Assembly: GCA_050273025.1 (NCBI GenBank)
Contig: CP158635.1
Coordinates: forward strand, 11,718,001-11,782,000
DNA length: 64,000 nucleotides
DNA from: Cenococcum geophilum
Taxonomy: Eukaryota
Direction of reading: 5' to 3'
This document shows, piece by piece, positions 1-64,000 of this stretch. The notes beneath the pieces are model-generated. The model worked only from the letters and a program-made list of their open reading frames with translations, searched no databases and was not told where the DNA came from. Numbering within the stretch: position 1 is the first letter of the stretch; each line of letters starts with the position of its first letter. The position numbers and the translations under genes were made by a program.

Positions 1-1547
1 CTGAAATGACATCAGATCAATGGAATCAGGCAGAACAAATCTGCTGTGACGAACTGAGGCATTTCCTGAGAGCGGGTGGCAAAGCTCCACAACAATATGA
101 GCTGCCCGATTCAAAGAAGCAATCTTGTGACGAACTCCTATCCCGGACATTGGATGTGCTGGACGGAGCCGCAGGGGGGAAGCATCTACATGAGTTCCCA
201 CTTTTCCTCCTCGCTGACGATGTCAGCAAAGGCGGTCGATTTGCGATGAATAGGCACTGGCTTACGATTCTTGACTGCATTCGGTGGTTGCTTTCACGTC
301 AGTGGTGGACTCGAGTATGGACTCTGCAAGAAGCCGTCTTGCCCCAGGTCGATTCCTTCATACACGCTTATCCATACTCGTTCCGCATATCAAGGCTGCT
401 GAATGGCATTCAATCTATGATGGACCACCGTCTTGAGTGCTGCAAGGACCTAGGAAGACTCTTTCTTGGAGAATATCAGAGCTTTCCCTTCTACCAGTAC
501 ACTCGAGCTTACGCCCTGCATGGCCATCGCAAGAGATTTACAGAATCGGAATCGCAATGGCTGTCTCTTGAAGAAGCCATTAGTTCAGCTCAGGGACGGA
601 AAGCTACTGATCTACGAGATCATTTCTTCGGGATACTAGGGTTGCTACCTCCAGAGTGGCAAGATGGTTGGTTCTACAATCAGGGTTACTCATGCACCAC
701 CGCTGAAATATTTGGTCAATGCGCCAAATTACTTTATACCAATTACGACAGCCTTGGACCACTCAGCGACGCAATCGGTGTTAGAAGAAGTATGGTTAGC
801 GACTTGCCCTCATGGGCTATTGATCTCAGCAACCAGCTTCCTGACGGTGAAGACGACAACAATCGCTGGGAGCTCTACGATGCATCCCGTCAGTCACGCT
901 TTGAAGGAGTCGGGTTCATGCATGAATTGACGGGCCTAGATCTATCGATTAAGATGATCCCGATAGGAACAGTGCATGCCTGTGCTAGGCGGGTGTCTCA
1001 AGACGAACTGAATTCAAATCGCACATCTAATGTGGTGCTCAGCCACGTATCTGAATGGCAGCGGCTATACAAAGACTGCGCGGATCCTCCTGACAACGAC
1101 AAGTTTTGGAGGGCTGCCTTCATGGATAGAGACATCTGGAGATACTGGCTGCACGAAAGGAAACCGCTGCCTTGGCAGAGGCTGGCCGATATAAAGCAAT
1201 GGTGGAGAAGCTGGAGCGAAACGGGAGACAATCGAGATCTCACCGTAGACAAGCAGGCTGGTGACGGTAGCCATGGAGACTATCACTATAGAGCGCTTAA
1301 GCTCAATGCAAAGAACCATCGGTTCTTTTGTACAGCCAAAGGTGAGCCGGGACTCGGACCCCATTTTATGCAACCTTCAGACGAGGTATGCGTGCTTGCG
1401 GGCTGTCGGGCACCTGCTGTTCTACGACGTGTAATGAGGGATGGAAAAGATGCTTTCTTGTTTGTTGGTCTTTGCTTCGTCGACGGGTGGATGTACGGAG
1501 AGGCTACACTTGGTCGTCCAAAATGGCAGACTGTAACATTGCATTGA
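1..1547 (+). CDS. HET-domain (HET-6/PF06985-like) heterokaryon incompatibility protein, 5'-truncated by the window edge
   Basis: ORF 6..1547 contains WWTRVWTLQEAVL, ATDLRDHFFGILGL, LPSWAIDL and the typical C-terminus RFFCTAKGEPGLGP...QPSDEVCVLAGCRAPAVLR...FVGLCFVDGWMYGEA. The N-terminal half of the HET domain is absent, so it lies upstream. Confidence 0.88.
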   Translation, partial: EMTSDQWNQAEQICCDELRHFLRAGGKAPQQYELPDSKKQSCDELLSRTLDVLDGAAGGKHLHEFPLFLLADDVSKGGRFAMNRHWLTILDCIRWLLSRQWWTRVWTLQEAVLPQVDSFIHAYPYSFRISRLLNGIQSMMDHRLECCKDLGRLFLGEYQSFPFYQYTRAYALHGHRKRFTESESQWLSLEEAISSAQGRKATDLRDHFFGILGLLPPEWQDGWFYNQGYSCTTAEIFGQCAKLLYTNYDSLGPLSDAIGVRRSMVSDLPSWAIDLSNQLPDGEDDNNRWELYDASRQSRFEGVGFMHELTGLDLSIKMIPIGTVHACARRVSQDELNSNRTSNVVLSHVSEWQRLYKDCADPPDNDKFWRAAFMDRDIWRYWLHERKPLPWQRLADIKQWWRSWSETGDNRDLTVDKQAGDGSHGDYHYRALKLNAKNHRFFCTAKGEPGLGPHFMQPSDEVCVLAGCRAPAVLRRVMRDGKDAFLFVGLCFVDGWMYGEATLGRPKWQTVTLH

Positions 1548-1728
1548 GGTCGACTACAGGAATTATAATAATATCACAGGATTTACATTGCTAATTCCTA
1601 ATGAGTTTCTTAGGGACATAGCCTTAGGAATCCGCGTGCGGAGCCTGCTTTCAGGAATCGTGACACATGGTGCTTTAACAGTGATAAGTATTTGAGCGAA
1701 TGAGGTATTTATTGGGCTAGGCGCCAGA

Positions 1729-2002
1729 GCAAACCTGGCGTCGACGTACAAGAACCAAGGGCGGTGGAAGGAGGCCGAAGAGCTGTTTGTGCAAGTGAAG
1801 GACACAAGTTTAAGGGTGCTTGGGGCCGAGCATCCAGACACGCTAACCAGCATAAACAACCTCGCATTTACATTTAAGGCCCAAGGCCTCAACAAAGAAG
1901 TTACCTCACTGATAAAAAATGCTTCCACCTGCTGAAATAGGTTCTTGGTGCTTAGCATCCATATATAAACATTATTGCTTGAAATTCTAAATAAGTGGTA
2001 AT
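1729..2002 (+). pseudogene. Fragment of kinesin-light-chain-like TPR repeats (C-terminus of a fungal NLR-type NB-ARC/NACHT-TPR gene), degenerate
   Basis: Manual translation gives ANLASTYKNQGRWKEAEELFVQVKDTSLRVLGAEHPDTLTSINNLAFTFKAQG, then a frameshift to KCFHLLK*VLGA*HPY (CAG>TAG stops). No start codon or NTPase domain is present upstream. Confidence 0.85.
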
Positions 2003-2440
2003 TGGGGAACATGGGGATCGGGCTTTAAGGCGAATTTATTTCGTGGGTCACATATTAAAAATCTATTTTATTTAAAGCAGCAGACTAAAGCTAGTGTAAA
2101 TGCGGACCGAGCTGCGTAAGCAAGTTTATAAATGATATCTAATAGTAATAAAATTAATTTTCTACTAGATATCGCCACCACAAACAGGGAGGGCGGCCGA
2201 CCCGCTCCAGCCATACCCTTGTTTTAGCTGTTGTTTTGCGCGGAGGACGAGAGAATTCCAGCTAGAAAGCATTTCCGCGTATCAACCAAAGATTAGCAGG
2301 TTAATCGGCAAAGCTTGGCACTGTTGCTGTCCACATTGCTAGCGGGAGCGCTAAGAGGCTCTCCTCATTCAAGCTTAAACCATGCGGTCTTGGAATAGAT
2401 CCAAAACCGGGAACCGAAATGAGATCTGTAGCGAGAACTA

Positions 2441-2927
2441 CGGAGGTACAGCCCATAATGTTTGTAATAGCGCTAGCAAGGGGGGGTCAATAGGCCTCAT
2501 AACACCAAAATCTACCTCGACGCGTACAGAATACATGTTCTATATAGAACACGCTCTATATAGTACCTATACGTTCTACACAAGTATTATAATGGCAGAG
2601 AACTAGAACTAGTAGCCTATAGAGCCTATAGGGCCTATGCTATACCCTCCAATCCGCTACCGAAAAACTCTAACTCTTACTCGTAACTAGCGACGCGACT
2701 ACCAATTACTATACGATATTGGGTGGTTATACAATTCGATAGGTTGGAATAGCATGTGGACCTTAAGGTAAAGCTTTTATAAAGTACTAGATATATATAG
2801 ACAATATACAGAGTAATGGATTTGAAGATTTTGGTGTTATGAGGCCTATTACTTTATTAGGATAAGTCGATTGCAGCAGGGGCGCCCCTTGCTAGCGCTA
2901 TTACAAACATTATGGGCTGTACCTCCG
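2441..2927. mobile_element. Non-autonomous MITE (Tc1/mariner-like, TA target duplication) with bipartite terminal inverted repeats
   Basis: TA|CGGAGGTACAGCCCATAATGTTTGTAATAGCGCTAGCAAGGGG (from 2441) is the reverse complement of 2885-2927, which is followed by TA. A second inner inverted pair is AATAGGCCTCATAACACCAAAATCT (2489-2513) / AGATTTTGGTGTTATGAGGCCTATT (2826-2850). The interior is TpA-rich with no coding capacity. Confidence 0.88.
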
Positions 2928-3186
2928 TAACGGAGGTGATAGGGTTATGACGGTCGGCTACTACCGCCTTCCTGATGTAGATGGAACACCAAAATACTGC
3001 CAGAAGTAGCCATTGGGTCGTGCACGATATGACGGCGTGCACGACCCAGGTGGTCACCCACGTTAATTGGTTCTCGGATACGAAGTAGGACCACCATTGT
3101 TCGGCCCGAAGAAAAGCCAATCTCCGAAAAAACTCCAAAACATTTGGAGCGAGCATTTCAACTCATGCTCTTCAAGCTCAGCAGAA

Positions 3187-5051
3187 ATGTTGCTTCCACG
3201 GGTTGGGGCCACTTTGGCTCGCCCAGTATGGGGTTCGAGGCTGCAATGGCGGCATATGTAAGCTCTAAAACCCCAACTGATTGTCAGTGTCTGTTTTATG
3301 TATGTTAATGAGCTTCTAGGAAGGCACTTTCAACATCGTCCCACTTCCGGACTAAGTCCAATGAGGATTTAAATACTGTCAGCAAGTATATTACTCAACC
3401 GAAATCACAAGGCGCTTCCCAGGCCATGCTGTACGCCACGGGACTAAAAGATGAGGATCTAAGCAAGGCACAAGTCGGCATTTCATCCGTGTGGTACTCC
3501 GGAAATCCCTGTAACATGCACCTGCTGGAACTAAACAACAAAGTGAAAGAAGGAGTACAAAGAGCCGGGCTCGTGGGGATGCAATTCAATACCATTGGTG
3601 TGAGCGACGGCATTTCAATGGGTACAAAGGGAATGCGGTACTCTCTCCAATCTCGAGACTTGATTGCGGATTCAATCGAGACGGTCATGGGTGGGCAATG
3701 GTATGATGCAAATATCTCCATCCCTGGATGTGATAAGAACATGCCTGGAGTTATTATGGCAATGGGAAGAGTGAACAGGCCTTCGTTGATGGTCTATGGA
3801 GGAACGATCCAACCTGGCTGCGCAAAGACCATGGGGAATCAGCATATTGACATTGTCTCAGCATTCCAAGCATATGGCCAGTTCATCACAGGCGAGATCA
3901 GTGAAGAAACCAGATTTGATATCATCCGACATGCGTGCCCTGGACAAGGCGCGTGCGGAGGCATGTATACGGCAAATACTATGGCTACCGCAATTGAAGT
4001 CATGGGCATGTCACTTCCCGGGTCGTCTTCAAACCCTGCAGACTCCAAAGCGAAACAGCTTGAATGCTTGGCTGCTGGTGGTGCAATTAAGGAACTCCTG
4101 AAGCAAGATATTCGGCCAAAGGACATTCTGACCCGCCAAGCTTTCGAGAATGCTATGGTGTTGGTTAACATCACAGGCGGGTCGACAAATGCAGTGCTTC
4201 ATCTAATCGCCATCGCGGATTCCGTAGGCATTAAGCTGACGATTGACGATTTCCAGAGTGTCAGCGACCGCATCCCATTCCTTGCAGACCTTAAGCCATC
4301 CGGAAAATATGTTATGGCAGATATCAATGACATTGGCGGTACTCCCGCAGTTTTGAGGTTTCTCCTTAAAGAAGGCCTCATTGACGGCAGTGGAATAACC
4401 GTAACTGGCAAGACGCTTAAAGAGAACTTGGAAAACGCTCCTTCTTTCCCAGCTGATCAGGATATCATCCGACCCCTAAGTAACCCCATCAAGAAGACTG
4501 GACACATACAGATTCTACGTGGCAACCTTGCCCCAGGCGGGTGCGTTGGGAAGATCACTGGAAAGGAGGGGCTTCGGTTCGTTGGAAAGGCCAAAGTCTA
4601 TGACGCTGAAGATGATTTTATCACTGCCCTTGAAGCGGGTGAAATCAAACAGGGCGAGAAGACTGTCGTTGTTATCCGCTATGAAGGTCCAAAGGGCGGC
4701 CCCGGCATGCCAGAGATGCTGAAGCCGAGCTCTGCGATCATGGGTGCTGGTCTTGGCAAGGACGTTGCGTTGCTCACCGATGGTCGATTCAGCGGTGGTA
4801 GCCACGGTTTCTTGATTGGCCATATTGTACCTGAGGCTCAAGAGGGTGGTCTCATTGGGCTTGTTAGAGATGGTGATGAGATTACGATTGATGCAGAGAC
4901 GAGAGAATTGAATGTGAGCGTGAGTGAAGAGGAGATAGAGAGTCGGAGACAGGAGTGGACAGCACCACCATTGAAATACTCGAAAGGCACCCTATTCAAG
5001 TATGCGAAGTTGGTGCAGGACGCTAGTCATGGGTGCATCACCGATGCTTAG
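3187..5051 (+). CDS. ILV3: Mitochondrial dihydroxy-acid dehydratase (branched-chain amino acid biosynthesis)
   Basis: Motifs [50 protein letters not shown] and [11 protein letters not shown]. Predicted exon 1 (3187-3257) encodes an Arg-rich presequence [23 protein letters not shown]. Intron 3258-3319 (GTAAGC...TTCTAG) restores the frame into KALSTSS...[18 protein letters not shown]. Confidence 0.97.
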
Positions 5052-5512
5052 GGAAATTCTTGAAGCCTTATATATCTGTGGCTTTGCCTGGGTGGTAAAA
5101 AGTAGGAGTTGGAGTATTTGGAATCTATGAAATGATACTGGGTTTGGTGCGCAATGCTGGCTTTCTATGTTGCCCTTCACTAACAAAATATTGTCATAGT
5201 GACTACTCTAGTAGGATTTTGTAGAATGATCTACCAGATTAGATTATAAGTCCCATTGTTTTGTTTTTGTGATAACGTTATGAAACGTCGCCGTTGAAAA
5301 CGGCTGTGCCAAAAACGTGTGGTGGCCCGAGTGCCCATGCTCCAGAACGTCATCTTAATGTTCCAATCTAACAAAGCTTCCACCACCAGAGCTCTTCTTT
5401 CATTCTACCAATATGCACAACCCCTTATCATTCACTATGTTGACAACTATAAGATTATAGCATTCGGCGCTGGATTACCTCGTATTTTAGTATTCTACCT
5501 ACCACATCCACC

Positions 5513-7197
5513 ATGGCTTCTGCGTCCACTGCGACCGAAAGCACTCCACTGATATCGTCCATGTCACATTCTCAAAGTTCTGGCCAGTCCGGACCTTCAA
5601 AACCACAGCGGAGTGTCACTTTTAATCCTACGGTCACGACCAGCAGCCCCACTCCCTCCTCGCCCCTTCGACCTTCTTCCCAGTTCCCTGCCACCTCTGT
5701 CTCCTCTATCCCCACTAGCCATGGCGGCCAACCAATGCTATCGGCTCTGAACAGTAAACTTCGAAGACGAAATAGCTCTGGGTCACCTCTTGTTCCTCCA
5801 AACATACCTGCGCCAAAGATTGGTCCTCAAAGAACAACCAGGACTGCGCAGAAACTAAAACTTTTACCAGACCCTGAGCACGGCGAAGAAGGGCCTGATG
5901 AAGAGAGCGGTCGGGATGTATACGCACAGTTTACTCGCATAAAGGACCCCACGGCAAGGCGAGACGCCGCTCGACTCGGCAAGGCGGACCGAGAGCGTTT
6001 GCCACGGGTCACAGCATACTGTACCGCGAATTCATACCGAATGGACGACCTGATGCGGTTTCTGAAAGGAAAGGTTAAGACACGAGGGGCGGCGCCTAAG
6101 CTGTTCGATGAATGCATATACACGCCGTACACTTACAGGAAGAGCGGGCTGGAAAAAGTTGCTAGCTCTACAATGGCTGAAGAATATCCCCGAAAACGAC
6201 CAAGAAGGTATTCAGATAGCGCCGTGGAAGTGGACACACATAGTGAGCAGCGGCGAGAGGATTTGATAGACTTGCACACGCAAGGGGGGGATATTTCGTT
6301 GGATAATGGAGAGTGTTCAGTGCCAAATCACACCCCACAAGAGATGCAGCAGCATTCCGAACTCTCGCTTGCTACATTAGACTTTGATACACAAGTGCAT
6401 ACCCCGGAGGTGTTCTTATTTGACTACGGCACTGTGGTTATCTGGGGGATGACGCTGCAACAAGAGCATCGGTTTCTGAAAGAGATCGCGAAGTTTGAGG
6501 TGGAAAAGCTGAGCAAAGAGGATGTGCAAACTGAGGATTTTAACTTTTACTACACTAGGGAGTATCAGGCCAGGATATACAATGATTTTATTAGCTTAAG
6601 AGAGAAGAAGAACTACATGACCAAGCTTGCGATAAGCCATGCATTGTCGCAGAGTGTCAAGGTACACCCACTCCGGCAATCGTCTTTTTTTTGCGATGCT
6701 GATCAGCACTATAGACTTCACTTTACGAAGACCTTGTTGATAATACTATCGAAACAACTAAAGATATACCTTCGCAGATTGCCACTTCCGGGAAAGTGAA
6801 TCTCAACAAGACACAGATCAACATGCAAATCGGCGAGCTTTTCATACTCCGCATCAATATCCATCTTCAAGGCTCTGTGCTCGATGCTCCTGAGCTAATG
6901 TGGGCCGAACCACAACTCGATCCAGTCTACCAGGCTGTTCGCAGCTACCTGGAGATGGACCAAAGAGTTGGTCTTCTCACCGAACGGCTCAACGTGATTG
7001 GGGATCTGCTTGCTGTATTAAAGGACCAGTTGACGGTAACTCACGTAAGTACTTTCTCTTGAAGTGCGCCATTTGAAGATGCTAACACTATTAATATTTA
7101 GGGCGAATTGCTTGAGTGGATCGTCATCATCTTAATTTTTGCTGAGATCGTTGTGGCAGCCATCAATATCTTTGTGGACATGCATGCAGCGGACTAA
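5513..7197 (+). CDS. RMD1: RMD1/DUF155 family sporulation protein
   Basis: Motifs LPRVTAYCTA, EVFLFDYGTVVIWG, RIYNDFISL, KLAISHALSQSVK and YLEMDQRVGLLTERL, with a C-terminal TM segment LEWIVIILIFAEI. Introns 6662-6714 and 7045-7101 join ORFs 5513..6799 and 6796..7062. Stop TAA at 7195-7197. Confidence 0.92.
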
Positions 7198-7700
7198 CTT
7201 TTATCTCTGTAAAAAACCTTTTAAAAAAAATCTTTCTCTTTTTGTACCATATAAGCTTCTTGCAAGAAATCAGCAGCGCTGGATTGCATAACCGCCTGCA
7301 AGGTGTATTGGCGTTCAAAATTACAGCAGTAGCGAGCAGCCAGAAAAACAGGTCCTGTTCAAGGGGAGTACAAGACAAGCGAACGAGTTGAGATGGGTAC
7401 TTGCTCCCCAGCGAATCGTTTTTAGTGGGAGAGTCTGCATAGAGTAGAACAACCTAAAGTTGAAATTCTGTGGAAGAGATGAATCGATAAACTTGGTTGA
7501 TTAGGATAAATTTTCATTGTAGCTGGATTGCTTTGTACAGCCACTTCTCCCATCGCCATTCTCCTCGTTGAGCCACCCCCGGATTACATTGAAATAATTT
7601 TAGCGTGGCTTTTCTTTGCCAAGCACCTCTCATTGGAACCCTACCCGAAAAGCCATGAGCCTGCCATCCCGTCTACATTATTCCCAATGATCCGTTCCAG

Positions 7701-10700
7701 ATGAGTTGGAACCTGCTAGAGCGCTTCATAGAGTCGGATCACTTCAATAACGATCCATCCCTCTCAGTAGCGTACCTATCGTGAGTTTGAAGCCATTTGT
7801 ACCTCCGCAAGCTGCCGCTGCCGCGCTGCCACAAAAAGTTCAGGCTAACACTGCTGCTTATTCACAGTCGATATGCAGACCATATCGGGATCCATTACGT
7901 TTTATGTTCCAAGCTCCGCCAGTTTGCCTACGAGGAGATTGAATTCTTCCTTCCCCAGTACGATGACCATAATCTACCTTCAGAATGCTCCGGACCGTAG
8001 CTTATGTAGTGTAGATTATGCCACCTCCTCATCAGTGTCGATAATGAGTCCATGGCATTGGAGGAGTTCATAATCGATTTATGCGAAGAATCTGTTAACG
8101 GCGCTTTGCTTGTAAGTTAGACACCGTGTTCTGTGTGTTCATCTGGAGAAATCCCGCTTATTGCTAATCATACATGGCCTGTAGACTTTCTGGCTTTTCC
8201 AAACATATCTGCATGACCTTTCCGGAAACCCAGCTTCGAACTCATTTAAAACGTGTCGGAGAATATATAACAAGGTTCAACGGATAGTTTTTGGATCTGC
8301 GGAGCCGCAGCGGAGGGAAAATATCAAGGAGAATGTATTGCCAGTCATCGTGTTGTCCAGCTTAGTTCTTGCCAGTGTAGCTGCGCCGTTCCTCCCGAGA
8401 CATGCCGGACCATTAGCTGTTGCTCAAGCTCGTAAGCCTCGACCTGTAGAAGACATTATATCGGATAACGTGCAGACGGCAAGGATAGGAAGGAGTAATA
8501 CTGTCGCTGGAGCTTCTCCAAGGCCAAGAAAGCAGAAATCTCACCAAGGGCATTCGGATCCTGAGAATCAAAGGCTAGGAAAATCACCTACTCCACGTCA
8601 GAAGGAAATTCCGTCTCCGAAAGACTTGCGACGCAGGGCAACACGATCTGCGAACAGACCGCCACCTGGGTCTCACAGACCATCGCTTCTCACCGCATCA
8701 TCGAGTGAAGCCCGTCTGAGCTCTTCATCACTACCAGAATTTCGGAGTCCTGGCGTATCTCCCATTCCTACGCCGCCTGCTACCGCTGGACTGACACCAA
8801 AGGCTGAGCATATACATCGCCGACATGCACATGTTGCGAGACCGTTGACACCAACAGCATTATCGCGCGCCCAGAAGGTGCGGCTCCTACGATCAAATTA
8901 TTTCAGAAGTGAGACACAGTTTTTAAGTGCTCTGGAGGACATCTCGAACCGGCTTGTAATCGTCCCAAAGCCTGCACGTCTAAGCGCGCTGAGAGCAGAG
9001 CTCGCTCTTATTGCTCAGGATCTCCCTGCTGAGGTCGATATTCCCGTGATATGTCCTGCAGTGCTAGAGGATGGGGCCGCTGCTCGGAGTCGACATCATC
9101 GGATCGTTCGATTGAACCCTGCGGAAGCTACCAGCTTGAATAGTGCAGAGCGAGTACCGTATCTACTTATGGTAGAGGTCCTCCGGGAAGACTTCGACTT
9201 CGATCCAGATACTGAAGTCAACCAGCGGCTGCTTAGTAAACTGATGTTCGAAAAAGGAACATCCAAGCGACGCCTTTTTGATATTACGGATGCAGCAAGA
9301 AACACCCCTCAGGAGAAAGCTCCTGTTCCCGGAGTCGATAGTGTGTTTGAACCTGCGAATGGAGATCTTGGAAGTACTGCCCTCATCAAGGATCCTTCTG
9401 AAGAAGAAGATATCACAAATGTCCTATCGAGGGTGTCCCTAACGAGCACCAGCTTAGCTGGCAAAATCGCAGCACCTAGGTCATCGAGTGGAGCAAACAC
9501 CATGTCTTCAATAGCCACGGTATCTACTCCAAGGACCTCAGACATGGAAATAAGTAGAGCAAACAGTCCAGGGCCTCGCAAAATGACAATATCCATGAAC
9601 AATCGCGCCCAAGGGCCTGATCAACCGGATTTCTCAGCATTAGCTACCCACATGCGGACGGCGGCACAAATGTTGGCTCAGCTTGAGTCAAGTGGCTCGA
9701 AAAGACCGAAGACTGAGGTCGCAGCCATCAAAGCGAAGATAATTGCGAGTATGCAGAGCCTTGAGGAGCAGAGCTTCTATATGGATGACTCGAGCGCGCC
9801 GACTTTCGATAGCATTATGGCAGACGCAAATCCAGCTGCTGTTACGGCAGAGGCCGAAGAGTTTGAGGACGGAATATCTGCCGCACCCGACCCAGGATCC
9901 AGCTCCGGAGCAGGTGCTGCTCGAATGGAAAACGACTTAAAGACTGGCGGTATGCAAAGAAAGGGTGATCGGGATGACCCCAGCGCGGCCACGTTCGGGG
10001 AAGAGTGGACGGCCAAGAAAGAGCGCATACGGCGGTCATCGCCTTATGGCTGGATGAAGAATTGGGATTTGATAAGCGTCATCGTCAAAACCGGTGCTGA
10101 TCTTCGTCAGGAGGCATTTGCATGCCAGTTGATCCAGATCTGTTCCAAGATATGGCAAGACGCCCAGATCCCGGTCTGGGTCAAGCGTATGCGAATTCTA
10201 GTCACTGGTGAATCCTCTGGCCTCATTGAAACCATCACCAATGGTGTGTCTTTGCACTCTCTCAAGCGCAGCTTAACCCTCGCTGGCATAACCGCCGGTA
10301 CGAACCCCCGCAAGCGCATCGCTACACTTCGCGACCACTTTGTCAAGACGTTCGGAGAGGTGGACAGCGAAGGCTATGCCGGCGGTGTCGACGCCTTTGT
10401 ACGCTCCTTAGCCGCTTACAGCATGATCTGTTATGTTTTGCAATTGAAAGACAGGCACAACGGGAATATCCTTATCGATAATGTTGGTCACATCATCCAC
10501 ATTGACTTTGGCTTCATGCTCTCCAATTCACCAGGCAGCATGGGCTTCGAAGCAGCGCCATTCAAACTGACTCAAGAGTACGTCGATGTGCTCGGCGGCA
10601 TTGGGTCGCCTGCTTTTGAAGAGTTCAAGGCACTTTGCAAGCAAGCATTCCAGGCGCTAAGAAAGGAGGCAGAGCGTATCGTAATGTTGGTAGAGATGAT

Positions 10701-10955
10701 GGGGAAGGAGAGCAAAATGCCGTGCTTCGCAGCCGGCGTGGCGCAGGCGAGTAATGCGCTGAGGGCAAGGCTGATGCTACAGCTGAGCAAAGAGGAGGCG
10801 GAGGGGTTTGTGGATGAGTTGGTTGCAAAAAGTGTCGGGAGTTATTATACAAGGCTGTATGTTGCTGGCTCCCTCCCCTATCTTTCCTACTAACTTACTG
10901 ACGATTTGATGGCAGTTACGATACCTTCCAGTACCGCACGCAGGGCATCTATTGA
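7701..10955 (+). CDS. PIK1: Phosphatidylinositol 4-kinase type III-beta
   Basis: N-terminus MSWNLLERFIESDHFN...EIEFFLPQLCHLL. Catalytic motifs VIVKTGADLRQE, LQLKDRHNGNIL, IHIDFGF and FEAAPFKLT. C-terminus LYDTFQYRTQGIY*. Introns at 7781-7867, 7958-8014, 8112-8184 and 10857-10915. Confidence 0.95.
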
Positions 10956-11602
10956 AGGTCTTCGGCGGATTCAGTGCGGCATTTACAAGGCTATGACTTG
11001 CATTCAACGGCGCGAGTGGGTAGTGTTGCATTTCTAGGTGGCTATCAGAACAGGATGACCCTCTGTTGCACATAGAGCTCTATCACATACGATATCCTCC
11101 AATGGATGTGTTCAAAGTCCTCAAGTTTATTCCGTGTGAATCATCGATAATTTGCTCATTTTAAGACTTAATAATGCTGTAAGTGATTATGAATGCATCT
11201 CTCTGAATGTTTATCTATCGATCTGTACGTGGGAAGGAGGAAGTTCATTGGATCTTATGAAACTACTATTGGCTGCATTTGCGACCAGTCTCTGCAGTAA
11301 ATCGCGCAAATGACGTGGACAGAAGCGGACCACAGATCATACCCAATGTATGTAGAGATGTATAAACTCTTCTTAAAGAAATCCAGACCCCTAATACCGT
11401 TTGTTAGGCTTATGGAGTGCATGGGAGGACTCTCGACCGAGAAGGGTCTAGCGTTGGAGGCTGTGTACGTTGGGGCTGAGGACAAGGCCCGCTGGCTACT
11501 CTGGGATATCACCAACTTCTCAAAGTCAGCATCTGCCTTTCTTGCCAGAGCAAGCGTATCTTAGTTCTAGCATTACCGTACTCGTTCAATATCGTTAAGA
11601 CT

Positions 11603-13507
11603 ATGGCACACTTAAAACGACCACTCTCGGAAGATCCAGAAGATCCAGAAGAAGTAACCTCTATGAAGCGATGGCAGCCTAGCATTTCTACATTTCAAGA
11701 ACGCTACAGGCACAGCCCTCTGCCAAATGAGACCTCTATTCGCCTCTTAAGGCTGCTCCCAGGGGAGCGCAACTCAGATATCAGATGCCGCTTGGAGTTT
11801 GCGGATATCAACAGTCTCCCAAAATTTGGTGGCATTTCTTACACGTGGGGTGATCCTGCGGACAAGGAAAAAATCATATGCGATGAAGGTTATTTGTTCG
11901 TCCCCTCGAATCTAGTCGACGCACTCCGAGTCCTTCGCAAGGAGAAGGATGCATTACTTCTTTGGGGCGATGCTGCGTGTATTGACCAAAGCAATGTGTC
12001 TGAAAGGGGTCACCAAGTCAACCTCATGGGCAAAGTGTTCGCAGGAGCAGAGCGCGTGCACGTTTGGCTTGGTCAAAGCAATGGCGATGCTGAAGAGGCA
12101 TTTGGTTTCATACATGATCTTTTAGAGATCGGCAAGAGTGTTCCGTCCGGTTCTCGAAATACCGTTGAAGGAGCCGCCCTTGGGGCGTTTCTTGGCAATA
12201 TCCCAGACACGCGGTGCAACGCTTTTAAAAGAGTAACTGCACGTCCCTGGTTTACACGCATTTGGGTTATACAAGAAGTTGGCCTCGCTTCAGAGGTGAC
12301 AGTCATGTGTGGAGAGCTGGAAATCAATTGGAATCTGCTTGTAAGAGCGTCAAGGTTCCTTGGGTATAGGCATTCCCAAGAACGTTTGGCTTCTTTAGCT
12401 GGCGTTGGACACATTTGCGACATTAATCGAGTTTACGAACGTCGTCCGTATGAAACTACGTTCATTTATATTCTGGACCAAGTGCGAGAACACAGCTCAT
12501 CAGATCCGAAAGATAAGGTGTTTGCCCTCCTTGGCCACCCTTCGGCGAAGAGAAAATCTGGAGACGGGACCATTGTGCAGGCTGATTACAGCAAGACCAC
12601 AGCCAAAGTATACCAAGAGCTAGCAGTTGAGTTAATGAGGGACCACAGAAATCTTCATCCTCTCTCCGCTGTGGTGCACCCCTCAGTCGATTTAACGGAA
12701 GAAAATTCAACCGCTTCATGGGTGCCACAATGGGATTTTACAGATTATCTTCCACACATACTTACCAGGAGCAGGGATTGGTTCCGAGCAGCCGCGTCGA
12801 CAAATCCAATTTTCCTGTTTCCAAGCAGCTCAAATATTCTCCAGGTCGAAGGGTTCATATTTGACACTGTCTTGTGCCAGGCAGAAGAAATACTTACAAC
12901 TGACTACATCCCCAAACAAAGCATTCCGGGTAGCAAAGGTGGAAATTATATAAAGGTGTTGTATGATATGACTATAGGATGACATGATTCTTCAAATTCT
13001 GATAAGACTGCCAATGATTCGAAGAGAATCTTAGCACTCACTCTAGCAGCCGAAGGGTTTTCTTTGACTAGATACACGAAGCTCGATCCTGACCAAAGAG
13101 CTAGACTACTACTTGCAGACTTTGCAGAATATTGGATTCAGAACTGCACGACGAATAATGAACGAGCAAATAGCATATTAAATCCTGGCATTAATAGCTT
13201 GAGCATCAACTTTGAGGGGCTGCCTCCTCCTTTAGCCTACCCATACAGGTCGGCCGCCGTCCGCGCATTAAAACGACGAAGATTGTTCTATTCCAAAAAT
13301 GGATACTTTGGTCTCGGGCCTTCTGTAATGCAACCTGGTGATATTGTCTGTGTCTTGTTTGGAGCACAAGTCCCTTTTATTCTCAGAAGAAAAGACTCCC
13401 GCTATCAGCTAGTTGGTGAGAGCTACGTGCACGGTATTATGTACGGAGAAGCAATTAAAATGTTAGAAGATGGTGAGCTGGAGAAGCAGACATTTAGTAT
13501 TTGCTGA
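11603..13507 (+). pseudogene. HET-domain (HET-6-like) protein gene interrupted by one in-frame TGA at 12980-12982
   Basis: Motifs SIRLLRLLPG, ISYTWG, LWGDAACIDQSNVSERGHQVNLMGKVF, WFTRIWVIQEV, SSDPKDKVFALLG and a C-terminal GYFGLGP...QPGDIVCVLFGAQVPFILR...LVGESYVHGIMYGE. ORFs 11603..12982 and 13064..13507 are in the same frame with no other stop between them. Confidence 0.85.
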
Positions 13508-13688
13508 TCTTTACTCCTCTTTTGGCTCGTTATATATTTCGCTGCAAATGGGAAATTAGTTCTGAGACTGCAGAGGCTATCAGACATTAATCACAACATT
13601 AACTAGGCCTTCCACAAAATTGTCATATGTAACGCCAACTCCCGTGCCAGTCTCCGAAAACAAAGTAGCCATTCAGCGCATTAAACTA

Positions 13689-14702
13689 TCATCGTACGGA
13701 GCCAGTGCCTAACGCAACTGGCTTCCGCTTCAACGCCGAAGCCTGCAACTCCGGAACTTTCTCACTGGCGTGAGCTTGGTCTTGGCTAGGCTGTACGCCA
13801 TACGCGGCCGTCTGCGCCTGCGTATTCGGAACTACTTGGTACAGTATCCCATTCACCATTATGGTATTGGACGAGACGTCTTCAGGCCTTGGAGTGCCAC
13901 GGTGGGGGTTGGGGCGGGCATTGCTGTTCGGCAATCCCTGTGGCGTGAAGGGGTACTAGAGGGCTTCGTGGCTGTCTTACGGGAGAGCAGCCTCTTGCTT
14001 GTCGTTGGCGAAATGAACCAGAGCTTGAGATGTGTTTCTGGTTCCTTTCGGCAGGATCACGGGGACATATTCGGCGGCCTCGACATATGGAGAGCGTGCG
14101 TCGTAGAGTGGGCTACGTTTACAGCGGAGGAAGATGTAGGCGGAGAAGAGGGTGACATAGAGACTTCCTAGGCTAAATGTGAACGTCAATTCGCGGCTTA
14201 AGTTATTGGGTTTAGGTATATGTCATCCATACAAGCACATAGTAACGAAACCCCCTTCTGCTGCGACCATCGGGCTAGGGGGCCAATCCAAGGGACTGTC
14301 CGCAATCAGCGAGGAATACATTCCTTCACTGGCGAAGAACAGCCCAAAGACGGCTAGCCAAGCTACAGAGAAACATCTATGGGCTATTGTGACCGCTGCA
14401 GGGCTTAAAGAGTTCTGGAGGAACCATATAAGTTGAATGATCAGGGCCAGAAACTCGAGACCAATGCAGACAAATATGAATATACTATGATGAGAAACTT
14501 AGCATTACCTCCTCCGTTTTCAAGGCCAGGATTTTAAGAGAACGTACACTGGTGCCGCTGAAAGCTGAAGACTACCCATCTAGTACACGGACTGCCATTT
14601 AGCGGTTTGTGCAGAATTTAGGCTGGGTAAAATTACAATGAGTATGAACTGGACGCCAAAGAGGACAAAAGTGTGGAGCCGAGGTCGAGAATCTGTCTGC
14701 AT
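13689..14702 (-). pseudogene. Multi-pass (~4 TM, MARVEL-like topology) membrane protein gene with three premature stops
   Basis: Model: ATG at 14702, introns 14547-14485 and 14232-14173. Translation: MQTDSRPRLHTFVLFGVQFILIVILPSL...SVY*MG...IFIFVCIGLEFLALIIQLIWFL...AWLAVFGLFFA...LGSLYVTLFSAYIFLRCKR...EAALP*DSHEAL*YPFTPQGLPNSN...GSVR*. Stops are TAG (14582-14580), TAA (13979-13977) and TAG (13958-13956). Confidence 0.7.
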
Positions 14703-15584
14703 TATGAACAAAAGTCGAAGACTAAATGCAATGAGTTCTATGATGATACTTAGTTGTCTTTAGAATGCTTGGGCAAGGCTTAGTTGAAGATCATTTATAT
14801 TTAGTCCATATGGAGCTGAACCTGCGAACACCTCTCAACTTAAAATTCTTGGCTTTCGACGTGTGGCTTGCATGTTGGCGTTCTTGTCGGCCAATTACCC
14901 CACAAGCCCACTGCACATTCTCCAGTGAAGAGCGAGGGGATTCATGCTAGGCTTTGCCGTCAATAAAGCCTCAGACTCGAACAGTAAACACATTCTAGTC
15001 ATACGATAATTCTCTCCTGATCAGAGGACTGCACAAGGATCTAAAGCAATCTATCCTAGACTCTTAGGTAAGTGGGTAGCTGTACAGTTTTGTGAACGTC
15101 AGCCTCAGTTCCCTTATAGTCTCGACACACCGTTGCAAGTATGTGAGGCTGATAACGTTATCCCAAAGAGCATTAGAGTAGTAGAATATGCGATGAAAAG
15201 ACTTGCCAACTGTAAAACTCCATTCAACTAAGCGAACAGTCCTTGGCCATAGAGACATCCAATACACCAACACAGATTAGTAAGTCTGATATTGACAATA
15301 TTATATTGCGATGGATATGTGTAGGAGACGCGCAAAGGAGGTCATCTGTTATAGGGAAAGTTTTTCGCGAGGATTGTTGATTCCCTCATGGTTTCATTTT
15401 CTTTTAAGCGGAGAATCTGAGAAAGGATGGAGGTAGTGTCCTCAATTCCATCGCAGTAATTACTATTAGAGAACTCGCTATCTACATAATCTATCTCGTT
15501 TAGTATATTCGCTAGTTAGTTAAAGACGCTCGGCCGCACCTGGTTATCCTGCAAGGAAAAATAGTTTTCGTTTTAGCTACAGCT

Positions 15585-16706
15585 CTCAAATGTAAGTCAA
15601 CAATTCGAGGGCGTTCAAATATACTCCACCCATTAAGTGAAGGGCAGCCTGAAAATAGAATAAAGTCTCTTGGCTCCATGTCGCGCTTCCTTCTGCGAAA
15701 CAGCTAGTGTCGACCGAGCGCCGATCGCGATCGAGGGTGCCTATGACTCACCCACCACTTGTATATAGAGGCTCCAAAGCCTCATTTCAAGACAGAGTTC
15801 TCATTCTGGATCGTCCGGTTGCAGTTATGAGCCCGGACCGTCTACTGCGCTGTATTTTATTTGAAGCCTTGGTCAACCTGCATCTTGTACGCCCACAATA
15901 TGACCTCTCAATCCGATACACCCGTTACCGTCTCCACCTTAATCCATTCGTCCCAATTGTTTGGGCTTGCAAGGATTATGGTGGAGACTGTAATAGGTGT
16001 ATCGGGTTGAGAGGTCATATCGTGGGGTCTAAGATGCAGGTTGACGATTAAACGATCAAGGCTTTAAATCAAATAACGCAGTAGACGGCCCGGGCTCATA
16101 ACTGTTGACCGGACGATCCAGAATGAGAACTCTGTCTTGAAATGAGGCTTTGGAGCCTCTATATACAAGAGGTGGGTGAGTCACGGCACCCCTGATCTAA
16201 CCTTGAAGTGATCGACGCTAGGCCGACAGCTAAGCCACGCCACAATGGGTTTCAATGCTAACCAAACACAACTTGAATCGGAGAAACCACCATCAAAGAA
16301 AAGCACTCTCATTATTATCCCCCACCATAAGTGGTTTTCTGCATTGTCAGTATTTACACTCTCTAATCAATTTTTAAGCTAGTGGTGCTGAGTATCGTAT
16401 CTTTTTGCAAATGACTTTATTATAGGTATTTATAGTAAGACCATTTAAACGGGTTAAGGTGCCTTTTCTTTCAGGTCGAGTCTCACTGGGTCGCCAGAAC
16501 GTTAGGTACGGGCTCCTGTGGAGCAATAGCTCGAGAGAATCAGTAGATTGTCAGGGTAGCTTCCAAGGCTCCAATTGTGGGCTGTATAGCGCTAGTCGGG
16601 GAGGCGGGTACAGACGAGGAGTCCTGATCGTTCGTTGCGAAAGGATCGCAGAGCTCACTGTGGCAATTGGTAGTAGCGCAAAGCATAGTAAACCTTTAGA
16701 TGTCAT
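15585..16706 (-). pseudogene. Possible relic of a secreted-protein gene disrupted by the foldback element
   Basis: ATG at 16706 gives signal-peptide-like MTSKGLLCFALLPIATVSSAILSQR. Removing the element and one CAGCTA copy yields an open frame ...FFDGGFSDSSCVWLALKPIVAWLS|CFAEGSATWSQETLFYFQAALHLMGG. No family recognised. Confidence 0.3.
15707..16227. mobile_element. Foldback/MITE-like element with ~170-bp imperfect terminal inverted repeats
   Basis: 15736-15875 (GGGTGCC..GACTCACCCACC..TTGTATATAGAGGCTCCAAAGCCTCATTTCAAGACAGAGTTCTCATTCTGGATCGTCCGG..) is the reverse complement of ~16053-16191. An outer imperfect pair is GTCGACCGAGCGCCGATCGC / GTGATCGACGCTAGGCCGAC. CAGCTA flanks both sides (15701-15706 and 16227-16232) as a candidate target duplication. 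Confidence 0.85.
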
Positions 16707-16806
16707 GAACTTGAATTAAGGTTAGGCCGTAGTGTTATTGGTAGCGAGGCGTATCTGAGGGGTTTTTGGCTTGAGAACATCAGTGAGAGATCCGCTAGTT
16801 GCCTAA

Positions 16807-17701
16807 GGGCGTGTTCGGTTGCAGCTCCAGATTGAATCTGGAGGCTTCAGAACCGAGTTGATCTGAAGCCTCAATCTGATCTGGAGGTGGGTGTTCGGTC
16901 AATCTGACGACTTTCTGATCTGGAGCTCCTCTAGATCGGCAACCGCGTTAAATTCGCACGCTTTACCGTATATAGTAGTTAAACTTGAGCTCTTGGCGTT
17001 AGATTAACCTATAGCTTTTTTCTATAGGTTAATTGTTAAGTCGAATCTGGAGCTCTGCTCGTGCACCCATCCGATTGCCCATTATAACCCCACCGCCACT
17101 ACCCTCACCGATGACGGTATTACTGCAGCAGCTGTAGGCCCTATATAACGTCCTCTTCTTAATCCTTACTATCACCATTTAGATCTAACCAGTCGGCGTT
17201 TATATTTAACACACTAATATATAGCGGGGGACATTGTAGATAACGTAATTGCTCTATAGCCACCTATAGAGGCTTTATAATTTAACAAGGATGCAACTAG
17301 AGGTATTTAGGAAGTTGCTTAAATGGCTTTAAATTAATGGCGACTTAAAAGATATAAAGCTTTTATCGGTAGTAGAGAAGCTATTAATATTCCAGCTAAT
17401 ATTTAGTAATAATTAGTTATACTAATTAGTTTATAAGGAAACGCAGCACGCCTTATTAACGGTTAAGGAGTAGGTAATATATACTTTAATATAGTCTTTT
17501 TACTAGAGCTAATTTAGTATATAGAGTAGTATATATAGTTCTTCCTAGGCTTATTAAATTGTATAAAGAGCTTATTAATCTACCTAAAAATACTACGCTA
17601 AATAAGATTGTAGATAACCTAAAGCGATATCCGTTCTTCGCCAATTATATTAAAGCGCTTAACGGTACGCATCTACTAATTGCGATTAAAGGTAGGTATA
17701 A
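16807..17701 (+). mobile_element. PIF/Harbinger DNA transposon, left end plus 5' part of a RIP'd DDE transposase
   Basis: TAA|GGGCGTGTTCGGTT matches the PIF/Tourist-type TIR and TAA target. Subterminal ATCTGGAG repeats occur at 16830-17055. ORF 17559.. reads NLKRYPFFANYIKALNGTHLLI, which de-RIPs to the Harbinger motif YPFFxxCIGALDGTH. Confidence 0.85.
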
Positions 17702-18050
17702 TGTTACGGACGCTTTAAGTACGATATTACAACTACTTGGAGAAGAGTCAGAAGAAGCTAGTTGGTTAATTTAGGTACAGTTTAGGATAGAGCCGATAGA
17801 ACTATATAATGAGGAATAGTAACTAAGGTTACGTGACATAATCTATATAATCTATATAATCTATATAATCTGTAACAAAGTAAATAGAGTATACGTATAT
17901 TATATACAAGAAGGATTTTATAGGAGTATGGTTATGTATTTAAGGACCCTTAGTCCCTACCTAGATAGTTCCTTCCTTATAGTAATTCTTAGAATATAAT
18001 TAGAGTTAATCTATTAGGCAACCACTCTATTAGTTATTATTACGTTATTA
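17702..18050 (+). repeat. 5' LTR of the gypsy element (3' boundary approximate), containing an (ATAATCTAT)n 9-bp tandem at ~17838-17873
   Basis: TG start lies immediately after the Harbinger transposase is cut. The sequence is non-coding and precedes gag. The partner LTR is not in the window. Confidence 0.6.
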
Positions 18051-21000
18051 ACTTTAATTTATATTACCTATATACCTAGCCTATTAATAAGCCTATTATA
18101 GTTCTTACTATAAGGTTCCGTTATATAATTACTACTAGGTTATAGTATTAAATACAAAAAGTTAAACAATATACTACTAAAAGCACTAGCTATAACGCCA
18201 TTAATGGTGGCAACTACTTTAAGGTTAGATAACGACACTAGTATAGTAGATACTAACTTATAGCAACCTATAACGGTCGGATAACTATAAAAGATAGTTA
18301 ACTAGCTAATAAAAAATAATATAACGTTAGAAAATAGGATTAATAAAATAGGAGTAGCAAAGATTAAGTTACTATTAATTAAAAGGTACTTAAGAGAAAG
18401 ATTAAAACTTAAAGGATTCCTTACGCAAATATACTTTAAGGTTACGCAAAAAGGAGCTAAGCTACTAATACCTATAGATCAAATAGTATATACGGGACTA
18501 TTCCTATTAAAAAGAGCACTTAAGTAGTTTAAATATTATTTTATAGAAATATAGGTAAATAGAATAACAACTACTAACTAAGATATGCGGTTTATATTCT
18601 TAAGCTAAAAAGGGTTTACGGAATAACTTATATAAATATTTAGAAACCCGGAATTAATAACTATAGCAAAAAAAAAACTCTAAAACATTATATAATAAAC
18701 CTTAGTAATTAAGTACATAATATAGTTCTAGATGTTAGTAATATAAGTAAAGTAAAATAACAAGGCGCTTATAGCATAGTATAAGTAAGGACTTAAGGCT
18801 AAAGTCTAGAATATAATTATCCTAATAGAAGATATAAACACCCTAAGGGAACTAATAGATTAAGCGATTAAGATTAATAATTAGATCTACTATAGGGAAC
18901 AGGCTAAGAGAGGCTAAGATAAAGTTCTATAGTTATATAAGGCGTAAAGCACGTAATAACTAAAGCTAAGTTAAAAACTATAGTATGGCGCAGAGCTAAT
19001 AGACCTAAGTAGCACTAAAGAAGCCTATAAGAGATGGAGTAGGAAGCTATAAAAACCTAGAGGTTAAAGATCTAGTAATTACAGGACTAAGAAGCAGAGG
19101 CTGAACTAGGGATCTTAGCAGTAGAAGACGTTTAGGCAAACTTTATAATAAAAAAAATGGTTTAAAGAAGGAGCTTATATAAATTATAGAAAATAAGGTT
19201 ATTTTATAAGGGATTATAAAGATAGTTAGAGATACTATATAATAAAGGGAACTAGACTAATAGTAGAAGACATATATATATAGAGGGATAATAGTATACT
19301 GCAAGGAACAAAGGAATATTTAATTAGAAGTTTTACGTTTTATTATAATAACATATACTAAATTTATAAGGACGCTAAGTACAGCGTAAGCTATTAGCTA
19401 TAAGAGCTATATTTAGCAGAATATAAAGGAACTAATAAACTAGTTTATAGATTGGATATTAAGGACAATAACTTTAATATAGGCAAAATATTTTATAATA
19501 ATAAGGCAATAAAGGCGGCTTATTAGGAGTACGTAGACCTTAAAGATATTATATAAGAGGTAGAGAATAATTCCACTACAGAATAGGGAACATTAGTAGG
19601 GATTAAGACCCCACTAGACACGATATCTATCGCTTTATAAAACGCAAAAGAAGTAGGATAGTAAGCTACTTCGGTACTTAATAAAGGCAAAAGGCTAAAG
19701 GCTTAAAATTCTTAAGATAAGATAAGAGATAACTAAGACTCTTAAAACGAGATAAGGTAGACCTAAGGACCTATAATAGACAGAAACCGATAGAGTAGGG
19801 CAGTAGCTTAGTTTAAAGATATATAAATAAGCTTAGGATAGAGTTTCCTATAGGCATAAGACTCTTAAGACAAGATAAGTAAGATTTAAAACTTTTAAAA
19901 CGAGATAAGAATACCTAGTAAGTCTAATTAAACTAAGGCTAGAGTAAAGCTTAAGATAAAAGCAAGCTTAGGATTAAGAATCTAAAGGGGTTAAGAATTT
20001 GGGGTATAAATAAGGACACCTATAAATAAGAGGTAAGAGGCTTCTTTATAGATTAGAGAATCTATAATATAAATAGTAGTTAGACTAGGAGACAGATATA
20101 TAGACCTAAAGGACTTACTAAAAGAACACAGTATTTGGCCTAAAGATTAAAGAATTAATACTAAGATTAAAAAGTAAAAGAACTTTAAAGATCTATCTAT
20201 AAGACGCAAACCAAAAGAAACCATAGAAGAATTTAGATAAAGAATTATCGTATAGCAAGAATAGAAACTAGATAAGAGATCTAGCATATTAGGACGTATA
20301 AAGGACAGATTACTAGTATAAAAAATCACTAATAGGCCTAGGGCAGGCATACTAAGAGCTAAGTAGCTTATTAAACTAAAGAATAAAGAGGATTTAGGGA
20401 TCCCTACTAGGTTTAAAGAACGATATACTAAAGGCTATTATAATATAGTAATAAGAAGATACTTCCTTACGGATAAGCCGTATATACTTAAAGGGCTATA
20501 CTAAAAGTGGTATAGGCAACGATATAACGATAAGTAGGAAGATTTCTATATATAGTTAGATGAAAAAGTTATTTAAGACCACCTAATTATAGAAAAGGCT
20601 ATAAGTTACATTAAAGGAGCCTTAATTATAACGTTAAAAGATCTAAAGAAGTAATTAGAGGACTAGAGAAGCGAGAGGTAAATTACAGTACTAGTAAATA
20701 AAGTCGCAACGCTTAAATTAACATAAGAAAGGTTTAAACTTAGGGATAAAGATAAACTAAAAGTTAACCTAAAACACTTAGTATATTATATATTAGTATA
20801 GATTATATATATAGATAATACATATAATATATATAGAGCACTAAAAGATAAAAACTAAAAGTACCTAGTAAGGATATATTAGTTATTAGACGAGGCAAAA
20901 TATAGAAATGTTAAGTATATATATAGTTAGCACCTAGTAGAAGTGTAAGGCTAAGGGGACTTAATACTTTAACTAGGAAGATTCCTTACGGAAGAATGCT

Positions 21001-21830
21001 TAGATGGATAATAGTAGTAAGAATGCCTAGAAAATATATATCTATAGTATATTAAAGATAAAAAGTAAACTAAGTATTAGCTAAAGAGTAAGCCAAGTAT
21101 AATAGGATTAAGCAGCTAATAGTTAGGAAAAGTGGAGGCCTATAGAACTAGAGGGAACTAGTAGTAGAGCCTTAGACCCTTAAAGGAATTTAAGGACAAT
21201 ACCTAAATTTATAAGTTAAGTAGTAAAATTAGTAGTTTAAGGCGCTAATAGATAGTAGAGTAATACGAAACTATATCTTATTAGCAGCAGTTAAAAGAAT
21301 AGGGTTACTATATAGAAAAAAGGAGCACCCTTACCTATTAGTAACGATTTTAGGAGATCTAATAGCCTATAGAGGAGGCATTATTAATCTTAAAACAGGA
21401 CCTATCTAAATAACTATTAAAGGAAGATAAATTAAGATATCTTTTAATATCCTACCATTAGGATAGGATAAGGCAGTACTAAGAATACCTTAGTTATAGG
21501 AATACAATCTAAGGATTAACTAGATTATATGTTAGGTTAATATTAGAAATACTTAACGCTATAAAATGCGATAATAAGCTAAGTTAGTATAGTACTAAGT
21601 AGGGGCAACCTATAAAGAAATAGAGAAAGGACTAAGCCATGTACTAAAGAGATACTATAAGTATAGTAAGAAACTATAGTTACTAAAGAGTAAAAAGCTA
21701 TTAGATTATATAGTATAGGACTATAAGATAGAATTAGAACTAGGAATAAGTCTAAAGTTTTTTCCAATTTATAAGCTTACTAAAGAAGAAGGTAGAGCAT
21801 TAAAAGAATTTATTTAGTAAAAAATAAGAT
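17702..21830 (+). mobile_element. Ty3/gypsy LTR retrotransposon (RIP'd), 5' LTR-gag-protease-start of RT, truncated by a further insertion
   Basis: LTR starts TGTTACG at 17702. Gag shows KLKGFLTQ, then *YK*GLKAKV (QYKQGLK), and a zinc knuckle YINYRK*GYFIRDY (CxxCxxxGHxxxxC) at ~19175-19217. Protease ALIDSRVIRNYI (DSG) at ~21242, followed by VLRIP*L*EYNLRIN* (VLGMPWL..NPxIDW). RT N-terminus DYKIELELGISLKFFPIYKLTKEEGRALKEFI ends at ~21818. Confidence 0.9.
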
Positions 21831-21879
21831 AAAGACCACGCATTAGGAAATAGAGGCTTCCTTTATAAGCAAGGCGCCC

Positions 21880-23550
21880 TCGCTTATTAACCCCGGCTAA
21901 GCCAAGACTGCCCCTTGACCTTAACCATAAAAGGCCATTTCTCTTGCTGCTTTTTCTCTTATCTTCTATCTTTCCTTTCTCCCAACGCTACGCCTCCTCC
22001 TCTTCTTGCTGCTAGTCCCTAACACGGTCGCATTAAGGTATTTCTGCCGTCCCCTTAGCGCTTATGCGTATGCACGTCTAGCCCGCTTATTCTTTTATTC
22101 CCCCGCGTTAGACTAATAATTAATACAGTTAATTACGGCCTTTCCGATAGGCAACTCTCTCTTTTATATTAATATATAGACGACTATAGTCTTCTAATTA
22201 CGCCTCTGTTACTAATGGCTTTAATTATTATTAAGCTCTTTTAGCGCGGCCTTATCTAGTAAGCGCGTATATGCCTTTATAATCCTTTTCTCTCTTACTC
22301 TTTCTCCTTTAGCCTCCTAAATGATGCTAGCCCGCAACCGTCTTATGGGAAGGAGGTTAGGGGAATTCTATAGTTACCAGCCGCGTTAGCACTATCGTCT
22401 TATTTAACTTAGCCCTATATCTCCTTCTAAGCTAAAGGGATAGGCGTGCGTATTGCCCCTTAAAGGGCTTAAGAGAGCTTATATTACACTTATTTTAGTA
22501 ACCTACGTTTCTCTCCTAGGATACGCTATTAGTTAGATAGCCCGCTTTAGCGTTTGCTAATAGCTAAAGCCACCTATATTACAACTTGTATGCCTACTAG
22601 GCTACTTAGCGGAAAAGCAGCTAAGGATCGCCGATTTAAGCGACCACGCCGTGCGGGGCTATATTAGGCATTATTTAAATAGATATTGCACGGAGTATCG
22701 CTTAGGTCGCCATGCATACCTTCCTAGTGGTATAGTTGCATTGCTATAGATATTTTAGTGACATTGTTTAATCTACTGGTTTAGGGCTAAGGGGCTATTA
22801 GCTTTAGCTGCCTTACTTAGCGGCAGAGCGGAGGATCAACGATCTGGCCTTTTAAGCCATAGGGCTATGGTGGGAACCACTTAGATTAAAATTAGAAGGT
22901 TATAGCTTTTAAGCGCACGATAGATTAATAGTACAGTGGCACGACTGCGTAGGAATCTCCGACACTAGCTAGCCACGTTAGGAGGGTAAGCATCCCTATG
23001 CAGTCTTTTACCTAGCACATTTATAAACATGTATACGATCACTATATAAATGGCAGGCATATCTATCACTAGGCGGTTAGCATTAAAGAGCCCTACCCGC
23101 CGCTAATAAGGATACTACCTCCTTTTATTATAGATAGCTCGTAACGCGGACGTATAAGCGGGGCTTTACCTCCTGCCGATATAAGCGGCGTAGAGGATTA
23201 GCTGGACTAGTATTGCCAGGAAGTAAATAGACATGTCAGCGCTACCCTTTACTAAGGGATAAAGGTAGGGAATTTACGCCACTAGCCTCCTAATAAGGGG
23301 CTAGATGTAATAGCTGTGTTAAAGCTAAATATACTAGCTTAGACGGGCGGATATAGTTCAATCGCAATTTGCTAAGGGTATTAATTAGGCGCTAGATATT
23401 TAAGCCCTTGTAAACCTTTATACCCTATAAACGGCAATCTACTCCAGCCTATGCCGGAGGCGCACGTATTAAGTGCTTTGATTTGGTAAGAAGCCCGGGC
23501 GAGAGGTAAGGGGTAAGAGGTAATAGATAAGAGCTAGCGGCGAACGGAGG
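21880..23550 (-). pseudogene. Unknown gene A, copy 1 (RIP'd; homologous to 62820-64000)
   Basis: Blocks shared with the window end include TAATAATTAAT..AGTTAATTACGGCCTTTCC (22115 vs 62988), GCTTTAGCGT.TGCTAATAG.TAAAGCC.CCTATATT (22544 vs 63314) and TTAGGAGGGTAAG (22978 vs 63649). De-RIP peptide GKAVIDxIDHW. Confidence 0.55.
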
Positions 23551-23634
23551 ACTGGCGTGTACTTAAAAAGACCTATAATTCCCCCCTTAAGGCTTTTAAA
23601 AGCCACAAAGCAACGGCAACTCTAACGGCAATAA

Positions 23635-25675
23635 TGCTAGCACTACCTCGATCTTTATTTTGTATCCCTCCTAAAATTTCGCTTAATAATAACAATTTCT
23701 ATACTAGTCCCCCTAGAAAATCGACAACTTCGTCTTAGTATTATATAACTATAGCTTCTAAAAAAGGCGTAAGTAGTATACCTCAGACAAAGTATAAAAT
23801 ACCACTTTTCCCCCTAAAAAGTCAAGAAGTATTAGAAGCTTGGGCACTTAATAGCATATTATTCCACCTAGGGCCTTAATTTAGAGATTCCATTTAATAA
23901 AGTGCCTATAGACCGTATATATAATTACAAGAAAGCTTATAATAAGTATTATAAGGATAATAAGGACAATAAGGAAGATGGGGATAGAAATAACAGTTAA
24001 GTCTCTAGGGGAAGTAGTTAAGGTAATTATCCTAATAATTACTCTACCACTCTTCCTCTTTTCCTAGTAGTTCTAAATATATAGTTTTAATAACTAGTAG
24101 TAAATCTAATAGTTATTAAAGATAATATAGCCGATCCGGACCTGGAAACTAAGGGTAATAAATTTAGTAACGCTAATAACGAAGCTAACTAAGTTAATAA
24201 GGCTAGTAAAGCCGATAACCGACCAATGCCCTATGAATTTGGTACGTATATTTCCTTTAATTTACAATAGCCTTGTTTAATAATTAGTAAATAACGGAAA
24301 TAATGGCAGTAATAAGGACAATAAAGAAAATAAAGAGCTGCCTTCGTTAGAAGTGCTATAAGAGGAGGTATACGCACCTACGTATAATTATACTACACCT
24401 TTAACGCTAGATAGCAGTTAAATAGATAATTTAGCTAAGGGGCATTGTATTAAAACCGCTCCGCGGTTTAGGTAGGAGCTTAAGATATTAGTAAGCGCTA
24501 GTTAAAAGTCTTTAGGAGCTAAGAAGTTAAAGAAGTAGAGGTTTAATTAACTTAAGTAACTAAATAATATTAATTATATCTCTAATACTTCCGTTAGTAA
24601 GGGTAGTGAGAGCCTACGGCTTAGGAAGTAATAAAGATCACTAGCTTTTTAGAGAACCTCGCCTCCTAGCCCTCCTACCCCTAATCTTAGCGGTGGTAAT
24701 AACCGTATTAAAGAGCAAGCGGCCTCTGCTACGCGGCCTACTAGCCCTTTACTTTAGTAATCTTTGTCTTCTTATAATATTAGACCGCCGCAAGATAATC
24801 TTAATAATCTTATTAACGGCTTAGCTAAAGAATATAATTATAATAATAATAATAAGGGCGGCGAGAACGTTGTAGACGAAGGTAAGGCCAAGAACTGTAA
24901 CAACAGAAGCAGCGATAGCGGCGATATGGATAATAACGACGCTAGGGACGGCGATAGTAGCGATAGCGATAGTAATAAGAGTAATAAGGCCTATGGGTAT
25001 ATAGGGCGATAAGGATCACTAGTGCCTATTAGTAGTGGATTAAAACCAAAGCATACTGCGAAGTATTGTCTTTAGCGGTCTTACCTTTCCCCTTTAATTC
25101 CATCTATATACACGTCCGACTAGAGTACTACGCTTAGTAGCGATTATTATAATTAGGCTAGATCCCCTATATATAATCGCCTTTATACCTAAAAGCCGCT
25201 GTTAAACTTAGCCTCTAACTCTAACTATAGTAAAGCAATACTTAGAGCCGCCTTAAATGCTAATTTAGAAGAATAGTTAATCTAAGTAGCTCTTAGGCGC
25301 TAGGAAAACGGGTCATATATACTAGATATTATTCCTTAACGATTTCCTAATAGCGTCGCCAATAACTAGAGCGACGTTTTAGACCCAGAGCCTGCTATAA
25401 AGCGCTATACCTAGGCTAAAAAAGACAAATTTAATGAAATAAACTTGGATAATAAATAGAAGATTAACGATATTCTAGGGGAAAGAATAACTAAGTTAGG
25501 GCGCGAATATAAGGTAGTTTAGAAGCCCACCTAGGTTTATAAAAGCGGGCTTTTAAATTCTAAAGATGCCCTTAAGTCTTACTAAAGACGCGTCCGGCAT
25601 GCTAAGGTTGAATTACTATAGGTACACTCTATAAAAGTAAAGGGCAGAGCTGCCGTACGCAAGGGACGGCGGTAA
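23635..25675 (+). pseudogene. Chromodomain-containing protein gene, copy 1, with acidic low-complexity central region
   Basis: 25448-25610 reads DNK*KINDILGERITKLGREYKVV*KPT*VYKSGLLNSKDALKSY*RR, de-RIP DDEWEIDDILGERITKSGREYKVVWKPTWVHESGL, a chromo fold. ORF 24764..25012 is the D/N-rich linker. Confidence 0.7.
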
Positions 25676-25949
25676 TGCTTTAGGATATCCTCGTTCTTAG
25701 ATAGTAGTGCTCTTTTTAGCTTAGAGGTCTATTTCTAGTTTAGCATTCTTATCCTTAGCGTATTTAGCAGGAATATCTTATAATTGCCAGTCTAATAGAT
25801 TCGAATTCTTTATATACTCTACACAACATACAGCCGTGAAACTCTAATTACCGCCTCGCGTAAGCTACATTCTCGCTTAGCCTAGTTGCGTTATACTAAG
25901 TCTTAATACCGCTCTAATTAAGAACACTTCGGCATCCTAGCTTATCTCC

Positions 25950-27290
25950 TATAGCGGCTTACACGGATAGCTTTACATTCTGCCTTTTACTTATCCTATT
26001 CTAACTTTTAAGCACCTAGTTATTAAAGAAAGTCCACTATAGGGAAACAAATATGCATTATATAGCTAGATTAGTACAAATATCCCATCTATTAGCATAT
26101 AATTCTTAATAGCTTTAAGGACTCCTTTATACTACTTATCCTTTATATAACTAATAAACGTAAAACTACATCTTAGTAACTACCTATTTCTTTCGGCCTT
26201 ATCTAACGTATGCGTAATAACCGCCCCTGGCGATGGATACTAGACTATCCTTATCTCCTTTTTACCCTTATTTATTCTAGTCTACACTATATATATAGAA
26301 GAACGCCAGCGCCTTAGAGAATTATTATAAGATCTATTTACCACTCCATTAAGCGTAAATACCGGCATATCTTTATTCTTAGAAATTCCCGTTAGTATCT
26401 ACTCGCTAGTAGGGCTATAGGTTATACGGATTATCTTAATATACTTTAAAAGTTTAGGATTGTCTAATAACTGGTAGACGATCTTTATACCGCGATGTCT
26501 ATATCCTAATACCGCTTTAAGCCCAAACATTTAATAATTATTAAAATAAAGTTTTGCTGTTTTACGAAACGTAATAACAAATTTCTTATAGCAGTTAGTT
26601 TTCTTCTATAAGAATATAAACTAGTTACTTATATAAACTTTTAAATGCTTAATAATATTATCCCTAGCTATTACTCCTACGGCCGAACTAAAAACGGTCG
26701 GCTAAAGGGTATAACCCCCAACTAGTATTACTGGCGATAATTGCGTAGGGGTTAAGGATGCGCTTAGTTCCCCCTTAAAGTAGTCTTAAGTAAGTCTATC
26801 CTCCACTCTAAAGTATATAAAGGGGGTATTATTATTATTAGGGTAGGTTAGGTCCTTAGTAGCATTTATAAAAGAGGGAAAGGGTTGGCTTAGCGCGCTA
26901 ATACTAAAAGAAGTCGCCGTCGCTCTAATACCGCTAGGAGAATTAAGCTTAGGAGGTATTAATTTCTTATTAATATCTACCGGAGGGTAAGAAAGATAGG
27001 GCTAAATGCTTGTCGTTATATTATCAACACTAGAGTTAGTGGTAATTACCATCTCCCTAATACTATTAAGCTTAGTAGGTATTAGTTCCTCGTTAATATC
27101 TACTAAAGGGGGAGAAGAAAGATGGAGCTAAATATTACTCGTTATATTGCTAACGCAAAAGTTAGTAGTACTCTCGCCAGCCTTATCTAATAATAAGTCT
27201 CTAGTATATATAATTCGCCTTTAGTTACTTATAGAGCTAGTAGCCTAGTAGTTCGGAGTTGCTATAGGAAGTTATTAATAGATTTTCATT
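25950..27290 (-). pseudogene. Unknown RIP'd gene with an internal ~130-bp tandem duplication near its 5' end
   Basis: Protein-like frame KFVITFRKTAKLYF...LRRWRSSIYIV*TRINKGKKEIRIV*YPSPGAVITH. The two repeat units lie at ~26945-27040 and ~27065-27165. Confidence 0.4.
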
Positions 27291-28049
27291 GCCGGTTATA
27301 GAAGGAAAGTATTTATAGAAAATAAAAATAGAGTATACCGAGTAAGTATTTATATAAGGGAAGTATAGTAAAGCTACTAGCACTAAGCGGCTTCTTATAT
27401 ATAGGGCTGCCTAAATCCTCTATAAGCTAAAGCGCGTAATATATACGCCTACAGTTAAATCAAAACACGGTAATAATTTAGAAATACTACAGAAGTTCGT
27501 ATATAAGGTTTATTATTAGTTACACTTATACCTAAATACCTCATTATACCCTAATAGAACGGCTTAGCGTTTAAATATAAGAAGTAAATAGTAAGGCCTA
27601 CTCCTGTAGTTCTTAGAGCTTAGAGGATTACGCTAAGACGGCTAGCCTATATAGGATATTCTATTCTCAATTTCGTAGTAGAGACTTAGTAACTGGAAGA
27701 GTAAAAGTCCTATATTTTTAGGTACTGCTTATATAGGTAGCAGCATTATATGGCACAAATTTATATAAGGTATAGCTACGTTAATTAGGGCACAATACGC
27801 TGCTAATTTCGTAAGGCGAGACAGGCACTGCTTATATTAGGCTTTAATTTAAGCGCCTATCTTTGATAATCTGTATAGCCATACGCCTACATACACTACC
27901 CGCCACTTATTTTTATATATTATCTTATATAGGATCCCACGGGAGCTTCTAAATAGGTTTATTAGTTAATTCCCCTTAGGATTCCTTATCCCCTAAAACT
28001 AAAACATAACTTAGTAAAAACGTACTAGTTATAATATTTATATTAAAAC

Positions 28050-28700
28050 TAACTAGTAGTACTTCTAATAGCTTTTAGTATACGCTAGCTTATAGCCTTT
28101 TAGTTTACTTTATTTAACCTATTATTTCTTAGCTTTTTATTTACGCGTTCTAGAATTTTTTCCCTTTTAGGTAAATTCACATCATTCTAGCCGCGCCGTG
28201 ATATAATAATATTCCTAGCTTCCTTATTTATAAATTTCTACTAATCCTTATTAAAAAAAGGCGCCTTAGCCTAGGCCTATATACTTACTAAAAAACGCTA
28301 CTACTACTCTAGGTTATACTAAACTGCATCCTATACCTACTTTGCAATAGTATTAGCCCTAATGTCCATTATGCGTAGTAGCGTTTAGAAATAGGTATTA
28401 GTGAAATTACTAGGTCCTAATATGTCGTGGTAAAGCGGGGTTTCGTAAATAAAGAATTTTAAGTTATTTAAGTGTCTTGGCTAACGCCACCAGTATCACC
28501 CCTACTAGTTTAATTTTATAAGACTAGTCCTCCCGCCTTCCCTAGGGTCGCACTAACTATTTAGCTAAACGCTACTAGTTCTAGCAGCCGCGCTAGACGT
28601 AGCCTACCTAATACTTTTACTACGTTACGGAATATGTAGAAGAACTATATAAGGTTATAATTTAGGTAGCCCCTAGCTAATATATTAGATCTTTCTTATA
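28050..28700 (-). pseudogene. Unknown RIP'd gene
   Basis: De-RIP frame WNDVNLPEREKILERVNEKLRNDGLDEVDQKAMSWRMLKAIRS looks like a compact helical domain. Family not identified. Confidence 0.4.
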
Positions 28701-31700
28701 CTAATAGTCCTAGGGTTGCTATGAGGAGTTAAAGTGCTAGAAGTTGCTTACTATATTATAGAAGTAAAAGAAGCTAGGGCTCCTAGGTGTAATAGCTAAG
28801 TTAATAATAATAGTTACATTTTCCCTAGTTATTAGAGGGGTAATTTATTTTGTGGATTGTAAAACCTCCCTAACACTCTATATAAGCTAAAAAAATAATT
28901 TTCTTATAAAGTAAAAGATTACTTTTATACTATTTTCTAATGCTAAAAATAGAACTCTTAATGTTGTATAATTATAAAAATGGCCAATATAAGGCTTGCG
29001 TAACTATATTATATATTAGTAAACTAATAGCTAAAATTAGGGGGGGGGGGCTTTGTACGTTAAAGTTAACCTTACGACCTTAATTTCCGTCTTGGTGGTT
29101 TGCGCTACTATCCTAATTATGCCCATATACTAGAAACCTAATAGCTAAATAAAAAATGCGTATTTAGGGCAATCCTATTAAAGCTATAATCGCAAATGCT
29201 AACTAAGAGCAATACTAATATAATAAAGCTAGACGTGCTAGACCTTAGAATCTTTAGCTAACTTTTTAAAGAGGTATATTACCTAAAAGAAAATAATAAG
29301 TAAGTAAAGAAAGGCACTATATAACGCTATTTTAATAATAGAAGGGTTTAGATGCCGTAAAAACCAAGTAATTATAACGAGGGCAAGGGTAGGGTAGGTA
29401 AATCTGCTAAAGGGAGCTATAATCTTAAATATTTAAGAAAATGGAAAAGAATAAAGATAAAAGTAGGAGTAGGCTAGCTTATAACGATATTATTCCTAAG
29501 AAATAAGGCGGGCTATGTAAATGCTATATCATTACTACTAAATAACTTAACTAAGCGGCTTTCTAATAAGTTGTCGCCTAAACCTTAGGCGATGAATAAC
29601 TAAAGAAGGCACTTAGGGCGTATAGGGGTTAGTTACCTTCTCCATTCTATTACTAGATTAAGTATTTAATACTATCTATAATTTTAGGTAATGCTAAATA
29701 AAAAAAGAGAAGAGTATAAATCTTTTATTTCAGCTAGTAACTTACAAGTTTTCTATATTATTATGCCCCGCATTAATCTTTATCTCCTAGCTATACGCTT
29801 ATAATGCGGCGCTGTGGTTTATAAGTACTAAAACCATATAGATACTCCACCGGACCTTCTATTAACTTAGTCTTAATATTAAACCTAAAGTGCCTTAAAA
29901 TAAGTTGGCTTACTAGTATAGCTAACACCTATATTTTCTTTCCCTCTTCGTCCTACTTTTTTACTACTATTTTAATAAGTATTCTACCTAGACTAGACTT
30001 CTAATAAGACCCGTATATAGTAAGAGTAAAGATTTTCATCTAGCAATCTTAGGAGTACCTAGCGTAAAATTAGCTACGCCCCTAAGCCTATAACCTAAGA
30101 CCTATACTAATGCCCCTTAGCTTAAGTTTTTTCCTTATAAAACTTAATATTATCCAGGTTTTTATCTTAACGTAGATTTTTAATACCCTCTAGGAGGCTA
30201 TTAAGAATACCTTTATTTTATTAGCTTGCAAACTTATACTAGATAAATAATAGTACCGTATAAATGCCCTCCTTAGGCGGTGGTTAAGGTTCTAGGCCAC
30301 TTATAATAAGGACGCCAGAAATTACAGTTTCGCTAATTAGCACCGTCAAATCTTGCCTGGCCTATAGTGACTTAACTACCTTAGCTTTATTTTTATTGTA
30401 TAGGCTTTCTACACTATAAACCCTTAAGGTAGAACTAAGAAGCGCATTAATAAGATTAACTGCGTAAAAGTCGTATATGTTTATTAGGAATTCTTTAGAA
30501 TATAGTCTCCAAATCTTAAAAGATAGGGAGGTTTTAAAAGCTAAAACAATAATATAGGTTGCTCGAAATATATCTATATACGTAAGCGGTCGAATTTAAT
30601 AAGTAGCTATCGCAGGAGAGAGTAAAGGAAAGCAAAATTGGCAGCAAAAGGAGGAGCACCCTTAAAAGATATACGAAGAAGTTATAATATTAATTAGATA
30701 AGAGCTATTGGGACCGTTGCAGATATAGTAGCTATAGCCCCTACTCCAACTAATGGAATTAGGTTCTTTAGTATTACCATTCTACCCTTCCTTTAGATAG
30801 AATCTGGTAAAGGATTCTGTACGGCAGGTATAGCTAAGAATTATTACCGCACGTATTATACTAATTCATTATTATACATTTTATATCTGCTTAGTGTTAC
30901 CTAATACTTAACCTTTAGGAATATATATATATGAGCCTAACGCTACCGAATACTATTAGATGTAAAGATAAGGTGCTAAGGCGGAAGATTTAATTTCCTA
31001 AGCTAGATATAAATAACTACTATTAAGGGTCTATAATGGACAGACACGGCCTCTACTTTAAAATATTCTCTACCCCTCTTTCTTTAATATAGTTCTCTAA
31101 ACCTTAGAGATTCCCCTAAATTATAGTCTGCAATTTAATTAGAATAGATACTATATAAGAGATATTAAACGTACTTAAAACGTATATGCGTTAGAGTGGT
31201 TATATATTATTTTAAGGAAAGTGGGTAAATAGATAATATCCCATACTTATTACTCTCTAGTTTTTCTATAAAGAGCACTAAGGAACTTCTGTTAAGACTT
31301 AGAGAAGGAATAAATTAAGGAGTAAGAGAGTTTATCTATAGTCCTCTTATCTAGGTAGATGTAGAGAATTTCACTTAATATTAAATTATTAGGTATTCGA
31401 GCGACTTATTAGTATTTTAGGTGGTTAGGATTTTCTAGACCCGCACCTACCGTTTATTAGTCTTTTAGGCCTATAGTAATTTAATGCCCCAATAGGCCGG
31501 TACTAGGACGCGACTTTAGAGGTTCCGTTTGCTAGCCTTATATACCCTTAAGTTAGTAAGTACCGGAACGCGAAGTTTTAAGCTTAGTAGTTAATTTAGG
31601 ATAGCTTTCTAATGTAATTAAAGACGCCCTCTTTAGATTAATATCGGTATATAATAAGGCACTTGCTCCTAGGCCAAGGTTAGTAGTTAATATATTATAG

Positions 31701-32323
31701 CCCAAATCTTAATCCTAGCTACTAGTGATGGTTATAAGAGGCTGCTAAATATACTAGTCTAAGACTAGTAGGGTTTAGCAAATTGCGGCTTAAAAGAGCA
31801 AGCTAATTATTAAAGAAGTAGCATCTATATCGAAGAATAAAGTGGCTATAAATAGCTAGCAGAAATAGGATAGACTAGGGAATGGTTTAAAAGAAGCGGT
31901 AAAAATAGTAAAGTTAAGGAAGTAACGAATAAAAGCTATAGAAGAAGGCGATAAGGCAACCGGTAAAGTGGACGGTAAAGGTAACTATGCATCCCTAGTA
32001 ATGGGGCGAAATTAGCTTTATATATCACTTATCTCTATCCTATACCCTTAAGATTTAAAGCATTCTTAGGTTTATTAAGGCGTTTTATCTTTTAATTCTT
32101 ACGGGACGCATTATTATATTATTAAAAAGAAATTAATGGGAGCTTCTAGACTTTATAGCAGTGGGTAAGCTATATTTAATTAACCGGGGAGATAGCTGCA
32201 AATCCTTACTTTAATTAGCTGTTTAGTTTTCCATTATAAATCTTTAGAGGAGCACGAGTTGCAGTGGTAGAGTTTGGTAAAGTGTGGCGTTTTAGGGATA
32301 ACGAGGCAAGGGGCAAATACACG

Positions 32324-32491
32324 CTAAGTTAAAATTATAGGGGTATTATCGTTGCGATCGCAACAATAATCCCCTATAACGTTTCCTGCTTCCTTTACTC
32401 TTATACACTAAGTTAAAATTATAGGGGTATTATTATTGCGATCGTAATAATAATCCCCTATAACATTTCCTGCTTCCCTTACTTTTATACC
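32324..32491. repeat. Two tandem 84-bp units, each containing a ~45-bp palindrome
   Basis: TTATAGGGGTATTATCGTTGCGATCGCAACAATAATCCCCTATAA at 32335-32379 and its more RIP'd twin at 32419-32463. Confidence 0.9.
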
Positions 32492-32523
32492 CTATTACCT
32501 TCTTTTTTTAGTTTAGCTAGCCT

Positions 32524-34325
32524 ATAGGATTACAAATACCTCTTTACTTTAGAAGTGTAGTGAAATAGATTTTAGCGCCACGGTAATTCTATTCCGTAGC
32601 CTTTCCCTTCCTAAGGCTAATTATTATTTATTATAGGACGGAGAAGCAGTCCTTCCCAGTGTACTATTATAGCTTACTTATACCGTCCGTCCTTATTACA
32701 CCGTAGGTTTACCTTCTATTACTCCTCTTATAAGGGGTACTTATGGATAATAGTTATTGTTAAATAAGATTAAGCTTTTTACGTAATTTCTGCGCTCTAC
32801 TAATAAAGGCGAAGTAGTAAAAGCCTATAAAAGAGTAGTAGACAAAATTCTAGAGGCCTTACCCACCAACCGTAAAGAGGCGCTTAGCTTAAATAAAACC
32901 CTAACGGTCTTAAGCCCCTAGAACGCCTTAGCAATCCTAAAAGCTATAAAAGCCCTAAAAGCTATAAAAGCCCTAAAGGCCTTAACGACCCCTATAGATT
33001 TAGAGACTAGGAAAGCTATAGTTAAATTCATTTTATTATTCCGGATTTTTAAAAGATAAGGAACCCTACCTTCTAATAAAAGCCCAGACCCACTTTACGG
33101 AGGAAGCCCCGCCTCTAAGGGAGTAAAAACCGCGCTTATAAAACGCTAGAATTTATTACTAGCAGCTATAGAGCGACTGGTTATAGTTTGTACGAAAATT
33201 CAGTCTTTAGATAATCGCGAATTAGAATAGTTCCTTAAGCTTTATAATCTGGCTAAGGGCGGATTACTTAAAGCCCTTTAGGAACTATATATTAAACTAG
33301 TAGGAGCTAATAACTAGGTAATAATTCGTAACCTAGCTAATGTCCTTAACGTAGGCAAAAATGCAGTTAGTTGTAGGTTAATAAAGTCTGTTCTATCTAA
33401 GACGCTAAATAATAAGGTAGAGTAATTAAAGAAAGAAGGTTATAGGCCTAAAAAGGGCTAATAATTTAGAGCTTTAGTATAGGAGATGGCCTGTCTATTA
33501 GGAGGAGAGCGCCTTAAACTAAATAATATTGCTAGTTAGAAATAGAGTCGTCTTAAACCTAGAGTACTTATTAGTCTTTACAACCTAGATTCTAGTATAA
33601 TATTAGTTTTTAATTATCTCTATTAAATTAATAACTAACCTATAATAGTATTAAAAGGTATATAGCACCCAAAGAATTTAATATATTAATTGCTTAAATA
33701 GAAACACAACTATAATACTAGAAATGGACGGAATTATCCCCCTTAGCAAGGAACCTAAAGGATATATATCTTTGTTATGCTAATACTAACTCTATAAGTT
33801 AGCCTGAAGCCAACAGCGCCATTTAAAACCCTAGGGGTATAAAAAGATTAATTATTACTAAGCAGTCTAATACTAAATGTACTAGGCGCGAGTTATTTAA
33901 AATAAGTAGTCCGCAAGCCGTCCCTAACGGGAGTTCCGATTAAATATTTCCAACGTCTTTAAAAAACCAATATAGTATAGTTATACTAGCTAATCTTTAT
34001 TCGGACCCTTCTAAGATACTATTACCTTTTAGATCTACCTTAATCCCTAAGATCTACTTATACCCTTTAGAAATCCCTCTTAACCTAAGCCATTACTCGA
34101 CCCCTAAGATGTCCTTCTCTTTTAAACCTATCTTAATTCCTTAAATCTACTTAGATCTACTATTAATTCCTTTTGATATATACCTAGACTATTACTTAAA
34201 TTTTAAAGTACCTTCCTCTTTTAAACCTCTTAATTCCTGAAATCTATTCGGATCCTCTGTTAATTCCTCTTAATTTAAATTCTAATCTCTAGCCAATTAC
34301 TCCGCTAATTACTATAGTGATAAAT
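32524..34325 (+). pseudogene. Unknown RIP'd gene with a Pro/Ser/Asp/Phe-rich imperfectly repeated C-terminus
   Basis: Protein-like frame EVVKAYKRVVDKILEALPTNRKEAL. Short repeats AAAAGCCCTAAAAGCTATA near 32940-32980 and imperfect repeats at ~34000-34280. Confidence 0.4.
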
Positions 34326-37300
34326 AACTAGCTTAATTTATACCCTACATTTCTATATATAGTAAGCCTTAACCTAAACTAGAATTCGCAATATAGCACT
34401 CCCTGTATATTTTAATATTATTTTTACTCTGCTTCTAAAGAACCTACAGCCTTAGACGGCTTCTATAAGGCTGCGGCTGTATAGACCTATATAGATATAT
34501 AAGCATGTCCACCCCCCTTCCCTATAAAGTGTTAAGGCGTATTATTAAGTACGCCTATTATATTGCCGCTTTGAAGTTTAGGGTATTTATATTTTGTGGA
34601 AATCTTAAACCCTAGCAAACTGTTATCTGAACTTAGCTGGCTAAGTGCTAATATTACTATAGCCTTTGCCACGCTATTCCTAGGGTTCGCCCAGATTTCC
34701 TTATTTATATTATTATAATATACTAAATATTGGTTTTCGACGGAGACCGCGTCTTTAGTAGTGCGGAGGATTTTAGTAGCATGCTGCCTAGCGACTTTCT
34801 AAATATTTTTCATTAGTATACTGCTAATCTACCTAGCGTTAGCAATACCTTAATGTATAGTAAAATATAAGGTAATGTTACTTCACTATTAGGTATTTTA
34901 TAGAAGGGGATATCCTCCTTTTAGAAGGATAAGGATTAGCTTTATACTAATAAAAAGGCGCGCAAGTAATCTAAATATCTGCTATTTATACTAGAAGCTA
35001 TCTATAGTATGGATATAATAAGTCTAAGAAAGATATAAGTAATAGATGCATTAGTGAATAGATATTAAGACCCTTTGAAGGGGCTGATTTTTCTTTAGCG
35101 GGGCTGATTTTTAGTGGGGTAGGGCCTATATAATACCGCCCGTTCCTAAGAACCGTTATTGCCTTATAGAAGAGGTGCGGGCGACTTATAGAAATTGTCT
35201 TAATATTTATAGGTAAAGAGAATATACCCTAGAGTGTATATAAATATATATCCTCTAGTCCTATATAAAGAGGCCACTAAACCTCCACTTTCGTCGTTAT
35301 CCTTACTTAGTACTTTTACCTTAAGAATAACATTGTAATAAAGCTGCCGGAAATTATAAAGAATAATTTAATTATTAGACTAGATTGTCTTCTAGTTTCT
35401 CCTTAGGATTTCCTATAGGGCTTTAATAAACCTAGTATAGATTATAACGGTATTGAGGTAAAAGATACTATATACCCTTTAATTATATTAGTCTAATAGT
35501 TCTATAGGTTATAGATATTTTTGCCCTCTGCTATATACGGTAGTGCTAGTAATAAGGCCCGCACCTATATTATGGTGAACGTATCTTTTTAGGGATATTT
35601 AATTCTAATAGTTTAGTAGTTAAACGTACGGTATTCTTAGGTGATCTCGTACTTATAAAAGGTGGGCTGGAAATAATTAAATAGGTAAAACGTAAGGTAG
35701 AGGATAGGAATGATTGGCTTTAGATAAAAAATGCTCTATCTTCTTAAAAATTCTTTAAATAGATCTCCTTTAATGACCAACTTAAGTAGGTTAAGGTAAA
35801 TATTATAAATAATATGGCTTTTTATATGTTAACAGTTTTATAGGTCTTAGACATATTTAATTTCCGCCCTACTTTAAGCGCTTCCCCCCTATATAGGAGA
35901 CGGTTTACCCTACTTGGGATTTTTCTTTTAAATAGGTCGCAGAAGCTAGGCAAAGTGCTATCGGATATAGTTAAAAAGATAGAAAATAGAGAGGAAGCTA
36001 TGGAATAGGTAAAGCGTAAGCTATAGCGTCGTAAGGACGAAGACTTAGCCGGGCAGATATTGTCTTTAAGTTTTACTTAGCTAGGAATAGGAGAACGGAA
36101 GCTATAGGACATTGGTTCCCATAGGGGAGTTTAATAAAGCGTTAAGAATTCGCGTTGTTTAGAGCTTTAATAACCTCGTTTTAAAGGCAAATTATATCCT
36201 CTACTTTATCTATAATTTTAATTAATAGTCCGCTATATGTTTTAATAAGCCAACCGCCTAATCTTTTTAGCTGCTTTAAAGCTTACCACAGTTTTTATCT
36301 AGGTAGCCCTCTCTAAATCACGCCGTAAGTAATAACCCTAGAGTAGATTAGAAGGTCTCTATGCTTACATTTCTATAACGTTAGGAGGATATAGTTTGCA
36401 GGTCTTATAGTATTTTAGGTACTACGTTTTTACTCTATTAATAGAATGGCCGCATTTAAGCTTTATTTAAATATGGTCACACATTTTATAAGGTAATAAT
36501 AATAATTTTCCGTCTAGGTAAAGTATGGGCAATGTGTAGATTTTAATATTAGAGCTATTCCGGAATCCATAGTATATATATACTACTTTAATTAATAGAA
36601 TTGTGGTAGATTATAGGAACCTTATATTTGGTATAGGAGGTTACTTATATATATAAAACTAGTAATAAGCTAAGTATATAGAGGAAGCTAATAGTATTGT
36701 TTTTTATTAGTGCCCCTTTAGGAGACGCTAGAGTATATATATGGGCATATTACTGCCGTGTATGCGAAGAGATCGCTACGTACTAGGGATCGTGGCTTTA
36801 ATCCTAAAGGGGTAGGTTGCTGTTTAAATTAATAATGAGCTAGTTTAGGCGTTCTAACAAATAAGATTGGAGCATTCCTTTTATTTAGCTCGGCCTCTAT
36901 ACGCCTAGTGTATTATAGTATATTATGGCGGAATAGAGACGCTTTAAAGGAAGTATAGGATAAGGTTTAGACTTTGGTTATTTGCTAATTCGCGGCTATT
37001 TTTTAATAGGACTTTAACTAGGTTTTAATTGGGTTTTAACCGGATTCCAATTAGACTTTAACCAGACTCTAACTAGACTTTAGCTTTTTATACCTATAGG
37101 AGGTATATAAGAGAGTAAATAGAAGTATAATCCTTAATAAAGCCGCTCCTAGCTAGCAATATGCTTAGCGTTAGGTGTTTCCCTAGCTTACAGATTTAAG
37201 TAGATAATCTTACAATAAAATCCACGTAAATACTTTCCGCTTTACTCCCCTTTCTATTATATATGTTAAGTAGAGCGCAGTATAGATATCTAGATATTGG

Positions 37301-37399
37301 TTTATGGCAATAAATAGGCTTAGGTGGGGTTATATATCGCTCTTGCCCCTCTAACCACTTAGGGTAGCGTGGTTTTTTAGTTAGGCGTTAAACGCCTAT

Positions 37400-38880
37400 T
37401 ACCCAAAAATGTTTTAGCTGATGCGGTTACTTTTAACGATAATATTATTGCCTTATTACCTTTTTATTAAAGCCCCTTTTACTAAACTTTATATGTTTAT
37501 TATATTTCCCTTAAAGAAATCTATAGAACGTCTTTAATATTTATAGAAAGCTTACCGGAATTCTTACTTAGTTTCTTAGTTTCTTTTTATCTTTATAAGC
37601 CTGTAATATAACTACCCTCCTCTTAACCTTATATATTGCTAGTATAATAGCTTTATTAGTTATTACCGCGATTTGCCCTTAGGCTTAGCTTTTTAATGGT
37701 ATATATATTACGTGACGGAGACACCAATTATAACTCACTTTAATTGTCGTGGATTACTATGCCATGGCTAGCACAATTAGGAAAACTAGAGTTAAAGATG
37801 ATTTAAAAGACGCGCTTATAAGGGAGTGTAAGGAAGAGGTAGAAAACTCCTTAGGCCTATAATAGTGGGATCTAACTATAGCTTTAAACCGATTGCGGCG
37901 ACTATAAGGCGCCTAATTAGATAAAGCTGGACGGTATACGAACTAACCCCCTAAATAGTACTATTGCTATTATTGTCGATATATAAAATAACGTTAGAGC
38001 AGTATTAATCTATAAAAGGCGGGATAGTAAATATAAAGGCGGCGTTAGGATAGAGGACTAAGGATATATAGTAATAGTTCCTTAGAGTAATAATTGGTAT
38101 TACTATAGTATAGGATCTATTAGGCTGGCGTATATTAAGAAGAAGTAGGATATATTTTAGACTTATTATATTATTTGCCAACGCTATATAGCGAAATGGT
38201 TGCTAAGCTCCCTTAAAATAGAAATCGTAATAAATAGCGCAGACTCTACTTTATATGTGTTTGTTAAGTATATCTAGCCTCTAAAATAATTGGATATAAC
38301 TACGCCTTAAGCGTCGGCAACTATAAGCTCGTAAATATCCCCTGTAAATAACGCCGGCTATACTAGTAGGGGATCTGTAGGGGTTTCTAGAGTAATTAAG
38401 CGATAGAACTTTAAGAGCATTATAGTCTTTTATACCTTTTATAGAGTATTTCTTAACTATATCCCTAAGAACATTACACTAATAAGCGCTCTTATGCCCT
38501 TTAAATTTCGAAGGAAGTAAGAGCCTATTATAATCCCTTATACTAGCGACTAAAGATTACCCTAGGCCAACGACGCAAAGTATAACTATTTCGCGGCCAC
38601 TAACCCTTTCGGCCTGCCTTAAAAACTATTAATAATAATTTTATCTTTCCGCGGTCTTTAAAGCGCCCTTTAGTAGCTTTGCTAATAATATAAAGGCGTA
38701 TTAGATACGCTTCCCTTTATTTAGCTTTATACCTTCTTAACATATAATTAATTTAAAGGCCTTAAAAAGCTTCTTTATTGCTATGGCGATGGTTAATAGT
38801 ATATAGCGAGATATTTTTAGCTATATAGGGCCAGATTCTATAATTACTTATAGCTAAAGGGCTATAATATAAACAGTAGT
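37400..38880 (-). pseudogene. Unknown RIP'd gene
   Basis: Long near-open frame FLRQAERVSGREIVILCVVGLG*SLVASIRDYNRLLLP...VLRDIVKKYSI. No domain assigned. Confidence 0.4.
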
Positions 38881-40269
38881 ATCGTAGAAAGTGTTAGAAG
38901 TTGGTTAAAAATTGGTTAAAAGTTTAACGGTATTTGTACTAAGCAGCCCTATAGCGGCTATAGCATTAACCCTTGCTAAAATAATAGCGGCTTGGCATTA
39001 CGGATGCCTATATATCGCCCCAATTAGTTCCTATTTATTAGAACTTTGTTAGAAATTTATTAGAACTTTACTAGAGTAAATAGGGCAACTAGCTAGCTAA
39101 AAGGGGGCTTCTAATAAAGTACAGCACGCTAGTTTATAGAGAGTGATGTAGATAACTACGCGCTATATTAATTTGTAAGACTACAAGTACAAAATATAAA
39201 TAATAATGGCGGCTATAGAGGAGAGCTATAACGTAGCAGAAGCACCTCGCTAGAAGAAGCTAATTAATGCCATCCTCTGCTATAATAAGCGATCCGTATT
39301 ATTAACTCCACTAAACTAGCGCTAAGACGCTATAGACTTTAATATCGTAAGGCAATTCTCTACGCTTTAGGAAAGGCTTAGATATACTATATTCTTAGCT
39401 CCTTCTAATTCTTAAGGATAAACAACTATATACGTCTAGTTTAGGGCTATCCCCTTAGAGAGTAGAAGAAAATTAATAAAGTTAAATCACTGTGGTGGAT
39501 CACTTTATTAGTAATGCTCAAGTTTACATATTAGATGGATTTAGTAATATCCGCTTTTAGGAGATCGTGCGCACAGATTTATAGGCAACGAATATCTGCA
39601 TATAGCCGTTTTGGGATAATCCTTATATCTTTTAATAAGGAATGGTATCTTTACCTAGTAGACCTGTTATTGCTTAGAGTAATAGTAAAATGCTATAAAG
39701 ACTATATAAAAGGATAAGTCTCCCTATCGCCTAGTCTTCTTATATAATCTACTCTCCCTCCTAAATAAGAGCTTCTTACTAAATCTAGCTATACTTGTCA
39801 TTAACTACACAATATATTACTACTATAATTACTTCTTTTACTATAGTGAATGCAGGGCACCGGCTTGGCATATTTAATTAGTACGTAGCTAGGATAAATG
39901 CTAGAGAGCTAAAGCTAATAGGTATTTCTGCCCTAATGCGTTACTAGCTAAAGGTTAAAACGGTAAAGTAATTATAATAGGATTATTAAGGAAAGTGGGC
40001 GAATATCCCTAGTGTCCGCCTTAATTAAAGGTGAGTATAAATTAAAAAAAAAACTTAGATCTCTGCTAATAATATAAGAATACTACTACCTAGCCTTATT
40101 ATTTGCGATTTCTTACCTAGAATATAATAGGGAGTAAAGGAATAAGAGTAAGGGCTATTAGGAGTATAGTAGAATAAAGAATAGTAGAGATGTTAATTTA
40201 CGCGATAAGTCTTAACTAGACAGTAACTGGAAGTTATTAGTATTAAATACCTTACTAACTAAAAATTAT

Positions 40270-41000
40270 ACCTTTAGCCTATACATCCTCTAGCAATTTG
40301 TTTATACTTATATAATCTTAGGCCTAGCACTTAGCAATAATATTGTTAAATGCAGCTAGAGCGGCTAGGTTTAGAAACTTTCCCTTAATATATATATTAC
40401 ATATTTCTTAGTCTAAAAGCTCCTTATATAGCTTTAATCCTATTATTATCTTATAAAAGGTAGAGCTAAGAGTAAACACCTTACTTTTTATAGAGATTCC
40501 TTTAATTTTAGGGTGCTTATAACTAGTCTTATAATAGATAAGAGGGGCTTAACTATTAATTAATAACCTAGCAAAGTCGCCAAGCTTCGCATTAAGCTCT
40601 TTATTAAGGAAAACGTTATTATAAAAAATATCCTTATATAGCACCTATTTAGAGTAAATAAAAGTAATTAAAGCTATAATCTGTTAAATTTAGCAAAGTT
40701 GTAGTGGCAGCGGAACCGGCTTAGCTTATTTTATAAAGTATTATTTTATAGAACTATTATAGGCATACTATAGGATAAGGGCATCCTCTAGGCTCCTATA
40801 AAATTAAAGAATACTATTATAATATTGTCCGAGGCGTTAGTAGATATACTTTTCCCTCTTAATAAATAGCAGCTTAGTAGGCCGGGCGAACTTTATAATA
40901 GCATTAAGACGAGCGACCAGTGCTGTAATTCTAACGCCTATTATATCTTAGCCGTTTAAACTATATAGGTAATAAATAGTATAGTCTGTTAGAGGCATTT
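40270..41000 (-). pseudogene. Small fungal protein-kinase-like gene (RIP'd)
   Basis: Reads VLYKDIFYNNVFLNKELNAKLGDFARLLIN, de-RIP HxDISCNNVFLDKELNAKLGDFAGSSID. Also KSKVFTLSSTFYKI (xSEVFALGSTFYEI) and IIVKC*A (AKCW). Confidence 0.8.
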
Positions 41001-41439
41001 ATAATAGTCGTGATACCTATATATATATATATTAGAAACAAATAGGGAGGGATTCTAATTCTCCTTACTTTATAATTTAGGCGCTTGTATAAAAGACAAA
41101 GGTTTAGACTTAGAATTATCTTTAGTTGGATAAGGCATCCGTTAAGACTTTAAAATATATAATCGAGGTAGGGAGAACAGAGGGAAGTTAAGCGAGAATT
41201 CGGCCTATGCGTAATAGCCCCTGCTAAGCCTCTTACATATAACTTGGTAAGGGCCTAACGATATACTATAATAAAAGCAATAACTAATCCCAAGCTTTTA
41301 GCCAATAAATGGTGGAATTTAAAAATTGGACGGAATTATATTACTAGAAGAAGACGGTACCATCTAATTACTTATCTAATTATTTCTAGAACCTAGACAC
41401 GGTTGCACGATTACCTTAATCTTTAAATGTAGAAACGTA

Positions 41440-41690
41440 GTATAATATAACTAGGCTAAGCGAGAATATAGCTTACGCGAGGCGGTAATTAGAGTTTTAC
41501 CGCTATATATTATATAGAGTATATAAAGAATTTAAATCTATTAGACTGGTAATTATAAGATGCTCCTGCTAAATACGCTAAGGATAAGAATACTAAACTA
41601 GAAATAGACCTCTAAGCTAAAAAGAGCACTATAATCTAAGAACGAGGATATCTTAAAGTATTACCGCTGTCCCTTATATACGGCAGCTTT
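41440..41690 (+). repeat. ~250-bp inverted duplicate of 25645-25895
   Basis: ACTAGGCTAAGCGAGAAT.TAGCTTACGCGAGGCGGTAATTAGAGTTT...CTAAGAACGAGGATATC.TAAAG.ATTACCGC.GTCCCTT matches the reverse complement of 25645-25895. Most differences are transitions. Confidence 0.9.
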
Positions 41691-42240
41691 AAGATAAATC
41701 TTTACTAGACCCTAATTACTATTTTGCATAGTATTAACCTATAAAGATAATAGATTATATTAAGCGGCACTTTAATTAATTACCCCCTAATTCTAAAATT
41801 TTATGCCCCGATCCTACATACAGTGCTGCTAGGGTTATTTTATATTTTAAGTATTACGTCTTTAAGGTTTATTATATTAAACTTCGCGGCTAAGCTTTTA
41901 TTATATATATATTTTTTAAACTTCTATTTTTATTATCTTTATTCCTATAAATTATATATCTTAATACCTTAGCCTTTATGCTTTATATCTATCTTTTACA
42001 AAATTACCCTTATCTATTAAGTCCCCCTTTCTTATTAAAGTAAGCTTTATATATCGCTTTCTACCTACCCTAGTTCTTACGTCTTATTATTTACTATACT
42101 ACTGTCCTGCTACTATACGCCTTATAAAATACCCGAATTCTAATATAAAGAGTAAGAAGAGCACTAGGCGTTATAAGCAGTGCAAATTACAGACTAGTAT
42201 TGATTTAATACTACGCCTAAACCTAGATATAAAGATTTAA

Positions 42241-42425
42241 AAGGTAAAGGCTAAATAACTCTATAAACTAATTTGTAAAAGAAGGGAAACGGTATTTAAA
42301 AAAGCGGAGGAGCTATAATGCCTTAGCAATATAGATATTTATATTCTTATCGGCTATAAAGGGAAACTATTTATATATATATCTACTAAGCGGCCTTTAT
42401 AGCCACTAATAAAAGAACAAATTAT
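42241..42425 (+). pseudogene. SRF-type MADS-box domain gene (RIP'd)
   Basis: Reads KLICKRRETVFKKAEEL*CLSNIDIYILIGYKGKLFIYISTKRPL*PL, matching the MADS consensus KRRxxxFKKAxELxxLCxxDIxxxI...xxYxS...WPP. Confidence 0.78.
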
Positions 42426-42729
42426 AAAGGTTATAAGATATCTTCTTTAAAGCGTTCTAACCTTTATAAAATTAAATATATCCGCCTCTAGTAAAGTTTA
42501 TACTAAAATAAGTAGGTAGGAGGGTACTTAATATAGTTTAGGGTTTTTCCTAAGGTATATACTAGACGGCGCTTTAGGCGATTATAGTCGGCGTCTATTA
42601 AGCCGCTTTGGCATTCTACTATACTATTATTTTTAACTTATCTATTTTTAACTTATTATTTTTTTAAAGACGTTTTTATAATATAATATTAATAGCAGGG
42701 ACTTCTAGTATAATAATATAAGAAATAAT

Positions 42730-43920
42730 AACTATTTTATTATAATTGTTAATCTACCTATTAAACTTTTTAAAAAAATACTTAGTTTCCTGCCTATAGA
42801 AGCGGTAGCGGCTCTCCGACTTATATGCCGACAAGTTAAGTATTACTACTTTAACTATTTTAGTAGTCTCTTTATAACTAAACGCTTTATACTTTCCTAA
42901 CTAGCTCTTAAAACCTTACTAGAAATTTTATAAGGACCCTTTACTAAACGCCTATAGACTCTTAGATTTAGAACTAAATAGCTAAAGTAAAACTAAGACC
43001 TCTAGGTCTGGCCATTAAGCGAAGAATTATATAATAACCCTCTAATAACACAAGATTAGCGTTAGTTTACTATCCTATATAATAACCAAGAATACGCCAA
43101 GAGGTTAGGATTTAGAAGTATAATTCTCTTAGTTATATTACGCAACCTTTTAAACCTGCGTTAAGTCGAAATCTATAGGCCTAAGTTATTAGATTGAACT
43201 CCTAGTTAGGGTATTACAACTATTTGTTAGCAGACTACTACTAAATAGGATATAGATGTTATCGAAACCTTTAAAACCGTTTTAACTGCACTAACTACTT
43301 ATCCTATCCCAATCTTGGAGTTTAAGCTAGATCTATTTAAATTTAATATTAATACTTTAGACAATAGAGTTGACCTTACAGCTCTTTATACGATTTTAGG
43401 TTAGTAATTTAAGCGTTTAAGACTGGCTTTTCAAACCCTTACTACTTTTTAAATTATAATCCGCACCAACAATATCTGTCCTTAGTTGCTGCTAAAAGGC
43501 GTAAAGCTAAGGGATATATAATTAGCTATAAACTTCCTATTAGCTACAGAAAACATCTAAGTCCTTAACTTAGGCTTCTTCTTTAAATTTCTTGGTAATG
43601 CCAGTCCTTTAATTTTTAAAAGCATTACTAAGAGGGTCCGCTTTTTATACCTTAAGTCTTTTGCTCTTTAGCGAGCAACTATTACTAAGGAAACTCTTCT
43701 AAAATTCCTTAAAAATTATCGCTTAATACTTTAAAAGGCTAGCCTTTGGAAAATATACCTATTAAAAGGGGATTAGGATGCTATTCGCGAGTAAATTACG
43801 TTCCTTAATAGTTTAGAGATTGGAAAGGTATAGAATAGTTCTTAGTTACTATATAAGGGATAAGTATATGCAAAAGCAAACTATTTAAATAAAATAGGTA
43901 AATGGCTCTTAACTAAGATA
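42730..43920 (+). pseudogene. F-box protein gene (RIP'd)
   Basis: N-terminal IVNLPIKLFKKILSFLPIEAVAALRLICRQV fits the F-box consensus LPxExxxxIxxxLxxxxxxxLRLVCR. It is followed by Leu-rich segments such as LRNLLNLR*VEI. Confidence 0.72.
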
Positions 43921-44029
43921 TAGTGAAATATCTTTCTTTTAAACTTTACCTTTTAATATACCCCGTAAAGATAGGCCAACTCTCCCTTATCGCACGACTC
44001 GTGCTATATCTAGTTTAGTAGGTATCTTG

Positions 44030-45600
44030 GTTTTTGCTTTAACACTAGTATTAATTAGTTTCTTCTAAGGTAGCTTCTAGACTTCGGTAGCCTTCTAAAG
44101 TTGCTCCTAGGCTTATAGGAGTAACTAAGCTACTAAGGGGCGTTATAGGGGACTAAAAGCGACCATTGCTTTTAAGTCTTTAAATAGTGTCTTATTTGCC
44201 GTAGCTCTAATAATATTAAATACGTCCTGTTAAGATGCCTGCTAGGATAGATCCCTAAGATCCAATCTTATATAAAGAGCCTCCAATCTTAAATAGAACC
44301 TATACTTATCTCTTATATTAAATATAGTAACTACTAATAACTAGACGTCAGCCTTTACTAACTGCCTCTTCTTAGTATAAACCTCCGGTGCTATATAAAG
44401 GCTTATACTATAATACGTTTTTGTAGATATTACCTTATTATAAATGCTAAAATCCCTTAGCCGGAAGTAATGGCTACTAGTAGTGGCCTTGTAGAGAATA
44501 TTAGTAGGTTTAATATCCTAATAGATAAATAAATTCTAATCTAGATAGTTAAGAGCGTAGAGGATGTGGTTAAAGGCGATAGGATAATAGTAGGCATTGC
44601 TTAAGCCGCGGAGATTATCTAATAAACTATCCATAAGTTTAGTAAACATATTAATTGCACTAGTAGTTATCTTATACTATATATATTTAATAATATATAT
44701 TTATAGAAAAAGTTAGTATAGATAAAAATTATTACAACTATATGTCGTAAGAGATTAAACGTATATAAGTAAGACGTACAATGGTCTTAACCTCTTATTT
44801 AATGTGAATTAAATCGGCTTTATCTAATAGAATTAACTTTTTTATAATATACGCACTAAAATCCATATTAAGAGCTTGGAAAACCGCCCTAAACTAGCCT
44901 CTGCTAATGCCCTATAGGGTTTTATATTATATCCCTAGTGCCTTTACAGGAGTATGGATTCTTATTATCTATTAAGATAGTAGAACGGTTGGTACTTCTT
45001 TAACTGTCTACGTAAGCCTAGGGTCCTTTACCCTTTTAGATAAGTCGCTAAGCTAGGTCTCTAACTTTTTTAAAACGTTATCTTTATACTAGAGAAACTT
45101 AAACTAAACTAGTGTTAAAGCCATGCTACCTATTCCAATCTTAGTATTTCTGGTAGGGAGTAGAACAACCTCGTGCTTACGACCAGCCTTAAAGGGGGTA
45201 GGACGCGCCCCTAAGACCTAGGTAGTATATTGGCTGCTATAGTCTTAAAGAAGAATAACTCTACTTTAAAGAATATAGAACTCGTATTAAAGCCTAGAGA
45301 TTTAGGGTTCCTAAACCGTTATATTATAATCTAAACGTCTAATAGTAGTAAGACATTCCAGAGAGTATAAGTTAAGAAGTAGGCCAATATCCAGTCCTAG
45401 GGTATTATTTGGCAATTAGGACACTAGATAACGATTAAGTAGATTTTAGGCTACTTATTCCACTTTTATATTTATTAGCTTTAGTATAAATAGTAATAAT
45501 AGCTAAAGGCATAGATATTATAAATTTATTATTTTTAGAAAAGCTTATTATAGGACTAATAATAAACAGCTTTCTGGATTTAAGTACAGTGCCGTTAATT
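44030..45600 (-). pseudogene. Ser/Thr protein kinase gene with probable N-terminal FHA domain (RIP'd)
   Basis: Reads GISRG*FRAVF (GxGxFG), FIY*DIKPTNILY (HRDIKPxN), LRDFSI (GDFG), YIAPEV and KADV*L. Upstream ISRL*YEF...ILL*DYSSQYT resembles the FHA motifs ISRxH and DxxSxxGT. Confidence 0.78.
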
Positions 45601-46889
45601 TTACTATAATAATGGCCGCCGTACTACCTAAGAAGCGGTATAGTACTATTATCTCTATACTAATAAAGCTTATACAATCTTGTACGCTAAGTATATCTAA
45701 GGTAGTAAGAAAGCCGGATAAAGAGTGGGTTATATAAGGCGTAAGGTTATTCGTTCTGGAAGAAGCTATAATATTATTATTCTTAGTTCTGGTATAGCGG
45801 GCGCAGTAATACGCTACCATGGCTATATCCTAGCGCTTTAGGTCCCTACCCCATATTCGCTACTTAAGGTCGCGCCGTCTTACCTAGATCCCGCATCTTA
45901 CCCACTTTTATCCTTCTATTCCATCCCTTTACCTACGTCTTATTTACCTCTAAGAAGTGCCGGAATGTTATATTCTCTTACCTAAATTTAACGCACCCTT
46001 AAAGTAATTAATTTACAAGATCTAGAGCATAGACGGTATCTTCTTAATAATCCACTACCCCTATATTACTTAGAAGAGCTAACTCGCAGCCCTAGCCCCA
46101 AGCCTATATACGCCATTAACACCTATTAAGTACGCCCTAATTAACGATTTAATTAAAACTAATTTAATAAAGAAGAACGGCTTTACAATAACTATATTAA
46201 AGGGAGACTTAGTAAAACCGGTTTAGATATTAGGAAATTAGCAATAAAGAGAGTAGCAAAACGGTGGAAAGTAGAGGGTATTTAGGATAATAGCTAGGGC
46301 TTAAAACTAACAGCTATTAACCGATAGAAGAATCCAGAAGTAAGCCCTCTACTTATAGCAATCCCTTAATAATAAATACGTAATCGCCTTAAGTAAAGGG
46401 TTACTTAAATATGTTAACAAAGTCCTAATATATATGCTAGCGAAGCTTATATAATAGCGGACCGCTTAAGGGTTACTAAAACTTATAAAAAGCCTAAGGG
46501 TGGACAAAAAAAGAATGCTGCTCTTAAGAACCACGTTACGCTTACCGCAATAATTTAATAAAGTACTCCTATAACTGCTATAGTTCTAGAATAACCCCCT
46601 CTTTAAAGAAGCGTATAAATCTCTAAAAGGCGAGCTTAGGAGCGTGCTAAAGTTAAGGGATATTAGAAGCCGACTAAATTATTATTATATACTAAAGCTA
46701 TTAGGAAGCGGGGTAGGCGGCAAGGGTAAATCTAATACAATTTTATTTCCTCTTAATCCTCTAAAGCTTCTACTATAGTTCTAATTCCTCTATTTATTCT
46801 ATGTATTTTAGCTTATAATCTTAATACCTAAAATTTCCCTTCTAAGCTTGTAATCGTGATTCCTCTAGATCGGCTTATAATGGCGTTAG

Positions 46890-48800
46890 CTTATATATCT
46901 CTACTAGTTAAAACTTAAGGTTTACTAGCTTAATACTATACGCCCTATAGGCTAGGATAAAGTCTTATATCTTATTTTAAATGCCGGTATTTCTAGAGAC
47001 TATATTTATTAGAATAAGATATAAGTAGAAGAGTCACTTTTGTACCTATTATTATTGTTCTTCCCTTCCAACCCTTTAATTGCATAGTTTTATTTTTAAC
47101 TTACTTTCTCCCCTCCCTACTCTTAAATCTCTTAACTACCTTTTCATTTTTAACTTACTTTCTCCCCTCCTCACTCTTAAATCTCTTAACCACCTTTTTA
47201 TACTTAAATTGCTTAGCTAGCAATTTAGGAATATTTACAAAGCCTCTTTTAATTTTAATAGATAACTTTCTTCTAATAATCTCCGGGCTATTCTTCTTTA
47301 TTAAGTCGAAATAAAGAATTTTAAGAACCTAGTTAATTAGACTACTAATAGCCTAACTAGAGTAAGTCTACTTACAAAAGTGCTATCCAACTTAATTAGT
47401 TTATTTATTCTTTATACTACCTAGTCTTTATAGCCTAAAATAAAAATTATAGCTTATAATCTCTAGCAGAATTTAGTATATACTTACTTAGATTATAATA
47501 TTGCTATATTAAAACCATTTTTCTTATAAGGATTGTGCAATCTTAGTAGCCTATAAGAACCTCCCTAATATATAGTAGCTATGCCGCAATTCTAATACCT
47601 TTAGCTATTAGAATTACCGTTCTAAAGTTACCTAGCCTAGAAAGTAATTCATAAGGTCCGTTAACCCAGCTTAGGAACTTATTTTCTTTTTAATGGACTA
47701 ATTTATAGATAAATCCTTATCGGCTATATTCTTCTAAAAGAAGATTAATCTCTATCCTATCTTCGTTCCACCACGTAATTATAAACGAGTGTGTCTGCGT
47801 AAATAACTAGAAGCTTATACTAGGGGTTTAAAGTTAAATATACTAGCCGGCGCGGAAGTCTAATAGCCGGGTAAGCGTAATTGAAAGGTATAAGGTATCT
47901 AAGAGGTGCTATAACACCGTATTTACTCCTAATTTCCTAAACTAGATATTACGGTAAAGTATCTATAAGGTGCGAAGCACTGTTATTATTCTAAGGAGAC
48001 TAAGTACTATAATAGGATAGATTTAATTAAGGCCAGTGCTGGGATTTATATATTATAATATTATAAGCCCTACAAAGACTATAAGAGTATAGTAAGATTT
48101 TAGAAAAATTTCGTAGCAGAACTTTTAAACGTAAGGGAAAAGTATAAGCTAGGTTAATAAGATAAAAGCCTAAATATATCTTAGTTACTTTCTAAAATAT
48201 TTAGATTATAATAAACCAAAAATCCGGTTAAATGGCTGGAATTTTTAAAAGAAAAATTCCGCTATACTAAAATAACTGAAAAGTGGAAAATGCTTTGCAC
48301 TATAGTTATAATAGTAATTAAGCTATAAAGCTGCGTATAGCTCTGTAATAATATACTAATAATATTAGCTGCTAGGCCTAAGGGACTTGCTAAAAAAAGA
48401 GGTATAAAATTAATAATTATAAGCGTTCTAGCTCTTAAGCTAGCATTGGAAAGAGATTATACGCCAAGAATATTACATATAATAGTTCCTAACTAGTATA
48501 TTGCTTAGATTAAGGCCTAGTACCTAGAGAGTGGTATAGTAAAATATAACCCTTAGTAGATTCGCGGGTAAATAAGATGGTTAAGGATAAATATATAAAC
48601 TAATTGATATTTAAAACGAGAGAGAAAAGATAGAAGTTTGAAAATATAGAATATTATAAGGATACCGCCTGCGGTAAGAGTATATATCTTAGCAATCTCT
48701 ATAGTGTTGTGTTTTAGTAAAAGAATAAAGAAAGTATATATACTTCTTCTTTAATCTAAAAATAAATCCCTATATATAAAAACAAAATCTATATTTAAAA
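46890..48800 (-). pseudogene. Ferric reductase-like (FRE; TM + FAD + NAD-binding) gene of the type carried by Starships (RIP'd)
   Basis: Reads INFIPLFLASPLGLAANII (TM part), LDFRAG*YI, TQTHSFIITWW, SWVNGPYE, VILIAKGIRIAA*LLYIREV (GIGIAAQLPY), RKMVLI*Q and terminal NLKF*L (LEFQP). A ~54-bp tandem duplication sits at ~47092-47200. Confidence 0.82.
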
Positions 48801-51399
48801 ATAAAATACTAAAGACTTTTTTATAGGTTTTTTTTAGAATTATATTTATTATAAGCCCTTATTAAGCCCTACTGTTAGTAATATAAGGTAATATCACATA
48901 TCTACAAGTTGTAGGTAGTATGATAATTGTTATTCTATATTTCTCTTGCTTGAAAAAGGGCGAGGAGCTTAAGGCTCCTCGCTACGCTAGTGCCGCGGCG
49001 ATATATAATGGCAACTTGCCTATATTTCTAATACCTACCTTATAAGGATGGGCGCTGCAATCTAAATAGGGCTAGCCTTTACTAAGGCTAAAAAGTACAC
49101 TAAAATATATAAATAAACACTGTGGTTAATCTGGTTTAACCGATTTTATAACTAGTTTAAGCCTTAAAATTGTATTTTAGATTAGTTTTAGCTTTATTTT
49201 TTAAACTTAACCTAACCGTTAATATTACTGGAAAGATAAGGTAGAACTTGTGGAAATTAATATATAGAGCCTAGCTCTATACTAAAGTTCTAATCTTAAC
49301 CTCCTCTAATACAACCTTATCTAACGCGGCTTAGCGTAGCCTATACTATAGCTCCCTCTAAAACGCCTCTAGCGTAGTTCCCTTTAGTATAGCTCTATTT
49401 AGTATATCCTCTTTACCTTCTCTATTAATAGCGGTAGTTCTAGATATACGCCTTAATGCGCCACTATTAAGCCCATTAAGGGTTATATAGCTACCGTTAT
49501 TAGTCTATAATATAAGTTAAAGGGGAAGAAAATAGTACCTATAGGTAGGTGGTGGCTTAAAATATTCTATAGCGTTATCTGCTCCTCTAATTTTCCAAAT
49601 CTAATTACGTATCTTTCTAAAAGTCCTCTAAATAGTATAATTTAGATTAGATAAAAATATTATAATAATGCACATCTTTAAGGTAAAGTAGTTAATTAAT
49701 TCTTTAAATTAAAGTCTTTTAAGGACGTATATATATGCCCTATATTTTTTTATTATTATTATATATATATAGAGTTAACTAAGTTTATTTTTATTCCGAG
49801 ACGTTAGACGTCTTAAACTGTAGTTAAAAGTAGTAAAAGTTATATAATTCCTATCTATACTTTACCAAAATCATAATAATCTTACCTCTATCACTTATCC
49901 CACTATCTCTTTAAGCTCCGCCTCCTCGATTTACTTAGAAAAAGAAATACTATAATCCTCTTCTATACCTTAGTTATATCTTAAACTCTTTCTAAACTTA
50001 TCTTCATTCTAAACTACTATTTAAGTCTCGTTAATTGTTAAACGCTTATTAGCCCTATTTAGAGAACCTAACTTATCGGCCTTAGACTATGCCATCCCCT
50101 TATAAATACGTGATGCTCTAAAATTATATAATAGATTGGTAAGACTTTCTTCTTTTTAATTTAAGAGTAAGAAGGAAATTAACTTAAAAAGAGGTTATAA
50201 GAGAGTTTAGGAGATTAGATTAGCGAACTTATAGATTATTAATACTTTAGATAAGATTTACAAGGCTACTAGAAAAGTATAATATAATAGGCTAAGAAAA
50301 TAAATAAGACTTTTATTTACTAGACTATATAAATAAGAATATAAAATTCCTACTAAACTACTAAATAAAAGTAAGAGTTAATAACATAAAAAGACTAGTA
50401 AAAGGTAAAAGAGAAATTCCCCCGCCATTTACTGGTTGAGTTAAGGGCTAGGGCTAAAGGGTAGGTTAAAAGATAATACTATTAGGGATGCTAGCGTCGC
50501 CCGTTTCTATCTAATAACTCCCTTTAAAATTAGTTAGGTTTATAGGAAATAATATTAGTATTTAATAACTTTTAGCTATCTTAACCGGGCTAGTGCTAGT
50601 AATTCCTCCTTGCTAATGGCTACTCCTAGTATTTAGTTTTATAGTTAACTGTCTAATAATACTGCTTGTCTATAGGGTAAACTATAGTAAATAAGCATTA
50701 TAAAGGAATTCTTCCATATTTGGCCTAGGGTTAATAGCGAAGACTATACTAGCGTGGCAATATAAAACTAGTAGCGTTTATTTACAGAAAAACTATTATA
50801 GACTTATATGTTGGATAAAAAAGGAAATAATATTATCTATATAGTTCTTAGGGTTAAAATAGAGAAAGTTAGTATTAAAAATCCTATTAGGTGTACACGG
50901 ATTCTTAAGTAAGAATTATAATACGGTATAGTTTAGTTTAAGAAACTAAAAGTGGATAATGTCTCTAATAGGCGCGGATATTTGATTTAGGGAAAACATT
51001 AGATTTCTTTAAGTACTAACTTAGACAGTATAGATTGGCGACAAGGAAGTTATAATAGGAGATATAGTCGCCATAATCTTAACGCTAAGCTCAATATCTA
51101 CTTTAAGCTTACCTCCTTTAGGCGTAGTTGCCGGTATATCCGCCCTAACTTTAATCAATAGAGACTAATTAATACTATAATTTATTAGGACTAGATTTCT
51201 GCAGTAACTATAATCTACTTACTTAGTAATTACTTCTAGAGATTAATAGTGTACTGCTATAACCGCGCGTAAAATAAAAAAGAGAAGTATATATATATTT
51301 AGTATTAAGTTTAGGGTATAAGGGCTATTTTAATTTTTATAATTTAGGGAGAAAATTTTTATTAAATATAGTCTTAAGTTCTAAAAATAATGGCTAGAG

Positions 51400-52160
51400 A
51401 TATATATATGGGAATGCTAAAATTATCTTAAGGATTAGGCTTTTAATCTTTAGACGCCCTACTTATATGTTTTTTCTTAGCATTTATGTATATTAGCCAG
51501 CTTAGCTCTAGAATTGGAAAGCTAAATAAGAACTCTATAAGCGCTAGATATCCTCTAACCCTCTTTTTATCTACTTTTTATTAAATACTTTATTAAGAAA
51601 TATTGTTTAGGATTATCTCTTAAAAAGCTCCTACCTTAAAACATCTAGAATGCGTATTTCTTAGGTTAACGACAATAAGGCCGTTTCGGATATTTAAAGC
51701 GGCAAAATTACTCTAGAAGACTTAGACGATAAGAGTATATACCAGCTAAGTAAGATAAATAAACTAACTAGTCTATATCTAAACCCCTACGATTTATATA
51801 ATAAAGATAACGGCGAGTATAATAGCTCCGCCGCTAATTAGATAAAGTAATACTACTTAAATTCCTACCTATAGGGTTCCCGGGCGATATACAACTAAAT
51901 TAATAAAATGATCTTAAACGATAAATAGGAGATCGACGATATTGTAGGGGAAAGGATAACTAAGACAGGACGCGAATATAAGGTAGTTTAGAAGGATACC
52001 TAGGTCTATAAAAGTAGGCTACTAAATATAAGGGAGGCTCTTAGGTTTTACTAAAGGCGCGTTAGGTATACTAAAGTCTAGAGCGCTAAGCAGCATCTAA
52101 TTATAGTAGCGACGTCGTAAGAGGGTAGAATAAATCGGAAGAGACGCTTCTCCTAAGTTA
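51400..52160 (+). pseudogene. Chromodomain-containing protein gene, copy 2 (RIP'd)
   Basis: 51917-52078 reads NDK*EIDDIVGERITKTGREYKVV*KDT*VYKSRLLNIREALRFY*RRVR, clearly paralogous to 25448-25610. Confidence 0.72.
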
Positions 52161-55100
52161 TGTAGAATAGCAATACTACCTTAATTACTACGGAAAAAGC
52201 TAAAAAAAGTATTGAGTAGTTCTTGCTCTATAGCTAAGGTGGCAATTTATTTACTAATCTCGTCTTACGCCGTAAAAGGATATATACTTTTATTTGAAAA
52301 TATATTACTACTAAGTAAATCGCCATTAATTTCAGCTAATTGTTTAAGGTTAGGTTAGAGAAGTAGAAGCTACTTAATAAAGAATTATACTTATTGTTTT
52401 GTTATTATATTATATTTTAAGCCAGTTAGCTTCTTAAGATGGATATTAGTTAAGGACTTACTTTAATAGCACGATTGCTTTAGTAAGATCTTTTAACTAT
52501 AGGTAATTGCTTACTTTTAGAAACCGAAGCTAGGGCTCTACGTTTATAAATAGGAGGAAAGATAAAATTTAAATACTATAGACAAAGTAGAACAATTTAA
52601 GAATTGCGCTAACCTTAAGGTTATGCTTAAATATCCTAATAGCAGAATCTCTAGTGCCTCTTAGAATTTTCCAATCTCTGTTAAATAACTTAAGTATTAG
52701 GTCATTTCGAATATAGTCCTAGGCTTTCCTACTAGGAACGACATTATTTTACGGCTGGCTCTTTTTGCGCCTTTTTAAAAAGATAGCTAATTTAGCTTAG
52801 ATATAGGAGTTAAAGCTTTCCCGTAATTTAACTTAACTGATTTGCCTTTATACGATGCCTTTGTGCGTCCTGCTTTTAGCCTACCTTATATCTCAAATAT
52901 AGGCGCGGATGCGATGAATATCCTTAACCTTACTATTGGCAGAATTAACTAATTTGCTCTTGCTCTAAGATTCCTATAATAAATTAATAATAATACGCGC
53001 AGTTATACAGTTAAATATTAGCTGTATTATTCGTATAATAGATAGAAAAGGAAGGCCGGAAGTAATAACTATATTATTAAATTAGGAGAACAGAATTGGA
53101 ACAGGGGGTATTAATTATTAAAAATTATAACGTAACGCGTCTAAAATATTTATGTCGATAGTAGGGTTTAAAGAGATGCGTTGCTTTTTAGATAACAATA
53201 GGGCGATATACTTTACGTTAGCGCTTCCTTCTATAAGGGTAAAGATAGTCGAATTCCCTTAAACGGCGCTAATTTTTGGGTAGTTACTGTTGCTAAAGGA
53301 ATTAGTAAGGGTAGATCTACGTATAAATTAACCTACCTCTTAGGCGGCCCGCCTCTAATAATACTAAGGTCGTTCTCCGTAATAGGAGCCTAGCTATATT
53401 TTCTGCTGCAAAACTAATAGTTAAGAGGAGGTTCCCAGTCCTCCTTAAGTGTGAAGTTAATAGCTTTAGTAATATTAACTCTATTATTTAAAATTTAATG
53501 GTATATATACGGTAATATGATAACCATTTCCCTAGGCTAGTAATGGGTGATTTTGTAGCGAATATGCTAGAGATTAAGTAACTCCTTATATAGTATAAGA
53601 TCTATATACCGGATGAATTAGGAGCAGGCTAACTTCTGTACCTTAGAGTTCGATTTTTGCTTTTAAAAGTTAAAAACCTCCTTAATTCTATCTTTTAACT
53701 GGCATATATTGTTAGGGGAGACTATTAACTAAGACTTGGGGGCTTTAGTATAAACAAGATTTATAGAGCTAAGTCTAGCATCTTCTATATATATAGTTGC
53801 CGGCGTATTTTAAGAACTACTAATATATATATATAGTAAATGTATCCTAAGGATCTTTGCCTTTATCTTATTAAGTTAAGTCCTATAGTTAAGAAGTGAC
53901 TTACTACCTAAACTAATTATTTCCTGTTCTTCGCTAGTAGAGGTAGGGTAAATTAAGTACGGGAGGGTTTTGTTCTGGATTTTAGTAGCGCAAAATAGGT
54001 TTATAGCAGTAGACGGTTAATGAGAAAGAATTCTTGGGATCCTAAACTTGTCTTTTTATTAATTGGAAGACGCCTGGTATATAAGGTTGCATATAGTATA
54101 GTTTATAACCTCCTTAGTACGTAAAGGCCGTATTATATAAGCCGTATAATTAAAGTTTAAGGGGGCACTGTGCTTCCCTATAATTTAGCCTTCTATAGAT
54201 TTTAAGTAAGTAGAGAGCGCGTCTAGCGGAACCGAGACTTTAAAATAGCTAATTTTCTATAAGGCTGGATCTCTTTTTATAATTGTTTAAATTGTTTATA
54301 TAAGATGGCTTATATTAATAGTGTCAAATCGGCTAGAACCTATATACTCCTAATATTCGCAAGACTCCTTTAGTCTATTATTAGGCTCTTCTCTAGCTTT
54401 ATCTCTTCTAGCCTTTATAGGTGCTAAAAGTTTAACACTTTTCTTATGTTTCCGCTTAAGGCTAGTATATTTAAGGCTGGCATACTTAAGGCGAGAGATA
54501 ATTTTCTATAGCTTTATAATAATTAACCTAAGTTAGAGCCCTTTAGGCTAGGTAGACTGTGCTTAGATTAGTGCTAATAGGGGTATAATAAAGGGGACTA
54601 TACGTACTTAAGTTAAGCGTTTAAAAGCTTTAAGTGAGTTTAGGAGAGTTTACTATAACCGTAACTATTATAATATTATTCTTAGGCGTGGGAGAGAAGT
54701 GAGTGCGTATGGGCCCTATACCTTAATCTTAGAAGCTGCATCGAGGTATAGTTACGTGAAATTTCTTAGATTGTCCTAGCGATAGCTAGCCTATAAAAGG
54801 GCTGAGATATAGGATCTAAATTGCTTAGCGTTAGGATTGTATAAAAGAGTTGCCGTATAAAGTGGCTAGGACTTTTTCCATTTTTAGGAAAGATCGATTT
54901 TAGATTAAATAGATAGGATAGCGTTTGCTTCCTTAGCTTTAAGGTTACTAAGCTTTTATAATGCTAATATATACTAGCCCTAGCGGCTCTAGGCAAATCT
55001 TGTGTAATAGTTGACTTCTAAAGAGATAGGGGTAGTATGTAGAATAATTAGATAATGTAAATACCCTAACTCTGCATGTAAAACGACAAAGTTTAACCTT

Positions 55101-55916
55101 ACTATAGCTACTTTAGTAGTCTTTAGTAGCCTGGCTCTGTGTTGTAGTATATAAACCCACCACGCCTATAAAGCGGAGACCACCCCTAATATAATTTAGT
55201 GGACTTAAGAGACTTATTCCTACAAAACGTGATATAAAAATTTTAAGATTAAGCTAGACTAAGATACTAAAAGGAATTAATAAGGCTATAATAAAGCCCG
55301 TATGGTGTTGCCATTGCTGTAAATAATAAGACAATGCTGGGCTGGAAAATTAGGTGTAGACTATTACACCTATATTGCTACCGCTTACCTTATAGGTTTA
55401 GTATTAGAAAAGCGGGGTCTGTTTCCTAATAACTTTTCATTATAATACGCTATTCTTTAAACTGCCTGTACCGTGCCCTATATAATAGGTCGCATTTAAT
55501 AAAAGCAAGTTTTATAACTTGCCGCTACTTTAGTAAACTTTAAATGAGCTAGTTAGATAAAGTAGACTTTTTATAAAGCTAATATTAGTTGACTGGTATA
55601 TCTATTCGGCATCGCGTATACTATACTTAAGTTAGACGCTATATTTTAGTAGAAAGTAAAAAAAGCGGTTATTTTACTATAAAAACCTAAGTTTATAGTT
55701 AATAAAGAAATGACCTTAAAGGGAGTATTAATCGCGTTCTATATAAGGTATATAAAGAGGTTTCTAGCGCACTTTTTTACTTAAAGTAAAAGTTATAAGA
55801 GAATTAAGATGCTAAAAATAGAAATTTTAATTTTAGTATAGTTATATATAATTGCAAATTTTTCTCTAAAACTCTACTAGGAAAATAAAGCATGAAAAAA
55901 ATATATAAAGAGTATA

Positions 55917-57570
55917 ATGGAGACAGCGGTGCCGTTTACAATTAGCGTAATATTTAAGTATATTAGCCATCTTTTTATTTTAAGTAATCTACTTAGGCCG
56001 TAAGCAGAAGACAAGCTTAATATAGTTATTTCCCTAAATAAAGTAAGGCTTATTACTAGAGATAACGACCTTTACTAATGGTAGCTAACCCCTAAAAAAT
56101 AATACCTCTTTAAAAAACACCTAAGTAAACATTCTATTATAGCGTATTAGGATCTATACTTGGGTATTAAAAACACTATTAGAGCTATAAGAACTAAAAC
56201 TATAGAGGTATAAAACTACTAATACTATTTAATATAAGCTAATAGTTTCTAGAAAGAATTTAATTCCTATAGATATCTAACCTACGAAATTAGGAGTTAA
56301 GGGTTAGGTATAAGAGAACTATAGAATATAGAAGCTAGAAGAGAGTAGTAGAAGAGTAACGGAGATAATAAAGGGCTTGGTAATTTAAACGTTAAAATTG
56401 CAGAACTATAGCGGGAATGCCGTTTAATAAGGAAAGCTGCTGTTTATTATTAGGAAAAGGCTTCGCGATATAAATGAGGGATTAATGAGTTTTTAAAAGT
56501 ACTATAAAAGCTATATATTAAGACTCTATTAGAATATCTAGTGCCAAATTTCGGTACCTAGCTAATTATTAACCTTTACTACTATTACTTCCACTATTTA
56601 ATGCCTCCTTTAACTCCCTAATTCTTGCACTAATAGAGAATGCCTATGCTTATATCTTGGCTATGTAATTGTTAAGATAATTAAGCCGTCTGTTATTAAT
56701 AATTAGTTTAGACAAAGATATAATCCATCTAATTTCACCTACTTAGCTATTAGCTCTTATTTAAGCAATATTAATAAAGTAATTTTTCTTAATAATCTAA
56801 AACTTACTTTTTCTAAAGCTCTTGTGCTAGTATATAGACATTAGGTGGCTTAGAACCTATTAATATATAGGTCTCGGCCGATGATTTTAGGTTAATATGT
56901 GTGTATATAAGGCCTAGATCTAGATTAGGCTAATATCCTTACTTATTTTAGTCTTCCTAATTAGGCTGTAGCTGTTCTAGTATAGCCCCCTGGCTAAAAG
57001 GTTGCTAAAATATATTAGAGTGTTATAGCGTAGCTATATCTAGGTTGTCTAAAAACTAAATATTATTAAGGTTAAGAGGATCGATTTCAATAGAACCCTA
57101 ATCTATCTTTAGAATTTTATTTATAATTCTCTCCTAGTATTTATTATCTGCCAGAGAGTTATAGCTAGTTATAGTAGGATACGGCCTTATAGAAAAGGAT
57201 TAATAGAGTTTAAGTAAAAGGATATTAGTCTTGCTACATAGGTGCTCTTTATCTTTAAGTAATTATAAAGCTAGGTATCTTTCTAGCGTTAATGCTGCCT
57301 TAAGTTAGAAACCCTAGCGCTTAGTAAGTATAGAGCGCCTAAGGCGATTTAGCTAATAGTTAAACTTCGCGGAGCGCCTAATTAATTATAGTGTTTCGTA
57401 ATATATAAAGAGTCCGGTAATACTATAGGCGTAAAACGCCTAATTGACTTTAGATGGTAATACTGTAGGCATAAGTTCTAAAGTTAGTTCTAGTAATTGT
57501 TCTTTAGAAGCTAATATGTATAAAGCGCTTAGCCGGTTACACTAGGAGCTATATAGAGTGGCTAGCTAAT
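55917..57570 (+). pseudogene. Unknown RIP'd gene, weakly reminiscent of HeLo-like N-terminal domain proteins
   Basis: De-RIP segments DLYRWWLTPEKQHLFEKHL...AYQDLHLGIENTIRAM and VIMKLGIFLALML. The assignment is tentative. Confidence 0.25.
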
Positions 57571-59679
57571 TAGTAGATATATATAGTCTATTATTACCTA
57601 CTACGCTTACGCCGCTCTTTACTACCTACTATTCTATTAGTATTCTGGCATTAGCTTAAAAACTTACTAATTAATATTTATTTAATCTAGAACGTAGATT
57701 TAAAAGACTGTCCTTTAAAATGCTCGCAATTTAACCCCTTATTTTCTTAACTTATTACCTATAAAGTTATCTACTATAGAGGCTGTTACTTAGTCGGAGG
57801 GTTGGTTACTAAATAATAAAAACCTTCTTTATAAACTCCGGGCTATACTACCCCCTCTTTCTTAGTTTAAGCTTATAACAGCCTTTAACAGAAAGACTAC
57901 CGGTTTACCTTAAATAAAGTTAGTAATTAAGTTATAGTAGAAACGCCTAAACTAAAATCCTAAGAAGAACTAAAATCCTAGGAAGAACTAAAAGCTTAAA
58001 AAAGTTTAAATAGTGGATCTCCTCTTACGCCTATAGAGTAGCTATAAGGTTAGATATAAGCAAGTAAACTAAAAAGGGGCTACTAATATAGTAGGTAAAT
58101 TGCAAAAAGGACTTCTAACTTTTTACTTATTATACGGTTTAACATAAAATATAGGACTAGGAATTACCTTTCCTCCCTTAACCCCTATAGTTCCACACAC
58201 CTATAGCTATTAACTTAGTAAGGAGGTATAAGCTGGATTTAGCGTAAACTATATTATCATTTTATTCCCTTCTAAGTTGGTAAAGTAGCAACGTTAATAG
58301 TAGGGTGGCGTAAAATGGTTTTATTTAGCGCTATATATAATTTTAAAATAGGTAGCTCTTTAATTTTAAGGCAGGTAGTATTTAATAGTAATTTTAGTAG
58401 AAACGTACGCGCATATATAGATCTTTCTTTTAGTAGTAAGTAATTAGCGCTTAGCGGTTGTGCTAGGGTAATATATACTTATACCTCTCCTATATACTAT
58501 AGTAAAATAGACATGACCTATAATTAGCAGTAGTTTATAATTAAAATGTTAATTTATATACTGGTATAGGAAGCCTTTATTCTAGAATTATATTATACTC
58601 TAGAAATATAAATAACGTAACCTATTACACTAACTATAAGGATAAAAGCTAGTGCTATAGCTTAGCGGTATACCTCTAGTAGAAAAAAACTACTTAAGTA
58701 CTAATAATTATAGGACCCTAAATATTGCTAGCACTATAAGATATATAACAGGCGCTTGGATTAGGACTTCCTTAGGGACTTCTTTATTAGAGAGTAATGG
58801 ACAATATAATATATTTATAGTCTAGAAACTTAAGTTTCTTATAATTGGATAGCAATTTCCTAGATTTAAAATTAGAGACGTAAGGAGTAATAAGAAGCCT
58901 TTAAAGCTAGAGAAGAGTTAAAAAGGAGGCTTAATAATTACTAAAAGTAATTAAGTCGCGCGACCGCGACGGCCAAATAACTTAGAAAGATGTTCTAAGA
59001 TATTAGGGAATAAAATTAATTCGATAAGCTATTTAAAATATAGGATATTATTTTAAAGAATAAAAGGAAATAAGCGAGGATCGCTAAGCTTAAAGCAGTT
59101 GTTTTATTATAGTGGGTATAAATCTAGTAATATCTAGATAATAAGATGGCTTAAGAGACTCTTTTAGGTATTTTATGCCTCGCCTTTATATAAGATTTCC
59201 TATTAACTTAGATCCTAGTTAACTCGATTTAATATCCTAGTTAGGTTAGGGAGGCTTTAGAAGATATTTCTTTAAATAGTTTAAAAATCTATATTTACCT
59301 ACTTTATGCTTTAAAACTAGCCGTAATATAGTGTCTTTAAATAATATAGTAATTTGCTAGTAATATAAGTAATAAAGGCAACCTCTATAGATAGTAAATT
59401 ATTTAATTTAAATTATATATTAAGTATATTTAAGACCCTCTATATAGACGTGATTAAAAGGGCTAATATTACCCTATGTTTAATAAAACGCCACCTTAGT
59501 TTTAAGGCCGTATCCCCTTTTAATTTACTAAAATAGATATAAATTATATATAGTAGTATCTATATATAATTACTAGAGTCTAAATATATACTACTATATA
59601 TAATTAAGGCAAATATAAAAGGGTAGTTTCCTTTCATTTAAATCTTTAGAAATTTATTATTAGGCACTAGCGCTAATTT

Positions 59680-62600
59680 ATTAAAAATAGCTAATAGCGC
59701 GCCCCCTACTCTATAAGCGACCCTATTCCCTAATAATAATCTCTAAAAAAAGCAATAGAGGAAGGGAGATAGGGTTAAAGAACTAGCTAAACCTAAATAA
59801 GAAAACCAAATACGCCAGAATAAGATTAACAAAATTCTTAAGTGGAGTAATAACAACGCCGGTCTACTAAAATTTATTTAACTTAAAAAGGGCGACAACC
59901 TAAGTCCTACTTAGAAAATATAAGCGTGGCGGAAGGTAGTATAGGAAGTATATCTAAAGCGGGGTAGTATAAATAATGGCGATAAGGCTCTTTAAAGTAT
60001 AGAGTTTAATATATATATAATATACAACTAACTTTTATATAGTTATTATAAACGTTACTAAAAAACTTAATGTTCTAAGTGAATATGTTAAAGAAATAAA
60101 GAATTAAACCCCTAAGAAGGGTCCAATTAACTTTAACTATCCTCTTAATAGTAAAAAAAAAGGTATAAAGAGGCCAGAGCTAAATAATAGGTTTAGCCGT
60201 AGTAAGTCCTTAACCGCGCTATAAGATCTAATAACAGATAAGGACGGAGATTAAGAAATAAAAGATGATGATTTTAATCCTAATTAAGTTAGTAAATTTC
60301 ATATTAACCACTAAAATAAAAAGTTAGTTCCTATTTTTTGGCGAGTTATTATTAAAGACAACTCTATAGCTTTTAATAACCTAAGAAAAATAAATTAAGA
60401 AGCTATTAAATATAATGAAGTATATAACTGCTATAAACTCTTAGGCACTATTTATTATAAGATAGTTCTTTTATTATTAAAGGATTTAAGAAATACACTT
60501 ATATATATAATAAAAGGAGAACTAGATAATTTTAGTATAGGGATAGTAAAAAACCACCTAGATATAATTAATACTAAATTACTAGCAGCCTAGTATAGAG
60601 AATAAAGAAAGGATCTTCTAAACTTTCTTCCTTTTACCCTTACTCTTAATAATAATGTTCTTAAAAGATAGTAGGTAGAGTAGTAGGCGTTTTTATAATC
60701 GGACCTATCTATAAAGAAGAAAAAAGCCAAGAAAGATAAGGGGAAGAAGAAAAAGGGGAAGGAAAAGAAGAAGGAAAAAAAGAAGAAAAAGAAGAAAGGG
60801 AAGAAAGGAAAAAAGGAAGTAAAGAAAAAGAAAGGGAAGAAGAAGGATTATATAAAGGTTACCGAAGATAACACTAATAAAACTTTTTAAACCTTTAGCA
60901 GCGACGAAGAAGCAAGGTTAAGTCTTGTTAGATAGCTAATAGTAGTAGCTTAAGGGCTAGTAGGAGGCGGGTTATAGTAGCTATTAGCTCTTAATTTAGT
61001 ATTTAAAGATATTTAACGGTTATAAAAGGTATATATTTATTACAAGCGGAAGATTTAGTAAGGGGATTTTGCAAATCTATAAGGATAAATACTTTAAGCT
61101 AATTATAAAAGGCATAAAGAAGTATATTAAGGATGTCCCCTTTATAAGTATTACTATTAGAGGTATAGTATTAGTAGATAGAGAATCGAGCCTAAAAGGT
61201 TATATCTCCTTAAAAGTTAAAAATAACACACCCTATTACACTAATATGCTAATTATAGCTATATATATTAAGGTAAAGGGTATAAAGAGGTGGTTTTTAA
61301 GGACCGTATTATATAATAAGTACGGATTAGGACTTATTAATAGGGAATTAGAGGGGTATTAGAAGAAGGTAAAGTAACTAGAGCCTAATAGTATACTAAA
61401 ATATACTAAAAAGCAATGGATACTAGTAGGGGGGGGGAGCGGATAAGTAAGAGGAAATTTAGAAAGAGGGACAACTTAGACAACTTAGATAACTTAGATT
61501 TATCTTTCTTTAGGAACAACTTAGATAATTTAAACTCGTCTTCCTTTAAGGACAACTCTAATAACTCTACCTCTAGGGATAACTCCTTATTAGATAAGTT
61601 ATCGGAGGAAAAAGAGAATAGTAACTTAGATTTAGATAATAAGGGCAATAAGGACAACTTAGGCTTATTTTCCTCTGGGGATAATAAGGACAACTCCTTG
61701 TCGGATAAGTTATTAGAGGAAGAAGAGGATAGCGACTTAAACGACTTAGATAACTTAAATAACTTAGGTAATAAGGATAATAAGGATAATAAAGAAGATA
61801 ATAAGGATAATAAAGAAGATAATAAGGATAATAAAGAAGATAATAAGGATGGGAAAGCAATAAAGGGTAAGGAAAATTCCCTAGTAATAAAGTATAAGAA
61901 GCTAATAGAATTAGGGAAAGAAAAGAAAGCTAAGAAAGAAAAGGGAAAGAAAGAAAAGGAAAAAGAGAAGAAAGGAAAGAATAAAGAAAAGAAGAAAAAG
62001 AAGAAGGAGAAGAAGAAGGAGAAGAAAAAGAAAAAGAAGGAAAAGAAAAGGAAGAAAAAGAAAAAGGAAAAAAAGAAGAAGGAAAAGGAGAAGGAAAAAA
62101 AGAGGAAGGAAAAGAAAAAGAAGAAAAAGGAGGAGGTAAAGAAGAAAAAGAATAAAGAGAAGAAGAAGAAAAAGAAAAATAAGAAGAAGAAAAAAAAAAA
62201 TAGGGAAAAGGAAAGAATAAATCTAAGTAAGTTCTAGTATAGTAGTATTAAAGTAGTTCTAATATTAATAGGGTATAGAGATTCTAAAATCGTATTATAA
62301 GACGCTAAAGAAATGTTAAAAGGGTTTCTTAATAGTTTAGGGGAGTATAAATATCTAGAGGATAGTATATTAAAAATGCTAAAAGGAGGGCTTAATAAAT
62401 TATATATAGAGATAAAAAGAGATATAAAAATAGATAAAAAGAGAAGAAATTAAATGCTAGTAAAAATTAAAGTAATAAAAAAGGAAATAGATATTAACGC
62501 GGAACTATAGTACTAGCTAGTCTAGTATTATTAAATAGAAATTAATTAATAATCTTTTAAGCCAAATTTTATTATTTTCTACTTATCTCCTCTAAGAAAG

Positions 62601-62700
62601 AAGAATAGCTCTAGAAGTAAAAGTTAGCTAAAAGATAGTAATATAGAGGAGATAATATTCGCGAAGTTTATTTTACGTAAGAATTATCTTATAAATTAGA
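59680..62700 (+). pseudogene. Large unknown RIP'd gene with acidic repeats and long Lys/Glu low-complexity tracts
   Basis: ORFs 61069..61362 (…IKRWFLRTVLYNKYGLGLINRELEGY) and 61416..62237 are surviving in-frame pieces. Purine-only tracts at 60715-60850 and 61915-62220 escape RIP stops. Confidence 0.5.
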
Positions 62701-62819
62701 CGCCCTATAGTAAAATTCGGTTATAGGGCAGGGAAAGTATATATATACGGCTATCCCCTATAAAGTAGAGAATTTGTTAGTAAGGAGCGGTTAGTTTATA
62801 AGAACTTAGCAAACCTTAG

Positions 62820-64000
62820 CTTCGCTAAGACCCCTAACCTTTACCTTAAAGGGCCTTATTTTCTTCTTATTCTTATCTTTTCTTATACCACACCTCCCCC
62901 TCTTCTTATTACTTATTACCGTCGTATTAAAATATATTCGCCCCTTAGCGCTAATATATATATAAGTATCCATTTTATATCTTTAACTAATAATTAATGT
63001 AGTTAATTACGGCCTTTCCTTTAGCCTCTTCTAACTCTAGCCTTTAGTATTAGCAACTTTCCAACGCTTATTAAGTTCTTTTAGTACTACCTCTATCCTC
63101 TTAGCGCGTATATATCCTTATAATTCCACTTTCTCTTTTACCTCTCTTTTTTTAATTCCTAATTAAGACTACTCCGTAGTCATTTATATGCCCTTCCTAG
63201 GTAGGGATAGATAGGCGTACCGCCTCGCCCCGCCTTCTTTACTAAGTTAAGTATACGTTATATAATTTAATTACGCGCTCTTTTCCCCTAGGATGCATTA
63301 TATAGAGCCAATAGCTTTAGCGTCTGCTAATAGTTAAAGCCGCCTATATTATAAGGATATACTACTAGGTTACTTAGTAGAAACCTAGCTAAATATCTAA
63401 GCGGCTATACCCTACTAGGCTATTAGAACTAGACCTCGTAAGTAGTATTTTAGGTAGCTATATACGTATACCTATCTGCCTATATAGTTATATTAAAACG
63501 GGTATTTTAAGGACGCCGTGCGGTCTATAGGCTTAGGCGTAAAGGACTATCTAGCTACCTTACCACTTATAAGACGTTTAAGCGGTAAAGGTTTAGTCTT
63601 TTAGGTCAGAGTATATAACTGCAAAGGATTAATACCAGCCAGTCTATATTAGGAGGGTAAGTATTACGCAGTATTCTATACCGCCTATTACTAATATATC
63701 TAGGTTATTTAATAGAGCCTTACTTACTACGCAGCAGGTCTAGATTACTTAGTATAGCTAACAGACGTACTAGTAATAAAGTAATTAGTATTAGAGGGTC
63801 CTGCTTACCGCTAGTAGGTTACTTAATTATATAGGCGGTAGGCGTACTAGTGATAAAGCAATTAGCATTTAAGAGCTTCGCTCGCTACTAGTAGATCTAA
63901 ATTACTTAATAATGCGGGAGGGTAGGCGTATTAGTGGTAGAGGGGTTAATAGGGAGCTACTAGTATACTTAAATTATTTAATAATTATATATGTAGTAGG
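62820..64000 (-). pseudogene. Unknown gene A, copy 2 (diverged paralogue of 21880-23550, runs off the window)
   Basis: Colinear shared nucleotide blocks with copy 1 and shared de-RIP peptides LEELD and GKAVIDxIDHW. Confidence 0.55.

Follow-up and report, generated by a model that had tools for sequence, protein, structure and literature searches.

A probable derelict mobile element, from a large and modular family with many copies, in the reverse-transcriptase gene of a gypsy fossil

In fungi, large transposons with cargo tend to escape detection, being mostly low-copy and devoid of structural hallmarks. Starships, giant elements that mobilise cargo in Pezizomycotina, span tens to hundreds of kb, with a lower bound of about 15 kb; they have no long terminal repeats, and their short direct repeats reflect a specific target site. 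Gene-capturing Helitrons lack TIRs and an obvious target-site duplication, have variable captured content, and occur in many copies; their ends are 5′-TC and CTRR-3′. Starships are described as low in copy number, and their captain, a DUF3435 tyrosine recombinase, reads inward from a position no farther than about 7 kb (usually 2 kb) from the 5′ boundary (PMC11162782). Hephaestus is described as integrating at TTAC(N7)A (PMC10104507, PMC11162782), and multi-copy Starships as undergoing RIP, with remnants said to be common (PMC10104507).

Here we compare with these systems a locus in a window of 64,000 nt; by window we mean the whole stretch of DNA that was analysed, not the feature under study. 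From about 17 kb to its right end, the window has a GC content of 0.28–0.41 and RIP indices distinct from those of 1–16 kb: TpA/ApT is 1.3–1.8 versus 0.67–0.93, and (CpA+TpG)/(ApC+GpT) is 0.24–0.80 versus 1.16–1.45. All but one of the 18 ORFs of at least 100 aa are located before 16.1 kb. Summed metagenome contig depth climbs from about 16.7 kb, and in runs X6 and X7 the contigs diverge from the window at 16807. The 42 kb that the first-pass annotation had described as looking like AT-rich junk to an ORF finder lie, by these measures, in a RIP'd block. The block contains a gypsy fossil and the end of another gypsy copy:

16807..64000, no strand: RIP-mutated AT-rich repeat block, by GC and RIP indices; continues past the right end of the window
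17703..17816, plus strand: C-terminal end of pol from an upstream truncated gypsy copy (tblastn with P0001 aa 1364–1401, 68% identity, E = 4e-9)
21161..21814, plus strand: pol fossil of a gypsy element, covering protease and the beginning of RT (P0001 aa 1–218, 56% identity, E = 6e-58)

Stop density is no guide to coding in this DNA; stops make up about 9% of the genuine gypsy fossil, as they do in the background. The purine/pyrimidine period-3 signal, which is RIP-proof, was raised in the block (mean 2.39, with 28% of 185 windows above 3) relative to a null mean of 1 and 5%, and stood at 4.86 and 48% of 66 windows in the genic flank. The share of the block that resembles former coding DNA is therefore about half that of the genic flank. 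At a score of at least 80, the only internal repeats of the block were those designated A, B, and R1 below. Rfam and tRNA scans of the whole window each gave 0 matches, and thus no 5S or tRNA target.

A homologue search with the gypsy fossil yielded 4 proteins at E ≤ 0.001 among 5371 candidates. The best of these, P0001 (1402 aa, E = 3.8e-69), contains RVP, RVT_1, RNase H, rve, and Chromo domains, and by its match to residues 1–218 of this protein the segment 21161–21814 is classed as a Ty3/gypsy LTR retrotransposon fossil. The last codon that the fossil retains corresponds to P0001 residue 218. When the window was examined by tblastn for P0001 aa 219–1402, only aa 1364–1401 matched, upstream of this copy, and no P0001 match was found beyond 21814 up to 64000 at E ≤ 1. 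As a control, the P0001 query picked up aa 1–935 in one piece at an equally RIP'd locus; the test for resumption therefore has power. The earlier report that the RT frame stops and never resumes was upheld as far as 64000, with the break moved from about 21.82–21.84 kb to 21814/21815; the "IR.RP" motif that had been taken for RT belongs to the inserted DNA. Another gypsy RT proposed by eye at 60–63 kb, upstream of the second copy of a repeat described below, was rejected, because its protein alignments gave 31–34, below shuffle maxima of 48–53. The gypsy fossil had 0 matches in the PDB, and Pfam itself was blind to it, protease included; the power of Pfam on RIP'd DNA is therefore limited.

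We use E as a working name for the repeated mobile element that begins at base 21815. A 27-mer from the block was used to scan metagenome contigs and gave 12 loci, all of them RIP'd. Comparison of these loci with the window defined the following parts:

21815..35782, plus strand: proven part of element E (class I), with a base-exact left end, then collinear with other copies
21815..25997, plus strand: 4.2-kb end module, common to classes I and II, whose copies diverge at 25997
21889..23110, plus strand: left-arm stretch R1, repeated at 62812–63818 (transition-tolerant alignment score 394, versus 43–58 in 10 shuffles)
23984..25997, plus strand: inner part of the end module, with repeat pieces A and B; matches in all 12 loci
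32787..33536, plus strand: orphan protein gene fossil C4, carried by E (profile of 4 copies)

The end at 21815 was common to seven copies (the window, L002, L003, L004, L008, L010, and L012), which lie behind six distinct upstream flanks, that of L004 and L008 being the same. Over the 21 pairs of copies, mean identity was 0.85 in the first 100 nt of the element versus 0.56 in the 100 nt upstream. The same exact end thus stands in different genomic contexts, as expected of a mobile element. TTAC or TTAT adjoined the left end in 5 of the 7 copies, equivalent to 4 of the 6 distinct flanks; the right side was unseen. The comparisons revealed neither a right end nor a target-site duplication or an empty site, so that the evidence for mobility comes from this one end.

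Positions 6104–20027 of L010 aligned with 21814–35772 of the window at 90.8% over 13973 bp, and L002, L003, L004, and L012 were collinear with the window at 85–88%. The window and L010 had 12687 identical positions, 1205 transitions, 17 transversions, and 63 gap columns; 525 of the transitions were in CpA/TpG contexts and 391 in CpG contexts. So many transitions against so few transversions argue that these copies were identical, or nearly so, before RIP. By these alignments E is at least 14 kb long, with 13.97 kb proven. The metagenome loci were cut at 10 kb and the matches stopped only at locus ends; collinearity was therefore seen only up to 35.8 kb. The metagenome contigs from which L010 and L009 derive measure 49,471 and 137,172 bp, and E begins about 14.2 kb into that of L010.

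Every 667-bp bin of 22–32 kb gathered contigs at 90% likeness or more in four of four runs, representing three studies besides the possible source. Relative to the single-copy flank, summed contig depth over 22–32 kb, which is not a copy number, was 17–69 times as high in X1, with similar values in X5, X6, and X7. Short contigs left holes in this interval and none spanned the element, neither of which is evidence of absence. A 32-mer from the window end had 0 matches in the metagenome contigs. We sought a TIR for E and found none, the first 80 nt never being inverted in the 12 loci; a true LTR pair was likewise absent. A deRIP consensus of 2–7 copies gave longest ORFs of 154 aa for E and 144 aa for the module, and no enzyme emerged.

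At 25997 the 13 copies (the window and the 12 loci) take two continuations, 8 being class I and 5 class II. In 8 of the 12 loci the first 80 nt of the element were found again at the element's end. No coding signal was present in the first 2.2 kb of E by the period-3 test, and Pfam gave 0 matches in 12 frame pieces covering the whole end module of L009 and L003. The class II copy in L009 passes, about 9 kb from its end, into DUF7025 and fungal kinase fossils. A common right end of class II was considered and rejected: L007 and L001 exit the family at different points (about L009 positions 12030 and 12078) because another, GC-rich element inserted there. A "chromodomain" proposed by eye at 25.35–25.62 and 51.82–52.09 kb had no Pfam support at E ≤ 1. 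The deRIP consensus of the module looks chromodomain-like on reading alone.

The C4 profile matched 11 proteins in 1.84 billion, all of them fragments of 46–225 aa of the same gene. One, P0009 (225 aa), has a normal, un-RIP'd composition, which hints at an intact relative of the E family. Pfam analysis of 8 of the 11 proteins showed nothing above noise and no family, C4 had no usable Atlas match, and a search for longer relatives found none.

From these results we conclude, with a probability of roughly 0.7, that what begins at 21815 is a defunct ("derelict") member of E, a large and modular family of mobile elements present in many copies, and that it inserted in the gypsy RT gene. The first-pass annotation had likewise proposed a large mobile insertion in a gypsy retrotransposon, and the exact repeat-family end together with at least 14 kb of collinearity in other copies bears this out. 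On our reading, E would have entered the reverse-transcriptase gene of the retrotransposon by site-specific integration beside a TTAC-like motif, presumably through a recombinase or transposase whose gene lies past the proven 14 kb or which was supplied in trans. RIP would then have struck every copy because the family was multi-copy. In the interval 35.8–64 kb, either E may continue and carry the kinase, JmjC, and MADS fossils as cargo, or additional repeats may be nested.

Six-frame Pfam analysis, with X at stops, covered 16–64 kb in 36 frame pieces and gave matches in 3 of them. These matches and the stray repeats beyond 36 kb are as follows:

40414..40782, minus strand: weak protein-kinase fossil (PK_Tyr_Ser-Thr at E = 6e-4; Pkinase at E = 2.3e-4 with 21.1 bits, short of the 31.7-bit cut-off)
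41426..41691, minus strand: inverted stray copy of repeat piece B (25645–25910), 233/266 identical, 29 transitions, no gaps
42274..42372, plus strand: weak MADS-box (SRF-TF) fossil (21.9 bits, E = 1.2e-4, below the 26-bit cut-off)
44314..44697, minus strand: Ser/Thr protein-kinase fossil (Pkinase 40.7 bits for this stretch; cut-off 31.7)
51820..52088, plus strand: stray copy of repeat piece A, a direct match to A at 25348–25618
53453..53812, minus strand: JmjC fossil of the KDM4/Rph1 type (JmjC 27.3–30.4 bits; cut-off 24)
62736..63818, plus strand: E′, 5′ part of a second, diverged E-family copy (start approximate, about 62.74 kb; matches module positions 75–1296)

Across both kinase stretches, which lie in one 3000-aa frame piece, Pkinase scored 51.8 bits. 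The fossil at 44314–44697 was weakly CAMK-like in comparison with the PDB (E = 7e-4). A kinase-fossil search of a set of 5.8 billion proteins gave no match at E ≤ 0.001 among 7999 scored candidates. The best PDB match of the JmjC fossil was yeast Rph1 (E = 1.9e-6). A weak F-box match (E = 0.0078) was also obtained, and no Pfam match fell in 22–40 or 54–64 kb. A dense array of mutated non-TE genes had been proposed for the block; this was confirmed only in part, by the kinase and JmjC fossils, the weak MADS and F-box matches, and the period-3 signal, with Pfam matches in 3 of 36 frame pieces. E′ matches module positions 75–1296 in the window and in the left arm of L010, while the L002 and L009 alignments to it reach module positions 1–9 at 62736–62760. 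Positions 63819–64000 match neither 23111 onward nor gypsy RT. The stray copies of A and B and E′ itself argue that 36–64 kb may be at least partly mosaic.

These last features bear on the alternative that E is a mid-sized repeat of about 14–20 kb and that the 42-kb block amounts to a normal nest of RIP'd repeats (AT isochore), where a few duplicated fragments of host genes were trapped and RIP'd in turn, with no giant element. We regard this as unlikely, though with a real chance of being right. It accords with the several repeat families present (gypsy, E, pieces A and B, and E′), with the 4-fold variation in contig depth among bins of 22–32 kb, and with the position of all Pfam-detectable host-type fossils outside the proven part of E. 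Against it, no reverse transcriptase, integrase, or transposase was detected by six-frame Pfam over 16–64 kb, including the 42 kb in question, even though the same analysis picked up similarly long kinase and JmjC fossils; apart from A, B, and R1, no repeat internal to the block scored 80 or more; and the gypsy pol never resumes, so that either everything up to 64000 lies inside its gap or the gypsy copy is truncated.

A second alternative, which extends the Starship proposal of the first-pass annotation, is a derelict Starship whose distal end is 21815 and whose cargo includes the kinase, JmjC, and MADS fossils; its DUF3435 captain would sit at the opposite end, either past 64000 or decayed beyond recognition. 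E, with 14 kb or more proven, falls just below the Starship lower bound of about 15 kb, and the gypsy gap exceeds 42 kb. Like a Starship, E may lack both TIR and LTR; it sits in a TE within AT-rich DNA, has at its junction a TTAC-like motif comparable to the Hephaestus site, combines a conserved end module with a variable interior in the manner of Starship haplotypes, and lies in a block with non-TE domain fossils. Its RIP'd state also agrees with what is described for multi-copy Starships and their remnants (PMC10104507). The tests for Starship genes were negative. DUF3435 gave no match, either at E ≤ 1 in 33 frame pieces or at E ≤ 0.01 in 6 pieces, from a set made up of 36 pieces of the window, 12 of L009 and L003, and 6 of L009 downstream; within the window this includes 31–64 kb. 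There was no captain within 7 kb of the visible end at 21815 on either strand, with the limit on Pfam set by the missed gypsy protease, and none within 7 kb to the left of 62.74 kb, should E end there. DUF3723, ferric reductase, patatin-like, and NLR genes, which Starships frequently carry as auxiliaries, were absent from the Pfam matches of the 36 frame pieces over 16–64 kb, in agreement with the initial failure to find DUF3435, DUF3723, or patatin motifs. The ferric-reductase-like genes that had been claimed were not recovered: Ferric_reduct, FAD_binding_8, and NAD_binding_6 had no match, and one HPFT motif, such as that at 45922, is roughly what chance alone would give; its frame had 0 PDB matches at E ≤ 10. 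In addition, E is many-copy, in contrast to the low copy number described for Starships, and the class II copy in L009 reaches its DUF7025 and kinase fossils without any recombinase. A Starship identity is thus doubtful on present evidence.

Improbable, and a good deal bolder, is the idea that E represents a new high-copy giant cargo family of filamentous ascomycetes, about 41 kb long, with TTAC-like sites, a 4.2-kb non-coding or orphan end module, a swapped interior, host-type regulators (kinases, a KDM4-like demethylase, and a MADS factor), and no DUF3435 captain in cis. If this were true, E would either form a superfamily of its own or be a satellite relying in trans on the captain of a Starship. 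Very little probability attaches to a rearrangement or segmental-duplication breakpoint joining a truncated gypsy copy to duplicated chromosomal DNA, the scenario that the first-pass annotation had itself named as its refutation: the unseen right junction and the host-type gene fossils are compatible with it, but a one-off event explains neither an identical base-exact end behind six flanks nor two classes with one end module, and this explanation is therefore disfavoured. Least credible of all is a giant LTR-type element with the direct 1.2-kb repeats at 21.9 and 62.8 kb, 40.9 kb apart, as its LTRs; it was rejected because the alignment of the two repeats, 1237 columns long, has 87 transversions and 245 gap columns, whereas separate E copies differ by only about 1 transversion per kb, because gypsy RT does not follow in the 182 bp beyond the second repeat, and because no RVT or rve (RT, integrase) lies inside in any frame.

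From a RIP-killed block that ORF finders dismiss as junk, a defined element has in this way emerged, with a precise end and with numerous copies in related fungi. More generally, such "AT junk" can be dissected by comparison of RIP'd copies, whose differences are nearly all transitions. Given an intact relative, the E family would be a testable case of a many-copy Starship lineage or of a captain-less giant element; a block that proved to be no more than a repeat nest would count as an ordinary AT isochore.

Among known systems, E resembles Helitrons in lacking a TIR and an obvious target-site duplication, in its variable content, and in its many copies. It differs from them in that its end is not like 5′-TC or CTRR-3′ and in that no Rep/helicase is present in any frame; Helitron_like_N and PIF1 had no match in six-frame Pfam of the window, a result that bears on autonomous copies only. 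With non-autonomous transposon derivatives E shares a common 4.2-kb end module with two interiors, the lack of a detected enzyme gene, and a high copy number, but no master copy is known and its length, 14 kb or more, far exceeds that of the usual ones. That E is a Starship is unproven. It differs from Starships in having no detectable captain and no DUF3723, FRE, PLP, or NLR genes, in being many-copy rather than few-copy, and in a first 2.2 kb without coding signal, and it cannot be filed as one. Of the 42 kb, only 21815–35782 is proven to be E. E is nevertheless like a Starship in several respects: it is large, has an exact end and neither LTR nor TIR, is inserted in a TE in AT-rich DNA at a TTAC-like junction, and combines a conserved end region with a variable interior, host-type gene fossils, and inactivation by RIP.

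Of 5371 candidates in a homologue search with a read-through of window positions 18002–21850, in which stops were written as X, four proteins reached E ≤ 0.001. The top-scoring one, P0001, is an intact 1402-aa gypsy pol homologue with protease, RT, RNase H, integrase, and chromodomain domains. In tblastn its residues 1–218 matched 21161–21814 (56% identity, E 6e-58), the codon for residue 218 ending at 21814, and residues 1364–1401 matched 17703–17816, the tail of a truncated gypsy copy further upstream. Residues 219–1363 had no match anywhere in the window at E ≤ 1; this absence is real, because the same query recovered residues 1–935 unbroken from the metagenome locus L001, which is equally mutated by RIP, the fungal genome defence against repeats. 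The first-pass annotation was correct that the RT breaks off without resuming: it stops at 21814, and tblastn with P0001 gave no further RT before 64000. The "IR.RP" taken there for RT belongs to an element, E, that begins at 21815.

Copies of E were found by scanning metagenome contigs with a 27-mer from an internal repeat of the window (25645–25910, matching 41691–41426 inverted, with 233 of 266 bases identical and no gaps). The scan gave 12 loci (L001–L012), all of them RIP'd and with a GC content of 0.32–0.37. Seven copies aligned with MAFFT were all alike from window 21815 onward, beginning TAGTAAAAAATAAGAT..., and mean pairwise identity (21 pairs) was 0.85 across the element's first 100 nt vs 0.56 in the 100 nt upstream. 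The upstream sequences were unrelated, with six distinct flanks among the seven copies and one flank common to L004 and L008. Because the copies diverge upstream and the gypsy codon for P0001 residue 218 ends at 21814, a mobile element inserted in the gypsy RT gene has its end, exact to the base, at position 21815. The first 80 nt of E recurred at its end in 8 of the 12 loci and in inverted form in none, and thus there is no terminal inverted repeat. TTAC or TTAT (both counted, TTAT being the RIP product of TTAC) adjoined the end in five of seven copies, or four of six distinct flanks, a small sample with a motif chosen post hoc.

L010 and window 21814–35772 formed a single 13,973-bp alignment (90.8%) that stopped only where the locus sequence ended, and L002, L003, L004, and L012 were collinear with the window across the same interval at 85–88%. 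The comparison with L010 over 21815–35772 gave 12,687 identical positions, 1,205 transitions, 17 transversions, and 63 gap columns; before RIP the two copies were thus one sequence. Contigs from four sequencing runs, X1 (possible source), X5 and X7 (both of a sister label), and X6 (root metagenome), were aligned to window 12–32 kb at ≥90% likeness; X5, X6, and X7 represent three studies besides that of X1. Summed contig depth, which is not copy number and was used only to show many related contigs, was in X1 approximately 45 on the single-copy flank, 110,000–260,000 over gypsy, and 765–3,116 in each 667-bp bin of 22–32 kb, with similar ratios in the other three runs. Because there are many such contigs, and a single 27-mer yielded 12 loci, the E family has many copies. 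The gypsy family is itself extremely abundant: in each of the four runs its summed depth over 17337–22005 was thousands of times that of the single-copy flank.

The genic part of the window (1–16 kb) had a normal GC content of 0.45–0.51 and intact ORFs matching dihydroxy-acid dehydratase, DUF155/RMND1, PI3/PI4-kinase, and a HET-domain (heterokaryon incompatibility) protein; the last, intact at 11603–12979, was the final Pfam-matched ORF ahead of the repeat block. These matches place the window in a filamentous ascomycete. From approximately 16.8 kb to the window end the sequence was AT-rich with strong RIP indices. At the edge between the two lay a near-perfect 470-bp palindrome (15729–16197; 83% match to its own reverse complement). 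Contigs of X6 and X7 fitted the window to 16807 and continued for approximately 1050 and 850 letters unlike it, and those of X1 and X5 stopped at 16833; these breaks may mean that strains differ in structure where the block begins.

The copies of E diverged at window 25997, where eight followed the window (class I) and five (L001, L005, L006, L007, and L009) took another, common continuation (class II). The family therefore combines one shared 4.2-kb end module with interiors that can be exchanged. At least two diverged subfamilies were seen in the module's left arm. The module had little coding periodicity, 12 of its frame pieces, taken from L009 and L003, gave no Pfam match, and a deRIP consensus of the copies held no ORF >154 aa. 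L009 carries, downstream of its class II copy, two RIP-touched fossils with internal stops, DUF7025 (approximately 15051–15341, + strand, E 1e-22) and a fungal-type kinase (Pkinase_fungal, approximately 18320–19300, − strand, E 1e-60), and no recombinase. A GC-rich, apparently un-RIP'd element was inserted at nearby points and in opposite orientations in two class II copies, in L007 from approximately 9201 and in L001 from approximately 6931 leftwards.

Within E, positions 32787–33536 (+) are a real gene fossil, the orphan C4. A profile of four copies matched 11 proteins among 1.84 billion, all short fragments, one of which (P0009, 225 aa) was normal in composition; C4 matched no Pfam family, and neither longer relatives nor an Atlas neighbour turned up. 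The count of its short Lys/Ala-rich repeat units differed from copy to copy. E also contains in-frame tandem repeats of 126 bp (26942–27170) and 84 bp (32324–32494).

Internal repeats in the window were few. A 1.2-kb stretch (21889–23110) recurred at 62812–63818, which aligned with module positions 75–1296 of the left arm in the window and L010, and weaker alignments carried this second repeat to module positions 1–9 near 62736–62760. It is therefore the 5' part of a second family member, E', which is diverged. E' was rejected as an LTR partner of E, given that over 1237 columns the two differed by 87 transversions and 245 gap columns. The 182 bp following E' were neither E nor gypsy RT. E is proven over 21815–35782 only, the loci being cut at 10 kb; it either ends before approximately 62.74 kb (≤40.9 kb long) or has E' nested within it. 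Stray pieces at 52 kb (51820–52088, matching 25348–25618) and 41.5 kb show that 36–64 kb is, in part at least, a mosaic.

The 16–64 kb region was scanned against Pfam in six frames, with stops as X, as 36 frame pieces (E ≤ 1 for most, E ≤ 0.01 for one batch, and E ≤ 5 for another). Only three pieces had matches, which were:

44314–44697, − strand: Ser/Thr kinase fossil (Pfam, above cut-off)
40414–40782, − strand: second, weaker kinase fossil (Pfam)
53453–53812, − strand: JmjC fossil (Pfam, above cut-off; nearest in PDB, yeast Rph1/KDM4, E 1.9e-6)
42274–42372, + strand: MADS box (Pfam, sub-threshold)
F-box (Pfam, marginal)

The 36 pieces gave no Pfam match to reverse transcriptase, integrase, transposase, or Helitron protein, nor to DUF3435, DUF3723, patatin, or ferric-reductase domains. 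The gypsy protease was missed too, which shows that the scan can overlook domains that are short or weak. These results agreed with the first-pass annotation on the absence of DUF3435, DUF3723, and patatin; the ferric-reductase genes that it named as a recurrent Starship family were not recovered, and the one HPFT motif (45922) is about the number expected by chance and lies in a frame with no PDB match at E ≤ 10. Coding was assessed by period-3 power on the purine/pyrimidine sequence, a signal that RIP cannot erase because it makes transitions only. Mean power was 2.39 in the block (23.2–60.6 kb; >3 in 28% of 185 windows) and 4.86 in the genic flank (>3 in 48% of 66 windows), against a null expectation of 1 with 5% of windows >3. 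On this measure a considerable share of the block used to be coding. Its description as a dense array of mutated genes is only partly shown. The block's sole ORF >100 aa (273 aa) is a low-complexity tract rich in purines and in Lys/Glu (61416–62237 and 60713–60848), open only because the tract lacks T.

We conclude that the gypsy is broken at the base-exact end of a mobile element that is large and modular, has many copies, and was killed by RIP. The observation thus holds, and can be stated more specifically than was visible from the sequence alone. In the passages of PMC11162782 and PMC10104507 that describe Starships, the 5' end carries the captain, a DUF3435 recombinase, whose start is at most 7 kb, and usually no more than 2 kb, from the boundary; the elements are low-copy, without conserved LTRs or TIRs, and many are located in AT-rich DNA and TEs. 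The same passages give TTAC(N7)A as the integration site of Hephaestus, and report that Starships in multiple copies are RIP'd and that remnants are common. Unlike Starships, E shows no detectable captain, either close to the end that is visible or elsewhere in the window, lacks the auxiliary gene families, and has many copies, and for these reasons we do not file it as a Starship; that it is one, with a captain possibly beyond 64000, seems rather unlikely. What stands of that earlier proposal is a large mobile element in the gypsy RT. E resembles Starships in having an exact end, no terminal repeats, a modular interior, and a comparable target context, and it met the same fate under RIP; its size class and target motif may agree as well.
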